Origin: a virus
Lineage: Duplodnaviria; Caudoviricetes
Strand: one strand, 5' to 3'
Length of the DNA: 64,000 nt
IMG/VR virus record: IMGVR_UViG_3300028888_000093
Location: 1 to 64,000 of that record
In this document: positions 1 to 64,000 of the stretch, piece by piece
How the letters are laid out: each line of letters begins with the position of its first letter
How positions within the stretch are numbered: position 1 is the first letter of the stretch
Translations under genes and position numbers: made by a program
Notes under the pieces: generated by a model
Databases searched by the model: none
Told to the model about the DNA's origin: nothing
The model's input: the letters and a program-made list of their open reading frames with translations, nothing else

Positions 1-2
1 AG

Positions 3-3000
3 TCAAACGAAGTAGAATACGAGAATTATATTTCACAGGACTGTCGGAAAATAATTTCAGCACAAACAACAACTTCAGAAAAGAAGAAAATCTATGTATA
101 TGTTTTGGATTGCGACGAGGGTTACAGGAAAAAAATGGAAGATGCCGCCAATTCGGAAATTGAGTCAGCATCACATGAAAAAACGGAAAAGGAAGATGAA
201 TTCAAAAAGAAAAAGGAAGAATTAACTGAAACACTCCTTGGTTTTAAACCTTCAATCAGAAACATGTATAACCTTGCTTTTGCACATATGGATACGTTCA
301 TATATTCATTTAACGACATGTTAAAGCACATCAACACGGATATAACAAACGGAACCAGAAGCAAAAACCTGGTAGAAACAGAGACAACTAAAACGACAAT
401 AGAGACTGATTTAACAGACTATCTGACAGACATTCCACCGTTTCCAGCCTTATATTGTACAGAAGAGAAAAACTGGGCGGAAACAAAGACACAGCAAAAG
501 GTTGCGAAGTGGCTTGAAGACATTGGAGGTGGATTTGAAAACTTTGAAGAGGTTAGATTTGTCAATGACTTGTTACGTGCTGTTTTGATGTATACTGATA
601 ACGTCATTTCGAACGAAAAACGAAAGGAAGAAATGGCAAATTTGTCTGCGGGCACAAGTACAAACCAAGAACAATACACAAATGTTGTTTTTGACTCATA
701 TTCATTTATCCCGACAACTAATTATGACTTTAACAACTATGCCATATCACCGTATGCCAATTTGAAGAACATATATTTGTCAAACGAAGAAGAGGCTATA
801 AGTTCAACGCTTTTCATTTTTGCAAACAGGGCTTTTTATCATTTCCTGGCACATCCAAACAGCGAAAACAATTCAGCCAAATCTTTTGGATTATTGGAAG
901 CGTATAATTTTTACAAGGGTGTTGGCAAACCAAACTCACAAACAGTAAAAACGTTTGTAGACAATCTTGACAACATTGACATTCTCAGTGTTTGCACAAC
1001 AAATTCAAAGAACCAATATACAAATTCATGGCATAATCTTGGAAGTAATTTCAACCATACATTATTTACCACAAAAAATGACAAGGAACTGTTTGCGGCA
1101 TTAAGAGGTAAAAACAAGAATATTGGTGAGACAAAGGTTTACAGGGCAATACCAATAGGTGTCTTCACACCAACAGAAGTCAAAAGTGAAATGGGTGGGG
1201 ACAGGAACTGGAGGAAACTTTCTTTAAGCGACAAAGTGCTCTTGACAGATAATCTGCCATATGGAAGCGAAGGTGTCGGATTAAGTGGCAACACTTTTAT
1301 AATAAACGATTCAAATATTAATGTGTTGTCCAATATCAACAACTCTGTTTTGGGGAAAATAGACAAATTTGAAAAGTTAAAAGATTACAGGTCGGATGCC
1401 AAGTTTTTATATACAGATGGTTTGTATTCGAATATCACAAATTTAAATTTGAAAAATTCAGATAACATATTTTGTGATTCAGAAGGAAAAAATATAACAT
1501 ACAGTGATGCTATTGCTGATAAAAACAATGCATATGTATTAAAAGCGCCGTTATCAATACCCAACAAAAAAACAAACATAAACGGTGTTGAAACAAGCAC
1601 GCCAGCAAACAATTTCATGTATGCTGTTGCAAACAGTGTTTTGGGGTTGGATGATGACCAAATGAAAAACATAGCAAAAGAAATCAAAACAGGAACATAT
1701 CCGAAGATTTATCTATTGCTTGCTGGTTTCATGTATCACGGAGGCACATATGAGGGCAACTTAAATAAACTTTCAATATATGAGCCTTACAATCACCCTA
1801 AACAAAGAGCTTTAACTGAGTATTATTTAAAATGGGTTAAAAAGAACAAATCCAACATAGAATATTTTATAAACAACTACTCATCTTTCCGTAACATAAA
1901 TGTCGGATATTCTGGTAGCGGTGATTTTTCCGTCAAGTCAAAACTAAACGATTCAACAACAAGGGAAAATTTCAAAAAAATCCAGGCTATTTTGAGAGAT
2001 GTTCTTTTGGAAACAGTCTGTGTTGTGGATTATTGTGGTGATATACATTATTACGATGAAAAATCTGAAAAAATGTCATATCACAACAGTATATCTAAAA
2101 ACGCACTGACAAAATCGTTTGAATATTTTAAAATAGCCATAAAGTCGTTATATGAGGATTTCAACCCAAGTGAAGCGGAAACATATGAGAACCAACAGAC
2201 AAACGACATGGCTGTTATGTTTGAAAACAAGGATTTGAAACTTTCATTGTATCTAACACTTAAAACATTATACGACAAGTGGCTTTGTGCACCATACAAA
2301 GGAGACGACACATGGAATTATGCTTCACAAAACAGTGATTTCAGTACATTTACATATATTGACACATTGTATAACGACATAGGTTGGAATCTTAGTGTAA
2401 ATCTCACTTCAATAACAGAATGGATGTCCCAATGCATACCGACATCAAACATTGAAACAACAGAGGGTGATGTGACATATAACAATGCAAGCGTATATGA
2501 ATATCTTGCGAGAATAGCACAGGACACTGGAGGTATATTAATGGCTTTCCCACAGACAATAGGCGGAATTGACGCCGAATCAATGGCGAACATGTTCAAA
2601 GCCATGCCATATTTCAGCAATTGGGACACTGACAGTTCAACTTTCGTATATGTTTATCATTATAAACCATCTGAGCATTTGGGCACTGGACAATATGCGG
2701 ATGACGGATTCCAATTGGAAAGTGACGAGGCTGAATTCATTTTTTCCAACAACAATGGAAATGGAAAGAAAGTTCCAGGGTTTGGTGTTACATTTGCAAA
2801 GCAAAACCAATCTTATTTCAGTAATTTGTCATTAAACACGGAAAATGCTGCCGTAACGGAAGCATCTATAGCTGCGACTGGATATATTGCGGCAAAAGGC
2901 TCAACATTACCGCAGTCAACAACATTGTTCGGTCAGGATTTGTATAAAGTCAGAACATCATATTCATATCAATGTGAATTTGATATGATGGGCAACATGC

Positions 3001-4076
3001 AGGTAATGCCTTTAATGTATTTCCAATTAAACAATATACCGTTTTGGAATGGTGCATACATGATATACAAAGTATCACACAACATAACACCTGGAAATGT
3101 GACAACACATGTTGCTGGATTCAGGATAAATAAATATAGTTTACCTCTGACAGACGGTTCCGTTATTACAACAAGAAAAGCATATGGTTCTGGTATTCAA
3201 TATTTGGCTATTGCTCATCTTACAGACGACGAGTGGAAAATTCCAGAGAATCCAGATGTAACACAATATGATTTCAACCCTCAGAATGTGACGGACAGGA
3301 ATCCAGTTATATGTGTTGTTCCAGCACATGGACCAAACTTTAACAATAGAACTGCGGAATGGTGGTGGAGTAATGATGTTGTTGACAGAACATGCAAGCT
3401 TTTAAATTCACATTCATTCTATGATGGTGACGGAAACAAATATAATTACAACGTCCAGAAATGCAACAAAGACGGTGCTTTCACAACCCATAACAGTTGC
3501 AGTATGACACAGGTTCAACACATAATAGAAACATTCCCAGGAAAGGTTATTGTGTATGTTCCGCACTGGGGAAACAACAGCAGAGCTGGAAGCAAGATTT
3601 ATTATGGTGGAAAGAACAAGGATGGTGAAATGAAAATATTCGACGGTTCCAAGATGTTTGCAACAATATTGGCTGGAAGAATAAAAGATTTTATTGACAA
3701 TGGAGAACACAAACACGCAACTCCTGGTATGTTCATTGACAACACAAGTAATCCAGAGTGTGTTAAGGTCACAACATTAAACGATGGATATCTCGAAGAG
3801 TTGACGGTTGCTTGCCCGACAATAGCACCTCAATTCTGGTCTGACGGATATCCGAAAACAGAAGCGTGCAAGAAAGCCACAACCAGAACATCGTTACAGG
3901 TCGAAAACGCTCCATATCAGGAAAAAGATGCAAACGGTGTTTACAAATTGTCACAAGGCTGGATGATGTCCGATGAAGGAAAGAATGCAGTTGCCAATAT
4001 ATCATATGAAGCGATAAGCAGGTTTATATCTTCGCTCCCATATGACAAAAACGAAGATTTCAGTTTGAATGATTAA
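3..4076 (+). CDS. Large tail/baseplate hub protein with C-terminal Amidase_3-like domain (5'-truncated)
   Basis: Frame is open from nt 3, so the true start is upstream of the window. Hub-like segment SYQCEFDMMGNMQVMPLMYFQLNNIPFWNGAYMIYKVSHNITPG. C-terminal amidase-like Zn ligands CVVPAHG, AEWWWS and YVPHW, and terminal helix EGKNAVANISYEAISRF. Confidence 0.7.
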   Translation, partial: SNEVEYENYISQDCRKIISAQTTTSEKKKIYVYVLDCDEGYRKKMEDAANSEIESASHEKTEKEDEFKKKKEELTETLLGFKPSIRNMYNLAFAHMDTFIYSFNDMLKHINTDITNGTRSKNLVETETTKTTIETDLTDYLTDIPPFPALYCTEEKNWAETKTQQKVAKWLEDIGGGFENFEEVRFVNDLLRAVLMYTDNVISNEKRKEEMANLSAGTSTNQEQYTNVVFDSYSFIPTTNYDFNNYAISPYANLKNIYLSNEEEAISSTLFIFANRAFYHFLAHPNSENNSAKSFGLLEAYNFYKGVGKPNSQTVKTFVDNLDNIDILSVCTTNSKNQYTNSWHNLGSNFNHTLFTTKNDKELFAALRGKNKNIGETKVYRAIPIGVFTPTEVKSEMGGDRNWRKLSLSDKVLLTDNLPYGSEGVGLSGNTFIINDSNINVLSNINNSVLGKIDKFEKLKDYRSDAKFLYTDGLYSNITNLNLKNSDNIFCDSEGKNITYSDAIADKNNAYVLKAPLSIPNKKTNINGVETSTPANNFMYAVANSVLGLDDDQMKNIAKEIKTGTYPKIYLLLAGFMYHGGTYEGNLNKLSIYEPYNHPKQRALTEYYLKWVKKNKSNIEYFINNYSSFRNINVGYSGSGDFSVKSKLNDSTTRENFKKIQAILRDVLLETVCVVDYCGDIHYYDEKSEKMSYHNSISKNALTKSFEYFKIAIKSLYEDFNPSEAETYENQQTNDMAVMFENKDLKLSLYLTLKTLYDKWLCAPYKGDDTWNYASQNSDFSTFTYIDTLYNDIGWNLSVNLTSITEWMSQCIPTSNIETTEGDVTYNNASVYEYLARIAQDTGGILMAFPQTIGGIDAESMANMFKAMPYFSNWDTDSSTFVYVYHYKPSEHLGTGQYADDGFQLESDEAEFIFSNNNGNGKKVPGFGVTFAKQNQSYFSNLSLNTENAAVTEASIAATGYIAAKGSTLPQSTTLFGQDLYKVRTSYSYQCEFDMMGNMQVMPLMYFQLNNIPFWNGAYMIYKVSHNITPGNVTTHVAGFRINKYSLPLTDGSVITTRKAYGSGIQYLAIAHLTDDEWKIPENPDVTQYDFNPQNVTDRNPVICVVPAHGPNFNNRTAEWWWSNDVVDRTCKLLNSHSFYDGDGNKYNYNVQKCNKDGAFTTHNSCSMTQVQHIIETFPGKVIVYVPHWGNNSRAGSKIYYGGKNKDGEMKIFDGSKMFATILAGRIKDFIDNGEHKHATPGMFIDNTSNPECVKVTTLNDGYLEELTVACPTIAPQFWSDGYPKTEACKKATTRTSLQVENAPYQEKDANGVYKLSQGWMMSDEGKNAVANISYEAISRFISSLPYDKNEDFSLND

Positions 4077-4084
4077 CGTTGTAT

Positions 4085-4113
4085 TTGTTTTTCTTCAAAA
4101 AACAATGTAAAAT
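4085..4113 (+). promoter_or_regulatory. sigma70-type promoter TTGTTT-N17-TAAAAT
   Basis: TTGTTT 4085-4090, 17-nt spacer, TAAAAT 4108-4113, just upstream of GTG at 4133. Confidence 0.55.
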
Positions 4114-4132
4114 TGAAGAAAAAAAATACAAA

Positions 4133-4717
4133 GTGAGGTATATTGCTAACATTTTAACAAACGGAAGATTCGAAAACGAAGAATTGTTCAATGTTGTCAA
4201 ACAAATTGATGACATAGACAATAAATTGCCGACACTTGTAATTGGATGGGAATGTGTAAAAAAATTCTTTGGAGATGCAAACACAATGGATTGGCGAATA
4301 AAAGACAATATATACTGGACTTTCGGGACAAGAGAGAGAAGGGATAGAAACGAGCGTGACATAGCCAAGTTCACACTTATGGTCACAAATGAATATTCGT
4401 CTTCTGTAAAATATTCATTCATAAACATTTTCAGATTATCAAAAGATGATAAAATTAAATTGGTCAACAAAATAAAAACAACAAAACACGGAACATTCTA
4501 TTTTTATAATGATGTTGTGTATTTGAATTTGGATATAGATAACGTTATTGGTATATCCCTCAAAGACATTGACTATTGCGGATGTGACAGGAAGAAACTT
4601 TTATCAATAATTTATATGAACAGGAATTTGAATCAAATAACAAACGAAATGGTTCCGATTTCTATTAGAAAAACGTTCATATCAACTGTTTATGTAATAC
4701 CTACGCTATTTTTTTAA
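4133..4717 (+). CDS. Hypothetical phage protein
   Basis: ORF track 4079..4717. GTG at 4133 preferred because the track's TTG start lies upstream of the predicted promoter. Motif LPTLVIGWE..YWTF; function not recognised. Confidence 0.7.
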   Translation: MRYIANILTNGRFENEELFNVVKQIDDIDNKLPTLVIGWECVKKFFGDANTMDWRIKDNIYWTFGTRERRDRNERDIAKFTLMVTNEYSSSVKYSFINIFRLSKDDKIKLVNKIKTTKHGTFYFYNDVVYLNLDIDNVIGISLKDIDYCGCDRKKLLSIIYMNRNLNQITNEMVPISIRKTFISTVYVIPTLFF

Positions 4718-4726
4718 CATTGAATA

Positions 4727-4734
4727 CTATTTAT
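4727..4734 (+). promoter_or_regulatory. Putative late promoter CTATTTAT
   Basis: Same octamer recurs 14-30 nt upstream of seven gene starts. Confidence 0.65.
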
Positions 4735-4764
4735 AGGAAATAAAAAACGACAAATTTAAAAATC

Positions 4765-5046
4765 ATGGGATTGAGATTTGTACATAAAGTAGGTCGTGAC
4801 AGACCGACAGAAGGTGTGGTGCCACATACTTCTATCGATTCTGTTGAAGTAGAAACGCCTAAAAAGAATAAGAAAACAAAAAAAGACAATATGAATACTT
4901 TAGAGCAAATTGAGACTGCCGAGGAATTGGCCAAGGAATTGCAACCAGAGGTTAAGGTTGTTAAAAAAGAAAGAGGTCTTATCGAAAGAACAGAATCTTC
5001 AAAAATAATCTTGACGGAAGACAATCGTCAAGTCCTTAATGATTAA
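4765..5046 (+). CDS. Small hypothetical late protein
   Basis: 93-aa ORF after the late motif; ends KKERGLIERTESSKIILTEDNRQVLND. Confidence 0.75.
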   Translation: MGLRFVHKVGRDRPTEGVVPHTSIDSVEVETPKKNKKTKKDNMNTLEQIETAEELAKELQPEVKVVKKERGLIERTESSKIILTEDNRQVLND

Positions 5047-5854
5047 GAAAACAATGGACAAACAGCAAGTTATATTGGAATTCAAGAAGCACCTGAACGA
5101 ATATATAAACATTGGCTCAACAATTTCAGAGGTTGGAAATGACGATATGACACCTCAAGATGGACAACAGGACAATCTTTTTGGCGGAGATATGGGTGGA
5201 GACCCGACTCAAGGAGGACAGGTTGGTGGTGATATGGGAATGGCCCCAGACGCTGGAATGCCAGGACCAGAACAAAATCAAGCTCCTGGACAAGAAGGTG
5301 AAACAGCCACGCCTCCAGAAGGATTCGCCCCACAAGGTGTGGACCCGAACAGTGGAATTGACGGTATGGGTGGACAGGAAGTGGACAATGGTCAAATGGC
5401 ATCACAGCCTGAATCTACTGAGGAAGAGGAGGTTATAGATGTTGACGATTTGACTGACTCACAAGAGGAAACAGAGAAAAAAATAGATTCATTGAACCAT
5501 AAATTCACCAAACTGATGGATACAGTTGATTCTATCAGCAAAAAAATAGAGACAATGGGTGATGACACAAACAAATACATTTCATCATTAAAGGATGAAT
5601 TTGAAAAAAGAAACCCAACACCAATGCAAAGAATGTCAATGCGTTCAACAAAGTCAACTCCATATAATGTAACAACCGATGAATACATGAACAACTATGC
5701 ACCAGACAACTATAGTCAAGAAGATGACAATAATGGCGCGGATGACCCTCAATATAAGATAACCAGAAACGATGTTGACGGATTTTCTGATTATGCTTCA
5801 ATTGAAAGAGAATTGGACAACAAGCGCTCACTTAGAGACATACTTGGTTTTTAA
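5039..5854 (+). CDS. Putative prohead core/scaffold-like protein
   Basis: 271 aa with N-terminal HLNE, a G/P/Q/M-rich disordered segment, acidic EEEEVIDVDDL and a coiled coil. Function is inference. Confidence 0.45.
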   Translation: MIKKTMDKQQVILEFKKHLNEYINIGSTISEVGNDDMTPQDGQQDNLFGGDMGGDPTQGGQVGGDMGMAPDAGMPGPEQNQAPGQEGETATPPEGFAPQGVDPNSGIDGMGGQEVDNGQMASQPESTEEEEVIDVDDLTDSQEETEKKIDSLNHKFTKLMDTVDSISKKIETMGDDTNKYISSLKDEFEKRNPTPMQRMSMRSTKSTPYNVTTDEYMNNYAPDNYSQEDDNNGADDPQYKITRNDVDGFSDYASIERELDNKRSLRDILGF

Positions 5855-5861
5855 AAAAATA

Positions 5862-5906
5862 AACGGTGTGATGATGTTAATTATGTTGTCACACCGTTGT
5901 TTTTTT
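5862..5906 (+). terminator. Intrinsic terminator
   Basis: AACGGTGTGA...TCACACCGTT stem followed by a T tract. Confidence 0.8.
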
Positions 5907-5925
5907 GCTGAAAAATTTGTATATT
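5897..5925 (+). promoter_or_regulatory. sigma70-type promoter TTGTTT-N17-TATATT
   Basis: TTGTTT 5897-5902 and TATATT 5920-5925, upstream of the SSB gene. Confidence 0.55.
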
Positions 5926-5994
5926 AATATATATTGTCTTAGACAATTTTAATCATAAAACTTTAAAAATAATTTGAATTAATTTAATTTGAAA

Positions 5995-6966
5995 ATGGGA
6001 AAAATGTTAGATTTACCCAACATCACACCGCAGTCAATTGTGGTTGAAGACACGCCTAAAGAGAAGGTGCACAGCAATTTTGATGTTAAAAACTACTTAA
6101 ACATCAAATTAGGTCCAAATGAGACGACAAAAACATTAACCATCAGATTATTACCGATGGATTTAAAAACTGGAAACCCGTTTGCGAGGGTGCATGTCCA
6201 CAACGTGAAAGTTCCAAAGGAAATGGTTAAGCCAGGAGACAAGCCTTACAAATCATTTATTTGCTTAAAGAAAAACAGAGACATTGACCACGATAAATTC
6301 GGTTCAAAATGTCCTTATTGTGATTTGAATTACACTGCATATCAGGAGTCTGTAAACACCGACGACCCAGCCAAAAAGAAGATGTATCAAAAAATATCGC
6401 TTGAAAATCTTGCACAGGAAGCGGTTATTGTACGTTGCATTGAGAGAGGCAAGGAGGACGAAGGTGTCAAATTCTGGAAATTCAATATCAGAAGTGACAA
6501 GACAGACCCGTATAACCAAATTATAAATCTGTACAATTTAAGAAAGGAAAACGCCGAAAGAAAGGGAAAAACGGAAAACATCCTTGACATTTACAACGGA
6601 AGGGACTTGAATGTGACCATCACAGCTGAAGGAACATCAGCACCAACAATTGTTGATGATAGTGACAGAAGTCCTCTTTCAGGAAATGAAGAGCAAATGT
6701 GTGAGTGGATTTTTGACCCGAAGAAATGGCAAGACGTGTTTACTTGTAAACCATTCGAATATTTGTCTCTTGTTTCACAAATGAGAATTCCATGGTTTGA
6801 CAAAGCAAACGGTATTTGGATTGACAAGGATGAGTATGATGAAGCTCATAATGCAAAGGTTGCAGAAGCAGACAAAGAAATTAACGCTGCTGAGAAACAA
6901 GTGAAGGAAATGCTTGATAATTCAAATGCAGAAGCCAGCAATAACGAAGAAGAGCTTCCATTCTAA
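5995..6966 (+). CDS. Single-stranded DNA-binding protein, T4 gp32-like
   Basis: IRLLP, Cys motif C..CPYC, KFWKF, acidic tail EEELPF; next to tdk and uvsX. ATG at 5995 preferred over TTG at 5989. Confidence 0.75.
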   Translation: MGKMLDLPNITPQSIVVEDTPKEKVHSNFDVKNYLNIKLGPNETTKTLTIRLLPMDLKTGNPFARVHVHNVKVPKEMVKPGDKPYKSFICLKKNRDIDHDKFGSKCPYCDLNYTAYQESVNTDDPAKKKMYQKISLENLAQEAVIVRCIERGKEDEGVKFWKFNIRSDKTDPYNQIINLYNLRKENAERKGKTENILDIYNGRDLNVTITAEGTSAPTIVDDSDRSPLSGNEEQMCEWIFDPKKWQDVFTCKPFEYLSLVSQMRIPWFDKANGIWIDKDEYDEAHNAKVAEADKEINAAEKQVKEMLDNSNAEASNNEEELPF

Positions 6967-7589
6967 TGAGGGGACATTTATATTTCAAATATGGGTGCAT
7001 GGCGTCTGGCAAAAGCATGCTGCTTATGGCGCTTGCACACCATTTCAATGAACGCGGAATCGAGTTTCTGATAATGAAACCAGATATTGACACAAGAAAC
7101 GGAGAAAATACAGTTTTTTCAAGGGCTTTAGGTTCAAAAGAATGTTTTTCAATCGGAAGAAATGATGATTTATATTCTTTGATATCGGATTATGTTGAAA
7201 GCAACACAGCACTTGGCGTATCTTCACTTAAATGGATTTTGATTGACGAAGCACAGTTTCTAACACATCAACAAGTTGACGAACTGGCTAAGATTGTTGA
7301 CTTAATTGGAATAAACGTGATTTGTTATGGCTTAAGAACCGACTTCAGAACCAACTTGTTTGAAGGTTCAAAAAGGCTTTTTGAGGTTGCTGATAAAATC
7401 GAGGAAATTAAATCAAGCTGTTATTGCAACCATAAGGCAATTTTTAACGTCAGGGTTGATTCAAACAAAAACCTAGTAATCGACGGAGACCAAGTTGAAA
7501 TTGGCGGAGACGACAAATATATCACGCTTTGCAGAAAATGTTTTTACGAAAAATTACAAGAATTACAAGAAAATTTAACAAAAGAATAA
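6966..7589 (+). CDS. tdk: Thymidine kinase
   Basis: YGCMASGKS P-loop, IDEAQFL, YGLRTDF, Zn lasso CYC...CRKCF. Confidence 0.95.
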   Translation: MRGHLYFKYGCMASGKSMLLMALAHHFNERGIEFLIMKPDIDTRNGENTVFSRALGSKECFSIGRNDDLYSLISDYVESNTALGVSSLKWILIDEAQFLTHQQVDELAKIVDLIGINVICYGLRTDFRTNLFEGSKRLFEVADKIEEIKSSCYCNHKAIFNVRVDSNKNLVIDGDQVEIGGDDKYITLCRKCFYEKLQELQENLTKE

Positions 7590-7615
7590 TAATTTAAATT
7601 AAAATTTATATAATA

Positions 7616-8827
7616 ATGGCTCAACCAAGTAAAAAAACACCGATTAAGAAAAAAGCCAGTATATCAGATTTGAAAACAAAAATGGGTTTTGGCGTAAAAG
7701 TCGAAAAGGGTGAAATTCAAGGTGCAAGCAACGCTGACAAACCAATCGATTGGATTATTATGCCAAAGGCATTTCAAGACGCTGTAAAGCTTCCTGGATT
7801 TCCAACTGGCTATGTATCAACCATTTGCGGTCATTCTAATACTGGAAAATCCACATTGGTAAACCATGCAATTGTTGCTGCACAAAGACAGGGAATCATT
7901 CCTGTGATATATGATACGGAAAATAATTTTGATTTCAATTATGCTATTGACATGGGCATGGACGCAAGTCCAGTTTATGGTGAAGTTGATGTTGAAGTTA
8001 TAGATGAAGAAACTGGTGACGTTAAAATCGTCAAGGAAAATAGAATAATTGAATATGATGGTCCGTTTTTTTATTTCAATAATGCAATTTTAATTGAAAG
8101 ATACGGGGATATTGACTATTCCACAGGTAAAAAAACAAGTAAAAAGCGTCATAAGGCAGTAATTGAAGATATGGTTTATTCAATTAATGAATTTCTTGAA
8201 TATCAAGCAAATGGGGACATTGAACAAGGTTTTTTGTTTATTTGGGATTCTGTTGGAAGTATCGGTGGTTTAAAAGCTTATAACAGTAAAGTAGGAAACC
8301 CGATGTTCGACGCTGGTACAATTTCGGCTGCTATGCAAGATATTATGGACAGCTCAATACCATCATCAAGAAAGGTTTCTTATCCATATACAAATACATT
8401 GATATTAGTAAATAAGGTTTGGTTAGATGCAACAACTAATCCAGTAGGTCCCCCAAGTCTTGAAATGAAGGGTGGAAAAGCAATTACATATCGCTCAAGA
8501 TTAATTTTATTGCTTGGTGGCCAACTAAAGGCTTCCATTAAAAGGCTGACGGCTACATCAAAAGGTTTAAATTACAATTGGGGGGTTCAAACGAAAATTA
8601 AAGTTTTGAAAAATCAATTACCGTCACCATATGATTTGACTTATGAGGGTGAATTTATATGTACTGGTTTTGGAATCATAGGAACAGATAAAGAAGAACA
8701 GGAGGAATATAAAAAGAATAAGGTTCCGATTATCATGAAAAGAATTGCTGAAAAAGATAACAAACAAGATGTCGTGTTCGATGATATTCAGTTTGGAGAG
8801 GAAACAGAGGAAAGTGTTGAATTATAA
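7616..8827 (+). CDS. uvsX: RecA/UvsX-like recombinase
   Basis: Walker A GHSNTGKST, YDTE, FIWDSVG, LVNKVW, KGGKA, KVLKN. Confidence 0.85.
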   Translation: MAQPSKKTPIKKKASISDLKTKMGFGVKVEKGEIQGASNADKPIDWIIMPKAFQDAVKLPGFPTGYVSTICGHSNTGKSTLVNHAIVAAQRQGIIPVIYDTENNFDFNYAIDMGMDASPVYGEVDVEVIDEETGDVKIVKENRIIEYDGPFFYFNNAILIERYGDIDYSTGKKTSKKRHKAVIEDMVYSINEFLEYQANGDIEQGFLFIWDSVGSIGGLKAYNSKVGNPMFDAGTISAAMQDIMDSSIPSSRKVSYPYTNTLILVNKVWLDATTNPVGPPSLEMKGGKAITYRSRLILLLGGQLKASIKRLTATSKGLNYNWGVQTKIKVLKNQLPSPYDLTYEGEFICTGFGIIGTDKEEQEEYKKNKVPIIMKRIAEKDNKQDVVFDDIQFGEETEESVEL

Positions 8828-8832
8828 CGAAT

Positions 8833-8863
8833 AAGTGCGGTTATCATGCCGCACTTTTCTTTT
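8833..8863 (+). terminator. Intrinsic terminator
   Basis: AAGTGCGG-loop-CCGCACTT plus T tract. Confidence 0.85.
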
Positions 8864-8875
8864 AACATAAACAAA

Positions 8876-8883
8876 CTATTTAT
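8876..8883 (+). promoter_or_regulatory. Putative late promoter CTATTTAT
   Basis: Between the uvsX terminator and ATG 8904. Confidence 0.65.
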
Positions 8884-8903
8884 TGTAAATATTATTATTT
8901 AAT

Positions 8904-11264
8904 ATGAGTAAAGAGACTTTAAACGAACAAATTTTAAGGGAATTTTTTGAAGACCAAATAAAAGAAGCATTGGATTTGGAAGGTGCAAGTAAAAAGGATT
9001 TGACTAAATTTGCACAGAGTAGGGTTGACAAAGTGTTAAACCACCTTATGGATAAAGCAAAAGGGGCAAAGGAAGGTGATGAAATATTGAACAAAGCAAA
9101 AGAATACGGGTTAAACCAAGATTATTTGCAGAGAAAGATAACAAAAGACGAATACAAGGAAGAATATAAGAGAAGACTTTCGGACCTTGTAAATGAAAAA
9201 AACGCAGTGATTACAAGATGGGTGAAAGATGGCCTACCATTGTTGAGAAAATGTGTTGTTGGAATGGGTTTAAGACAAAGCCTTGACAGATTCCAGAAGT
9301 TCAAAAGCGGAAACAGCACAACCAAAACTGGCACTGGTGACATAAAAACCGATGGAGGTGTTGTTTTAACACCGCAGGAAAAATCGGAAGTATTGTTGCT
9401 TAAAGATTTTCTAGACAAACTTGGTTTGAGTTTTTTATACAGGGATTTCGAGAGACAGAAAACAATTCAAACAAGGTTCGGTGTTGATGTGCAGAACAAA
9501 GATATAAACAACACAACAGATGTTGACAAACTGAACATCAATTTCGGCGATTTGTCAGAATCAGAATTAGTTCAATTTTACACGAGCAGAAAAGCCAAAA
9601 TCAACCATTGGGCTCAGTTTGTTAAAAACAAGGACAACGAAATATCTGGTTTACTTTCACAAATAGAAAGTGACGAAAGGCAACGTGCGCAAGATAGCAA
9701 AGAAGAAGACAAAAATGCCCCAAACATGTTTTATGATAAGAAAATTGGCGGAGATGTCAGGAAGTTGACAGCGTCCATGTATGAACAACAGATAGCAAAA
9801 AGGTATCTGGACAGGACATACGGAATGGCACTTGACTTTGGGGAGAACAACAACATGTTCAAGTTCGGTAATGCAAAAATAGACAACGACACTCTTGTTG
9901 TGAATTTCCAGGCAGCAATGCGTTGTCCAGCGTGGCAGCAGTGCATCATGAAAGATGCTTGTTATGCAAAGGTTAGTGAGGTAAACTATGACAACACACT
10001 GAATTCCAATTTAAAGAAGGGATTCATATGGGAGCAGACCAAAACGGATGATACATTAATGAGTTTGATGTCTTCGCTAATCAGGGCCTGTATGATTAAT
10101 TATCAGAAGGCAATCCAAGAATACGAAAAAACTCTGAAACCAGCAAAAAACAACAAAACAAAACAATCACAGCAACTTGAATTGGATTTGAATGAAGGTT
10201 ACAGCAAATTTAACACAGAAACATCGAATAAAATGTGCGAAATGACATTTAGTGATGTTTTGTCCGAGTATGGTCAGGATATGATAGACCTGTTGTCTAA
10301 AAACAAAAACGGTACCCTCATACGTTTGAACGAGAATGGTGATTTTATTGGCCAATGGCTTGTTGATGCTTGGGAAGCTCTTGCAACAGATTTCAAACTT
10401 GTTGGTATAAATGTTGCGGCATATACATGCAGGGCTTTGAATTATGAGTCTGTCAGGAACATGATATTGAACATATCACAGGCAAATTTGGTGACAAATC
10501 AGAATTCAGAGGCGTTCGCACATTATTTTTATGCAATAACACACGATGAATATGAAACTTTTGGTGAAACATATAGTAACAGGGATAATGATTTTAGAGT
10601 ACAAATAAATGAAGATGGTAAAATAACACCTTGTTACAGATATCTTTTGGATGAAAATGGTGAATTGTGTGGATATTATTATAAATGTCCTTGCGGTAGG
10701 GGAAAATATACATATCAAATGATTGATGCAAATCAAATAAAACCAAACCAAAAAATATTAAAGGTCAGTCGGATTCCAGACGCTTTCAAGGGAGCACCAA
10801 AAACAATTGAGTATCTTGGCTCATATTATCAATTGGTTGAATTAAAGGGAGAAGACAGCAAGGTTGACTGTTATAGGTGTAGGATATGTTATGGCAGAGA
10901 CGAAATGGGTGAAGGAATTAGATGTGAAAATGGCGAAAAGCCAAACAAGAATCTCCCAGTGTTTGTATTTGTGGCCGTACATGGTGAAAACCAAGGCGTT
11001 TTTTCAGATGACAACACAAACAGGAAGATTTTAGGCAGGGACATATCATATTGGGCAAATGCATGCAGAAACGCAATGACAAAGGAAGCTGGGTCAATAA
11101 ATGAGGAGGTTGCAAGCAATGAAAACATCGGAGCCAATGATGATTCGGTAATGAAACAGATTGCACAAAACATGACCGACAGCGTTGCCGAAATGATGCG
11201 TGGGAAAATAACACAAATCAACGAGGTTAGGGATAATTTCAACAAAATTTTAAAAACATTATAA
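8904..11264 (+). CDS. GP88-family-like Cys-cluster (radical-SAM-like) protein with long N-terminal extension
   Basis: GNAKI...CPAWQQCIMKDACYA (CX5CX5C), IRLNENGDF, AYT, KCPC, CYRCRIC and VAVHG occur in the order I recall for the GP88 family. Confidence 0.65.
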   Translation: MSKETLNEQILREFFEDQIKEALDLEGASKKDLTKFAQSRVDKVLNHLMDKAKGAKEGDEILNKAKEYGLNQDYLQRKITKDEYKEEYKRRLSDLVNEKNAVITRWVKDGLPLLRKCVVGMGLRQSLDRFQKFKSGNSTTKTGTGDIKTDGGVVLTPQEKSEVLLLKDFLDKLGLSFLYRDFERQKTIQTRFGVDVQNKDINNTTDVDKLNINFGDLSESELVQFYTSRKAKINHWAQFVKNKDNEISGLLSQIESDERQRAQDSKEEDKNAPNMFYDKKIGGDVRKLTASMYEQQIAKRYLDRTYGMALDFGENNNMFKFGNAKIDNDTLVVNFQAAMRCPAWQQCIMKDACYAKVSEVNYDNTLNSNLKKGFIWEQTKTDDTLMSLMSSLIRACMINYQKAIQEYEKTLKPAKNNKTKQSQQLELDLNEGYSKFNTETSNKMCEMTFSDVLSEYGQDMIDLLSKNKNGTLIRLNENGDFIGQWLVDAWEALATDFKLVGINVAAYTCRALNYESVRNMILNISQANLVTNQNSEAFAHYFYAITHDEYETFGETYSNRDNDFRVQINEDGKITPCYRYLLDENGELCGYYYKCPCGRGKYTYQMIDANQIKPNQKILKVSRIPDAFKGAPKTIEYLGSYYQLVELKGEDSKVDCYRCRICYGRDEMGEGIRCENGEKPNKNLPVFVFVAVHGENQGVFSDDNTNRKILGRDISYWANACRNAMTKEAGSINEEVASNENIGANDDSVMKQIAQNMTDSVAEMMRGKITQINEVRDNFNKILKTL

Positions 11265-11336
11265 CCGAAATATCATTTGGTATTCAGTTTCACAAACGAA
11301 CTAATGACAAGAAATTGTTATATAATACGTTAACGC

Positions 11337-11374
11337 AAAGCGCATTATGCTATTGGGGCATTGTGCGCTTTTTT
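11337..11374 (+). terminator. Intrinsic terminator
   Basis: AAAGCGCATTATGC...GCATTGTGCGCTTT plus T tract. Confidence 0.75.
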
Positions 11375-11397
11375 AATAAACATTAAAAACTATAGAG

Positions 11398-12195
11398 ATG
11401 GGAAGAAAGAAAGATTTGATGAAATCGCTTGATGACGAGGAGCTTGAGCTTTTAAACTGTAAGATGTACCCAGTCAAAAGCAATGTAGTCGATTTCAAAT
11501 CAACAAAGGTTCACATAAAATGCAAGAACCAACATCAGAAGGAGTTCCTGAAACAACTTGAAGACCCGAAGAATGTGATTTGTTTCGGCGAGGGCGCCGC
11601 TGGTACGGGAAAGTCGTTCATTTCATTGTCATACAGCCTTAAGCAGCTGTTAAACGGAAACTGTAACAAGATAACGATAATAGTGCCAACATGTCCATCT
11701 GGTGGAGACGGAATTGAAATTGGCTATTTAAAGGGAAACTACGAGGACAAAATAAGTCCGTTTCTTGAGGCTGATATTGACACGATGAAGAAAATCTTAA
11801 AGAAGAGCGGGAATGTCAACTACAATGACATTATAAATTATTTTATAAAAGAAGGCAAGATAGATTTTCAGATTGTAAACTACATAAGGGGAAAATCCAT
11901 AAACGGTATTATACTAGTCAACGAATGCGAGCAATTCACAAAGGAAAACTTGAAATTGATACTGACCAGAATCGAGGATGATGATACTGTTGAAGATACA
12001 ATAACAAAGGTTATTATAACTGGTGACCTAACACAGTGTGACAGAAAGGTTATTAACAACAACAAGAACAAATCTGGAATGGAATATGCGATAGAGACAT
12101 TGAAAGAACTTGATGAGGTGTCTGTTACAAGGTTCGATAGTGGAGATGTGGTAAGGTCGAAGATAGTGTCAAAGATACTTGACTTATGGGAATAA
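11398..12195 (+). CDS. phoH: PhoH-like ATPase
   Basis: GAAGTGKS, IGYLKG, YIRGKS, LILTRI, TGDLTQCD, DVVRS. Confidence 0.92.
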   Translation: MGRKKDLMKSLDDEELELLNCKMYPVKSNVVDFKSTKVHIKCKNQHQKEFLKQLEDPKNVICFGEGAAGTGKSFISLSYSLKQLLNGNCNKITIIVPTCPSGGDGIEIGYLKGNYEDKISPFLEADIDTMKKILKKSGNVNYNDIINYFIKEGKIDFQIVNYIRGKSINGIILVNECEQFTKENLKLILTRIEDDDTVEDTITKVIITGDLTQCDRKVINNNKNKSGMEYAIETLKELDEVSVTRFDSGDVVRSKIVSKILDLWE

Positions 12196-12200
12196 GTCTG

Positions 12201-12245
12201 AAAAGCGGGGAAACATTTTGTTTTTCCGCTTTTTTTATGTATAAT
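12201..12245 (+). terminator. Intrinsic terminator overlapping a sigma70-type promoter (TTGTTT-N16-TATAAT)
   Basis: AAAAGCGG...CCGCTTTT stem with T tract; TTGTTT 12218-12223 and TATAAT 12240-12245. Confidence 0.7.
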
Positions 12246-12266
12246 GGTTGAAAAATATTGTAACTA

Positions 12267-13490
12267 ATGGGTCAACCAGTAAGACAGATTATAAAAGACA
12301 CACATCCAGAGCTTAGTGCAAAGCCGTTCTATACTCTTTTGGTGGACGGAAACAATGTTTTGCGTGCCTCCATGGTTGATAGTAAAATAAATTCAGACGG
12401 AATTCACTATGGTGGTATATTCCAGTTTTTCCTTGCCTTGAAGATACTTATGAAGCAGGTTAAATATGATTATGTATATGTTGTTTTTGACGATTCGGCA
12501 AGCGGAATATTGCGTTACAAGGAGTATCACTTATATAAACAGAACAGGGACAAGAATTATGCCCAGCAAATGATTGGTGATTCGGAAGAGTCTGATTATT
12601 GGAAAAGATTGAACCAGACAATAAACAGCATGCAGAAATACCTGTACAATAAAAACAAGAAAAAGAAGGATATTTCCAGCATGACAGATGAAGAAATCGT
12701 GAATTATACAAAGAAGCAATACGAAAAAGAGATAATTGATGAGAATTTCGACAGAGAGAGAAACATAATAATGGAGTATTGCGAGGAAATGTCAATAAGG
12801 GTGTTGTTTGATGACAGGACAGAAGGTGATGATATAATCGCGTATTATGTAAACCATAAGCAGCCTGAAGAACGAATCGTAATAGTAAGTGCAGACCAGG
12901 ATTTAACCCAGCTTATATCACCAACAGTTTCAGTTTATGACAGAAACACTAAAAAATACTTAAAATATAGTAATTTTCAGAAATTAAAAGGGTATCCAGT
13001 TGAAAATGTTCTTATAAAGAAGATTTTTTGTGGTGACACATCAGATAACATAGGAAACATAAAGGGTTTATCAGAGGTCCGATTATTCGAGTTGATGCCA
13101 GAAATCAAGGAGCGTCCTGTTACAATTGACGAGGTTAAAGAGAGAGCACAAAAATTAATAGATGAAAGGGTTAAGAATAAGAAAAAACCCTTGCAATGGC
13201 ATGAAAACATCATAAATGGTGTTTCAAATAAAGAATACGATGGTGATTTTTATGAGATTAACAAGAAGATAATTGACTTAAAACACCCTTTGCTAACCAA
13301 AAACGCTGAAAATGTTGTGGAAGCCACAATGTATGCTCCAATGGACCCAGAAGGCCGTTCTTATGGGAACCTTTACTCTCTGGTAAAGAGAGACAATATC
13401 GAGGATTTGTTGGATGAAAAAGCGTTTGCGAGATTTTTCCTTGAATTCAAGGAACTGTCCGACAAGGAGAAAAAAAGATTTGAGGAGTAG
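12267..13490 (+). CDS. 5'-3' exonuclease / flap endonuclease (T4 RNase H-like)
   Basis: LLVDGNN, VVFD, YKQNR, EGDDIIA, SADQDLTQL, GDTSDNIGNIKG. Confidence 0.92.
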   Translation: MGQPVRQIIKDTHPELSAKPFYTLLVDGNNVLRASMVDSKINSDGIHYGGIFQFFLALKILMKQVKYDYVYVVFDDSASGILRYKEYHLYKQNRDKNYAQQMIGDSEESDYWKRLNQTINSMQKYLYNKNKKKKDISSMTDEEIVNYTKKQYEKEIIDENFDRERNIIMEYCEEMSIRVLFDDRTEGDDIIAYYVNHKQPEERIVIVSADQDLTQLISPTVSVYDRNTKKYLKYSNFQKLKGYPVENVLIKKIFCGDTSDNIGNIKGLSEVRLFELMPEIKERPVTIDEVKERAQKLIDERVKNKKKPLQWHENIINGVSNKEYDGDFYEINKKIIDLKHPLLTKNAENVVEATMYAPMDPEGRSYGNLYSLVKRDNIEDLLDEKAFARFFLEFKELSDKEKKRFEE

Positions 13491-13593
13491 TTAAAAAACT
13501 GAATGTTGTTTTTTTTTTTTAAAAAAAAATGTAATATTGTTCATATTGATTACAAGTTTTATTAACATATTGTTTAACTTAAATTTTATTTAA

Positions 13594-14352
13594 ATGACAG
13601 ATTTTAAAAAGAAGTCCAATGAACCTAGAGACTATAAAGAGCGGTTCGAGTTTGTTTTGACAACAGGCGGAAACATTATTTGCCAACGTTATTTCAGAAT
13701 CAACAATTTCAACCCTACATGTCTGAAATCATATGAGCTTACGCGAGCTATTAGGAATGCAGCGGCAATCATCGACCAAGACATCAAGGACAAGACAAAC
13801 ACCTATCTTTCCATTTTTGCACCAAGAGTTTTTGAAACAAAGGAACAAATGTCCAATTATTTCGAAAACAAAAACCATTGGGACGGAATGCAGTACGGAG
13901 AAGGCATTATCGTAAAAGAAGACAAGGTAACCGATTATTCATGGAGTGACGAAGGTCCGAAACCGCTTGGTTATAAATTTGACGATGGTGAATTTACAAG
14001 TGGAGTTACGACAGATAAGGTGACAAGCTACCAATTCACATTTAAGGTGGATGGAAGAGACGCTTGTACCGTTCAGTGGGACGGAATATATCCGAAATTT
14101 GTACGCGAAAGAATTGATTTGTCAAACAAGAGAGGTAAGTTTGTCGGTGAAGATGTTTCCAGATTGAATTTCGAACAATACCTTCTCTACAAGATGGTGA
14201 AGGACAAGGAAGATTTGGTGTATGGTATCATTAAAAACATTTGTATTGCATGCAGTTATGATGATGCAACTGAATATACCATCGAGGATAATGAAATTAT
14301 AAATTCTTGGAACTACAACAACCAGGAGATTCTTTATAAAACCGTAAAATAA
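13594..14352 (+). CDS. Hypothetical protein upstream of helicase
   Basis: 252-aa ORF, NIICQRYF; no recognised family. Confidence 0.8.
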   Translation: MTDFKKKSNEPRDYKERFEFVLTTGGNIICQRYFRINNFNPTCLKSYELTRAIRNAAAIIDQDIKDKTNTYLSIFAPRVFETKEQMSNYFENKNHWDGMQYGEGIIVKEDKVTDYSWSDEGPKPLGYKFDDGEFTSGVTTDKVTSYQFTFKVDGRDACTVQWDGIYPKFVRERIDLSNKRGKFVGEDVSRLNFEQYLLYKMVKDKEDLVYGIIKNICIACSYDDATEYTIEDNEIINSWNYNNQEILYKTVK

Positions 14353-14373
14353 ACTTATTGAAATTGTAATTAT

Positions 14374-15879
14374 ATGGCTGCAAAACAATTAGATAAAAGT
14401 AATCTTGGTTACTTGGGTGTTGAATACCAATATAAATTGGTGAAGTGTTTTGTTGAGGAGCCTAACTTTTTCAATGAGTTGTATGCTGTTGTTGACCAGA
14501 ATTATTTTACGGATACGTTGTTGAGAACGTTTGTTGGGGCCATGAAGGATTATTATAGGGAAAACAATATAACACCTAGCTATGACATGATTCAGATTGT
14601 CCTCAACAAACGGTCAAAGACTGACATTGAGGTTAAAGAGTGGGATGACCTAATTGCATTGCTTAAAAAAACAACGCTTGAAGGGTATGTTGTAGTTAAA
14701 GATTTAGCAGTTAAATTCTTTAAACAACAAAGACTCATAAAGGCTGCACATCAAATTATCGAAAAGGTTGGCAGGGGAGATGTTGAACAGTATGATGATT
14801 GTCTTAAAATCATACAAGATGCAATTACAGCTGGCGATGACGATGATATGGGTCATTCAGTCGGTGATTTTCAGGATGCTGCTTTGTCAAAAGACTACAC
14901 AATATCAGTTCCAACTGGCATATCAAAACTAGATGAAACACTTGGTGGTGGTCTTGATAAGGGTAAGGTTGGATTGTTTATGGCCGCTCTTGGTATGGGT
15001 AAAACAACATATTGTACTGCAATCGCTTCATATGCGGCAACACACAAGTGTGATATGAATAACAATAGTGGTTGGAAAGTATTACAAATATGCTTTGAAG
15101 ACGACTATGTGGATATTACGCGAAAACACATATCAAGAGCCACACAGATTGAAGCCAGTGAAATCAGAAGGTTTGATGAGGCACAGAAACAGGAAACCAA
15201 CTATATTCTGAACGTAAGTTCAGATTGGGATATGATTAAGCATAACATCAAGTTGATGAAAATGCGCACTGGTGAGATAACGGCTACATATATTGAGAAG
15301 AAAATCCAAAAGCTGACAAATCAAGGTTTCAAACCAGACTTGGTTTTGATTGATTACTTCGAGTGTCTTGAATATGAGAAGACAGGTATTCCAAACGACA
15401 CTGAGTGGAATCGGGAAGGCAAAACAATGAGAAAACTTGAAAATATGGCGAAGGATTTAAACATTGCCATTTGGGTTACAACGCAGGGAGGAAGAGGAAG
15501 TATCACAACCGAACTGTTAAAGGCTGACGGAGGTGGTGGTTCCATCAAAAAACAGCAAATTGCACAGGTTATCATTTCAATCACCAGAGACCTCGAAGGA
15601 CAAGATAAGAATTCAGCAACGTTGGCCGTACTTAAAAACAGAAGCGGAAAGGCTGGAAAGGTTTTCCATAATGTAAAATACAATAACGGAACCAGTACTA
15701 TTTCGTGTGATGATGTTATGGAATTTGACAACAGCCTTGCTTGGGAGGAAGAGCATGACAAGATTAAAGAAACGCAGAGAATCAACACTTTAAGGGAACT
15801 GCAAAAAGTACAACAACAAAAGAAAAACAGTGAAAATAGAGGGTTTATTGCAAAGATACCACCGAATACTAAGTTTTAA
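14374..15879 (+). CDS. DnaB/gp41-like replicative helicase
   Basis: VPTGISKLDETLGGG, Walker A AALGMGKTT, LIDY, WVTTQ, KNRSG. Confidence 0.92.
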   Translation: MAAKQLDKSNLGYLGVEYQYKLVKCFVEEPNFFNELYAVVDQNYFTDTLLRTFVGAMKDYYRENNITPSYDMIQIVLNKRSKTDIEVKEWDDLIALLKKTTLEGYVVVKDLAVKFFKQQRLIKAAHQIIEKVGRGDVEQYDDCLKIIQDAITAGDDDDMGHSVGDFQDAALSKDYTISVPTGISKLDETLGGGLDKGKVGLFMAALGMGKTTYCTAIASYAATHKCDMNNNSGWKVLQICFEDDYVDITRKHISRATQIEASEIRRFDEAQKQETNYILNVSSDWDMIKHNIKLMKMRTGEITATYIEKKIQKLTNQGFKPDLVLIDYFECLEYEKTGIPNDTEWNREGKTMRKLENMAKDLNIAIWVTTQGGRGSITTELLKADGGGGSIKKQQIAQVIISITRDLEGQDKNSATLAVLKNRSGKAGKVFHNVKYNNGTSTISCDDVMEFDNSLAWEEEHDKIKETQRINTLRELQKVQQQKKNSENRGFIAKIPPNTKF

Positions 15880-15891
15880 ACCAAACAACAC

Positions 15892-15919
15892 AAAGCACGC
15901 TGAAAGGTGTGCTTTTTTT
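15892..15919 (+). terminator. Intrinsic terminator
   Basis: AAAGCACGC-loop-GTGTGCTTT plus T tract. Confidence 0.8.
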
Positions 15920-15930
15920 GCATGAAACAA

Positions 15931-15938
15931 CTATTTAT
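15931..15938 (+). promoter_or_regulatory. Putative late promoter CTATTTAT
   Basis: Between the helicase terminator and ATG 15953. Confidence 0.65.
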
Positions 15939-15952
15939 GAGAAAATAGTGAA

Positions 15953-16510
15953 ATGGAGAAGAGACAAATAATAAAGATTAACGAAAACAAGTTACAGCAT
16001 ATTATAATGGAATCAATCAAGATGGTCCTAAACGAATCAACGAATGTTGTTGAAACAGTCAATGATTTGATAAATGCAGCAAACCAGGCATATATTGATG
16101 CTGTTAACTTTACTGGTGACAAATATGCTTTAATGGGTAAAGATGGTATAAGTTATGGTTTGAAAGAACTGGTCGCACTTAAACGTGGACGTGTGATAAT
16201 AACCTACGATGATATCTATAACAGCCATATTGACATGAATGTAAAAGTGCTTGAGAAAAGAAACGGAAAAATATACATTATAAACGGTGATTATTTCGAT
16301 GAAGGCTGGAAAGATGTCAGAAAAGAATTAAACCAAATAATCAAGGATGCTGAAAGGGCAAAACAACATATGCAGAATTACGACCCAAATTGGGAGGATG
16401 CAGACACGTTAGAAGACTTTAAAGCAAATAAAGCCAAAATGAAGAATTTCAATAAGTCGATTGGATTAAAGGCAGACACTGGCTTGGACCAAATTAGAAA
16501 TAACTTTTAA
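15953..16510 (+). CDS. Hypothetical late protein, candidate internal head protein
   Basis: N-terminus IKINENKLQHIIMESIKMVLNES carries repeated [I/L]-x-E; late motif upstream. Confidence 0.6.
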   Translation: MEKRQIIKINENKLQHIIMESIKMVLNESTNVVETVNDLINAANQAYIDAVNFTGDKYALMGKDGISYGLKELVALKRGRVIITYDDIYNSHIDMNVKVLEKRNGKIYIINGDYFDEGWKDVRKELNQIIKDAERAKQHMQNYDPNWEDADTLEDFKANKAKMKNFNKSIGLKADTGLDQIRNNF

Positions 16511-16605
16511 AAGTTATATTCAAATCGTTTGAATTTTTTAAAGAAATTCGAAATTATTATTTACCCAAAAGAGTTTGTTTTACCACCCGTTGCGGCAGTT
16601 TATTA

Positions 16606-16634
16606 TTGACAGAAAAAGCACAATCCCTTATATT
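16606..16634 (+). promoter_or_regulatory. sigma70-type promoter TTGACA-N17-TATATT heading the glycosyltransferase cluster
   Basis: Consensus -35 at 16606-16611, -10 at 16629-16634. Confidence 0.7.
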
Positions 16635-16658
16635 ATTCTATATTGAAAATAGGTTAAT

Positions 16659-17894
16659 ATGAGGGATATTATTTCTGCAATAGTGATTGACAAAGATTAT
16701 GTACAGCACAATTACTCCTTGGTGAAAACAAATACGGAAAACGCGAGGTGTGAGGAATATATTGGTTTAAAGATATTAGACAACGATTCCGACATTTTGA
16801 AAGAGCTGTCTGATTTCAGGGGAGTTGATGCGGTTATAACAATAGGAGGAAATTTCATTGATTTTAAAGAAATGATGAAGCTTCCGTTCGAATACAGAAA
16901 AAAGTGGGTACATTTCACAGAATTCAGTGCTGAACGTGTTTCAAATGCGATAATTGCAACGTTCAAATCCAATATAAACAGAGAACACACCAAACTGTTT
17001 TCAATATTCACTTGCACTTATAAGACAGGTTTTGGAAAATTAGCAAGACTATATAATTCATTGCTGGCCCAAACATACAGGGAATGGAATTGGTTTGTCA
17101 TTGACGACAGTGACGACAATAATGAAACAGTTAATATATTGAAATCATTTAATGACCCAAGGATAACAATTATTCAAAATGTAACAAATCATGGAAATAT
17201 AGGTTTTAACAAACACACAATTGCTATGATGTGCAATGGCGATTACCTTGTTGAAGTTGACCATGACGACGAACTTTCAGATGATTGTTTGGAATTGTTG
17301 CTAAAGGCATTTAACACATACAAGGACACTGACTTTGTTTATTCTCTTGCGGCTGAATTCAAAGGAAATACTGGAAAATGCATAGTGTACGGTGACGGAT
17401 GGGGACATGGTGAGGGATTAACCAAGGAAGAGCTCATAAAAGGTGAGAAACTGAAAATCTCGGCAACACCAAACATAACACCATTCACAATCAGGACTAT
17501 ATATGCAATGCCGAATCATGTTAGGTGTTGGACTAGGGAATTTTATCACAAGATTGGTGGTCACAACATGGATTTGTCAGTATTGGATGACATGGAAATA
17601 ATCATAAGGACATTTTTACATGGAAAAATGACAAAAATCGACAAGGTCTTGTACTACCAATATGAGGGAGAAGGAGAGCGTGGAGTAAACAAAGACAACA
17701 CCCAGTCAAAACGGTTTGGAGAAATCCAAAGGACGGTGTGGTATATAAAGGATGTGTATGACAAGAAGATACACGAAAGAATCCTTGAATTAGGGTTTGA
17801 AGACCAAGCGTGGAACGAACAGCTTGGTTGTTCACAACTATGGAAACAGCACACACCAAATGAAAATGTAATGAATAATGTTTTAACAATTTAA
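16659..17894 (+). CDS. Glycosyltransferase, GT2 family
   Basis: FSIFTCTY, WNWFVIDDS, EVDHDDEL, LDDMEIIIR. Confidence 0.88.
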   Translation: MRDIISAIVIDKDYVQHNYSLVKTNTENARCEEYIGLKILDNDSDILKELSDFRGVDAVITIGGNFIDFKEMMKLPFEYRKKWVHFTEFSAERVSNAIIATFKSNINREHTKLFSIFTCTYKTGFGKLARLYNSLLAQTYREWNWFVIDDSDDNNETVNILKSFNDPRITIIQNVTNHGNIGFNKHTIAMMCNGDYLVEVDHDDELSDDCLELLLKAFNTYKDTDFVYSLAAEFKGNTGKCIVYGDGWGHGEGLTKEELIKGEKLKISATPNITPFTIRTIYAMPNHVRCWTREFYHKIGGHNMDLSVLDDMEIIIRTFLHGKMTKIDKVLYYQYEGEGERGVNKDNTQSKRFGEIQRTVWYIKDVYDKKIHERILELGFEDQAWNEQLGCSQLWKQHTPNENVMNNVLTI

Positions 17895-17897
17895 ATT

Positions 17898-19298
17898 ATG
17901 AAAACATTTGGCGTATACATGATAGTGAAAAACGAGGAAAAATACATAAAACGTGGCCTTGAATCGTTTTTAAAGTGTGCTGATGAAGTGGTTGTCGTAG
18001 ACACTGGTAGTTCTGACAACACGAAAAAGGAGATTGAGTCGTTGCATTCTGACAAGGTGAAACTGTATGACATGGAATGGCCTTTCGACTTTTCAAAAGC
18101 CAGAAACTATGCAATGTCTTTGATAACAAGTGATTTTGTCCTGTCCATGGATGGGGATGAGTATTTTGAAGAAAAATTAATTGAAACATTTATAAGACTG
18201 AAGAAAAACGATTTCAACGGATGCAATTATATCGAACTGAACCTTGAAAATTTTTCAGAAGGCAAGAGTTACGGTATAAGGCATGGCGAACGTGTTGTTG
18301 TGGCAAAAACAGCAAAACCAGAATACAGATATTGTGTACATGAGAAAATTTATTGCAAAGAGCCGATTGTGAAATACAACATGCATATATCGGAAGGAAA
18401 GATTATACATACGCACGATGGTAATTTGTGGGGCAGTTTTGATACATACAGGCAAATGTATTACAATGATTTAAACAACATCGTATCTTGGGATTATGCA
18501 AGAAAGTCACACTATTGGTATTATCTTTATTACACAATGCAGCCAATTGACAGTCCGCTTGCATTATGGGCGTTATCCAGGTGTTATTGTCCTTATTTCA
18601 ACAAAGGTGATTATGATTATAGAGTTGAATTGAAGAATTCTGGCACATTATCAAACGATGACTTCATGGCCCTTGTTATGGTTAACTTGACGACACCAAG
18701 TGAGGAAGATTGCCAACTTATTTCACAGATATATAATACAGTTGACATAAATTCAAATTCATTTGAAATATTCAGTAATTTCATTAAAGAAAATTACAAT
18801 AAGGAAGGGCTTGACGGTGCAATGAAAAAGTTTTTCGAATCATATTGCCTGAAAACATATAACAATATGAATGTTTTGAAATACATCGGTTTGACTGATG
18901 ATTTTATAAAAAAGTTTCCAGACAACAAAATAGCAATACACAACAATAAATGGAATTCAGAAACACTTATACCGAGAATTAACAAAACCGTGTGTGTGAT
19001 ACATGAAAACAACCTTGCACCATCTGTCATATATTATGCTGCAAGATGCTTCTATCACATTGTCGTTTTCAATGACGGGAACGAACATGAAAACAGCATT
19101 TCGTATTCAAAGGTAAAAAGATGTTATTCTAATAGTGAAATCGATGAATACACAAAAATGCACAACCTGACAATCACACTTGAAATAACCCCGAACAAAC
19201 CGATATATCTGGATGGGTTTTCAGGCATATTTAACACGTGGTTGAAATCCGACAATTATTCGGATGAAACGTTCAAGATATTTAAAAAATATAATTAA
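17898..19298 (+). CDS. Glycosyltransferase, GT2 (beta-1,4-glucosyltransferase-like subfamily)
   Basis: MIVKNEEKYI, VVDTGSSDNT, DFSKARN, MDGDE, VHE. Confidence 0.88.
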   Translation: MKTFGVYMIVKNEEKYIKRGLESFLKCADEVVVVDTGSSDNTKKEIESLHSDKVKLYDMEWPFDFSKARNYAMSLITSDFVLSMDGDEYFEEKLIETFIRLKKNDFNGCNYIELNLENFSEGKSYGIRHGERVVVAKTAKPEYRYCVHEKIYCKEPIVKYNMHISEGKIIHTHDGNLWGSFDTYRQMYYNDLNNIVSWDYARKSHYWYYLYYTMQPIDSPLALWALSRCYCPYFNKGDYDYRVELKNSGTLSNDDFMALVMVNLTTPSEEDCQLISQIYNTVDINSNSFEIFSNFIKENYNKEGLDGAMKKFFESYCLKTYNNMNVLKYIGLTDDFIKKFPDNKIAIHNNKWNSETLIPRINKTVCVIHENNLAPSVIYYAARCFYHIVVFNDGNEHENSISYSKVKRCYSNSEIDEYTKMHNLTITLEITPNKPIYLDGFSGIFNTWLKSDNYSDETFKIFKKYN

Positions 19299-19306
19299 AA
19301 GCTATT

Positions 19307-20110
19307 ATGAAAAATAACAATAATTTAGACATATTTGTGTTTTGTGACAGGCAATTTGAAATATGCCCCAAAAATCCATGTTATAAATTGGTTTCAATGG
19401 ATGATTTTGAAAATGATTCAAAACTGGAAAAGGTTATATGCCCGATTGATTCACATCCATTGATGAAAATGAACCATTCTTATTCGGAGGCTTGCAGGAT
19501 AAAGTGGCTGAGGGACAACTATCCGTTGAAGGATTATGTTGGTACAAACCATTATAGGAGATTTTTTGAGTTCTTCGATGATATTCCAGATATGGATGAG
19601 ATTTTTGAAGAGCATGATGCAATATTGCCGAATTTCAACTTGCCATATAAAAGTATAATAGACCATTATAAAACGGTTCATAATATTGATGATTTGAATC
19701 TTGTTTTGGAAATAATAAAGAAACACTTTACTGAATATTATGATACGGCAATTGATGTATTAAACAAGAAACATTTTGTTCCATGCAACATTTTCATAAT
19801 GAAAAGGGAAAACTTCATTGAAATGTGCGACTTCATGTTCGGTGTTTTGGAAAAATACGATGAATTATTTGGTTTTAAAACCGATTTGGATGTTTATAAC
19901 CATGTTGTGAATAATCTTGCAAAATATCGTGGCGACACAACATATCAATCAAGGATTCAAGCCTTTTTAAGTGAAAGGTTGTCATTTATTTATTATATGA
20001 CAAAATTGAAGAATCCGTTATATGTGGACATGGTTTTAACCGAGGTACACGCTGATTTCGAAAGAGAATGGTTTAAGTTGTACAATAATGACGAAAACAA
20101 GAATCAATGA
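19307..20110 (+). CDS. DUF4422-family glycosyltransferase (putative galactofuranosyltransferase)
   Basis: YSE, DYVGTNHYRRFF, CNIFIMKRE, CDFMFGVL, RIQAFLSERL. Confidence 0.85.
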   Translation: MKNNNNLDIFVFCDRQFEICPKNPCYKLVSMDDFENDSKLEKVICPIDSHPLMKMNHSYSEACRIKWLRDNYPLKDYVGTNHYRRFFEFFDDIPDMDEIFEEHDAILPNFNLPYKSIIDHYKTVHNIDDLNLVLEIIKKHFTEYYDTAIDVLNKKHFVPCNIFIMKRENFIEMCDFMFGVLEKYDELFGFKTDLDVYNHVVNNLAKYRGDTTYQSRIQAFLSERLSFIYYMTKLKNPLYVDMVLTEVHADFEREWFKLYNNDENKNQ

Positions 20111-20982
20111 AACTTATAGGATACACATGTACTTACAATGAAGCCAAGATGGTGAAATATGTCATGCCGTATGTCGAAAGAATGGGTTATGACAAATTTA
20201 TTGTTTATGATAACGAATCGACTGATGAAACAGTTGAATTGTTAAAAAAATATAATTTTGTTGAGATACGTACATGGAAAAGAACCGACAAAACCTTGTG
20301 TGGTGATAAGTTGGTATTACAAAAACTAGCATATAAAGAAGTTTCTGATATGGCCAAAATAGGAACAGAAAACGAGGAGCTTATATGGTATTCATGGACA
20401 GATTTTGATGAGGTGATATACTGTTCCTGTGGAATGAATTGTAAAAGAACACTTAAGTCGTTGTACGAATATGAACATTATAATTGTTTTGATGGCAGAA
20501 TGTTAAACCTTGTATGCTTTAGTGATTTGAGTATAAATGAAACATTGGCGCACACGTGGCCAGAAAGCAGGTTGTCGTGGTGTGGCCCGTCCTGGTCAAA
20601 ACCTTTGTTGGTTGCTGTAAATGATTTTGAAAACATCGAGTTTATTGATGGAAACCACTGTATGTTCGTAAAACCAAAACAAGGGAAAGAGGTTAGAAGT
20701 TTATCCAACACAATGTGGTTTCATTCATTCCATTTGAAATATGTAAACAAGGACATACACGCAAACAGGGATTCTTTCAGGAAAAGCTATGGAAGTGTCG
20801 AGGACAATGACATATATGAAAATTCGGTTGTTGCATCGTCATTTCCTACGGAGATGTATTTTGCATTGAGCGGCTTTTTCAGTGAGGACAAAAGCGAAAC
20901 ATTATGGTGGGAGAAATGCAGGGATACCAATGACAGAGTACAAATGTTTTCGAGATTTTCAAACAAAAACAAGTTAAAGTAA
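20107..20982 (+). CDS. GT-A fold glycosyltransferase (GT2-like)
   Basis: CTYNEA, IVYDNESTDET, TDFDE, HSFHLKY. Confidence 0.78.
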   Translation: MKLIGYTCTYNEAKMVKYVMPYVERMGYDKFIVYDNESTDETVELLKKYNFVEIRTWKRTDKTLCGDKLVLQKLAYKEVSDMAKIGTENEELIWYSWTDFDEVIYCSCGMNCKRTLKSLYEYEHYNCFDGRMLNLVCFSDLSINETLAHTWPESRLSWCGPSWSKPLLVAVNDFENIEFIDGNHCMFVKPKQGKEVRSLSNTMWFHSFHLKYVNKDIHANRDSFRKSYGSVEDNDIYENSVVASSFPTEMYFALSGFFSEDKSETLWWEKCRDTNDRVQMFSRFSNKNKLK

Positions 20983-20988
20983 TATAGG

Positions 20989-21786
20989 ATGGATGTTGTT
21001 ATAAACATAAGCGGAAGATTGGGAAATGTCATGTTCCAACTGGCACAAGGTTATGAATACTCAAAACTTGTGAATGGAAAAACATATGTTTACTTTGAAG
21101 ACAAACAATGGGAAAAACATTATGACACATATGATATTTTGCATGTATTTCCAAAATACACAGGTAGTTTTGACAATTTCGTCCAGCTCAGAGAACATAT
21201 CTACATGTGGCCAACTTTTTTTCCATTAATATATAACAAAAACGTTTTTTTGTATGGTTGTTTTGAATCGGAAGACTTTCATCCAAATAATTTATTTGTA
21301 AGGGATTTATTTTCAATTCCAGATGAAATGTTATTGAAAATCAGAAAGAAATATAAAAACATAGACAACTGTGTCGGTATAAGTGTAAGACGTGGAGATT
21401 ATTTGACTTTATCAGATGCGTTTTACGTACCAAAAATAGAATGGTATTTCAATGTTTATAAGAAATATTTTGACGGAATGCAAGCTATCGTGTTTTCCGA
21501 TGACATTGAATATTGCAAACGAAATTTAAAAAGTGAAAACTTTTTATTTTATGAAAATTCATGCACAGACGACGGGGTGTTTCATAACCCTATGGAAAAT
21601 CTTATAACGCTTGCAATGTGTAAGCATCACATATGCAGTGATAGCACGTTTTCATGGTGGGGTGCGAAGTTACTGGAAAGAGAAGATTCAATAAATATAT
21701 TTCAGGACAAACGTTTTAAAAACGGTAGGTTTGAAAAAAATTATATACCAGACAGATGGACAAAAGAGCCCTGTATTTTTGAATAA
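20989..21786 (+). CDS. GT11 alpha-1,2-fucosyltransferase-like protein
   Basis: GRLGNVMFQ, SVRRGDY (His of HxRRxD replaced by Ser), VFSDD, STFSWWGA. Confidence 0.9.
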   Translation: MDVVINISGRLGNVMFQLAQGYEYSKLVNGKTYVYFEDKQWEKHYDTYDILHVFPKYTGSFDNFVQLREHIYMWPTFFPLIYNKNVFLYGCFESEDFHPNNLFVRDLFSIPDEMLLKIRKKYKNIDNCVGISVRRGDYLTLSDAFYVPKIEWYFNVYKKYFDGMQAIVFSDDIEYCKRNLKSENFLFYENSCTDDGVFHNPMENLITLAMCKHHICSDSTFSWWGAKLLEREDSINIFQDKRFKNGRFEKNYIPDRWTKEPCIFE

Positions 21787-21863
21787 CAAAAAAATAAAAA
21801 AATATGAATATATCAACGCTATCGCTTGTTGTTTGGATTATGACAGTATTGGAAGGTGATTAG

Positions 21864-21892
21864 TTGACAAATTTTATGAAATTGATTATTTT
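21864..21892 (+). promoter_or_regulatory. sigma70-type promoter TTGACA-N17-TATTTT
   Basis: Upstream of the epimerase; a late-motif variant TTATTTAT also lies at 21910-21917. Confidence 0.5.
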
Positions 21893-21937
21893 TTGTTTAA
21901 AATAAACAATTATTTATAGAATTTAAGATTTATACAC

Positions 21938-22939
21938 ATGAGGAAAAGCATACTTATCACAGGAAACGCAGGGCTTATAGGTTCAAGAATGGCTGATTGG
22001 ATTTTGGAAAACTATCCAGAATATGAAGTTGTTGGTATTGACGACCTTTCTGGCGGATATATTGAAAATGTCAACGAAAAGGTTGTTTTCTATCAACGAG
22101 ACTTGTCCAAGGATAACATAAAGGACATATTTGACAAACACGAATTCGAATATGTATACCATTTCGCTTGTTATGCCGCTGAGGGATTGTCACCGTTCAT
22201 GCGTATGTTCAATGACAGAAACAACATGCTTTCAACTGACAATATTATCAATGAATGCATTATGCATGATGTCAAGAGACTTATATACACTTCATCAAAC
22301 AGCGTTTACGGTTGGGGAATAAAACCTGGTGAGAGATTTGACGAGAACGACACACCAATGCCAATTGACCCGTATGGCGTTTCAAAGTATGCTTGCGAAC
22401 TTAACATAAAAAGCGCTGGTGAACAGCACGGTCTTGATTGGTGCATCATACGACCGCACAATGTGGCTGGAATCGGACAAAATTTGTGGGATATGTACAG
22501 AAATGTGATTGGAATTTGGATGTACCAGATATTGAACAATGAACCAATGTTAATTTACGGCGATGGAGAACAGACAAGGGCGTTTAGTTGTATTGACGAT
22601 TGTCTTGAACCATTCTGGAATGCGGCTGTATATGAAAAAGCTTCAAAACAGATAATCAATGTAGGTGGAACCGTAGCATATTCAATCAACGAGGTTGCAA
22701 ACATGTTGTCTGATATCACAAATTACAAAAACCACAAACATGTCGAGCCACGTCATGAAGTCAAACATGCAATACCACGCCATCAAAAATCCATTGACAT
22801 TCTAGGATATAAGGATAAAACACCAATACAGGAGTGGTTGAAAACCATGTGGGAATGGGCCAAGAAGCAACCAATGCGTAAAAGAATGAAGTGGGACAAC
22901 TATGAAATAACAAAAGGAATATATGAATATTGGAAATAA
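21938..22939 (+). CDS. NAD-dependent nucleotide-sugar epimerase/dehydratase
   Basis: GNAGLIG, IDDLSGG, TSS, YGVSK, RPHNV, GDGEQTRAF. Confidence 0.93.
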   Translation: MRKSILITGNAGLIGSRMADWILENYPEYEVVGIDDLSGGYIENVNEKVVFYQRDLSKDNIKDIFDKHEFEYVYHFACYAAEGLSPFMRMFNDRNNMLSTDNIINECIMHDVKRLIYTSSNSVYGWGIKPGERFDENDTPMPIDPYGVSKYACELNIKSAGEQHGLDWCIIRPHNVAGIGQNLWDMYRNVIGIWMYQILNNEPMLIYGDGEQTRAFSCIDDCLEPFWNAAVYEKASKQIINVGGTVAYSINEVANMLSDITNYKNHKHVEPRHEVKHAIPRHQKSIDILGYKDKTPIQEWLKTMWEWAKKQPMRKRMKWDNYEITKGIYEYWK

Positions 22940-23226
22940 TGAAACAAAAATTTGGAAATATGAGCGATAAAGATAAACTTTTATTAATTTTTTATGTTGG
23001 TCTGAAACATATTCGACAAGAAGAAAGACCAGCTTATTTCAATGAAATATCACAATGTTTTATTAATGCATTTGACAAAACAATAAAACCTATATTGATA
23101 GCGGATGTTAAATCTGACAAGACAAAAGTTGAATGTATTAATCCGAAACTTATTACAGAAGATGAGTATGTCAAAGTGCAAGAAATAATAGACAAGGCTA
23201 ATTACTTTGTTGAAAAGCTAAAATAG
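22939..23226 (+). CDS. Hypothetical protein
   Basis: TAATG overlap with the epimerase stop codon; 95 aa. Confidence 0.7.
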   Translation: MKQKFGNMSDKDKLLLIFYVGLKHIRQEERPAYFNEISQCFINAFDKTIKPILIADVKSDKTKVECINPKLITEDEYVKVQEIIDKANYFVEKLK

Positions 23227-23235
23227 AATATAGGC

Positions 23236-23745
23236 ATGAATAAAATAACAGAAAGAGAAGTAGAACAGTATAAAAGGCTCACACAATTATTTGAAAAATA
23301 TAAAGGCTATAAATTCAATCCGTTTGACAAGGTTCTTATATTTTTCAAAACCAGAGGTGTTTCTAATGAGTTTACAATAGTTCCGCATATTGTGTGGTAC
23401 TATGACAAAGAAGAAAGCAAGCACGTTTTATATGACCCAACAATAAGGTTTACAGCTAGTAGTCTTATTCCGTTTGACGGAAACGAGGAGTTTATCGGAT
23501 TTAAAGGTGATACCAGTGTTGTGTCTGAAATAAAGGCTGAATTGGAAGCCACAAAAGAACCGTCGCCACTAACAGTAAAGCTTTGTGTTGTAGCTGATTA
23601 TTTAAAAAAGGAAAGTGACAAAATGTTTAAGCGTCATTACGATTATGAAATGGGTAAAGTTAAATTGACAGAAAAAGATGTCAGAGATTGGTTGGATAAA
23701 ATAAAGTCCCAATGTGAAGTAATGCGTGGCGTTGGTGATGAATAA
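23236..23745 (+). CDS. Hypothetical protein
   Basis: 169-aa ORF followed by a terminator. Confidence 0.75.
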   Translation: MNKITEREVEQYKRLTQLFEKYKGYKFNPFDKVLIFFKTRGVSNEFTIVPHIVWYYDKEESKHVLYDPTIRFTASSLIPFDGNEEFIGFKGDTSVVSEIKAELEATKEPSPLTVKLCVVADYLKKESDKMFKRHYDYEMGKVKLTEKDVRDWLDKIKSQCEVMRGVGDE

Positions 23746-23752
23746 AAATTTT

Positions 23753-23782
23753 AAACGGGCATTAACAGTCCGTTTTTGTTTT
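23753..23782 (+). terminator. Intrinsic terminator
   Basis: AAACGGGC-loop-GTCCGTTT plus T tract, followed by possible promoter TTGACT-N17-TATTTT (23787-23815). Confidence 0.7.
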
Positions 23783-23859
23783 ATGGTTGACTATATGTCT
23801 TTATTTTTTTATTTTCATTAATAATAAAAATTAATATTACATATACATATTTTTTTACT

Positions 23860-25368
23860 ATGGATGATAAAAAAATACAATTAAACTACAAACTACCAGA
23901 AGATTGCAAAAATAAATATTATGTTGTTCCAAGTGATGCATATTTTTGCACTGATAGAATTGCGAAACAGGCAATGCTTTGTGAAGAGCATGAAATAATA
24001 AAAAAGATTAAAAAAAATAAAGAAGGTTATTTTGATTTCAGAAAGACTTTGATTGATGTCGGAGCTGAAGATGGTAATTACTCAATGCTTCTTGATTTTA
24101 AAGAGAATTATTGTTTTGAGCCGAACAAGCACATGTGCTGTCTGATTTATACGAATATGTATATGAAAAACAAAGTTTGTAACACCCATGTATACAATTG
24201 CGGATGTGGTGACAAGGAGGAGGATGTTGTATTTAATGGCTTTTCTGAAATAGGTGGCGGAAATTATGGCGATAGTATGTCAAGGTTGTTAGATAAAAGC
24301 TATTCGACAATGCATAAAATGGTTATTGATGATTTAAAAATAAAAAATGTTGGCTTAATTAAAACAGATACGGAAGGCTTTGATTTGCAAGTATTGAAAG
24401 GCTCAATTCAAACAATAAAAGACAATAACTATCCACCAATATTGTTTGAATGTTGGAAAGTTGGTTATCTTGGTATGACACAAGAAAAGCACGATGAAAT
24501 TTTTGATTTTTTAAAGAAATTAGGTTACACAATATTCGAATATTGGGGTGATGATGAAACACATTTGGCAATACATAAAACACAAATTAAAAAAAAGAAA
24601 AAATATTCAATAGTGACATATAATTTTGGTGGGTATGAAACAATACATGAAATAAAAAACCCATCGTCTAATTGTGAATATGTATATATTACTGACGATA
24701 TAAATATTTCATCGCAAACATGGAACGTTGTATATGTAGATAAATTGCCTGGTGAAACAAATTTTGATGCTGTATGTAGAATTAGGTATGTTGATTTTTG
24801 GAAATATGTAACAACGGATGTTGTTATTAAAATTGACGGTAGCGTTTCGATAAACGGAGATACAGACGAACTATATAATGCTTTTATTTCAAGTAAATCA
24901 GAATTAGGCATTTTAATACACCCGTTTCATAAAACATTTTCAGAAGAATATGCTGTGTGGGTTGATAAGAGAGGATACAACAAGAGCCATGCTAAAGATA
25001 ATTTGAATTTTATTAAAAATGAGTTACAATATGATGCTGACAAAAAACGTGGTCTTGCACAAGTGAATGTTGTTATAGAAAAAAACACAAAAAACACAAT
25101 AGCATTGGACGTAATGACATATGGTATGTTAAGAATGATGAATGACGAACAAGTTGGTTTGTGTGAACGTATTGACCAGATAAATTATAGTTTGTGTTTG
25201 CAAAAGTTTTTTAAAAATATTAAATGTTTTTATATGGATTATAGCATATTAACTGGAAAACCATTTTATTGGTGTTCACATGGAACTAATATTCCAATGG
25301 AATTCGGTACAACGATTAGTGAAAACTTTTTCTTTGATAAAAAAATAGAAATACAATATAACAAATAA
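23860..25368 (+). CDS. FkbM-family methyltransferase fused to DUF616-like glycosyltransferase domain
   Basis: N-half IDVGAEDG, CFEPN, IKTDTEGFD..VLKG, ILFE. C-half IVTYNFGGYE, YITDD, KIDGS, HP, RIDQ. Confidence 0.8.
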   Translation: MDDKKIQLNYKLPEDCKNKYYVVPSDAYFCTDRIAKQAMLCEEHEIIKKIKKNKEGYFDFRKTLIDVGAEDGNYSMLLDFKENYCFEPNKHMCCLIYTNMYMKNKVCNTHVYNCGCGDKEEDVVFNGFSEIGGGNYGDSMSRLLDKSYSTMHKMVIDDLKIKNVGLIKTDTEGFDLQVLKGSIQTIKDNNYPPILFECWKVGYLGMTQEKHDEIFDFLKKLGYTIFEYWGDDETHLAIHKTQIKKKKKYSIVTYNFGGYETIHEIKNPSSNCEYVYITDDINISSQTWNVVYVDKLPGETNFDAVCRIRYVDFWKYVTTDVVIKIDGSVSINGDTDELYNAFISSKSELGILIHPFHKTFSEEYAVWVDKRGYNKSHAKDNLNFIKNELQYDADKKRGLAQVNVVIEKNTKNTIALDVMTYGMLRMMNDEQVGLCERIDQINYSLCLQKFFKNIKCFYMDYSILTGKPFYWCSHGTNIPMEFGTTISENFFFDKKIEIQYNK

Positions 25369-25379
25369 TAGAAATTACA

Positions 25380-28300
25380 ATGAAGACAGCAATTTGTTGT
25401 ATAGCTAAAATGGAAAACCACTACATAAGAGAGTGGGTGGAATGGTATAAAAACATAGGTGTTGACAATATTATTTTGTATGACAATAATGATATTGATG
25501 GTGAAAGGTTTGAGGATGTAATAGGTGATTATATAACAGACGGTTTTGTTATATTAAACAATGTTCGAGGTAAAGAAAAGTGGCAAATGCCATCATACCA
25601 AGATTGTTACGAAAAATATTCAAATAACTATGATTGGATAGGATTCTTTGATGCGGATGAATTTTTGGAATTTGATAACAACAAGACAATTTCCGATTTT
25701 CTTAATGAAGATATTTTTAAAGAAGCCGACTTTATAAAGGTCTGTTGGAAAAATTTCAGTGACAATGGTTTATTGTGTGTTGAAAATGAAAATTATTCAA
25801 TAAAACGATTCACAAAGGTTATTGAAGAAAAATCTCAGACATCATTTCTAGCCAATAGAAGCACTAAAATTATTATCAGAACAAAATTGCCAAATTTTCA
25901 TTTCTACATGGAGCCAGGTGGCCAGCACGGGTGGCACCTTCCATTCAATTCGGTTGATTGTCATGGTAATAAATGCAAAAACAACACACAAGTTATTAAT
26001 GATAGAATTTGGGATAATGCGTGGTTAAATCACTATAGGTTTAAAACAATTGAGGAATATTGTAAATATAAACTTGTTAGACTATATCCAGATGTTGATA
26101 AAGAGACTGGAAAATTATGGATGAATAAAAATGAATTTTTCGATTATAATGAGTGGACTCAAGAAAAAGAAGATTTATATAATGAAATTATGGATATAAA
26201 GGAACAAAAATTAGTATGTACGATTTTAAATTATAAACACGATGATAACGCATTGAGATTATATAATTCATTAAAAAATCGTTTTGTTACATATCTTATA
26301 GACACTAACTATATTGATAACGGCGGTAATTGTCCGTTTGATAAGAATGATGAACATGTTATTCTTGAGCATAATTTATATAATGGTGGCGGTTTTATTA
26401 AGGAATATGACATTTTATGTCAAGAAAACGGAAATGCTGTGTTTGAGATAAATTCAGATGTTGAGTTTGATGATGCTAATTTGAATAAACTGTTGGGTGT
26501 TATAAATGAAGTAAAAGACAACAAAAATATTGGTGTATGGGAACCATCAGCCAAACAAGGTTCCATGTGCAACGGTTCAACGCAGTTATTATTAACAAAT
26601 ATTCATCAGTATAATCAAGGAACCAATACGATGCGAAAAGTAAAGTGTGGTGAAGGTTGGTGTATGCTAGTAAAAAAAGAGGTTTTGGACAAAGTGATAC
26701 CGCATATAGATTATAAAGAAAACAAATACGGGTGGGGAGTTAATGATGCATATAATAGAGCGGCAAGAAAACTTGGTTTGGATGTTGTCATAGATGATAG
26801 GGTTATGGCTTATCACCCAGCTGGAACTGGTTATTCAAATCAAGAAGCCGCTGCTGAGTATGAGCGTTTTAAATTGAGGTTTCAAGAGTTGGGATTAGAT
26901 GAACCACAGCCAAAAACACCAAATGAAATAAAGACCTTGGTTTGTTGTATTGGAAAGAATGAGAACAAGTATGTCAGAAATTATGTTGAATGGTATAAGA
27001 ATCTTGGGGTAACACATATTTGTCTTTATGACAACAATGATGTTGATGGTGAGAGATTTGAAAGTGTAATCGGTGATTATATTGAAAGCGGGTATGTTGA
27101 ATTGGTTGATTTTCGTGGGAGAGAGGTTTGTCAATTGCAAGCATATACAGAATGTTACCACAACAATAAGAATGATTATGATTGGATAATGTTCATAGAT
27201 TGTGGTGATGAGTATTTAAAATTGAACAGATGCAGAACAATTGGTGAGTATTTAGCAATGCCACAGTTTGTGAATTATGATATGATTCATGTAAATTTAA
27301 TGACGGTTGGTGACAATGATTCGACGGATGTTGACGATAGACCTTTATGGGAGAGATTCCCGAATCCAATACCTTTTGACAGGAAAATAGCATACAATTT
27401 CCCAGAAAATTGCCACGTTTCAAGTATAGTTAGGGGTGGTTTGGAAGACATTAAGTGGGAAGGAAACGGTTTTACACACACACCAAGCCCGAATAATCTT
27501 AGGTGTTGTAATAATGTCGGGTTCACATGTGATAGCAATTCTCCGTTTACGAACATTGATTATCAATTGGCTGAATTCAGACATTACACAACAAAAACAG
27601 CAAGAGAGTATTGTAACAAGATGAGAAGGGGTTTCCCAGACCAGAAGTGGGATGGTAGTAGAATACAAAACTTGATTGAAACAAGGTTCTTCAGAACAAA
27701 TGAAATAACAAAAGAGAAAGTCGATATATTCAAAGAAGAATTAGGAATCGATATGTCATATCTTTTACCTCATGTGTATGAAGGCCCTAAGAATGATGAT
27801 ATTAAAATTTATTCATTATGTTATGCTAAAAAGGATTTCAAATTTTTAGAAGACAGTGTTGTGACACCATTGCAAGTTGGCGCGGCAAACGGAACTGAAG
27901 TGTGTTCCTTGAAAGACAATGTTGGAGACAATATTTCAGACAAGAACTACCTTTATATTGAAAACACTGGTACGTATTGGATTTGGAAGAATGTACATGA
28001 TTGCAAATACAAGGGACAGATGCAATACAGAAGGCCTTTAAGCGGTGTTACTGAGGACATGGACTTTGACAAGGTTTTCGAGGATTATGATGTTATAACT
28101 TGTGAGCCATTTTATCATCCAGACCATAAGACGCCGACGGAAACAGAAAAAATGGTGATACCAGCCGACACGGTTGAACAAGGGTATGCTTTTTCAAATT
28201 GTATTGACGACCTTTTGATTTGCGAGATGGCAGTAAAGATGCTTTATCCAGAATATTCGGAGGATTGGGACAAATACATAAAGAATGGGTCGAATCTGTA

Positions 28301-28625
28301 TTATTCAAACGGTTTCATAATGAAGACTGAAGATTATGACAGATATTGCGATTTTCTATTCAAATGCCTTGACATGTATCTGCAATTCTCAAAGATACAT
28401 GACAAACAGTCGCTTGAAGAACATGTGAGATACAATCTTGAGGTTGGAAAATATCCGAGATACCAGAATCCAAAACAAATACCGCAGGAGGCTGTAAAGT
28501 GGCAGATGTCGATTCTTGGCTTCCTGAGCGAGAGGCTTTGGACGTTGTGGTTGCAGCACAATTTCAATCAGGACAGGATTTACAAAACCCCATACATTAA
28601 AATGGAGGAGAATATGTATACATAG
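25380..28625 (+). CDS. Multidomain glycosyltransferase (two paralogous GT2/GT92-like domains, a central GT-A domain, C-terminal DUF4422)
   Basis: CCIAKMEN..EWY..LYDNND..DWIGFFDADEF is repeated as CCIGKNEN..EWY..LYDNND..DWIMFIDCGDEY. Central NSDV..YGWGVND. C-terminal DNVGDNISDKN..QYRR..GFLSERL. Confidence 0.85.
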   Translation: MKTAICCIAKMENHYIREWVEWYKNIGVDNIILYDNNDIDGERFEDVIGDYITDGFVILNNVRGKEKWQMPSYQDCYEKYSNNYDWIGFFDADEFLEFDNNKTISDFLNEDIFKEADFIKVCWKNFSDNGLLCVENENYSIKRFTKVIEEKSQTSFLANRSTKIIIRTKLPNFHFYMEPGGQHGWHLPFNSVDCHGNKCKNNTQVINDRIWDNAWLNHYRFKTIEEYCKYKLVRLYPDVDKETGKLWMNKNEFFDYNEWTQEKEDLYNEIMDIKEQKLVCTILNYKHDDNALRLYNSLKNRFVTYLIDTNYIDNGGNCPFDKNDEHVILEHNLYNGGGFIKEYDILCQENGNAVFEINSDVEFDDANLNKLLGVINEVKDNKNIGVWEPSAKQGSMCNGSTQLLLTNIHQYNQGTNTMRKVKCGEGWCMLVKKEVLDKVIPHIDYKENKYGWGVNDAYNRAARKLGLDVVIDDRVMAYHPAGTGYSNQEAAAEYERFKLRFQELGLDEPQPKTPNEIKTLVCCIGKNENKYVRNYVEWYKNLGVTHICLYDNNDVDGERFESVIGDYIESGYVELVDFRGREVCQLQAYTECYHNNKNDYDWIMFIDCGDEYLKLNRCRTIGEYLAMPQFVNYDMIHVNLMTVGDNDSTDVDDRPLWERFPNPIPFDRKIAYNFPENCHVSSIVRGGLEDIKWEGNGFTHTPSPNNLRCCNNVGFTCDSNSPFTNIDYQLAEFRHYTTKTAREYCNKMRRGFPDQKWDGSRIQNLIETRFFRTNEITKEKVDIFKEELGIDMSYLLPHVYEGPKNDDIKIYSLCYAKKDFKFLEDSVVTPLQVGAANGTEVCSLKDNVGDNISDKNYLYIENTGTYWIWKNVHDCKYKGQMQYRRPLSGVTEDMDFDKVFEDYDVITCEPFYHPDHKTPTETEKMVIPADTVEQGYAFSNCIDDLLICEMAVKMLYPEYSEDWDKYIKNGSNLYYSNGFIMKTEDYDRYCDFLFKCLDMYLQFSKIHDKQSLEEHVRYNLEVGKYPRYQNPKQIPQEAVKWQMSILGFLSERLWTLWLQHNFNQDRIYKTPYIKMEENMYT

Positions 28626-28667
28626 TTTGTTTTGGCTGTGTCAAGGTAGTACTTTTCATATTGTTTT

Positions 28668-28702
28668 TGGCAACACGCATGGTTGTGTGCTGCCATTTTT
28701 TT
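28668..28702 (+). terminator. Intrinsic terminator
   Basis: GGCAACAC...GTGTGCTGCC imperfect stem plus T7. Confidence 0.7.
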
Positions 28703-28711
28703 CAAGAAAAA

Positions 28712-28719
28712 CTATTTAT
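28712..28719 (+). promoter_or_regulatory. Putative late promoter CTATTTAT
   Basis: Between a terminator and ATG 28746. Confidence 0.65.
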
Positions 28720-28745
28720 TATAATACAAAATAATTTTCAATACA

Positions 28746-29459
28746 ATGAAGGATATTGCATTTGCATACCAGGAGGAAATACGATATTATAATGACAAAC
28801 AGAGATTACATTCAAATGTGTTGAATATATTGGATTATATAGGTAAAGCTGGTTATGATAATTATGATGAGTATTATACTGATTTACAAGAATATCTTTT
28901 GAAGACACAAGATTATGAAATAGTTGAGGAACCAGAAATTAATGCAAACATACCAGTTCCTTACATAACAAACAACAGACCAGCGTTTTTGTATACTATC
29001 AATTGTGGCACAAATTATGCTTTTATACCTAACAGTATAAATGATTACAGTTTAATTGAAGAATATGGGTATACACCTGTAAAACTCGGATATGATGGTT
29101 CAAATGGGCCGATATTGTCTTCTGATGGTGATTTAAGGGTATATCTGGTTTATCCTGTAAGTATAGATTTGTCTTATGGGTATTTTTCTGAAAAAATGGT
29201 TTGTTTTTTGTCTAAATATTTTACCAACATAAACTTGGATAATAATGATATAATGTTGGACGGTAAAAAAATAATAGGTGGTGCATCTACGGTTATGAAC
29301 AATATGAGGGTTGTTGTATTTCAGATTAACTTCATCGACAAGCAAAGTGACATACAATCAATATGTGGGATAACGAATAAGATTCCTGGGTATATCGACA
29401 AAACGATACTTAGTGCTGTGGAATTTAAAAACGAATTTCTGACATGGCTAAGAATTTAA
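28746..29459 (+). CDS. Lipoate/biotin-protein ligase (BPL/LplA/LipB) catalytic-domain-like protein
   Basis: NNDIMLDGKKIIGGA matches the ND..GKK(I/V)xG core; upstream GPILSSDGDL resembles a degenerate GGAVYHDxGNL. Confidence 0.65.
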   Translation: MKDIAFAYQEEIRYYNDKQRLHSNVLNILDYIGKAGYDNYDEYYTDLQEYLLKTQDYEIVEEPEINANIPVPYITNNRPAFLYTINCGTNYAFIPNSINDYSLIEEYGYTPVKLGYDGSNGPILSSDGDLRVYLVYPVSIDLSYGYFSEKMVCFLSKYFTNINLDNNDIMLDGKKIIGGASTVMNNMRVVVFQINFIDKQSDIQSICGITNKIPGYIDKTILSAVEFKNEFLTWLRI

Positions 29460-31399
29460 TTATATATCCATTTTCGGATAATACAGTACAACACACAAAA
29501 TCATCAACAGGCTCTACTGGCTATGCTCTGGTTAATGAAAAAACAAACAGCACAAATGGTTATTTGGAACATGTGTTTTCAACTGGGGCCACAACCTATG
29601 TTTCAAGTTTTAATAATCTTGACCATGCTTCTGATGTCACCGTTGGAAAAATAAGAATTAATTCCATATCATCTGTTAATTTATATTTGGCTTTAACAAA
29701 GGGTAGCAATGCAACATTAAACGGTGTAAATATATTCGGAAAAGTAACAATCAACGGAAACACATATACTAGCAGTAGCTATAACCCAACAGGCAATGTT
29801 AGTACATCCCTTCAAACGCTGGCAATATCAAATGCCAATATAAATCAAATATATTCATCAGTATCAGCCGCATCAATAGGATTGTCAATATCAACAACTG
29901 GTAGATACACAACAGACAGTGACAAAAACAACGACTCGTATCTAAGAATCTACAATGCTAATGTGACAATATCATATGATGATGTTTTCACTTGTGCTGT
30001 AAACGTGATATCTGGACATGGAATATCACAGGCAACTTGTTCTGATAGTGATGTTATTGACGGTGGTTTGTGTACATTTAATGCATCAGTACAGGATAAA
30101 TATGAATTTTATGGATGGTATGACAATGCAGACTTTGAGGGGAATCCACTTTCAATATCTCCGTCTTTTACGACAGTGATAAGGGAGGATACAACGTTAT
30201 ATCCAATGGCTGTCAAAGAGGATTTTGTTCCACCAGATGAGGACCCACAAAAGGTTTACTACCCATTAACAATATCGTCAATTAACGCAATAACAAATCC
30301 GACGAAGGGTACAACAAAGGTTGAAAGTGGTACAAGCAAAACGATAACAATAACCCCGTCCTATCCCTTGTTGACTTTGGCTTTGGATAATGGTGTGGAT
30401 ATCACATCACAACTTGTTCTTTGTGGTGATACTATAAATGTGCCAACAGTTGCCATGGCGCCAAACGCAAACTATGGATTTACATTAAACGACAACACAA
30501 AATATTACACCTCCACAAACCAAGGGCAAAACAACAGTGCATCGGTATGCAGAGTTACATTTAATTTGCCTGTTGATTGTCTTGTGACATTTCAATACAT
30601 AAATTACTCCGAAACCACGTACGATTATGGAATTTTCGGAAAAGTTGATGTTGCGTTAACAACAACAAACACTTCAGACAGTAATGCATATAAAATATTG
30701 TCACAAAGTTCAGACAATACACCAGATGCCAAAACATTAACATATGAAATAGATAGTGGAACTCATTTCATTGATGTCAAATACAGGAAAAATGATGTGA
30801 TAAATAGCAACAATGATAATTTGCAATTCAAAATATTAAGTATTGAGCCGATTGAAGCCGAGTCATACTATGTCTATGAATTATCAAACATAAACCAAGA
30901 ACACTCTCTCACATTTGTTTTTGGAAATGTTGAGTATTATTTTATCACATCACAGACAGACAGTAACGCTGGACTTTATCCTAACGGGCAAACAGTTGTG
31001 CTTCCAGGAGATGACTATAGGCTGACAATCATTCCAGAAAACAATCGGGAAACAATAATGTTAAAGGACAACGACTATGATGTGTCGTCACAATTGGAAC
31101 GTGTCGAAATCGAAACAGAAAAGGACGGGCAGACAATAACGGTGCTAAACTATGTCTATAGGCTTAATAACGTATCACAGGGACATGTGTTGACTGTTGA
31201 AACGACAAAACCAAACCTCGGATTTTCAATTAAAATAAACGGAACCTACATGTCTGGAAATTTCTTTGTGAAGGCAAACGGGGCGTGGGTGCAAATACAG
31301 GCTGTAGATATATACGCACACAATGGCGTCAAATGGTTGGAAAGTCTGAACGATGTCATCAAAACCAACAACATATTGTTCGGAGGTAATATAGGATAG
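29444..31399 (+). CDS. Putative virion fibre/adhesin protein
   Basis: S/T/N-rich beta domains; B-repeat-like YEFYGWY...DTTLYP; jelly-roll-like SETTYDYG...GTHFIDVKYRKND; C-terminal KING/KANGAW repeats. Confidence 0.6.
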   Translation: MAKNLIIYPFSDNTVQHTKSSTGSTGYALVNEKTNSTNGYLEHVFSTGATTYVSSFNNLDHASDVTVGKIRINSISSVNLYLALTKGSNATLNGVNIFGKVTINGNTYTSSSYNPTGNVSTSLQTLAISNANINQIYSSVSAASIGLSISTTGRYTTDSDKNNDSYLRIYNANVTISYDDVFTCAVNVISGHGISQATCSDSDVIDGGLCTFNASVQDKYEFYGWYDNADFEGNPLSISPSFTTVIREDTTLYPMAVKEDFVPPDEDPQKVYYPLTISSINAITNPTKGTTKVESGTSKTITITPSYPLLTLALDNGVDITSQLVLCGDTINVPTVAMAPNANYGFTLNDNTKYYTSTNQGQNNSASVCRVTFNLPVDCLVTFQYINYSETTYDYGIFGKVDVALTTTNTSDSNAYKILSQSSDNTPDAKTLTYEIDSGTHFIDVKYRKNDVINSNNDNLQFKILSIEPIEAESYYVYELSNINQEHSLTFVFGNVEYYFITSQTDSNAGLYPNGQTVVLPGDDYRLTIIPENNRETIMLKDNDYDVSSQLERVEIETEKDGQTITVLNYVYRLNNVSQGHVLTVETTKPNLGFSIKINGTYMSGNFFVKANGAWVQIQAVDIYAHNGVKWLESLNDVIKTNNILFGGNIG

Positions 31400-31438
31400 A
31401 AAATGTACCAAACAATTGATGCGTTTTTTTGTTTTTTA

Positions 31439-32341
31439 TCACTTCCCGTATATGATTACAATTCCTTGGTAGCCATTTCCACCTTGTGAATAGGTATGCT
31501 TACTGGAAAACGCACCGCCACCACCTCCAGCACCAGGACTGGTACCGTTGAAACCAGTATTTAAAATATTATCATTTGGTCCATACCCACCGTTACCTCC
31601 ACCAGTTTGACCACCAGCAAATCCAGTTGGATATGTGCCGCCATATGTAGTCCAGTTGTCATATGAATCAAAGCCAGCGCTACCGCCAGCCCCATATAAG
31701 GTTTCATCATTTTGGTCAAATGGGTTTGGCAAACCATCTTCACCCATAACACCATATGTGTCATTTTCGCTTGCTTTGTAATATCTTGTTTGTGGATTTC
31801 CATGTCCACAAGGTCTTCCACCGATACCACTATATTCAACTTTTGTGTTAACCCCGCCGTTTGAACCACTATATCGAATACCGCCGTAGGATGTGTAAGT
31901 GTTTCCATTATACATAACATAACTATCACCGCCAGAATTACCAGCACCATTGGCTGAGCCACCAGCCCCACCATCACCGACATAGACGGTTATTGATTTT
32001 GAATTATATATGGTTTCAAAAGCTTTGGCTTGACCACCATTTCCACCATTACCACCCCAATGGGCAGTATTAAAATCACCATGTCCACCAGCTCCACCAC
32101 CTACAATCCAAAAACCAAGTTGTGTGTATTTCTTGTCAATCGTGTATGTTGTGGTCCCAGTAGTTGTAAATCTGGCTATTTCAACCCATACGTCGCTATA
32201 TTCCTGGTCCATGTCGTTTGTTGGGTAGAATTTTACAATTCCATGTTCGCCAATCATACCGAGACTCGGTTCCACAAATTCCAATGAGTTTCTGTATTGG
32301 TTGTATTCTTCTATGTCTGTAAATTGTTTTATGTAGTCCAT
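31439..32341 (-). CDS. Glycine-rich fibre/receptor-binding-like protein
   Basis: IVGGGAGG, VYVGDGGAGG, GAGGGGG and C-terminal GGNGYQGIVIIY, typical of phage glycine-rich domains. Confidence 0.8.
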   Translation of the reverse strand: MDYIKQFTDIEEYNQYRNSLEFVEPSLGMIGEHGIVKFYPTNDMDQEYSDVWVEIARFTTTGTTTYTIDKKYTQLGFWIVGGGAGGHGDFNTAHWGGNGGNGGQAKAFETIYNSKSITVYVGDGGAGGSANGAGNSGGDSYVMYNGNTYTSYGGIRYSGSNGGVNTKVEYSGIGGRPCGHGNPQTRYYKASENDTYGVMGEDGLPNPFDQNDETLYGAGGSAGFDSYDNWTTYGGTYPTGFAGGQTGGGNGGYGPNDNILNTGFNGTSPGAGGGGGAFSSKHTYSQGGNGYQGIVIIYGK

Positions 32342-32446
32342 TAATCATTAATTCTTTTAATTGTTATTAATCGTTGTCGATTGTGGCACTTATAATATTG
32401 TATGATGAATCGAGATACCAGACTTTAGATTCATTTTCAAAAAATG

Positions 32447-32620
32447 TTATTTCCCCAAAATAACCAGGTTAGGTCGTATTTCGTTTGGGTTCGGTTTATA
32501 TTTTGGAATTCCACCACTCAATTCGTCAATTACACTTATGTTTGGGAGAGTGTATCCAGACGAATTAACATATTCGGTATAAGCTGAAAGGCTTTTAAAT
32601 CTTTTGAAGTAGTCAATCAT
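32447..32620 (-). CDS. 57-aa protein missed by the ORF track; N-terminus paralogous to the downstream glycine-rich protein
   Basis: Hand translation MIDYFKRFKSLSAYTEYVNSSGYTLPNISVIDELSGGIPKYKPNPNEIRPNLVILGK*; late motif 22 nt upstream. Confidence 0.7.
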   Translation of the reverse strand: MIDYFKRFKSLSAYTEYVNSSGYTLPNISVIDELSGGIPKYKPNPNEIRPNLVILGK

Positions 32621-32642
32621 AATTCAATCTTTTTATTATTAC

Positions 32643-32650
32643 ATAAATAG
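32643..32650 (-). promoter_or_regulatory. Putative late promoter CTATTTAT (minus strand)
   Basis: ATAAATAG on the + strand; heads the only minus-strand cassette. Confidence 0.65.
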
Positions 32651-32713
32651 TGTGTTTGTCATTGATTATTTTACAAAAACGAGGTAAATTGATATAGAAT
32701 AATTTCTTGTAAA

Positions 32714-32721
32714 CTATTTAT
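32714..32721 (+). promoter_or_regulatory. Putative late promoter CTATTTAT
   Basis: Heads the baseplate operon. Confidence 0.7.
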
Positions 32722-32739
32722 GTTAAATTGGTTTTAAGT

Positions 32740-33129
32740 ATGGCATTAACGCAGAAATACGGAATAAAATACCCATTCACATCAGACAACAACGACAATG
32801 TTTTCATGGATGTGAACGGAACTTATGCTGACAGCATAAAATCAAAGGTCATGCATGTTATTCTGACACAAAAGGGACAGAGGTTAAGGAACCCAGAGTT
32901 TGGCACAAGTCTGATAAATTACATATTTGCCGCATCGGACGACATAACGTTGTCTGCGGTGAAGCAGGAGGTTGGGTCTCAATTGTCAAAATATGTGCCA
33001 AATGTGGCTTTTAATGACCTTGATGTTTATCGTGACGAAAATGACGAAAACAATGTGATTGTGTCTGTCACATATTCAGTAACAAATGGAAATAACACCG
33101 AAACAACAACTGTTGCGGTGAGATTATAA
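32740..33129 (+). CDS. Baseplate wedge subunit, gp25-like
   Basis: GIKYPF, ILTQKGQRLRNPEFGTSL, YVPNV; ATG at 32740. Confidence 0.9.
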   Translation: MALTQKYGIKYPFTSDNNDNVFMDVNGTYADSIKSKVMHVILTQKGQRLRNPEFGTSLINYIFAASDDITLSAVKQEVGSQLSKYVPNVAFNDLDVYRDENDENNVIVSVTYSVTNGNNTETTTVAVRL

Positions 33130-33141
33130 TCAAAATTACAG

Positions 33142-35064
33142 ATGGAAAAAGGGATAACATATTTGAATCGCACATTTTACGACTACAAGGATGCCTTGTT
33201 GGAATACTCAAAGAAATATTATCCAGACTTGAACTTGGAATATGACGATGCATCTGTCGCTTCGTGGTTGATTGATTTGAACGCCGCCATTGCCGACAAT
33301 TTGTCATATCACATTGACAGGGTGTATCAGGAGACAAATTTGGACAGTGCACAAGAGAGAAAATCTTTGTTGAATATCGCAAGAAACAATGGGGTTAAAA
33401 TACCAGGACCAAAAGCGGCAATGGCTGAGGTAAGGCTTTGGTGTGTGCTTGGGGTTGACCAGGTCAGTCATCCAGACTGGTCTTATGCTCCAATAATAAA
33501 GAGGGGGACAAAGGTTGGTTCGGCAAACGGACAGGAATTCGAGGTATTGGAAGATGTTGACTTCGCGCAACAATTCAACCAGGATGGAATAAGTGACAGA
33601 ACATTCACACCGAATCTGAATGCCAACGGTGTGATAACAGGGTATACAGTATCGAAACTTGCGGTTGTTGTTGCTGGTGAGTCATTAATTTACAGGCAGA
33701 ACATAGCCAAAACAGATATAAGACCTTTTATGGAAGTTGTTCTTCCGATAGAAAATGTCATGAATATTGAATCAATACTTGTCGTTCCAGGAAACAGCAA
33801 GGAAATACCGACATATGGCGCATTTTACAGTGAGGTGGAGGAATGCGAGAATGGTGTGAGATTTTTCGAAGTTGACAGTTTGTCGCAAACAGAGAGATGG
33901 GCGCCAGAACTTGACGTACACACAAACACAGCAAAAAAATACTATTATGGCTATGATTATTCTGGCGGCACGGTTGCGTCTTATTGCATCACAAAAGGTG
34001 AGTGGAAACCAGTGAAACACAAATTCATAACCGAATACATGGATAACGGGTACATGAAAATAATATTCGGTGCTGGAAACAATTACGAGTACCCAGAATT
34101 GGGTGATTCAATGTCTGATTTTGCCAAGTGGCAGATATCAAGAATGATAAGCAATGATTCTTTGGGATTATTACCAAATCATGACAGTACAATGTTTATA
34201 TTATACAGACTTGGTGGTGGTAGAGCAAGCAATTTGGCAAGGGGAGCAATAAACAGGATTTCATATTTGAACGCCGAATTCAGGGGAAGCGACCAATCTG
34301 TAATTTCAGAAGTAAACAGGAGTCTTGGCGTTATAAGCACAACACCATCAGTATCTGGAAAGGACTTTCCGTCAAATACCGAGTTGAAGTATATTGTAAA
34401 ATACAACAAGGGGGCACAGGAGAGATGTGTTTGTGTCAAGGATTATATAGACAGGTTGTTGCAGCTTCCGCCGAAATACGGAACGCCGTTCAGACTTGGT
34501 GTGGTTGAACAGAACAACAAGATTGTTGTTTATGTTCTAGGTTTGAACTATCTTGGCCAACTTGACACACTTTTACCGATAACATTGATAAAGAACATAG
34601 AACGTTATTTGTCTAAGTATAAAATGTTAAACGATTATGTTGAGATAAAGAGCGGAAGAATCATAAATCTGGAATTCCAGGTTGATGTAATTGTTGATAA
34701 AAATTACAACAAATCAGATGTTGTTTCGTCTATCATCAACACAATCAAGGATTACATGGATATCAACAAACACCTTATGGGTGAGGAAATTTACGTTGGA
34801 GATATTGAGAAAGAGGTGTCGAAGATAGATGGTGTGTTAAACCTTATTGATTTGGCTGTTTACAATAAGATGGATATGGGTTATTCAAATGTTCAGGTAT
34901 CTCAACCAATCATGCTGGATGACAGTAGGGTACAGCCTTATGCGTCTAATAAAGTCAGGATTGACCTTGAGGAAAGTGATTGGATACTATATAATGAGGG
35001 TGACACCATGATGGAAATTAAAAATCCAAGCGAAGATATTTTGGTAAGGGTAAAGGAAAGATAA
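33142..35064 (+). CDS. Baseplate wedge protein, T4 gp6 / baseplate J-like
   Basis: DNLSYHIDR..QETNLDSAQER.S, IIFGAG, YRLGGGRASN, QERCVCVKDY. Confidence 0.88.
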   Translation: MEKGITYLNRTFYDYKDALLEYSKKYYPDLNLEYDDASVASWLIDLNAAIADNLSYHIDRVYQETNLDSAQERKSLLNIARNNGVKIPGPKAAMAEVRLWCVLGVDQVSHPDWSYAPIIKRGTKVGSANGQEFEVLEDVDFAQQFNQDGISDRTFTPNLNANGVITGYTVSKLAVVVAGESLIYRQNIAKTDIRPFMEVVLPIENVMNIESILVVPGNSKEIPTYGAFYSEVEECENGVRFFEVDSLSQTERWAPELDVHTNTAKKYYYGYDYSGGTVASYCITKGEWKPVKHKFITEYMDNGYMKIIFGAGNNYEYPELGDSMSDFAKWQISRMISNDSLGLLPNHDSTMFILYRLGGGRASNLARGAINRISYLNAEFRGSDQSVISEVNRSLGVISTTPSVSGKDFPSNTELKYIVKYNKGAQERCVCVKDYIDRLLQLPPKYGTPFRLGVVEQNNKIVVYVLGLNYLGQLDTLLPITLIKNIERYLSKYKMLNDYVEIKSGRIINLEFQVDVIVDKNYNKSDVVSSIINTIKDYMDINKHLMGEEIYVGDIEKEVSKIDGVLNLIDLAVYNKMDMGYSNVQVSQPIMLDDSRVQPYASNKVRIDLEESDWILYNEGDTMMEIKNPSEDILVRVKER

Positions 35065-35327
35065 TGGCTTGTGCATGTAAAGTTACGAGACAGTTGGATT
35101 TCCTGCACAAGAAATACGGTGACAACCAACCGAAAAGCAAGAAAACCAACATAATAGGAAGTATAAAGGGCAAAATCATGGCTGTGTGTACTTCTGTTTT
35201 GATAGTGCCTTTTTTCCCCTTTTATATTGTCAGGGCAATGATAACAAACAGACACGGAATATTCAACATAGATAAAATTTTCAATTTAACAAAAAGCAAG
35301 AATGTTAGAAAACAACAAATCATATAG
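35064..35327 (+). CDS. Small putative membrane protein
   Basis: TAATG coupling to the wedge gene; MACACK start; hydrophobic IMAVCTSVLIVPFFPFYIVRAMI. Confidence 0.65.
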   Translation: MACACKVTRQLDFLHKKYGDNQPKSKKTNIIGSIKGKIMAVCTSVLIVPFFPFYIVRAMITNRHGIFNIDKIFNLTKSKNVRKQQII

Positions 35328-38300
35328 AATCAGAACGGATATAAACAACGACAATTATGTTACGGTCAACCTGTCACAGGATTATGATTCTTTTGACATA
35401 CTGTCATTGAAGATAAACAGCCTTGATGCATACAAACACCACAATTCAAAGTATGGTGTTGTTGTCGGAAGGGTTTTGGCTAACGGTGGTTTTGGTGTTC
35501 CAAACGCCAAGATAAGTGTTTTTGTTGAATCAGAAAATCCGAACATGAACGAACTTGACGAGATATACCCGTTTACGTCGACAGTTTCAAGAGATAATGA
35601 CAACATAAGATACAATTTGCTTCCTGACAATAAGGTTTCTGATTGCCATCAGGTTGTAGGTACGTTTCCAAACAAAAGATTCATGTTGGACAACAACATA
35701 TTGGTTGAAATGTATGACAAATATTACAAGTATACAACAAGGACAAATGAGGCTGGAGACTATATGCTCGCGTGTATACCAGTCGGGCAGCAGGTATTGC
35801 ATATGGATTTGGACCTTTCCGATTGTGGTATATTGTCTCAGAGGCCGAGGGATTTCATATACAAAGGATATAATGTTGAGCAGTTTGAGAATCCTAATCA
35901 ATTCAGAAGCGGAACTGAGTTTGAAACATTAAGTCAGATTTTTTCACAGGACCAAGTTGTTTATGTGCAACCATTTTGGGGAAATGAATCCGAGGGTGAC
36001 ACAATAGGTATTACAAGGGCTGACATAAACATCAGTTATAAGTTCGAGCCGACATGCGTTTTCATCGGATGTGTTGTAAGCGACAACTCATCACAGGGAA
36101 TATCAAAAAACTGTGTCCCGACAGAACACATGGGAGATATGGATGAGCTTGTTGCTGGAAAGGGACGGATTGAGATGATTCGGAAGACTTATGGGGGTTC
36201 TGTTGAAGAATTCCAAATAAACGGTACGGAGTTGATAAACGGTGAGGGAATATGGTGCTATCAGATACCGATGAATCTTGATTATATGGTTACGGATGAA
36301 TACGGCAGAATGGTTCCGACAGACAACCCAAGCAAAGGAATACCGACCAGGACCAGAGTGCGCTTCAGAATGTCAATGGAAGATATGGAGGAAAACGTTG
36401 ACAACTTCTTCAGAGCAAAGGTTTTGGTCCCGCACAACCCGCAAAACTTAGGCGGAACAAAACATGAAGATTATGATTATGAATTCGGTACACACACAAA
36501 GGATGAATCATTCAGGGATTTGTTCTGGAATAATGTATATACGGTTAAATCATATATCCCAAGATTTCAAAAGAGAAAAGTGACTGGTTGGAAGGCTCCT
36601 AAATTCACAGGAATAAAACATTGTCAGAATTACGGTTCAAACAATCCGATACCATATAACAATATAAGGATTAAACTTCCGTTCATGTTCAGGATAATGT
36701 GTATCTTGATTAAGGTGTTTATCAAACTTGTGGCCATTTACAACAGGGTTGTTGCTTTGATTGGCAATGTGCTTGTTGGGTTGGCGGAAGCTTTTTCCAA
36801 ACTTGCTTTATATAAACCAGCTGGAAAAGTCATGGAGGTTGCACAAAAACTCCATTTGAACATCATCGAGGATGGTTTGTGTCCAGACCTTGAAAATTGG
36901 TATTTCGCGCCATTGGTCACGAAAAACGGAATCAAATACAAGGGTTTCGCTAGGGTTAAAACAGAAGAAAACAGCACTCCGCACAAAGAGTATTATGACC
37001 TTGTGAGCCAAACGATGGATGTAATAGAAAATGCTGGTGATTATGATGATGAGACATCAATCGACACACAAAATACAGACCCAGATGACAATGATGACGC
37101 TATATGTATAACATTCAAAACAGATTATTTGATTTCATGTGTTGAAATGAATCTTGCTCAAGAGTATAAAGTGATTAATTTTGACTTCTATAATGATTGG
37201 GTTAACGGGATGATTTATTTTCCTAGATGGATGCGATATATAAGGCTTAAGAGACGTTTTCGTGGGAATACAATCATAAAAAGCAAGACAAAGGCTTGCA
37301 TGGACAATACAAAAATCTTTTCAAAAGCAAGAAGATACACACAATTATGTTCTTTGGCCTATGAAAAGGACACATCAAGCAATAAAGTGACATATTCGAA
37401 GGTAACAACCAAACTCAACAATAAAACCGACATAAGAAAATCAAACAACTATCACAAAAAACGCGGATTTTCCCAAGTGAAGATTTTTGGTAAAAATGGA
37501 GGAATATGTCATGAAAAGGAAACAATGGCTGGACAGCATGTGTATTATTTGAAGCCGTGTGAATGGCTCAGAAACACAACACCAGCGAACAAAAAGGTGA
37601 ATCTGTTCGCCACGGACCTTGTTTTATTAGGCTCACTTAACGAATGTGATATGTACGGCGTCCCTCAAGCATTCAGATATTTGTCAAGCACCTCATATAT
37701 AATGCCGACAAACCTTGCATTGACCAATATGGAAACTGATGGTGTTTTGTATTCATATGGAGACAACAAGACAATATGTTCAAAAACAAACCAGTCAAGC
37801 CTCAATGGGGATGACCCGAATCTGGACAAACCAGTCGGTCTTGCAGATAACACACTTGTTGGCGAATTGAATTATTTCAGTGGTGCTGGTGAAAATTATG
37901 ACACACAATATGAGGATGATGAATCAGACACAATACCGATGACAGAAGCGGCTGGCATTTCATGGAATTACACTGGACCAGGCCAGAACGAGATAAACGA
38001 ATATCAAATGTATTATCCAGGAGGTCATTTTTTAGGTCTTTCATGTTCTAATTCCCAAACAAACATAAAATCATGCATAAACCTTGAACGTATATGTGAG
38101 CAAGGTGTTGTTATGTCACAGAGGAAGGTTGATGTTCGCGCCGTATCTACAGGTGGAACAAGTGAGCTAAAATACGTTTACACGGCTCCGTCTGGATTTA
38201 TAGCCAAAGATGAGATTGTTGACGATTACTTCCGTTCAATGTTTGCGACTATGAACAAGAACAGGTTGATTGCGACAAAGATGAATCGTGAAACTGGATA

Positions 38301-41163
38301 TTTTACTTATGATTTTGATTACGTTAACCCTATGAACTTTAGTGGTGAATTTTCAAATTTCGCACGTCCACAAACGGCTTACAACAGTGGTGTTTCAATA
38401 GTTGATGAAAGTTCGGTTCTTAGTTCATACGGAATTGCAAGTGGAACTAGCAGACCAGATTTTGACGCCGATGAATCAACCCATACACAAGTAAGGACAA
38501 TTGAAGACAAGAGTGTTGATTACTATATGTTCAGGCTTGGTTTGGATTACGAAGACCTTAAATCAAACAACCAAAAGCACAAGAGGCAGTTTGCTGCGGA
38601 AAACAAGAATAAAATGTATTTGCCACAATATGAAAACAGTTATTATTTCTATTTCGGTTTGCACGCTGGCTCAACTGCAATTGATGAATTCAACAAGCAA
38701 TTTTTCTCACAATGTGAAAACAGTGTGTTAATTGAAAGAGAGCCTAATATAAATCTTGTTATAGGTGATTTCAAACTTTGTTCTGGGACATCAACAGTGA
38801 GTATAGTTGTTGAAAACATGGAGGAACCGTTTGAATTTATTGTGTATGATGACAACGGAAACGTTTTTGAAAGTGAAAACGGGGACAACATAAACGCTGT
38901 TTTTGAATTGCCAAGCGGTGAATATCAAATTCTTGTAAGAGACACAAACGGTGTTGAAATGATACGAAATATTGTTATTGGCGACCAGATATTGCAAGGA
39001 AGTTTTGTGCTGATGGATTTTAATAACAACATAACAAACGATTTTGGTGGCTCAATACAGAGAACACAGACCAATAAGAATATTTTTTATGGTGGAGGTA
39101 TTGCTTGTAATAATGTCTTCATAGATGATTCTATTGAAACCTACACGCTTTTGGCTGTAAAAGACGGATTAAACCCGATAACCGATTTTGAAGTTAGTGA
39201 GGTGTTGACCGCAACAGGTGAATCTGAAGAAACTCAAATTATATATTTGTCATCAGCAAACACTGAATATGATTTTTATGTTAAATACCAAGTTGAAGGG
39301 TGTAGTGAACAATATTTGTTCGTTGTTGAAGGCAAACTTATGGATACATCGGTTGTGAACCTTCAGTATGGTGCTGTTGAAAAATCAAATGTTGTGACAG
39401 ATACAATGTATACGAAAGATTGGTGGGTTGGAAGGTATACAGAGCCAGTTGACATTACAATCATGGAATCAAAGCAAAGATGGAATGCGCGAAAGGCTAT
39501 GGAGAACACAACATGTAACAGTGCTACAACCGATTCATGCGGTGTATCAACAAACGGCGACAAGTTTGTGTTTGGTTCACCTCAAAATTTTGATAGTGTA
39601 TTATATAATAATAAATATTATGTTGACGGATACAACACACCAGCTGGTATGAGTGTTGATGATGACTACTCGTATTATCCAACATATGGAATACCTCAAT
39701 ACAATAATGTGAAACAGTTTAATTGTGTGTCTTACATGGGTAGTGTCGTTTTTGGTTCGTTTGCTGCAATAGTAAGTGGACAGTCTGGTGAAACGAAACA
39801 ATTGGTTTTGCAACCGCAGATATCAAACAGATTAAGACATGGAGACGGTTGTGTTTTAAAATCTCTTCCAGATGGTGTCCTTTATCCAGCAATTGCATTT
39901 AATCAAAACAACAATTGGACAATACAATATATTGACGCAACACAATCACAAAACATCGGGTGGAATGATGTGGAATATGGAATAGTGTATCCTACAATAT
40001 GTTATCCATCGTTAAACAAGGTTTTCAGAACAGATGTTTGTTACACCATAATCAACAGGATTATGTTTAACAACACAAAAGAGAGTTATGAACCGTTCAA
40101 TTATTTAACAAAGTGCGACGGTAGTATATTCAATGGTGTAACATATAACAGGAAGTATAGCGGAAAATCACACATAGATTTGTATGAAAACACAAACGAC
40201 TTGGAGGATTCAACAGACATAACGATTCCAGCTTTGTCTGATTTTGCTGGTGTTTATTCGGCGACATCAATACCGTTGGTTACATATGTTTCTGGATTCA
40301 CAGCATATGCTTATGATGAAAACATGGAATTAAATGAGGTTGGTACAAATTACAGTTATTCTATAACAGAGGGTTATCCGTTGTATAAACACACAGCAAA
40401 CCAAGAAACAGCATACTCGGCAATCAAGACAGACAATTACAGCACACAATACGAAAAATCATATTTGTATGAAGGTGTTGTTGACACTCTCGGATTGGAC
40501 ATGAATGCCAGTTTCTATGATAACATATGTTATAACAGTGGGTCCACTATTACATTTGGTGGTTTGGGTGTTTCCGATTCAGATGTAAAATATTATTGTT
40601 TGTCAAAGGACCAGACAAACCTTTTTAATGAGTATTCAACTGTTTTATTCTATAAAAGCGACAATTCACGAAGACCAGACACTATAGTGGTTCCTGTTAT
40701 TTACAATGTTGCTGGAACGGAATTCAATGCTGGTGACATCGGTGTAATAACCTTCAAAAAGGCAACTGGACATTATTCGGCTGAATATTTTAACTCCGAC
40801 GGGAATTTGGAGCCAATTGATAACATACCAGGAGACGCTGACAAAGGAAGAATTGACTATATGGACATTGTAAACATGGCAACTTGGGTCATCGAAAACA
40901 CAAACCCATCAAACCTGTTTAAAGCGGCTAAAATGTACAGACTTTTTACAAATTCAAATGTTGATTACCGCACAAACATACTTGATTTGTGCAATTCAGG
41001 AAACAGGATTGTTAACGGACATGTCACAAACTTGCCAAGCGGTGAGTTTTTCATTGTCGGAATAAAGAGTTTTTCGAATGATGACGGGCGTGCAACTGGC
41101 AGAATCGGTATTGTTTATGTGACACCAGTTGATGTTAATAATATTGATAATGTGTTAAATTAA
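35302..41163 (+). CDS. Large baseplate/tail structural protein (1953 aa)
   Basis: In the baseplate operon. N-terminal GVVVGRV..GFGVPNAKISVF..TTRTNEAGDY (transthyretin-like fold); beta-rich C-terminus. Confidence 0.7.
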   Translation: MLENNKSYRIRTDINNDNYVTVNLSQDYDSFDILSLKINSLDAYKHHNSKYGVVVGRVLANGGFGVPNAKISVFVESENPNMNELDEIYPFTSTVSRDNDNIRYNLLPDNKVSDCHQVVGTFPNKRFMLDNNILVEMYDKYYKYTTRTNEAGDYMLACIPVGQQVLHMDLDLSDCGILSQRPRDFIYKGYNVEQFENPNQFRSGTEFETLSQIFSQDQVVYVQPFWGNESEGDTIGITRADINISYKFEPTCVFIGCVVSDNSSQGISKNCVPTEHMGDMDELVAGKGRIEMIRKTYGGSVEEFQINGTELINGEGIWCYQIPMNLDYMVTDEYGRMVPTDNPSKGIPTRTRVRFRMSMEDMEENVDNFFRAKVLVPHNPQNLGGTKHEDYDYEFGTHTKDESFRDLFWNNVYTVKSYIPRFQKRKVTGWKAPKFTGIKHCQNYGSNNPIPYNNIRIKLPFMFRIMCILIKVFIKLVAIYNRVVALIGNVLVGLAEAFSKLALYKPAGKVMEVAQKLHLNIIEDGLCPDLENWYFAPLVTKNGIKYKGFARVKTEENSTPHKEYYDLVSQTMDVIENAGDYDDETSIDTQNTDPDDNDDAICITFKTDYLISCVEMNLAQEYKVINFDFYNDWVNGMIYFPRWMRYIRLKRRFRGNTIIKSKTKACMDNTKIFSKARRYTQLCSLAYEKDTSSNKVTYSKVTTKLNNKTDIRKSNNYHKKRGFSQVKIFGKNGGICHEKETMAGQHVYYLKPCEWLRNTTPANKKVNLFATDLVLLGSLNECDMYGVPQAFRYLSSTSYIMPTNLALTNMETDGVLYSYGDNKTICSKTNQSSLNGDDPNLDKPVGLADNTLVGELNYFSGAGENYDTQYEDDESDTIPMTEAAGISWNYTGPGQNEINEYQMYYPGGHFLGLSCSNSQTNIKSCINLERICEQGVVMSQRKVDVRAVSTGGTSELKYVYTAPSGFIAKDEIVDDYFRSMFATMNKNRLIATKMNRETGYFTYDFDYVNPMNFSGEFSNFARPQTAYNSGVSIVDESSVLSSYGIASGTSRPDFDADESTHTQVRTIEDKSVDYYMFRLGLDYEDLKSNNQKHKRQFAAENKNKMYLPQYENSYYFYFGLHAGSTAIDEFNKQFFSQCENSVLIEREPNINLVIGDFKLCSGTSTVSIVVENMEEPFEFIVYDDNGNVFESENGDNINAVFELPSGEYQILVRDTNGVEMIRNIVIGDQILQGSFVLMDFNNNITNDFGGSIQRTQTNKNIFYGGGIACNNVFIDDSIETYTLLAVKDGLNPITDFEVSEVLTATGESEETQIIYLSSANTEYDFYVKYQVEGCSEQYLFVVEGKLMDTSVVNLQYGAVEKSNVVTDTMYTKDWWVGRYTEPVDITIMESKQRWNARKAMENTTCNSATTDSCGVSTNGDKFVFGSPQNFDSVLYNNKYYVDGYNTPAGMSVDDDYSYYPTYGIPQYNNVKQFNCVSYMGSVVFGSFAAIVSGQSGETKQLVLQPQISNRLRHGDGCVLKSLPDGVLYPAIAFNQNNNWTIQYIDATQSQNIGWNDVEYGIVYPTICYPSLNKVFRTDVCYTIINRIMFNNTKESYEPFNYLTKCDGSIFNGVTYNRKYSGKSHIDLYENTNDLEDSTDITIPALSDFAGVYSATSIPLVTYVSGFTAYAYDENMELNEVGTNYSYSITEGYPLYKHTANQETAYSAIKTDNYSTQYEKSYLYEGVVDTLGLDMNASFYDNICYNSGSTITFGGLGVSDSDVKYYCLSKDQTNLFNEYSTVLFYKSDNSRRPDTIVVPVIYNVAGTEFNAGDIGVITFKKATGHYSAEYFNSDGNLEPIDNIPGDADKGRIDYMDIVNMATWVIENTNPSNLFKAAKMYRLFTNSNVDYRTNILDLCNSGNRIVNGHVTNLPSGEFFIVGIKSFSNDDGRATGRIGIVYVTPVDVNNIDNVLN

Positions 41164-41177
41164 AATAAAAATAAACC

Positions 41178-43970
41178 ATGGAAATTCAAATACCATTAAA
41201 TTCATTCAAGGGCAAGGCTTCGGTCAATGTTGAAAATTCATTTTCTTTCGACTTGCGAAACAAGGAGCGACAGTTAAAGCCTGACAACATGATATCGGAT
41301 TTTTCGTTGCTTGAGCAATATAATATTGAAAGGGACGCATGTGACAAATTCAGATACATATTGACACTCAATCCGATATGCACAAACGTGCTTTTTAACA
41401 CGCAAACCGAGGTGGTTCAATTCGAGGGTTCGAATAGTGCGATGGTTTTGACGAATACAGACTCAATACATAAGGAGGATATAAAGCGTGCCGACACATT
41501 TGAATATGACAATGCAATACAAAACACGAGCATAATAGACAGATACCAGGCTATAAACGACACCGAATATTCTCACGACGCAAACGGAGGTTTTGAATAT
41601 CATTGCGGAGTCGACATATTCAATAATCACATGTTAAGGAAAAACGGTTTCATACATATAAACAAAATGCATGGTACTGATTCGCTTTCATCTCCTGTAT
41701 ACAACACAATAGCGGACTATTTGAGAGATGGTGAGGGAAACATTGTTTATTCAAAAATTTCTCCAGTATACAACAGGAACCAAAACACAAGATTGCACTT
41801 GTATACACTTGATAATTGCAAGTCACTTAAAGATGCTTATCTTCAAAACATAGAGGAGGATAACGGGTGGGTTGGTTTTAAAAACGTGACAAACATAGAC
41901 GTTGAAAACAATTCTGGTGACACGGTTATGATTAACAGTATTTTTGCAAACAAGAAACCGTGCGAGTTTGTTGATTTATATCCAGACAGGACATTGTTCT
42001 CGTTCATTCCAAAATACAACAAATACAGGAAAAGAGCAGAAAACAATTGGGAATATTGTATAACATATCCGTATGCGATTGATTATGATATGTTTAACAT
42101 TGTGTTTGGTGGTGAAAACCAAACATTAAAAGCTATAGCGGAAAGCGGGATGAATATATCAGCGACAAATGTATTGTTCTGTCGTTCAATGGTCAGACAC
42201 AATCTGTCGAAGGGTGACAGGGTTTCCGTTTATTATTATAATTCAGATGGCGAAACCAGTGTGTTCGAAAAATACAAGACATCAGTAGAGGTTTTCGGTA
42301 TTGGTGATGTTGATGGAAGCGAGTCGGATTTTGTGTTTTCAGTCAAATGTTCAGATGTTGATTCAATACTGGACTATCTTTTAAATGGCGGTTTTTTCTT
42401 CAAAAAACTTGTGAACGGTATAGAATGTGATTATTATTTCAGAAAATACAAAAAAATCAAGAAGTTTGATGAAAATGGTGAAAGAACCAGGGAACTTGAC
42501 AGCGATTTGAATAAATGTGGCTTTTCAGAGAACATTTATGGTGACGGAATAGCCCAAATCATATTTACAGATGACATAGATTTGAATGGTTTGGTTGACC
42601 ATCGCGGTAGAAAAGTGACTGAGACATATTTCACTGTAATAAAAAACAACAAGGGAAACAATTTGTGGTATAAAAACCATTTTTTCGGTTCTGAAAATGT
42701 TGAATACTCACATTGTTTCGGGCCAATTACATCTGGTTTGTATTTCGGCGACAACGCAAATGCCGAATTTGATTACAATATAAGATATTTGCATAATGTT
42801 GAAATTGACACGGAAATAGCTGACAGACCAGTTGATGATGACTCTATTAGACCATACCAGGGCGACATTGTTTATGGTAAGGGAGATTTGACGCTTGGAG
42901 ACGGGGTGGTTTTGGATTTCATCCCATACAGTGCGTTAGGAGAAACAATATTGCGTGGCGTGCCGAAAAAAATAGAGGACAACATCACAATAGACAACGA
43001 TGAATTCTATGGCGATGTTGTTGAATTTGATTATTACAATTATGCGGAAACACAATTAAGCCCAGTACTACATCGTTTCAACACAGTTCAGCGGGAATGG
43101 ATTGCAAACAAAAACTATGCGTCATTGAGATATGACAAATTGATATATGATGATTTTGACCTGAAAGAAAACGGTGATTCAAGACAATTTACCATTCAGG
43201 CAAGCGATATGTCCGTTGTTAAGTACAACAACAAAAATTACAGGTTGTATTCGAATGTAAGACCAGAGGGGTATTTTTACAATCCACACACGTTGATTAG
43301 TGTGGGGGAGGAATCCGAAATGACAACAAGGGTTAAGGGAAAAAGAATAAACTTCTCCAGCTCCAGTGGTTATTATGATATGGATACGGATAAGACAACA
43401 GTTTCATTTGTTGCACCGATAAACTACGGTTTTTATAAGCACACAAACATAGCATTGTATGATGCTGGAGGCAGATACAACGGGAAATTGCAGCATGTCA
43501 GAACAATTTGGGGTGAAGTTGTTGATATTAAAGACAATAAACTTACGATTGTCTTTGATGGAGATGTCTTTAACGTCATGACACAAATAACAGACATTAA
43601 TGAAGTCCTGAACCCGAATGGCGAATACAAGGAACGGTATACTTTTTATTGGTCTAAAGACGGTGTTCCGACATATGCTAATTTTGTCCCTCAAATATCT
43701 TCGTTTGTGTGGAAGTCGGTTGTTCCGCCATCCAAGATGTCGAATGACATGGAACTTTTCGACACACCTTTTGCAAACGGAAGATTCTATATTGAAAAGG
43801 ATATAAGGTTTTATAACAGGAGACAGGATGCGGACGGAAGATTTGGTTTGTTGTTCGCAAAAAATCCGATTTTAACCCCACCGACAGACTTTTTCAGCAT
43901 AGAGGGTGACACATTCAATACGGACCAAGCGTTTGATTTTTACAATAACATAAACAATGTTTGCTATTAA
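41178..43970 (+). CDS. Putative baseplate/tail structural protein (930 aa)
   Basis: Operon context; no specific family recognised. Confidence 0.6.
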   Translation: MEIQIPLNSFKGKASVNVENSFSFDLRNKERQLKPDNMISDFSLLEQYNIERDACDKFRYILTLNPICTNVLFNTQTEVVQFEGSNSAMVLTNTDSIHKEDIKRADTFEYDNAIQNTSIIDRYQAINDTEYSHDANGGFEYHCGVDIFNNHMLRKNGFIHINKMHGTDSLSSPVYNTIADYLRDGEGNIVYSKISPVYNRNQNTRLHLYTLDNCKSLKDAYLQNIEEDNGWVGFKNVTNIDVENNSGDTVMINSIFANKKPCEFVDLYPDRTLFSFIPKYNKYRKRAENNWEYCITYPYAIDYDMFNIVFGGENQTLKAIAESGMNISATNVLFCRSMVRHNLSKGDRVSVYYYNSDGETSVFEKYKTSVEVFGIGDVDGSESDFVFSVKCSDVDSILDYLLNGGFFFKKLVNGIECDYYFRKYKKIKKFDENGERTRELDSDLNKCGFSENIYGDGIAQIIFTDDIDLNGLVDHRGRKVTETYFTVIKNNKGNNLWYKNHFFGSENVEYSHCFGPITSGLYFGDNANAEFDYNIRYLHNVEIDTEIADRPVDDDSIRPYQGDIVYGKGDLTLGDGVVLDFIPYSALGETILRGVPKKIEDNITIDNDEFYGDVVEFDYYNYAETQLSPVLHRFNTVQREWIANKNYASLRYDKLIYDDFDLKENGDSRQFTIQASDMSVVKYNNKNYRLYSNVRPEGYFYNPHTLISVGEESEMTTRVKGKRINFSSSSGYYDMDTDKTTVSFVAPINYGFYKHTNIALYDAGGRYNGKLQHVRTIWGEVVDIKDNKLTIVFDGDVFNVMTQITDINEVLNPNGEYKERYTFYWSKDGVPTYANFVPQISSFVWKSVVPPSKMSNDMELFDTPFANGRFYIEKDIRFYNRRQDADGRFGLLFAKNPILTPPTDFFSIEGDTFNTDQAFDFYNNINNVCY

Positions 43971-46345
43971 TGGAAAAAATTAAAATTAATTTAAGAAGTG
44001 GGGTTGACAGTACAAGGGAGTTGAGCGTAAGGAGGTTTTTTGTAAAAAATGAAAGCCTTGTGTTTGTTTTAAACGACAGAATAAACCACGAGCTCTCAAT
44101 TGGACAGACCTTCAAATTCAAACGGCAAATGTATCGGGAAAACGGTGAATATTTGTTTTTGGACAACACTGTTGAAATTATCGGTTTGTCAACATATTTA
44201 GATGATGATGGAAATGAATATGATTTGGTTGAAACAAGCAACGTGCCAAACAAACGTTTGACAATAGACAGAAGAAGTATTAGCTATTTCACTTATTACG
44301 ATTTTTCTGGTGGAACGTATTTCTCGTCATCAACACCGACCGTTTCAATATTGGATTATGTTGTGGTGGACGAATCCGAATTGGATTATTACATGTCGGA
44401 AGCGGAATCTTTGCCTGAAGAAGAATATGAGTCATACGCTTTTAAATATTTGTCAACAACTGGTGTTTCCGAAAACGGAGTCGAGCATATTGACAAAACA
44501 TACCATTATGTGAATGTTATACCAGAAGAAAGCGGATATTTTGATTCTCCATATTTTAGTGGAATGACAGATGGGGAAACTGTTGATGAGTTCGTACAAT
44601 CACACCCTGAAGAGTTTCCGTATTTCAGTGCAATGACACAGGGAGAGACAATTGAAGAATTCATGGAGAGGATGCCAGAGTTGTTTGAATTTGACGAACA
44701 TATTGAAAGGTATATCGTGACATTCAATGAATCGCACAATATCTTTTACCAGGATATAAGACTGACAAAAGAGACACCATATGTCACTGAATACGACATA
44801 GCTGTTTTTGATATCTATGGAAATGTTATTGGATATTTGAAGTCGTTGTCTCCAATACACAGGATTGACTCAATTGAATTGGATGATGATGATTTTTACA
44901 ACACAACAATAGAGGAAACTTGTGGGATGTATGATGAGGCTGGATATCCATATGATGTTTCGTTTCATAACTATTTTTTCATACCGAACAATTTAAGTGA
45001 TAATAAAATAGCTATCACTGGCGCTGAAACAAATAGGGTGGCAAGAACGCTTACGGATACGGACAGAACTTACAGAAACAGACAGATTGAGTATTTGCTT
45101 GAGAACGGTTTTTATTTCGAGCCTAGATATAATCCGTTTTTTTACAAATATTATGACGGAAATGATAATTGCGGTGTTTTTTGGGGTGATGTTCTTTGGG
45201 ATTTTTACAACCATGCAAACAACGATACACCAAGAAAAGATGTTTGGGTTAATTGCGGTATGACAAAATCAGTATTGACAATTGATGAATCTTATTACAG
45301 GGTACCGATAAATGCTTTGGTTGATGTTTCGAATTCGTTAGGTGTTGACGATGATTTGAGCAGATTTGCAAACAATGAAATAAACACTTTGATACCGCAA
45401 ACCATAGACTATGAGCGAGTGAAGTATATTCCAATCGACGGACATAATTCTGGTGAATTAAAAACACAAATATACTTCATAAATAAAATAACGCTTGATT
45501 TGCATTTCAGAAAGAGAAAGGAAACACCCAACTCAACTGAAGAATGGCCAAAATACGAAAACGGCTGGTATATTGACCCAGATTCCGCCTCGACAACATG
45601 GTGGAATGAAATGAATTACAACGGTGCTGAATTCAATGCTAATGCCATGAATGTTTTTATGGATGAGCAGGATGGGAAATCTGATTTGCTTGGTTATCTT
45701 GGGTTTGATGACGATGACGTGTATAATCAAAAAAGGAAAATACGTGACACATTTGTTCGTTTGTCGTTTTACACATCAAAAGACCCTATAGAACAGAAGC
45801 TTTTGTACTATTCAACAGTTTTCTTTGATAGTGGTAGTTTGTTTGGAAAATACATGAAACAAAAAATACACAATTACGAAACGCATACAAAGCCGTCTGG
45901 CCCGCTAGTCTTCCATTGTGGTGACAACAGGTTGGACAGCAAAATAACAATAACAAACGAATATGACAAAACAACGTCAGCCGAAGGTTTTAACCTTTAC
46001 TTGTTCAGGGATGATGTACAGGAAACAGGGTTTAGAACTATTTATATGAAAGTTGAGTTTAATCACGCTGGTTATGGCAAGACCATACCAATGGTTTTGT
46101 GGCCAGTTGACGAGGATGATAATTTCATACCGTTAACATTGGACAACTACCTTGACAGTCTTTACATTCCAGTTATTTTGCAATACATTAATGGTAAGTA
46201 TACTTATTTGATTGATGGGGCCAAGATAAACGGTGATGAAATAAAACTTGTGCTTTTTGAACCTAAATTGGAATTGGATATTGTTGACACTGAAGCGAAT
46301 AATAATGGAATTGATGACCACACGGAACCAAACGACCACTTTTAA
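43970..46345 (+). CDS. Putative baseplate/tail structural protein
   Basis: TAATG coupling; acidic; contains an internal 23-aa repeat. Confidence 0.6.
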   Translation: MEKIKINLRSGVDSTRELSVRRFFVKNESLVFVLNDRINHELSIGQTFKFKRQMYRENGEYLFLDNTVEIIGLSTYLDDDGNEYDLVETSNVPNKRLTIDRRSISYFTYYDFSGGTYFSSSTPTVSILDYVVVDESELDYYMSEAESLPEEEYESYAFKYLSTTGVSENGVEHIDKTYHYVNVIPEESGYFDSPYFSGMTDGETVDEFVQSHPEEFPYFSAMTQGETIEEFMERMPELFEFDEHIERYIVTFNESHNIFYQDIRLTKETPYVTEYDIAVFDIYGNVIGYLKSLSPIHRIDSIELDDDDFYNTTIEETCGMYDEAGYPYDVSFHNYFFIPNNLSDNKIAITGAETNRVARTLTDTDRTYRNRQIEYLLENGFYFEPRYNPFFYKYYDGNDNCGVFWGDVLWDFYNHANNDTPRKDVWVNCGMTKSVLTIDESYYRVPINALVDVSNSLGVDDDLSRFANNEINTLIPQTIDYERVKYIPIDGHNSGELKTQIYFINKITLDLHFRKRKETPNSTEEWPKYENGWYIDPDSASTTWWNEMNYNGAEFNANAMNVFMDEQDGKSDLLGYLGFDDDDVYNQKRKIRDTFVRLSFYTSKDPIEQKLLYYSTVFFDSGSLFGKYMKQKIHNYETHTKPSGPLVFHCGDNRLDSKITITNEYDKTTSAEGFNLYLFRDDVQETGFRTIYMKVEFNHAGYGKTIPMVLWPVDEDDNFIPLTLDNYLDSLYIPVILQYINGKYTYLIDGAKINGDEIKLVLFEPKLELDIVDTEANNNGIDDHTEPNDHF
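44549..44686 (+). repeat. Intragenic 69-nt (23-aa) tandem duplication
   Basis: PYFSGMTDGETVDEFVQSHPEEF / PYFSAMTQGETIEEFMERMPELF. Confidence 0.85.
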
Positions 46346-46347
46346 AT

Positions 46348-48804
46348 ATGAATGAAATAAGGAAAACGATATGTTTTGACAAATACAGAAGCCACTATAG
46401 CGGCATTTTGCCGTATATAGAGTTTGGCGATTCTGGAGCTACCAGAAACTTTGTTGTGTCAAATAATACAAACGGTAACTGGGGTCAGTTTCCGATGGAT
46501 TTCGCTTTGGTATGTTCTTGTTTGTGTGGTGAGACAATCACATATGAAGCAAGTGAGATAAAAAAATCTGGTATAACGGAGTATGACAAGTCTGTTGAAG
46601 CCAGATTGAGATATTGTGATTTGTCCAGGAAATACAATTTCATACAAAACCAGCTTAGAAACGGTTTGTATTGCAAACTGATAAAACAAATGTCGGAGGA
46701 AACAACTATATTTGATTGTGAGGATAACAAGTACGGGTGCGGGGAGAACAACAATGAAACTGAAACGGAGATAGTCCCTTCTTTGATAACAAAATTCGAC
46801 TATCTTGGTATAAAATATGACTATGTTCCAATGAAAAGAACATGGTTTTCACAAATAAGCGAATTTGTTTACAGATTGTTGCCGATAGAGAGTATAGCTG
46901 AATATGAAACGGATGAAACAGTCGAATTCATTCTGGAAAAGCTTTCTCTTGACGATGCTTTTATTGTCTTGGTGGACGATTACGACACTTTGGTCAAATA
47001 TGAATCGGATTGGGTGAATTGGTGGGTTAAATGGTTTGGTGATGAGTGGTATGATTTGTTTCCAGACCACACAGTGCATCCGTTTTTCCAATTTTGTATT
47101 GATTTTGAAAAATATTGCCTTGGCAGGATTTGTGTGCCAGAAACATATTTAAGCGGAAATGAAACCAAAACCATAACTGGAATACTTGTACCAGATTATA
47201 TCAATTATACAGATGTGGAACAACTTTTGTTGTGGTTTGAAACAAATGATTCAAGTGCCAAAACAGTATCACAGCAAACGGTTTGGAATGAACATGGGGG
47301 TGATAATTTTTATGAATACCTTAAGAGTGTAAAAACCAATTGGATTACCGAAATTCCTAGATATAGTGGAGATGGTGAATTGGAATGCCGTTTGACTTAT
47401 GTAAGCCCGTATATTTCAATACCAGTGTGTTTGTCTCACACATTTGAATATGGTGATATTTACGAAAATTATTTGGTTGAAGGTTCTTACAAACCATTTT
47501 CAGCTGTCGGTATATATAGCGGATACACACAATTCAATGATTCAAAATACGTTGTTTTGGAGGACAGCGGAACTGTTGAATCAAAACTTGAGAATGTGAT
47601 AAACCAAAACGCAGTGGAAATAAATGGAGTCATTGGAGTTTTTAAAGAATTCAATGAAGCTGACGATGTTTCCAATATATTCAAATGTACATTTTATAGT
47701 GGCTACAGTGTTAGTGATGGTGAGGTTGTTACCAAAACCAAATATTATACAGATGGGCGTTTTGAGTCGGTTGTGACAGACGATTTGTCTGAAAATGAGA
47801 GTGAACCAACGACAAATGGTATTCCGAAAAGAATATGGCTTGTAAAAAAAGTTCAAACAAAAGTCGACCCAGATATTGACACGTATTCACCTTCCGACGA
47901 TACGGATATTCGAAACGGTGTGTCTGCAATAACAGAAACAACGGCATACACAAGATATGCTTATTATTGGTGGGAGTGTGAACAATTGTCAAAACAAATG
48001 GCTGAAACAATGCGTTGTGCCGATGGTGAATATGTTGAAGCAAATGAAAATGGAAAATACAGAAGCATACCATTGTTGAGTTGCATCGGCGGTTTGGTTG
48101 ACAACCCTTTGATTGGTGACATATATTATTTCTTACCATCGTTTGACAATGGGAGAGTGAATGACACAAATGACGCTTGTTCGGTTTATGGTACTTCAAT
48201 ATCATCATTTTCAATTCCCTATGAAAATAACACTTTTTTCAACATGACCAAAGACGAACAAACGGAAAATATTGAAACATTTATCGGGGATTATATCGGA
48301 TATGATTCTATAGATATTGAAAGCGGAATCTGCACAATTCGTTATGTCGTAGGAGGAAAAGCATTATATAATGACAATACAAAAACATTTAATGAAGTTC
48401 CGAACACAGGAATCCATTATCTTGAAAGTCATAGAATAGCACAAGATGTTAAATCAAGTATTTATATAGACAACTTCATGGATGTTGAATTTTTCTATGA
48501 CAAGCTTGATTTCGAAAACGACAAAAAACTAGTTTACAGTGATGATTACCGAATGTATCGCTATGCCAACATTGCACAGCTTGAGGGAATGGAGGTTGGA
48601 ACAATGTGGACCAGCGGTACAGCAATAATTGCAAAGGTTTTCACAAATGAAAACACTGGAATGGGTTTTAACGGGATTGTGGAAAAACCGAACATAACAA
48701 TGGACAGGGGAAACGCGGCGGCATTTGAAAGATATTTCAAGCTTAGTGAATGCAACACTTTGGATGACATAAGACAATATGGTAATAACTTTTTTAATAT
48801 ATAG
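46348..48804 (+). CDS. Putative baseplate/tail structural protein (818 aa)
   Basis: Operon context; C-terminal DRGNAAAFERYFKLSE..YGNNFFNI. Confidence 0.6.
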   Translation: MNEIRKTICFDKYRSHYSGILPYIEFGDSGATRNFVVSNNTNGNWGQFPMDFALVCSCLCGETITYEASEIKKSGITEYDKSVEARLRYCDLSRKYNFIQNQLRNGLYCKLIKQMSEETTIFDCEDNKYGCGENNNETETEIVPSLITKFDYLGIKYDYVPMKRTWFSQISEFVYRLLPIESIAEYETDETVEFILEKLSLDDAFIVLVDDYDTLVKYESDWVNWWVKWFGDEWYDLFPDHTVHPFFQFCIDFEKYCLGRICVPETYLSGNETKTITGILVPDYINYTDVEQLLLWFETNDSSAKTVSQQTVWNEHGGDNFYEYLKSVKTNWITEIPRYSGDGELECRLTYVSPYISIPVCLSHTFEYGDIYENYLVEGSYKPFSAVGIYSGYTQFNDSKYVVLEDSGTVESKLENVINQNAVEINGVIGVFKEFNEADDVSNIFKCTFYSGYSVSDGEVVTKTKYYTDGRFESVVTDDLSENESEPTTNGIPKRIWLVKKVQTKVDPDIDTYSPSDDTDIRNGVSAITETTAYTRYAYYWWECEQLSKQMAETMRCADGEYVEANENGKYRSIPLLSCIGGLVDNPLIGDIYYFLPSFDNGRVNDTNDACSVYGTSISSFSIPYENNTFFNMTKDEQTENIETFIGDYIGYDSIDIESGICTIRYVVGGKALYNDNTKTFNEVPNTGIHYLESHRIAQDVKSSIYIDNFMDVEFFYDKLDFENDKKLVYSDDYRMYRYANIAQLEGMEVGTMWTSGTAIIAKVFTNENTGMGFNGIVEKPNITMDRGNAAAFERYFKLSECNTLDDIRQYGNNFFNI

Positions 48805-48807
48805 GCA

Positions 48808-49671
48808 ATGAGTAACGGACTGTTTGGAACAATAAGGCCAGCAAATATAAACATCAGTGAAGATGTTGAAATTTTATACTACTACAGACCGACAAGAGGA
48901 ACTGGTAGCGACGATTTTGAGGGTTACAAATCATTAAACCCAACAGACTGCCTTGTTTATTGTGTAACTGATGAGGAACACGACAGAATAAACGGCGTCT
49001 ACGATTTAAGACTTCCACTTGATGAATTTAACATGAAGGGATTTTATAGTGTTTATATCAGACCTAAAGAGTGCAAGACAAAAATTATAGACGTTAGTGT
49101 TCTTGCAAGCTATCCAGATGTTAACGGAATAGTGTTGAATGTCACACAAGGAGAACTTGCTGGTATTTCTGATTTGACAGGATACAGGATAGAGTTCGAA
49201 GACGGGACATCAAGACTTATCAAATCATGCAATCGCTGTGAACCAGTTTCGGTGAACATAGGTGACGGATATCCTACCGTTACCAGGTACAACCTTGTCG
49301 ACACTTCCAGCAGTTATGTTTTCTGCACGGTTAGTCCGTCTTCAGCTCCGTCATTCAAACCAAATGCAACTCCGTATATAGGAACACCAACCGAGGAAAT
49401 AAAAGTCATCAACACAAAGTTCGCACCACAATTAATTGAAATTGAAATGGTTGAACATGACATCGAAACGCTAACATATAGTGTTGAGGGTGACCAAGTT
49501 AGAGACAGGGACAATGGTATTTTGACAACATATAACGATGAGAAGGAAATTTACAAACAATTTGATTTCTATACCGTAAAGAGTAAACTTGGAAAGGAAT
49601 TGTATGACGTTAAACGCGAAAGAGTCCTGATTGATAACACACAAACATATGACAATGTTGTAAAGGAATAG
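48808..49671 (+). CDS. Putative structural protein (287 aa)
   Basis: Operon context; GTIRPA, YDLRLP, YIRP. Confidence 0.6.
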   Translation: MSNGLFGTIRPANINISEDVEILYYYRPTRGTGSDDFEGYKSLNPTDCLVYCVTDEEHDRINGVYDLRLPLDEFNMKGFYSVYIRPKECKTKIIDVSVLASYPDVNGIVLNVTQGELAGISDLTGYRIEFEDGTSRLIKSCNRCEPVSVNIGDGYPTVTRYNLVDTSSSYVFCTVSPSSAPSFKPNATPYIGTPTEEIKVINTKFAPQLIEIEMVEHDIETLTYSVEGDQVRDRDNGILTTYNDEKEIYKQFDFYTVKSKLGKELYDVKRERVLIDNTQTYDNVVKE

Positions 49672-49675
49672 TGAT

Positions 49676-52636
49676 ATGGCAAGAAGAAACCAATATATTA
49701 AAAGCAAAGCCGATTTTGTCTTAAGAAGACATCACATGACAACCACTGAGGGTGTTGTGTTCGAAAATGACAAATTCACAATAATGCCAGAGGATAATCC
49801 GTATGACAATGGCAGGATAATATCTTTTTCCGATTCAAATTTCAAATTCAAAAAAAACCTTGAGCCTTATACACAAAAAAAGCTGCATAACGGAAATTGG
49901 ATTAGTCCTGAAAACGACGGTTTTTCCGATTTTTGGACGATTGACAATTGTGTCAGTGGAATATCAACAAGTGAATACCACATAGAACCGAATCCAGATT
50001 GCACAACACTTAAAACTTTTGCTTATTTTGGGTCAGCTGTCGAATTGGTGAATGCAACAATCAAAGACATTATCCTACATTATCCTGGAGGAATATATTA
50101 CCTTGGAGGAAAAGCCGAAGAGGTTGTGGTGGATGGTCAGACATATTATACAATGGCAAATGATTTTGAAATAGACATTTTGGCCACTCATTGCGCCGAA
50201 GAGGACGTCGAAAATCCAATGAGAATTTTAAGTGCAAGTTATTCAAAATACATGGACCCTACAACCAAAGAGCCTATAGCACAACCGATACTTGTGAATA
50301 TTGGAGATTGGTGTTACAATTCTATTGTTGCTGAAGTCAATGTAAATGGGGTATCACTGTTTGTCTATTTGGATAATGATGGAAATAAACAATTATTAAC
50401 AGTCAACAACTCGCATTCTGAAGGGGAGCCACTGATTGTTCCAACATATGATGTTTTTGCTGAAATGTACAATAAGTTGGATGATTTTTCAAAAGTTTTG
50501 TTGAATCTCACAACAAATCCGCTGTTTACTGCGAATTTCAAAACAACATATTTTGCAAATGACGGATATAAGTATCGTAATGAAATGTATACTTTCCCTT
50601 CAATGCAGTATAATGAGTGGTTTACTCCACGCATAAACGGTGGTTCGTTTAACAAATATTATGACAGGCTGATTAGGCTTGCCGAATATCATGACGAATA
50701 TGATTCATTCAATATATGGCGAATGCTGACACATGAGTCAATCAAGAACCTTGACTGGACAACCACAAGTGATAATTTGGATGAAGGTGATTTTGATTCA
50801 ACAAGAATGAAAATCATGCTCACATTATATGGAAGACAATATGACGACTTGAAGCGTTATGCTGACAATATAAAGGACATCACATCTGTAACATATAGCA
50901 ATAACGGAAGTATTCCGAATTATTTTCTGACGGATGTTCTTGAAAACGACGGGTGGGATGCATTCATGGTAAACCCGTCAAATGACAATACCGTGCAAAC
51001 AGATGTCATTTACAAATATTCGACAGTATGCGGACATACAAGCAGCGACGCGAACATTGGTTTTATGAAGCGTTTGGCTTTGAATTCAAATTACATAAAA
51101 TCATTAAAAGGTACAAAGCGTGGAATTGAGACAATGTTGAATCTGTTCGGTCTAAAAAATGACCAGGATAACAATGGTGTGCCTGGCACATACCAGATGC
51201 ATGAATATGTGGCAATTGCCACTGAATTTCCAAGCTATGACGATATCAGGTTTGCAATAGAACAAGCCGATGATTATGAGGATAATGTATACCCTTATGA
51301 CACAATACCAGCAGCACTTGTGCAATTAACTGAAGACCCAGTTGACGCTGGTTCTACAAATTACTTTATACCGTGGTTTGACAACAAAAACCCGAAGACT
51401 GGATACATGTATTTCCAAATGAACGGCGGTTGGGAAAAAACTGGAGAAAAGAAGATAAATTTGGACATTACCGCTTTATCCTCAATCACGTCAACAAGTG
51501 ATTTTGATTTGTACAATGAGACGGTTCCATATATGAAATTTTTACAGGATACAAAATCATTAACCGCTTTGACTTCGAATCAAATAGACGAAGGAATGGT
51601 GTGCTATGTCCATGACATTAGTGATTTGTATGGCGGATATCATGGTAATGATGAGGATGATGAAATAATAAGGGAAACGAGTGGAAATTGCTTTTCACAT
51701 TATTTCATATTGAAAAACGCAGACCTTTCAACAGTTATTGGGTTTGTTAGGCCAACAGACAGTGACGGATTATATAATTGCTACGGATGGAGAAATATAT
51801 TCACCAGAGAGTATGAAGGTGTGTTACCAGAATATGAAATAACATGTGACGGAATGAAAGTGCTTTATCTTGAATCCATTATAAATTATGGTATAGGAAA
51901 CAATCCTCACGTCGGCTTCAGTCATTATGATGACGGAATTGAATATCTGGAATATTTCAACCAATTGTTTAAATATCGTTTGGATAACAACCTGTTTTCC
52001 AGACTTGCATACGGAAATGCATATGTGACAGAAGACAGTATCAAGGAAATTGGTTTCAAGATAGATTACGATTTGCTTGTTGATGACGAAAAATGCCACT
52101 ATTTCATATCAGACCAGGAAAGAAGGAATGTCATACCTAATGACGATATGGTTTTTGGACTTGGTGAGGATGATGATACCAATGGAATTGAATCACCAGT
52201 TTTGGTTACAATAGGAGAAGCGGACGCTGATGATGAACCGTCCAATTGGTCCGCCGCCGATTCATTTTACTCCATGTTGACAGTACCAGAACAAGAAGAA
52301 AGCGCAACAAATTTTGACGAACCAGCATCATTTTCGGTTGTAAATGTCAAAAACTTTAACATAAATTTTGTCACTAACGGAAATCAGTATCTCAGGGATT
52401 ATATCGTAAATGCTGTCATGCCTTATTTGGAACACATGATTCCGTCAACAACAATATTCAGATACACATTTGACGGAGACCATGCAAATGCAATTCCAAT
52501 TGATTATGGATTCGGATACGGAATTCCGACACACACAGCGACAGGTGACGGTGTTTCCTTGGTTCCAGAAAACGAAACCGTTTTAGGCGAATATGACGTC
52601 GAAAACAATATGGTAAGCGGAATGATTCAAGAATAA
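49676..52636 (+). CDS. Baseplate wedge-type protein (P2 gpI / T4 gp7-like motif)
   Basis: YIKSLKGTKRGIETMLNLFG motif. Confidence 0.6.
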   Translation: MARRNQYIKSKADFVLRRHHMTTTEGVVFENDKFTIMPEDNPYDNGRIISFSDSNFKFKKNLEPYTQKKLHNGNWISPENDGFSDFWTIDNCVSGISTSEYHIEPNPDCTTLKTFAYFGSAVELVNATIKDIILHYPGGIYYLGGKAEEVVVDGQTYYTMANDFEIDILATHCAEEDVENPMRILSASYSKYMDPTTKEPIAQPILVNIGDWCYNSIVAEVNVNGVSLFVYLDNDGNKQLLTVNNSHSEGEPLIVPTYDVFAEMYNKLDDFSKVLLNLTTNPLFTANFKTTYFANDGYKYRNEMYTFPSMQYNEWFTPRINGGSFNKYYDRLIRLAEYHDEYDSFNIWRMLTHESIKNLDWTTTSDNLDEGDFDSTRMKIMLTLYGRQYDDLKRYADNIKDITSVTYSNNGSIPNYFLTDVLENDGWDAFMVNPSNDNTVQTDVIYKYSTVCGHTSSDANIGFMKRLALNSNYIKSLKGTKRGIETMLNLFGLKNDQDNNGVPGTYQMHEYVAIATEFPSYDDIRFAIEQADDYEDNVYPYDTIPAALVQLTEDPVDAGSTNYFIPWFDNKNPKTGYMYFQMNGGWEKTGEKKINLDITALSSITSTSDFDLYNETVPYMKFLQDTKSLTALTSNQIDEGMVCYVHDISDLYGGYHGNDEDDEIIRETSGNCFSHYFILKNADLSTVIGFVRPTDSDGLYNCYGWRNIFTREYEGVLPEYEITCDGMKVLYLESIINYGIGNNPHVGFSHYDDGIEYLEYFNQLFKYRLDNNLFSRLAYGNAYVTEDSIKEIGFKIDYDLLVDDEKCHYFISDQERRNVIPNDDMVFGLGEDDDTNGIESPVLVTIGEADADDEPSNWSAADSFYSMLTVPEQEESATNFDEPASFSVVNVKNFNINFVTNGNQYLRDYIVNAVMPYLEHMIPSTTIFRYTFDGDHANAIPIDYGFGYGIPTHTATGDGVSLVPENETVLGEYDVENNMVSGMIQE

Positions 52637-52664
52637 TAACAAGTGATTTCAATATAAAACAAAT

Positions 52665-53489
52665 ATGTCTAAAATTTTCAGTTGGAAGGTTGGTTCTGGC
52701 AAATACGCATATCTTATACCATCCGAAGAAACTAACAAATACATAAGGAACAGGATTACAGACACCGACAAACTGTTGGACATGTCGCACATAATCGACC
52801 AATACACGGAATCTGAATATGAAAATGCATTCAATTCACTTAAAGAAGAGGTGGAAGCGGCTTATGGATACAATCTTGGTGATTATTCACAATATTACAA
52901 TGTTTCCAACGATGATTTGTCAAGGCTTGTATTGCTAACAGGTAAAGATGCTGATAACACTCTGGTTTCAAGACTCACACAGACAGATTACAATAATATT
53001 CAAACTATGATAAATCAAGCTATTGAACAGTTGAGACAGGAGGTGATGCTTAATAATACAACAATAGTGACCAATGTTCAGTCGGTTGCAAGCGCATGTG
53101 TCAGTAATGCAATTGAAGAACTTGATGATACCACAAACAGACTTGAAAGTCTTAATGAAAGACTTGAAATTACAAATGCCGAAGCGGTAAGAAATATTGA
53201 CGATATGAGAAACATTTTGTCAACAGATGACGGGGATATAACTCTGCAAATGATGGTTAATTCATATAAAACAGTTACGGAATCACAAGCGTGGATGAAC
53301 TCAAACAGGGATATATTACAGACAATGACAATAGATTACGGAGTGGCATATGAAGAACTTGGAGGTGAGTCGAATTCCGTCTTTAAAACAATGGCTAACA
53401 ATATCAACAGAAGCAATTCGGCGATAACCGACATTGAAAAAGAAATATCAAAAAGTGCAATTCCTTTTGGTGATGGTGATGAAGTTTAA
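52665..53489 (+). CDS. Coiled-coil protein, putative structural
   Basis: 274 aa, heptad-rich; last gene before a terminator. Confidence 0.6.
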   Translation: MSKIFSWKVGSGKYAYLIPSEETNKYIRNRITDTDKLLDMSHIIDQYTESEYENAFNSLKEEVEAAYGYNLGDYSQYYNVSNDDLSRLVLLTGKDADNTLVSRLTQTDYNNIQTMINQAIEQLRQEVMLNNTTIVTNVQSVASACVSNAIEELDDTTNRLESLNERLEITNAEAVRNIDDMRNILSTDDGDITLQMMVNSYKTVTESQAWMNSNRDILQTMTIDYGVAYEELGGESNSVFKTMANNINRSNSAITDIEKEISKSAIPFGDGDEV

Positions 53490-53511
53490 AATTGATTTTT
53501 CATTTGTAACG

Positions 53512-53541
53512 GGCGGTATTTAATACCGCCTTTTTGTTTTT
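53512..53541 (+). terminator. Intrinsic terminator
   Basis: GGCGGTATT-T-AATACCGCC plus T tracts. Confidence 0.85.
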
Positions 53542-53545
53542 CTAC

Positions 53546-53553
53546 CTATTTAT
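53546..53553 (+). promoter_or_regulatory. Putative late promoter CTATTTAT
   Basis: Between a terminator and ATG 53584. Confidence 0.65.
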
Positions 53554-53583
53554 ATGTAAAGAATTTTTTTAGAAAAATAGTAT

Positions 53584-54567
53584 ATGGCTAGACAAGTAAT
53601 AAATAAGCATGTATCAAACGCTTCGGACATTCATTACTTGAATTTTGAATATTTGGGTGAGATTGTTATTTGCAATGAGGCGGGTAATGAAGGTATTTAT
53701 GTCATTAATACAAATCACGAGCCTGTTAAGATAGGTTCTTGGAGTGGAGACATTGATGTTGATACAGATAGGATTATTCAAGATTTAAAAGGTTGGGTTA
53801 CAGCTAATTTTGCATCAGCAAGTGATATAACCAATCTTCAGGAACAAATAGACAATATCAGCATTGATATTGACGAGGAAAAGGTGAAGGAGATTGTGAA
53901 TGGTGAAATCGAGAAATTGGTTGATTCGGCTTCGACTGATTTCAATACACTTGGAAAGATAGAGAGATGGATAAAAGAACATCCTTCCGATGTTGACCCG
54001 CAATTGGTTGCGGATGTTGAAAGCCTTAAGGCAATTTCAGCAGATACAAGGATTAGTGAATTGGAATCCATTTCAGCTGGAACAAGACTTGATACAATCG
54101 AAGACAAAATAGATGGCATTGTAAAGAACAACGACCATTTCGTAATGACATACCAAGAATACCTGACATTGATTACAAGCGGAAGTGTTGTTGTGAACGA
54201 CCAATATATATCTTATAGTGATGACCATTTTTATTGTATATACGAGAGTGATAGCCCAGAACCAACGCCAGAGCCAGAAAGTGGAGGAACCATAATAAGT
54301 GGAGACACGGTTATATTTGGCGATGGATATCCATATGACGACGGTTCATCAACGGGAGAAGCACCATCGTTGTATATTGGAACGATTGAAGACGAGGGTG
54401 ATGGTGTGATTGTTGTTGATTGGCTTGCTGGCAGCGATAGTGACACACCAGACCATGATATAGATGATGATACAATAATCATTAATGACACATATGATGA
54501 GGACTCTGCATCAATAAATTTGGGAACGGTTGAAATTGATGAACAAAACGGAATAATCACATTATAG
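53584..54567 (+). CDS. Putative tail fibre-associated protein
   Basis: Fibre-anchor-like GEIVI..IY; LVDSASTDFNTLGKIERWI fibre segment; PEPTPEP linker; acidic tail. Confidence 0.6.
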   Translation: MARQVINKHVSNASDIHYLNFEYLGEIVICNEAGNEGIYVINTNHEPVKIGSWSGDIDVDTDRIIQDLKGWVTANFASASDITNLQEQIDNISIDIDEEKVKEIVNGEIEKLVDSASTDFNTLGKIERWIKEHPSDVDPQLVADVESLKAISADTRISELESISAGTRLDTIEDKIDGIVKNNDHFVMTYQEYLTLITSGSVVVNDQYISYSDDHFYCIYESDSPEPTPEPESGGTIISGDTVIFGDGYPYDDGSSTGEAPSLYIGTIEDEGDGVIVVDWLAGSDSDTPDHDIDDDTIIINDTYDEDSASINLGTVEIDEQNGIITL

Positions 54568-54591
54568 AATAATTAATAAAAATTAATAAAT

Positions 54592-56724
54592 ATGGCATAC
54601 GTAAAACAATTTAAAGCTAAGAAAAGCACTGGTGAAGAAGTGCTTCTTGATATTTATGCAGCATCAGCTGATTTGGCAACCTATGCAATTGAGGCTGAAA
54701 CCGCACTTGGTGTAAATGGAATATATGTGAATACAAGCAATAATTTTGAAATAAATGCAGCAGCCGCTGGTGGTGAAAAACTAAACCTTGTTGCTGGAGA
54801 TGCAATACAGGTCAAACCTGGCGATGGTGAGCCTTTGCAACTCGATTGTGAACAAAACAGTGTTGACATTAATGAATATGGAATTAAGGTTTGCAATGGT
54901 GCAATGCCAAAGAATACACGTGTTGTCGGTTTGAAATTGAATGCCGCTGAGCTTACCGTTGACACACAAAAGGCAAACACTAGTGAATTTGATATTGATG
55001 AATTCAATGTTAAAGTGCGCAATGATAAATGGAATGGCGGAGAACAAGTTGGCTCAACAGGTCCTATTTACCTTAAAGTGAAAGCGCGTGCCATTGATAT
55101 GAGATGCCATGACCATGGTGGTATTGCTTTACAAATAGCTGGAGCTGACAGCAATGGAAAAGAAAATAAAATAAAGTTCGAAAGTGACAGAACTTCAGAA
55201 ATTGGTGCAATACCAGCGTATAACAAAGAAGGAGGAAAGGGTCTTGAATTTGGTACCTTCAACAACGAACACGCTTCATTATTCTGTGGGGATTATCGTT
55301 TCAAAGGAGATGCAAATGTATACGGCGTAACACGTAACACTCCAACGACCGACCTCAAAGGTAAGACCGACTATCCAACTCAAAGTGATGATTTTAAAGA
55401 TGTTATCAATGCTTCAACTCCGAAAGCCACTTGGAATGAAATTATAGACGCAGCTAAAAAATGCGGTAACCTTGATGAAACAATTCGCGCAGAGGTTGCA
55501 AGACAGGCTTTAAACGGTGAAATAGACACAAGTGTATTTGTAACAAAATCAGAGGTTGAAGATGTTGTTGCTTCAGCAATCAGCGAGGCGCATATCGACA
55601 CAACTGGGTTGGCAACAGAACAATGGGTTCTTGACAAACGTTATATTGACGCTTTGCCTGATACAATCCAATATTTGAAGATGGGTAAGAGCAAAGGTAA
55701 TTTTGCTGTTGATGTAACTGGAAAATACACATGGGAATTGACAAGTCCTAAATCAGCAACAACTGTTGATGAATATGGTGTGCCACACGCAAAAGGCGAC
55801 AGAATTATCAACTATTCAAATGAAGCATTTTACTCTGACCCGAATAAAGTTTATTATAAAGCAGTAATAGAGACAACTCTTGCCGACAACACTACTGTTG
55901 TTCCGATAGACACAATCGTTTATACTTCAGGATGTAATTTGACTTTCAATGTTCCAGAGGGTGCATATCAATATTATTTAATCGGTAACGGTGAAGCATC
56001 GTTTTATGAAGACCCAACAAAATATGTTTACCAGGGTACTAAAAACATTTCAATAGCATATGGAGAAACAACACCAATAAAGAAAAAGGCTATTAAAAAT
56101 CCGAACGATTTAACACAAGAAGAATTAGAGTATTACGATAGTCAAACACCAGAATACGATGAAGAAGGTTCTTTGATTGCTGGTTGGGAAAAAACTCCAA
56201 TATGGAAAAAATCGACATTGTGGTCACAAAACGAAATCAACATTAATCTTGAAACAGATAGTAAAATAAAATTTGCTGGAAAGAAAATTGAAACTGTTTG
56301 GACTTATGAAGAAAATGGTGAGGATGTTGACCACAAAATGGATGATATTTTACTTTCAACAAACACTTTGTCTACTGATGCAAATGAAGTCGTTTTTGAA
56401 CAAAAGATTTCTAAAAACGGTGATAGAGAAGGTCAAGACAGTGAAATAGTGTATTCGTTCGGTAATAATGTTGCAGACGTTGAAAAGGTTCCAGACTTGT
56501 CTGCATTTATGGCTAATTATCGTTCAAAACATTCTGGTACCTATACAGATGAAGAACTTACAGCAAAATATAATGCATTTTTAGCTGAAGGCCAATCCTT
56601 TGAAATCAGAGTCAAAATCAGCGAGCTTCTTGGTCTTGTTGAAAGAGTTGCACAACTTGAAGCAAAGGTGGCACAGCTTGAAAACACTTCAACAGAACCA
56701 GAACAGACGAATCCTGGTGAATAA
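54592..56724 (+). CDS. Putative tail fibre/spike protein
   Basis: Beta-rich N-terminus, LATEQWV segment, C-terminal coiled coil LVERVAQLEAKVAQLE. Confidence 0.55.
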   Translation: MAYVKQFKAKKSTGEEVLLDIYAASADLATYAIEAETALGVNGIYVNTSNNFEINAAAAGGEKLNLVAGDAIQVKPGDGEPLQLDCEQNSVDINEYGIKVCNGAMPKNTRVVGLKLNAAELTVDTQKANTSEFDIDEFNVKVRNDKWNGGEQVGSTGPIYLKVKARAIDMRCHDHGGIALQIAGADSNGKENKIKFESDRTSEIGAIPAYNKEGGKGLEFGTFNNEHASLFCGDYRFKGDANVYGVTRNTPTTDLKGKTDYPTQSDDFKDVINASTPKATWNEIIDAAKKCGNLDETIRAEVARQALNGEIDTSVFVTKSEVEDVVASAISEAHIDTTGLATEQWVLDKRYIDALPDTIQYLKMGKSKGNFAVDVTGKYTWELTSPKSATTVDEYGVPHAKGDRIINYSNEAFYSDPNKVYYKAVIETTLADNTTVVPIDTIVYTSGCNLTFNVPEGAYQYYLIGNGEASFYEDPTKYVYQGTKNISIAYGETTPIKKKAIKNPNDLTQEELEYYDSQTPEYDEEGSLIAGWEKTPIWKKSTLWSQNEININLETDSKIKFAGKKIETVWTYEENGEDVDHKMDDILLSTNTLSTDANEVVFEQKISKNGDREGQDSEIVYSFGNNVADVEKVPDLSAFMANYRSKHSGTYTDEELTAKYNAFLAEGQSFEIRVKISELLGLVERVAQLEAKVAQLENTSTEPEQTNPGE

Positions 56725-56744
56725 AAATTTGCACTTATTATATA

Positions 56745-56933
56745 ATGATTATAAAGGGTGGTCATCAAATAACTGATATTTATCATGGTAAGCTTCGGAT
56801 TGTCGAGGTTTACCATGGTAAATCATTGGTATATAAACTAAAAAAAGAAGAATCAGAATCGTGTTTTGCTAACGGATATTGGATTAATGAATATCCATGG
56901 AGCAATAGCGATGGTTGGAAAAATGAAAATTAA
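56745..56933 (+). CDS. Small fibre-adaptor-like protein
   Basis: IYHG..IVEVYHG..LVY repeat and a Trp-rich tail CFANGYWINEYPWSNSDGW. Confidence 0.7.
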   Translation: MIIKGGHQITDIYHGKLRIVEVYHGKSLVYKLKKEESESCFANGYWINEYPWSNSDGWKNEN

Positions 56934-56955
56934 AATATTTTTTAACAAATAAAAT

Positions 56956-59900
56956 ATGGCAAATACTTACAACGAAAAAATAAACAGAACAACCGACTGG
57001 GGTGGAGATTTCAGTACCAGTGGATTGCCTGTGACAGGTTATAGGGTGCAGGAATTCATCAAAAGTGAATTATGGGGTAAAATAGGTTCTATATACAAGC
57101 CAGAGGGTGGAAACAAGGTTTATTGTTTCTCAAACGATGATGACAAGCAGGAATTTATAGAGACTGGTAACGAATTATTGGCATTGTCATCATTTGAGAC
57201 CGTATCAAATTTCAGTGTCAGAATCAATACTGAAACTCTTGTTAGGTCTTATAGTGTGATTAATGGAACAACAGGAAACACCATATCATTTCAATTTATG
57301 ATTTCCGACAAGGATGGGATGATTTCAGATTCCAGAGCATCAATTGAATATTCGTTCCTATCACAAGGAATTGTCCAAAAATATACGAATGAAGTTCAAA
57401 TGAATGGTGATGGTTGGACAACAGTGACCAGTGAGGTTTTGGATAGGTATTTGCGTAACGGTGAAAATACCATAACTATCGCCATAACGGGACTTTCAAC
57501 AAAGACTACATCTCAGTTTATTGTAACGTACAACTTGTTTGATTTGTCGTATGAAACAATGTTTGAATACAATGTTGTTCAAACAGGAAATACTATTGCT
57601 GTTCCGTATATGGTGGAATGTACAGACACAAAATACTTGGTGTTTTATATTGATGGTGTTGAAGTGAATCCATATGAAAGCACCGTAATTGCCGATTATA
57701 GAAAAGACAGTACAGCGAATTTGAATATTTCCGATTTGGAACCTGGATTGCACACATTGCAAACATATGCATATGTTAGAGCTAATGATGGCACAATATT
57801 CAAATCAAACATTTATTATTATACATTTGCGGTTGACGGAAATGTCGCACCTTCATTTTTGATGTCATTGGTGCTACCGAACACACAATTAATTGCATTG
57901 AATGGTGCCGCATTGACTGTATATACCAAACAATTCGAACAAATTCATTTTGACTGGTCCATGTACGATTACAGGGAGAGAAAACTGGTTGTTAATTTTG
58001 AATTCGCTGGAGATGTCATAACCAAAACAGTGGTCGACAAAAACGGGGAAATAAACACATTTATGTTCAGACCAATGGATTATGGCTATGCGAAGCCTTT
58101 GATTGTCTATGCCCTCGACGATGAAGATAACAGGTTGTTCGAATATACTGTATATTTTGATGTTGAGGAAACTGATATGGGTATAAGGGAAACAACTGAC
58201 GGCTTGTTGTTGAAACTCCAATCACAAGGAAGAAGAAACACTGATTTGAATCGTGATAACTGGTCTTGTATTGGTAACGACGGTAATGAATATAAAGCCA
58301 CATTTAACAATTTCACTTGGAGTGAACAGTGTGGATGGGATTCAAACACTGAATCGTTGGTTATTTCAAATGGTGCCACGGTTGGTTTCAATATCCAGCC
58401 AATGATAAATGAATGGGAGAGAAACGGCGGTACAATTGAAATAGACCTTGAAACTTTTGACATTGAAGATGACAATGCGGTTATATGTGAGTGTTTCAAT
58501 AGTATTCCAGAGAAACCTTCGGCTTATTTCAGGGTGACATCCACAAAAGCTGAATTTTCAACAAAGGATGGTATTTCCATAAACACGAGATATAAAGACA
58601 ATGAAAGGCTTAAAATCGCCTTTATCGGAAATAAGGTTGGAAATCATGAGGACGGCAATTTGATTTATATTGTTGTCAATGGTGTTCTTGAGCGTGCCGC
58701 TTTGTATGAGGATACTGACAAATTGTATTCTGACGCATTTTTACAAATAGGTAATCCTGACGGCTTGTGCAAGGTGAGATTGCGTTCAATCCGTGTTTAT
58801 AACAAAGCAATAACGGTTGATGAAGCATTTAACAATTATGTTGTTGATTCTGATGATGTACAGACAATATATGAAAAAAACAATGTATTAAAACCTGGCA
58901 CAAACGAAATCGGTTTTGATGAAGTGGCAAACAAACTTCCTGTGATGATTTTCACAGGAGATATGGGTGAATTAGCCAAAAACGGGCAGGATAAAAAATG
59001 GAGATATTTTGATGTGGAATATATCAACAGGCAGGAACCAGCAAGAAATTTCGTATCTTTTAATTGCAGAATGAAACTTCAGGGTACATCTTCATTGGGT
59101 TATCCCCGTAAAAACTTCAAATTAAGTACAAAAGACAAGAATTTCAATAAAGACATCTATGCCGCATCAATTTATGAACTTGACCCGAATTCACAGATAA
59201 GCAATTTGATGCTTAGAAACAAGAGGACGGGCAAACAACTTGATGTTGGTGATTTGAACGGTAATTGCTTCACGTTTGATTATGAAGGAAAACCTTTGAA
59301 AAAGGGTAAATATAGATTTAAAGAAGGAAGTCATAAAGCGGATAAATGGACACTTAAGGCTGATTTTATGGAATCATCTTGTTCACACAATGTTGCCGCT
59401 GGACGTAGTTGGAATGATATTTTTGAAAATACACTATTTGAATTAACTTTGGATGCTGGATATACGAATAACACATATAAGGATTCTGCGTTGGTTGATT
59501 CTAGAGAATATATTGAATACAACAGAGCAGATGGCGCACATTGTAAGATAAATAACAACACTGAAGAAATCAAAGCACAAAAGAAATATGTTTGCCGTAC
59601 AGATGCACAAAAAATATGTCATGCTGAAAATGCGGACGATATAAGAACGGCGGTTGATGGTTTCCCAATGGTTTGTTTCTATAGAACGTCACATAAAACA
59701 AACAATCTTGTTTTTATGGGCCAATATAACTTTATAAATGATAAAGGTTCATATGAGGTTTTCGGCTTTGAGGATATTGAGAAACCAGACGACGAAGACA
59801 CCTTTATTTATGATGCTTCAAAGGTTGAATGTTGGGAGGGTTTGAAAAACGCCAATCCAATTTCATTGTTCAAGACAATTGACAATTGGGAAGACCCTGA

Positions 59901-62900
59901 AGTTGGTTGGGCGTCAACATATGAGTCAAGATATCCAGACCCTGATGATTATGGTGTTGATGGAAAGAAATGGTATGACGCTTCTGTCGGCTCTCCATTG
60001 TATGAATTAAGTAAATGGCTTGTTTCAACAAGACATGAATCCGATACAATTTACAACGGAACGTTGAATATAGACGCTTCGTTTGCAAAGAGAATCAATG
60101 ATTATCAATACGGTTATACAGTTGATACCCAAGATTCGTTCGAATATGCTGAGGGTGTAAATCTTGAAGATAATGCCGAAAACAGACAGAAAAAATTTGA
60201 AACCGAAAAGTGGGAACACTTCGATGTGTGGAAACTTGCTGGTTATTACATTTATCTTATGAGATATGGAGCTGTGGACCAGTTTGTTAAAAACACTATG
60301 TTATTTACCGACGGTAATGGAAAATATGACAATAGAAGTGATAACAAATACAGGAAATGGTTCTTCCTTAACTATGATAACGACTGTTTGTTCGGTTTGA
60401 GAAACAACGGTGAAATTGCATTTGACTGGAAATTGGACAGGCAAACACTTGATGGTGCAAATGACATCATCGAAGACGACAACAACAATGAAGAAGGCGA
60501 TGTAAACACCTATGCCATGATGGGTCATGATTCAACTCTATGGAATAACCTTGAAAGAGATGATGAATTCATGCGCATGGTTCGTGACCTTGACAATGCA
60601 ATGAGCACTTTCGGACTTAACTATAATAATATGGTTAAGGAATTCGACACAAACCAGACAGAACAATGGTGTGAGAGAATTTACAATGCAAACGAAAGAT
60701 ATAAATATATACAGGCGGCAAAAGGTATCGGTGATATGAGCGGAAATCCAGTAAACAACCTATGGATGTTACAGGGTACACGTAGGTCTCACAGACACTG
60801 GTGGATTGCAAACCATTTCAACCTGCTTGATGCAAAATGGTTGTCTGGTGACTATAAAAACACATATGTACAACTTAAAACCGACTGTTTTGCTGGAGAC
60901 ACCATTCGTGCAAGTGCTGGTACTGACTATTATTTCGCGTGGGGACAACAGAAGAAGATTTACGAGAGCAACATGGTTAGAGAAGAAGGAGAGGCAATTG
61001 ATTTTGTGTTCGACACGAATCAAGTGCAAGGAGACCCTGTTTACATATATGCAATAAATAAAATGTCAACTTTGGACTTTTCAGGTATTGCTTATAAGGT
61101 AGCCGCTGGTTCATTTGAGTTCCATGTTGGAGACACAAATGTGGCGAATTTGTTAAAAAAACTCATCATAGGTAACCCCAATGTGGTAAACAGGATGACA
61201 GGTATCGCTACTTCAACATGGGCTTCTCTGACAAACCTTGAATATCTCGACATCACTAACTATAACGGTATCAAAACTGTTCCTTTGTCATCGTTCAAAA
61301 ATATTCACACTTTGAAGGCGAACGGAAGCTCATTGGGTAGTTTCGTTCCAGCGAATGGTTGTAATTTTGACCTTATTGAACTTCCTAACACGATTGCAAC
61401 AATCGAAATGAATGACATTGGTATTAACAATCTTGTTACTGACTTCAAATATACACCGAACACAACGCTGGATAGCTTTACCTTAAGCAACAACGCTGGA
61501 GTTGGTATGACATATTACAACAACATCATCAAACCTTGGATTAATTCAATTGAGGCTTCTGCAAATGCAGGTGCATTATATAGAGAATGCAAGATTGATG
61601 TCAGTGATATCAACTGGAGTTTCTCAAAATTGTCAGACTTGTTGATATTCAGGAATTTCAGGGACTATGCCAAACCTAATAACTTCAATTTGAGAGGTTA
61701 TATCGATATTACGGCTTGTGGTAACCTGTCAATGGATAATATTAATGAAATCATACACATATTTGGTGACAACTGCTTCTCCGAAACAATGGGTTCATTG
61801 TATATCAAAACCCCTAACAGTGTATTTATCGACTTACCGAAAAACGAGATAGTTGCTGGTGAAACAATTACAATTTCAAGAACAATATATCCTTCTGAAA
61901 GCGCAATTGCAGACCTGAATCCTGACATACAATATTATATTGTACGTGAAACAGAGCTTACACCCGAAGAGGATGAAAGAGTGATTGAGGATGTTCTTAC
62001 TGGTAAAAAATACTTGCCAGTCGAAGATTTGAGTACAGTAAGACAGGGAATAACCCTTACAAACACTGTAGACGAAAATGGAAAACAAATAGCAGTGCTT
62101 TCGACTGACGAGATTGTGACCAATAGGGATACAGATTTGTTGTTGCTTGTTAATATGAAGATTATAGGACAATTCAATGATTGTGTTTCTGTTGCACAAT
62201 TCAAGATTAAAGACCCGACATATGCGACAACTTCAAACATCATTGGTGAAACTTCATTGTACAAAAACAAAGAATATACATTTGAATTGAAATTGTTTAC
62301 GAATAGCAACGTTCCACCTATCGGAAGCTATAATGTTTCTTGGGAATTAAGTGGTTCAGGAATTAGTAACTATATTGATGAGTATTATCCTTCTGGTGAC
62401 CATGATTTACGCTTCACCATTAAGACAAATCAGAACCAGCCAGAAACTTCCGAGCCGTTGTTTATCAAGACATTTGTAACAAACCACAACTCCACAAATG
62501 TTTCAACATCAATCAAGGTTTTGATTCTCAATGAAAATGTCATTATGACAAGTGAATCCAATCCAGTTGTCATGGCTAAGTGTTATCAACAAGGATGGAC
62601 AAACGGAAGTCCAGATGCTATGAGAAAAGACCAGGCTGAGGCTATCACAAGCATCGGTGGAGTATTCAGCGGTATTACCGAAAAATTCTCATTCTACGAA
62701 TTCCAGTATTTTATCAATGTTGTTGATATTTCGGAAAATGCATTCAAGAATTCAAAGCTAACCACAATTGTCTTGCCGACAACTGTTCGAACTCTTGGAA
62801 ATGGTACATTCAACGGATGCCAGGAACTTACCGATGTTTTGTTGAACTGCGGAGAAAAGGGAAATGGGGAAACGGTTTATAGAAACGAGCTTCCGTCTGC

Positions 62901-64000
62901 TGTTACAGAAGTTCCAGAATCTTGTTTCTTGGGATGCAAAAAACTTGGAAAACTTATTTTGGGTGAAAACATAACAGCAATAAGGAATTTTGCTTTTGGT
63001 GATACAAACTTCACATATGCATTGTTGCGCGATGCTGAACTTGGTGATGGTGTGTTGATATTGCCTGATTCATTAACAATCATAGAAAAGAACGCTTTTG
63101 AACAAACAGAGTGGAGCAGGACATCAACAACAAACAAACTTAAAGTACTTTCATTCCCTCCACAATTAAACGTTTCAAGAGACCTACAGTTGCTATATGG
63201 TAAAAACTATGAGGAATTCATTCTGTCAAGCGCACAGACCATCTATATGACTATAGACGGCGTCCTGTTTGATGGAAGAATGGCTACATTGATAAAATAC
63301 CCAGCAAACAAGGCGTATGTTGATTTGTATGAAGTAAATAACGTCACAACTCTTAACGATTATGCTTTCTTTGGTGTTCAGAATATGGGAACACTTGTTT
63401 CTCCAACAACACTTGGTGCAAGAGGTATGGGCGTTCATGTGTTTGAGGATTCGAAGATAAACACAATAGACCTGAGAAATTCTGTCAACCTTACAGAACT
63501 TCCAACATATACATTCTACAATTGTAACGAAACGGAACACATCTATCTACCTAACGAGGGTTCAATCAAGACGTTTGGAACACATACGTTTGACGGTTGT
63601 ACATCATTGCTTGAGATTGAAATTCCTTATGGCGTGGAAACATTTGACAACGGTGGACAAGCTGGTGGAAACTACTATGCAAGTAATGTGTTTGTTGGTT
63701 GTAACAGTTTGGCTGAGATAAACTTACCAGAAACATTGACAAGTGCTGGTTATAACGTTGTTAAGGATTGTGCAAATGTTGAAACGGTTAAGTTTCCGAC
63801 ATATATCAAGTATTCAAGCATGAATCCAAGTTCTTCAAATATTACGGACCAACGAAACACATTGTTTAATTGTCCTAAGCTTAAGACTGTTTTTATACCT
63901 GTGTTCTCATACACAAACGAAGATGATGAAAATGTCATTGTCAACCAGAACTTCCCGCAATTCTATACAAACTGTCCTAATATCGAGGAATTTGTTTTGC
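56956..64000 (+). CDS. Giant (>2,348 aa, 3'-truncated) protein: Ig-like/LamG-like, CotH-kinase-like and BspA-type LRR domains
   Basis: ATG 56956; absent from the ORF track, consistent with no stop in the window. Starts MANTYNEKINRTTDWGGD. LamG-like VVNGV..IRVYNKAIT. CotH-like QGTSSLGYPRKNF, LKADFMESS, DGFP, GQYNF, DQFVKN, YDND. LRR-like IVLPTTVRTLGNGTFNGCQEL and FDGCTSLLEIEIP. Confidence 0.85.
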   Translation, partial: MANTYNEKINRTTDWGGDFSTSGLPVTGYRVQEFIKSELWGKIGSIYKPEGGNKVYCFSNDDDKQEFIETGNELLALSSFETVSNFSVRINTETLVRSYSVINGTTGNTISFQFMISDKDGMISDSRASIEYSFLSQGIVQKYTNEVQMNGDGWTTVTSEVLDRYLRNGENTITIAITGLSTKTTSQFIVTYNLFDLSYETMFEYNVVQTGNTIAVPYMVECTDTKYLVFYIDGVEVNPYESTVIADYRKDSTANLNISDLEPGLHTLQTYAYVRANDGTIFKSNIYYYTFAVDGNVAPSFLMSLVLPNTQLIALNGAALTVYTKQFEQIHFDWSMYDYRERKLVVNFEFAGDVITKTVVDKNGEINTFMFRPMDYGYAKPLIVYALDDEDNRLFEYTVYFDVEETDMGIRETTDGLLLKLQSQGRRNTDLNRDNWSCIGNDGNEYKATFNNFTWSEQCGWDSNTESLVISNGATVGFNIQPMINEWERNGGTIEIDLETFDIEDDNAVICECFNSIPEKPSAYFRVTSTKAEFSTKDGISINTRYKDNERLKIAFIGNKVGNHEDGNLIYIVVNGVLERAALYEDTDKLYSDAFLQIGNPDGLCKVRLRSIRVYNKAITVDEAFNNYVVDSDDVQTIYEKNNVLKPGTNEIGFDEVANKLPVMIFTGDMGELAKNGQDKKWRYFDVEYINRQEPARNFVSFNCRMKLQGTSSLGYPRKNFKLSTKDKNFNKDIYAASIYELDPNSQISNLMLRNKRTGKQLDVGDLNGNCFTFDYEGKPLKKGKYRFKEGSHKADKWTLKADFMESSCSHNVAAGRSWNDIFENTLFELTLDAGYTNNTYKDSALVDSREYIEYNRADGAHCKINNNTEEIKAQKKYVCRTDAQKICHAENADDIRTAVDGFPMVCFYRTSHKTNNLVFMGQYNFINDKGSYEVFGFEDIEKPDDEDTFIYDASKVECWEGLKNANPISLFKTIDNWEDPEVGWASTYESRYPDPDDYGVDGKKWYDASVGSPLYELSKWLVSTRHESDTIYNGTLNIDASFAKRINDYQYGYTVDTQDSFEYAEGVNLEDNAENRQKKFETEKWEHFDVWKLAGYYIYLMRYGAVDQFVKNTMLFTDGNGKYDNRSDNKYRKWFFLNYDNDCLFGLRNNGEIAFDWKLDRQTLDGANDIIEDDNNNEEGDVNTYAMMGHDSTLWNNLERDDEFMRMVRDLDNAMSTFGLNYNNMVKEFDTNQTEQWCERIYNANERYKYIQAAKGIGDMSGNPVNNLWMLQGTRRSHRHWWIANHFNLLDAKWLSGDYKNTYVQLKTDCFAGDTIRASAGTDYYFAWGQQKKIYESNMVREEGEAIDFVFDTNQVQGDPVYIYAINKMSTLDFSGIAYKVAAGSFEFHVGDTNVANLLKKLIIGNPNVVNRMTGIATSTWASLTNLEYLDITNYNGIKTVPLSSFKNIHTLKANGSSLGSFVPANGCNFDLIELPNTIATIEMNDIGINNLVTDFKYTPNTTLDSFTLSNNAGVGMTYYNNIIKPWINSIEASANAGALYRECKIDVSDINWSFSKLSDLLIFRNFRDYAKPNNFNLRGYIDITACGNLSMDNINEIIHIFGDNCFSETMGSLYIKTPNSVFIDLPKNEIVAGETITISRTIYPSESAIADLNPDIQYYIVRETELTPEEDERVIEDVLTGKKYLPVEDLSTVRQGITLTNTVDENGKQIAVLSTDEIVTNRDTDLLLLVNMKIIGQFNDCVSVAQFKIKDPTYATTSNIIGETSLYKNKEYTFELKLFTNSNVPPIGSYNVSWELSGSGISNYIDEYYPSGDHDLRFTIKTNQNQPETSEPLFIKTFVTNHNSTNVSTSIKVLILNENVIMTSESNPVVMAKCYQQGWTNGSPDAMRKDQAEAITSIGGVFSGITEKFSFYEFQYFINVVDISENAFKNSKLTTIVLPTTVRTLGNGTFNGCQELTDVLLNCGEKGNGETVYRNELPSAVTEVPESCFLGCKKLGKLILGENITAIRNFAFGDTNFTYALLRDAELGDGVLILPDSLTIIEKNAFEQTEWSRTSTTNKLKVLSFPPQLNVSRDLQLLYGKNYEEFILSSAQTIYMTIDGVLFDGRMATLIKYPANKAYVDLYEVNNVTTLNDYAFFGVQNMGTLVSPTTLGARGMGVHVFEDSKINTIDLRNSVNLTELPTYTFYNCNETEHIYLPNEGSIKTFGTHTFDGCTSLLEIEIPYGVETFDNGGQAGGNYYASNVFVGCNSLAEINLPETLTSAGYNVVKDCANVETVKFPTYIKYSSMNPSSSNITDQRNTLFNCPKLKTVFIPVFSYTNEDDENVIVNQNFPQFYTNCPNIEEFVL

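Follow-up and report, generated by a model that had tools for sequence, protein, structure and literature searches.

A clade-specific S-[G/A]-x-T motif in virion proteins of giant T4-like phages as a candidate glycosylation signal

Several virus-encoded or bacterial systems modify proteins with sugars. Virions of the mycobacteriophages Che8, Corndog and Myrna are reportedly O-glycosylated by phage-encoded glycosyltransferases (GTs), and the glycans are said to have been demonstrated chemically on C-terminal stretches of the capsid and tail-tube subunits. To our knowledge, phage-encoded virion glycosylation has been shown only in mycobacteriophages so far, without a predictive sequence rule, and we know of no four-residue sequon in these phages. 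The capsid of the chlorovirus PBCV-1 is glycosylated at non-canonical sequons by soluble multidomain GTs that the virus itself encodes (A064R, A111/114R); a methyltransferase is included, and the glycan is assembled stepwise on the virion protein. The O-glycosylation sequon of Bacteroidota, D-(S/T)-(A/I/L/V/M/T), has Asp at position -1 and is used in the periplasm with a lipid-linked glycan. The ST-turn and the helix N-cap "capping box" are structural motifs of the form S/T-x-x-E/T.

The window analysed here is the whole 64,000-nucleotide stretch of DNA from an uncultured giant T4-like phage. A first-pass annotation of its sequence proposed that S-[G/A]-x-T is enriched in the virion proteins as the acceptor site of an adjacent GT cluster, and stated that it knew of no phage glycosylation sequon described so far. 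We likewise know of none. The annotation passed over the virion glycosylation of mycobacteriophages by phage GTs, which according to the citing text is already described (Freeman et al. 2023, Cell Host Microbe 31:1216, ref. 80 in PMC12582341). The present locus and the mycobacteriophages have in common the phage-encoded cytoplasmic GTs, virion proteins as acceptors (here candidate acceptors) and a proposed shielding role. They differ in that the present candidate targets, known from sequence alone, are fibres, baseplate and outer sheath domains, that the GT families are DUF4422/GT111-like, GT92, GT2 and GT11, and that the S-[GA]-x-T signal is dispersed. PBCV-1 resembles the present locus in that the virus encodes multidomain GTs working independently of membranes, along with a methyltransferase, and in its non-cellular sequon (here a candidate one). 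However, PBCV-1 is a eukaryotic virus whose glycans are N-linked to Asn, unlike the candidate O-linked motif, and no sequence relationship was found between its enzymes and the present phage GTs. In the Bacteroidota sequon, too, a small residue comes after the hydroxyl residue, but the present motif needs Thr at +3 and its candidate enzymes are soluble. At -1, the 320 contexts favour no residue, Asp included, which excludes the D-(S/T)-x sequon and agrees with the annotation in setting the motif apart from it. The phage host possibly belongs to Bacteroidota, to judge only from BspA-type LRR repeats and low GC.

Table 1. Features of the window, with S-[G/A]-x-T sites of the carrier ORFs given by DNA position
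Feature	Position	Strand	Basis or remarks
1357-aa ORF ("hub protein" of the first-pass annotation)	3..4076	+	open at contig start
Candidate late-promoter box ACTATTTAT	15930..15938	+	ahead of 185-aa ORF heading GT cluster
Further ACTATTTAT boxes	4726, 8875, 28711, 32713	+	
Further ACTATTTAT box	32643	-	
Soluble GT cluster	16659..28625	+	Pfam
GT2	16659-17894	+	Pfam
GT2	17898-19298	+	Pfam
DUF4422 GT	19307-20110	+	Pfam
GT2_4/GT92	20107-20982	+	Pfam
GT11	20989-21786	+	Pfam
NAD epimerase/dehydratase	21938-22939	+	Pfam
FkbM methyltransferase	23860-25368	+	Pfam
1081-aa GT92 x2 + DUF4422	25380-28625	+	Pfam
57-aa ORF	32447..32620	-	2 sites: SAYT 32587, SGYT 32560
gp25-like baseplate wedge protein	32728..33129	+	PHROG 261/43; 0 sites
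gp6-like baseplate wedge protein	33142..35064	+	PHROG 6/219; 1 site: SGGT 33961
1953-aa ORF	35302..41163	+	5 sites: 39253, 39520, 39784, 40291, 40537
930-aa ORF	41178..43970	+	1 site: 41913
794-aa ORF	43961..46345	+	4 sites: 44306, 44558, 44627, 45584; 0.28 expected
818-aa ORF	46348..48804	+	5 sites: 46432, 46567, 47254, 47518, 47923; 0.42 expected
274-aa ORF	52665..53489	+	1 site: 53418
327-aa fibre-like ORF	53584..54567	+	5 sites: 53926, 54037, 54073, 54280, 54298; 0.23 expected
710-aa ORF	54592..56724	+	1 site: 55753
Giant ORF, 2720 aa	56956..64000 in window, ends contig 65118	+	C-terminal BspA-type LRR_5 repeats

The ORFs starting at or after position 32447 contain 29 S-[G/A]-x-T sites in 10,406 aa, whereas 5.4 were expected from the own composition of each protein. 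When the 5'-open 1357-aa ORF was added, the count reached 32 sites in 11,763 aa. In contrast, the replication and GT block (4079-32341) has 3 sites in 8,978 aa versus 3.3 expected. None of 2000 shuffles reached 29 sites (maximum 17), the residues being shuffled globally or inside 40-, 20- or 10-aa windows. When all 76,000 motifs built as a-[bc]-x-d were ranked, S[AG]xT came first (Poisson p 1.1e-12, and about 1e-7 once all 76,000 were corrected for), and the runner-up independent motif of this form had p of about 5e-6. The two top single motifs were SAxT (15 versus 2.2 expected) and SGxT (14 versus 3.2). Over the uncultured phage and its relatives, the tail, baseplate and fibre proteins carry S-[G/A]-x-T at 3-6 times the chance level. 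All sites listed in the first-pass annotation were located where it had placed them, and its contrast between structural and other proteins stood, unaffected by slightly wrong denominators. The excess also survived the S/G/A/T content in the shuffle comparison of these protein groups that it had suggested, local shuffles included. It had further called two variants frequent; this holds for S[GA]xS (2.2-fold in the genome of the window) but not for T[GA]xT (only 1.3-fold).

The sites are spread over many ORFs (Table 1). The 1357-aa ORF, which matched no Pfam or PHROG family, has 3 sites versus 0.96 expected (SAQT at 57, SAGT at 645 and SGNT at 1284); the first of these was overlooked in the earlier listing, which had the other two. 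All five sites of the 1953-aa ORF lie within its variable C-terminal third. The single gp6-like site is SGDT in one close relative and is lost (EGNT) in the other, and three of the four sites of the 794-aa ORF are retained in each close relative, with G/A swaps. The giant ORF has 4 sites (60913, 62668, 62896, 63229) versus 1.8 expected. The gp25-like ORF is the first of the baseplate/fibre block and stands behind a ACTATTTAT box, and CTATTTAT precedes the 327-aa fibre-like ORF. The 57-aa ORF is similar to the N-terminal end of the 300-aa Gly-rich ORF next to it.

The excess is specific to the complete motif. S[^GA]xT, [^S][GA]xT, S[GA]x[^T] and the reversed order were all found at about 1.0 (0.94-1.1) times expectation, and alternative spacings at 1.0-1.6. 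Together with the 10-40 aa shuffles, these values exclude composition as the cause, including local S/G/T-rich loops. Paralogy and internal repeats are also excluded, because 320 of the 344 motif contexts are unique and blastp gave no matches among the carrier proteins, as expected from the earlier claim that these are unrelated. No Pfam or PHROG family is common to the carriers and no flanking preference was seen from -10 to +13 in the 320 unique contexts, so a shared domain or repeat family does not account for the motif. The DNA pattern beneath the motif is confined to frame 0 (50 versus 5 versus 2), and both Ser codon boxes are used at the sites. Codon usage there is close to background, with no difference in the clade genome G005 and modest Ser-codon shifts in G000 and G001. 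These results rule out a DNA-level signal and bear out the proposal that the codons differ and selection acts on the peptide.

Conservation was compared between orthologues about 60% identical. Both Ser and Thr were retained at 20 of 32 motif sites (62%), whereas they were retained at only 13 of 50 S[other]xT sites (26%; Fisher p 0.0013), and flank identity was alike for the two groups (0.54 and 0.57). Position 2 swaps between G and A, and x changes freely. The G/A equivalence only means that a small residue is required, which is compatible with a sequon or a structural reading. In more distant orthologues the positions turn over, the 174 instances being spread across 118 alignment columns. 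S-[G/A]-x-T is thus a genuine linear motif, short and specific to this clade. It is under purifying selection, and its positions turn over while its density is kept.

The enrichment was also observed outside the window. The 595-aa ORF just past it (contig 65175-66962) has 9 sites versus 1.6 expected, and the regions downstream of gp25 in 27 related loci have 216 versus 55.7. In six whole clade genomes, S-[G/A]-x-T is enriched 1.9-3.5-fold genome-wide; when 8000 motifs were ranked, SGxT was first and SAxT second in G014, and SGxT was first in G001. For 31 distinct orthologues of the 1953-aa protein, the N-terminal part has 37 sites versus 22.1 expected (1.7-fold) and the C-terminal part 117 versus 19.6 (6.0-fold). 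The residue preference differs by lineage, with SGxT only in G001 and [ST][GA]xT in G005. In contrast, the outgroups T4, KVP40, phiKZ, crAss001, immuto, Mel-JY01 and LR756508 showed 1.1-1.6-fold, and none of the long fibre, baseplate and sheath ORFs of these seven phages was significantly enriched (for example, 1 site versus 1.65 expected in T4 gp34 and 3 versus 1.69 in gp37). The motif is thus not a general property of fibre or baseplate proteins. This absence of the enrichment from phages outside the clade supports the first-pass annotation. By megablast the structural block matched no cultured phage, a locus search using the 818-aa protein alone gave no loci, and in the literature search neither a phage sequon nor the present phage clade was the subject of any paper found.

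The GT cluster is predicted to encode soluble enzymes: Pfam gives only soluble GT domains, and no TM-like segment was found in any of its proteins. This does not agree with the periplasmic, lipid-linked pathway of Bacteroidota, which uses a flippase and a membrane transferase. The cluster itself has 1 motif site (SGVT at 28041) versus about 0.7 expected. The DUF4422 part of the 1081-aa GT (residues 804-889) matches WbbM (PDB 6U4B; E 1e-16), which we take to be a galactan-building DUF4422 GT of Klebsiella. Unlike the enzyme proposed here, WbbM extends a lipid-linked polysaccharide, and we know of no protein-initiating activity of the characterised DUF4422 enzymes (WbbM), which extend polysaccharides. 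All seven clade genomes of 90% completeness or more have a DUF4422 GT, as does the record of the window, and none of the seven outgroups has one over the cut-off. Because every near-complete relative has the GT, the comparison is without a GT-less member, and the co-occurrence of motif and DUF4422 is reduced to one phylogenetic contrast, with eight clade records on one side and seven outgroups on the other. When an independent DUF4422-bearing phage clade was searched for, the only matches were short faecal fragments lacking annotation and one locus on a 134-kb contig that may or may not belong to the present clade. In many relatives a large GT92/DUF4422 GT lies directly upstream of gp25-gp6. 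The strongest enrichment is shown by G014, in which the GTs of the window have just one homologue, of 249 aa; the size of the GT cluster is immaterial to the enrichment. The candidate late-promoter box ACTATTTAT occurs in 7 copies in the window versus 1.0 expected and lies ahead of both the GT cluster head and the baseplate block. The T4 late promoter TATAAATA is not enriched.

With these features, S-[G/A]-x-T is a credible candidate for the attachment signal of a phage-made sugar coat, and a sequon for cytoplasmic O-glycosylation of the virion is tentatively our best reading. The motif would be kept dense on the variable, outward-facing parts of the virion, namely fibres, distal baseplate proteins and outer sheath domains, and probably also the capsid insertion region. 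Its Ser or Thr would be modified late in infection, on recognition of the motif by a soluble enzyme of the phage in the cytoplasm. The best candidate for this enzyme would be the clade-conserved DUF4422 (GT111/WbbM-like) GT, and the other, variable GTs would then extend the sugar together with the epimerase and the methyltransferase to give a coated particle. We infer three points: a covalent modification of the motif, its nature as a sugar and the identity of the enzyme that adds it. Some observations speak against the sequon. The GTs could instead target DNA or host glycans. No mucin-like clustering of sites was found at gaps of at most 12 residues, and two S/T/G-rich ORFs adjoining the GT cluster have no site (0 versus 0.80 expected in 651 aa and 0 versus 0.46 in 300 aa). 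The common position of Thr, opening a strand or helix or standing immediately ahead of it, also fits a structural turn or cap.

This last point leads to the main rival, an unmodified structural micro-motif. In it, the Ser side chain would hydrogen-bond as in an ST-turn or N-cap and, with a small residue and Thr, build a turn or cap at the entry to a beta-strand or helix. It would be unusually frequent in the fast-evolving surface domains and segmented coiled-coil fibres of this clade. Two AlphaFold models bear on it. In the AF2 model of residues 1280-1953 of the 1953-aa ORF (pLDDT 79), four sites are in loops leading into a strand or bridge and one is inside a strand; Thr opens a strand at model residues 42 and 219, and the motif stands directly before a strand, bridge or helix at 131 and 470. 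Foldseek with this model gave no real match (TM about 0.1). In the AF2 model of the 818-aa ORF (pLDDT 62), three sites fall in low-confidence stretches, site 303 lies directly before helix 307-315 (Thr is residue 306) and site 526 is at the start of strand 525-548. Over both models, six of the seven sites of usable confidence are in loops or at a strand or helix start, in terms of secondary structure only. The G005 sheath has all five of its sites outside the gp18-like inner core. By the two models, the motif is predicted to lie mostly in loops or at the starts of secondary-structure elements.

The N-terminal edge positions common in this small sample of seven sites favour the structural micro-motif, and so does the motif standing ahead of heptad-like helical stretches in fibre-like ORFs; purifying selection is equally expected from it. 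Like the ST-turn and the capping box, the motif has Ser at i and a hydroxyl residue at i+3, often at a helix or strand start in the models, but it differs in needing G/A at i+1. A generic motif of this sort would be expected to show an excess in every proteome, whereas the seven outgroup phages, with their many beta-structured fibres and coiled coils, show only the low values given above. The 320 contexts have no flanking or hydrophobic periodicity, and the motif is found in helical and beta contexts alike. Turnover at kept density is unusual for fold-determining residues, and the lineage-specific choice of hydroxyl and small residue in G001 and G005 is more like a co-evolving reader. We consider a purely structural origin rather unlikely.

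A recognition site for a reader other than a phage GT is less probable still, and we regard it as unlikely. Such a reader may be a Ser/Thr kinase, an acyl- or methyl-transferase, a radical-SAM enzyme, a host enzyme or, non-covalently, an assembly chaperone. The statistics by themselves show only that something reads a four-residue pattern, and the 786-aa GP88-like ORF (8904-11264), a radical-SAM candidate, shares the ACTATTTAT box with the structural genes. However, no kinase domain was found in the scanned ORFs, and no enzyme class of this kind has been shown to be clade-universal, unlike the DUF4422 GT. The CotH-like kinase named as an alternative in the first-pass annotation found no support: CotH (PF08757) had no match in G000, G001, G005, G006 and G015, whereas four control genomes matched, and the ORFs scanned with Pfam contained none.

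Other selection on the virion surface, such as contacts with host polysaccharides or the avoidance or mimicry of host features, would need no phage-encoded reader. It is consistent with the concentration of sites in hypervariable distal domains and with the turnover of their positions. But the strict three-residue spacing with free flanks is hard to obtain from diffuse surface chemistry, and the reversed motif and the alternative spacings are not enriched; we find this explanation improbable. Chance, composition or an annotation artefact is hardly believable: the motif was picked after seeing the data, but its significance withstands the correction over all motifs of the form and the local shuffles, it replicates out of sample, it is frame-specific and repeats are not its cause.

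Returning to the glycosylation sequon, its full form holds that S-[G/A]-x-T (broadly [S/T]-[G/A]-x-[T/S], lineage-tuned) is the first defined sequon of phage virion O-glycosylation, read by a soluble GT111-like (DUF4422) enzyme that is conserved in a clade of rumen and gut T4-like jumbo phages, and that it keeps a dense, positionally shifting glycan coat on fibres, baseplate and sheath. We think this complete proposal possible, though somewhat doubtful in all its parts together. If the sequon is true, glycosylated phage proteins and their sites would be predictable from sequence alone, and a GT family so far connected only with making polysaccharides would be implicated in acting on proteins. 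A shifting "glycan shield" would then be maintained by large phages of the gut and rumen, with a bearing on host and immune recognition and on phage engineering. Even if the motif is purely structural, a clade-specific, selected four-residue element in unrelated virion proteins would be unusual and would help to annotate their exposed domains.

All the S-[GA]-x-T sites listed by the first-pass annotation were located at their places, and the excess that it described in the structural block, but not elsewhere, was reproduced. The ORFs starting at or after position 32447 contain 29 sites in 10,406 aa (5.4 expected given the composition of each protein), versus 3 sites in 8,978 aa (3.3 expected on the same basis) for the ORFs at 4079-32341. 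The excess persisted in composition-preserving shuffles (n = 2000), in which residues were permuted protein-wide or inside windows of 40, 20 or 10 residues; no shuffle reached 29 sites, and the maximum was 17. Because S-[GA]-x-T had been chosen post hoc from the same data, it was ranked among all 76,000 motifs of identical form and came first (p = 1.1e-12). SAxT and SGxT taken separately were the top two among 8000 single motifs. As an out-of-sample test, the 595-aa ORF beyond the window contained 9 sites versus 1.6 expected, and two small ORFs adjoining the collagen-like fibre on the contig beyond the window contained 2 sites each. No site was found in the minus-strand ORFs at 67-78 kb of the contig (sigma factor and SbcC among them), or in the primase, SbcD, protease and thymidylate-synthase ORFs close to the contig end. 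Two S/T/G-rich ORFs between the glycosyltransferase (GT) cluster and the baseplate genes, of 651 and 300 aa, also lack sites (0.8 and 0.46 expected). The former weakly matches a Listeria-Bacteroides repeat and the latter has a glycine-rich domain; the relatives lack both ORFs at the corresponding place.

The phage is T4-like. The window encodes gp32, a UvsX-like RecA, a DnaB-like helicase, PhoH, thymidine kinase, and gp25-like and gp6-like baseplate wedge proteins; prohead protease, SbcCD, primase, sigma factor and a collagen-like fibre are encoded on the contig beyond it. The virus record (91,344 bp), whose first 64 kb make up the window, was estimated by CheckV as ~25% of the genome. Searching with the gp6-like protein retrieved relatives on contigs of 200-400 kb, whose gene set includes T4-type capsid, portal, sheath, tube and terminase, while the closest cultured phages share only ~25% identity in gp6. 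Downstream of gp6, most ORFs match neither a Pfam nor a PHROG family. One TM-like hydrophobic segment occurs in the 87-aa ORF and two occur in the 1953-aa ORF (aa 455 and 474), a feature uncommon among baseplate and fibre proteins. Over 42 aa, the 57-aa ORF is 36% identical to the N-terminus of the adjoining 300-aa ORF, and it may represent a duplicated or split 5' end. In the closest relative, resolvase and TnpB genes directly follow the orthologue of the 986-aa ORF, and past this point replication genes stand where the window has fibre ORFs.

Coordinates of the features discussed (window positions unless another contig or locus is stated)
Feature	Position	Strand	Remark
ACTATTTAT copies	4726, 8875, 15930, 28711, 32713, 46037	+	
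ACTATTTAT copy	32643	-	
786-aa ORF	8904-11264		between uvsX-like and phoH genes
GT cluster	16659-28625	+	two GT2, DUF4422, GT2_4/GT92, GT11, epimerase/dehydratase, FkbM methyltransferase, 1081-aa protein
1081-aa protein	25380-28625	+	two GT92 domains, one DUF4422 domain
651-aa ORF	29444-31399		
300-aa ORF	31439-32341	-	
57-aa ORF	32447-32620	-	
87-aa ORF	35064-35327		
1953-aa ORF	35302-41163	+	5 sites
818-aa ORF	46348-48804	+	5 sites
Fibre-like ORFs preceded by CTATTTAT	53584; contig 65175, 78813		
595-aa ORF	contig 65175-66962		
Resolvase and IS605 OrfB/TnpB	L158:13055-14862		closest relative

Downstream of gp25 in 27 related loci, 216 sites were counted versus 55.7 expected. The genome-wide ratios in the related clade genomes were 3.4 (G000), 1.9 (G006), 3.0 (G015), 3.2 (G005), 3.5 (G014) and 2.5 (G001). 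When motifs were ranked without bias, SGxT came first and SAxT second in G014, SGxT led in G001, which prefers this form, and in G005, where Thr is also accepted at the first position, both were outranked by zinc-ribbon motifs only. The variant S-[GA]-x-S, noted before as frequent, is indeed raised 2.2-fold in the window's genome. In contrast, the motif ratio was 1.1-1.6 in seven outgroups (T4, KVP40, phiKZ, crAss001, Flavobacterium phage immuto, Microcystis phage Mel-JY01 and 200 kb of LR756508), in which no long fibre, baseplate or sheath ORF showed significant enrichment, those of T4 included (gp34, 1 versus 1.65 expected; gp37, 3 versus 1.69). Thus, the excess is clade-specific rather than a general property of fibres.

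Other motifs were strongly over-represented in single genomes, in counts that pool low-complexity repeats and true motifs: GTxG (151 versus 22.6) and SGxS (122 versus 36.6) in Mel-JY01 (L163-L172), TGxT (58 versus 27) in immuto (L123-L130), and TGxT (361 versus 50) alongside collagen-like GAxG and GPxG repeats in G006 (L183-L201). CPxC and CPxH were over-represented 20-25 times in G005 (L083-L102) and G015 (L219-L237), suggesting that these jumbo phages encode many small zinc-ribbon ORFs.

All three residues and their exact spacing are required. In three clade genomes, S[^GA]xT, [^S][GA]xT, S[GA]x[^T] and the reversed order all stayed at ~1.0 (0.94-1.1), and other spacings gave 1.0-1.6. Across 320 unique contexts, no residue was preferred at flanking positions -10 to +13, and the carrier proteins, previously described as unrelated, show no similarity among them; a shared domain therefore does not account for the motif. 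The sites use codons much as the rest of each gene does for these residues (G005 shows no difference, and in G000 and G001 the Ser codons shift only modestly), the codons differ among sites with both Ser boxes used, and the underlying DNA pattern occurs almost exclusively in frame 0 (50 versus 5 versus 2). These results indicate that selection acts on the peptide, as first proposed.

The sites fall in variable parts of virion proteins. In the sheath of G005, a complete relative, all five sites lie in the middle region that cannot be aligned to T4 gp18, which we take to be the outer part of the subunit, and none in the conserved N- and C-terminal core. Both sites of the G005 capsid protein are in a segment not alignable to gp23. 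Structure mapping on two AlphaFold models placed most confident sites in loops or turns or at element starts, with one exception within a strand. In the model of the last 674 residues of the 1953-aa protein (26 sequences, pLDDT 79; no known fold by Foldseek), two motifs have their first three residues in a loop and open a strand with their Thr, one spans a hairpin turn, one is in a loop directly preceding a bridge, and one is within a strand. The 818-aa model is weaker (pLDDT 62); here one site lies just ahead of a helix, another at the start of a long strand, and the remaining three in low-confidence stretches. Dense packing of sites along the proteins was not seen.

Conservation was assessed against two close relatives with orthologues ~55-65% identical. 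There, 19 of 33 sites are kept, with G/A swaps and free change at x common. Ser and Thr are both retained at 20/32 motif sites versus 13/50 S-[other]-x-T sites of the same proteins (Fisher p = 0.0013), with equal flank conservation (0.54 versus 0.57). At greater distance the positions are not maintained: in most of 35 orthologues of the 1953-aa protein, its five sites face other residues, and these orthologues bear sites of their own at other places (174 instances spread over 118 columns). The excess in this family is 6.0-fold in the hypervariable C-terminal third versus 1.7-fold in the conserved part. Homologues of the 818-aa protein likewise keep part of the sites and shift part.

The GT cluster, proposed earlier to read the motif, is a 12-kb block of soluble sugar enzymes separating replication from baseplate genes, and no protein in it has a membrane-like segment. 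Many relatives encode a large GT92/DUF4422 protein directly upstream of gp25-gp6. A DUF4422 enzyme, whose nearest solved relative is the galactan-building WbbM, is encoded in the window's own record and in each of the seven clade genomes with a completeness of at least 90%, versus none of seven outgroups above the Pfam cut-off. The link between GTs and motif is nevertheless weak, because the co-distribution amounts to one phylogenetic contrast (clade versus outgroups), the strongest excess occurs in G014, where the window's GTs have just one homologue (249 aa), and we know of no protein-directed activity in the DUF4422 family. Given the G014 pattern, if any GT reads the motif, it would be the conserved DUF4422 enzyme rather than the large cluster as a whole.

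The nine-base box ACTATTTAT has 7 copies in the window versus 1.0 expected, 6 of them 15-40 nt ahead of ORF starts, including the head ORF of the GT cluster and the baseplate block. The shorter form CTATTTAT precedes three fibre-like ORFs, and T4's TATAAATA is not enriched. On sequence grounds, the box is a candidate late promoter of the clade, and its placement fits joint late expression of the GT cluster and baseplate block. The 786-aa ORF, with only a weak GP88 Pfam match, shares this box with the structural genes and could be another virion-linked enzyme.

S-[GA]-x-T is thus a short linear motif specific to this clade, and selection keeps it on those portions of virion proteins that vary and are probably exposed. 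The main alternative, an unmodified structural element of turn or cap type, agrees with the sites at the start of strands and helices; the absence of the excess from other phages speaks against it, and we consider it somewhat less likely than the reading given below. The CotH-like kinase suggested initially found no support, with no PF08757 match in five clade genomes. Virion glycosylation is already known from mycobacteriophages, as cited in PMC12582341 (ref. 80), and our literature search found no paper on a sequon of this kind or on this clade. Taken together, the features are best matched by a sequon, a reading that we hold tentatively; it would account for the strict three-residue specificity, free flanks, occurrence in helical as well as beta contexts, a density that persists while positions move, lineage tuning and clade-conserved soluble GTs. 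The virion proteins of these phages would then undergo phage-directed modification at S-[GA]-x-T, most plausibly O-glycosylation.
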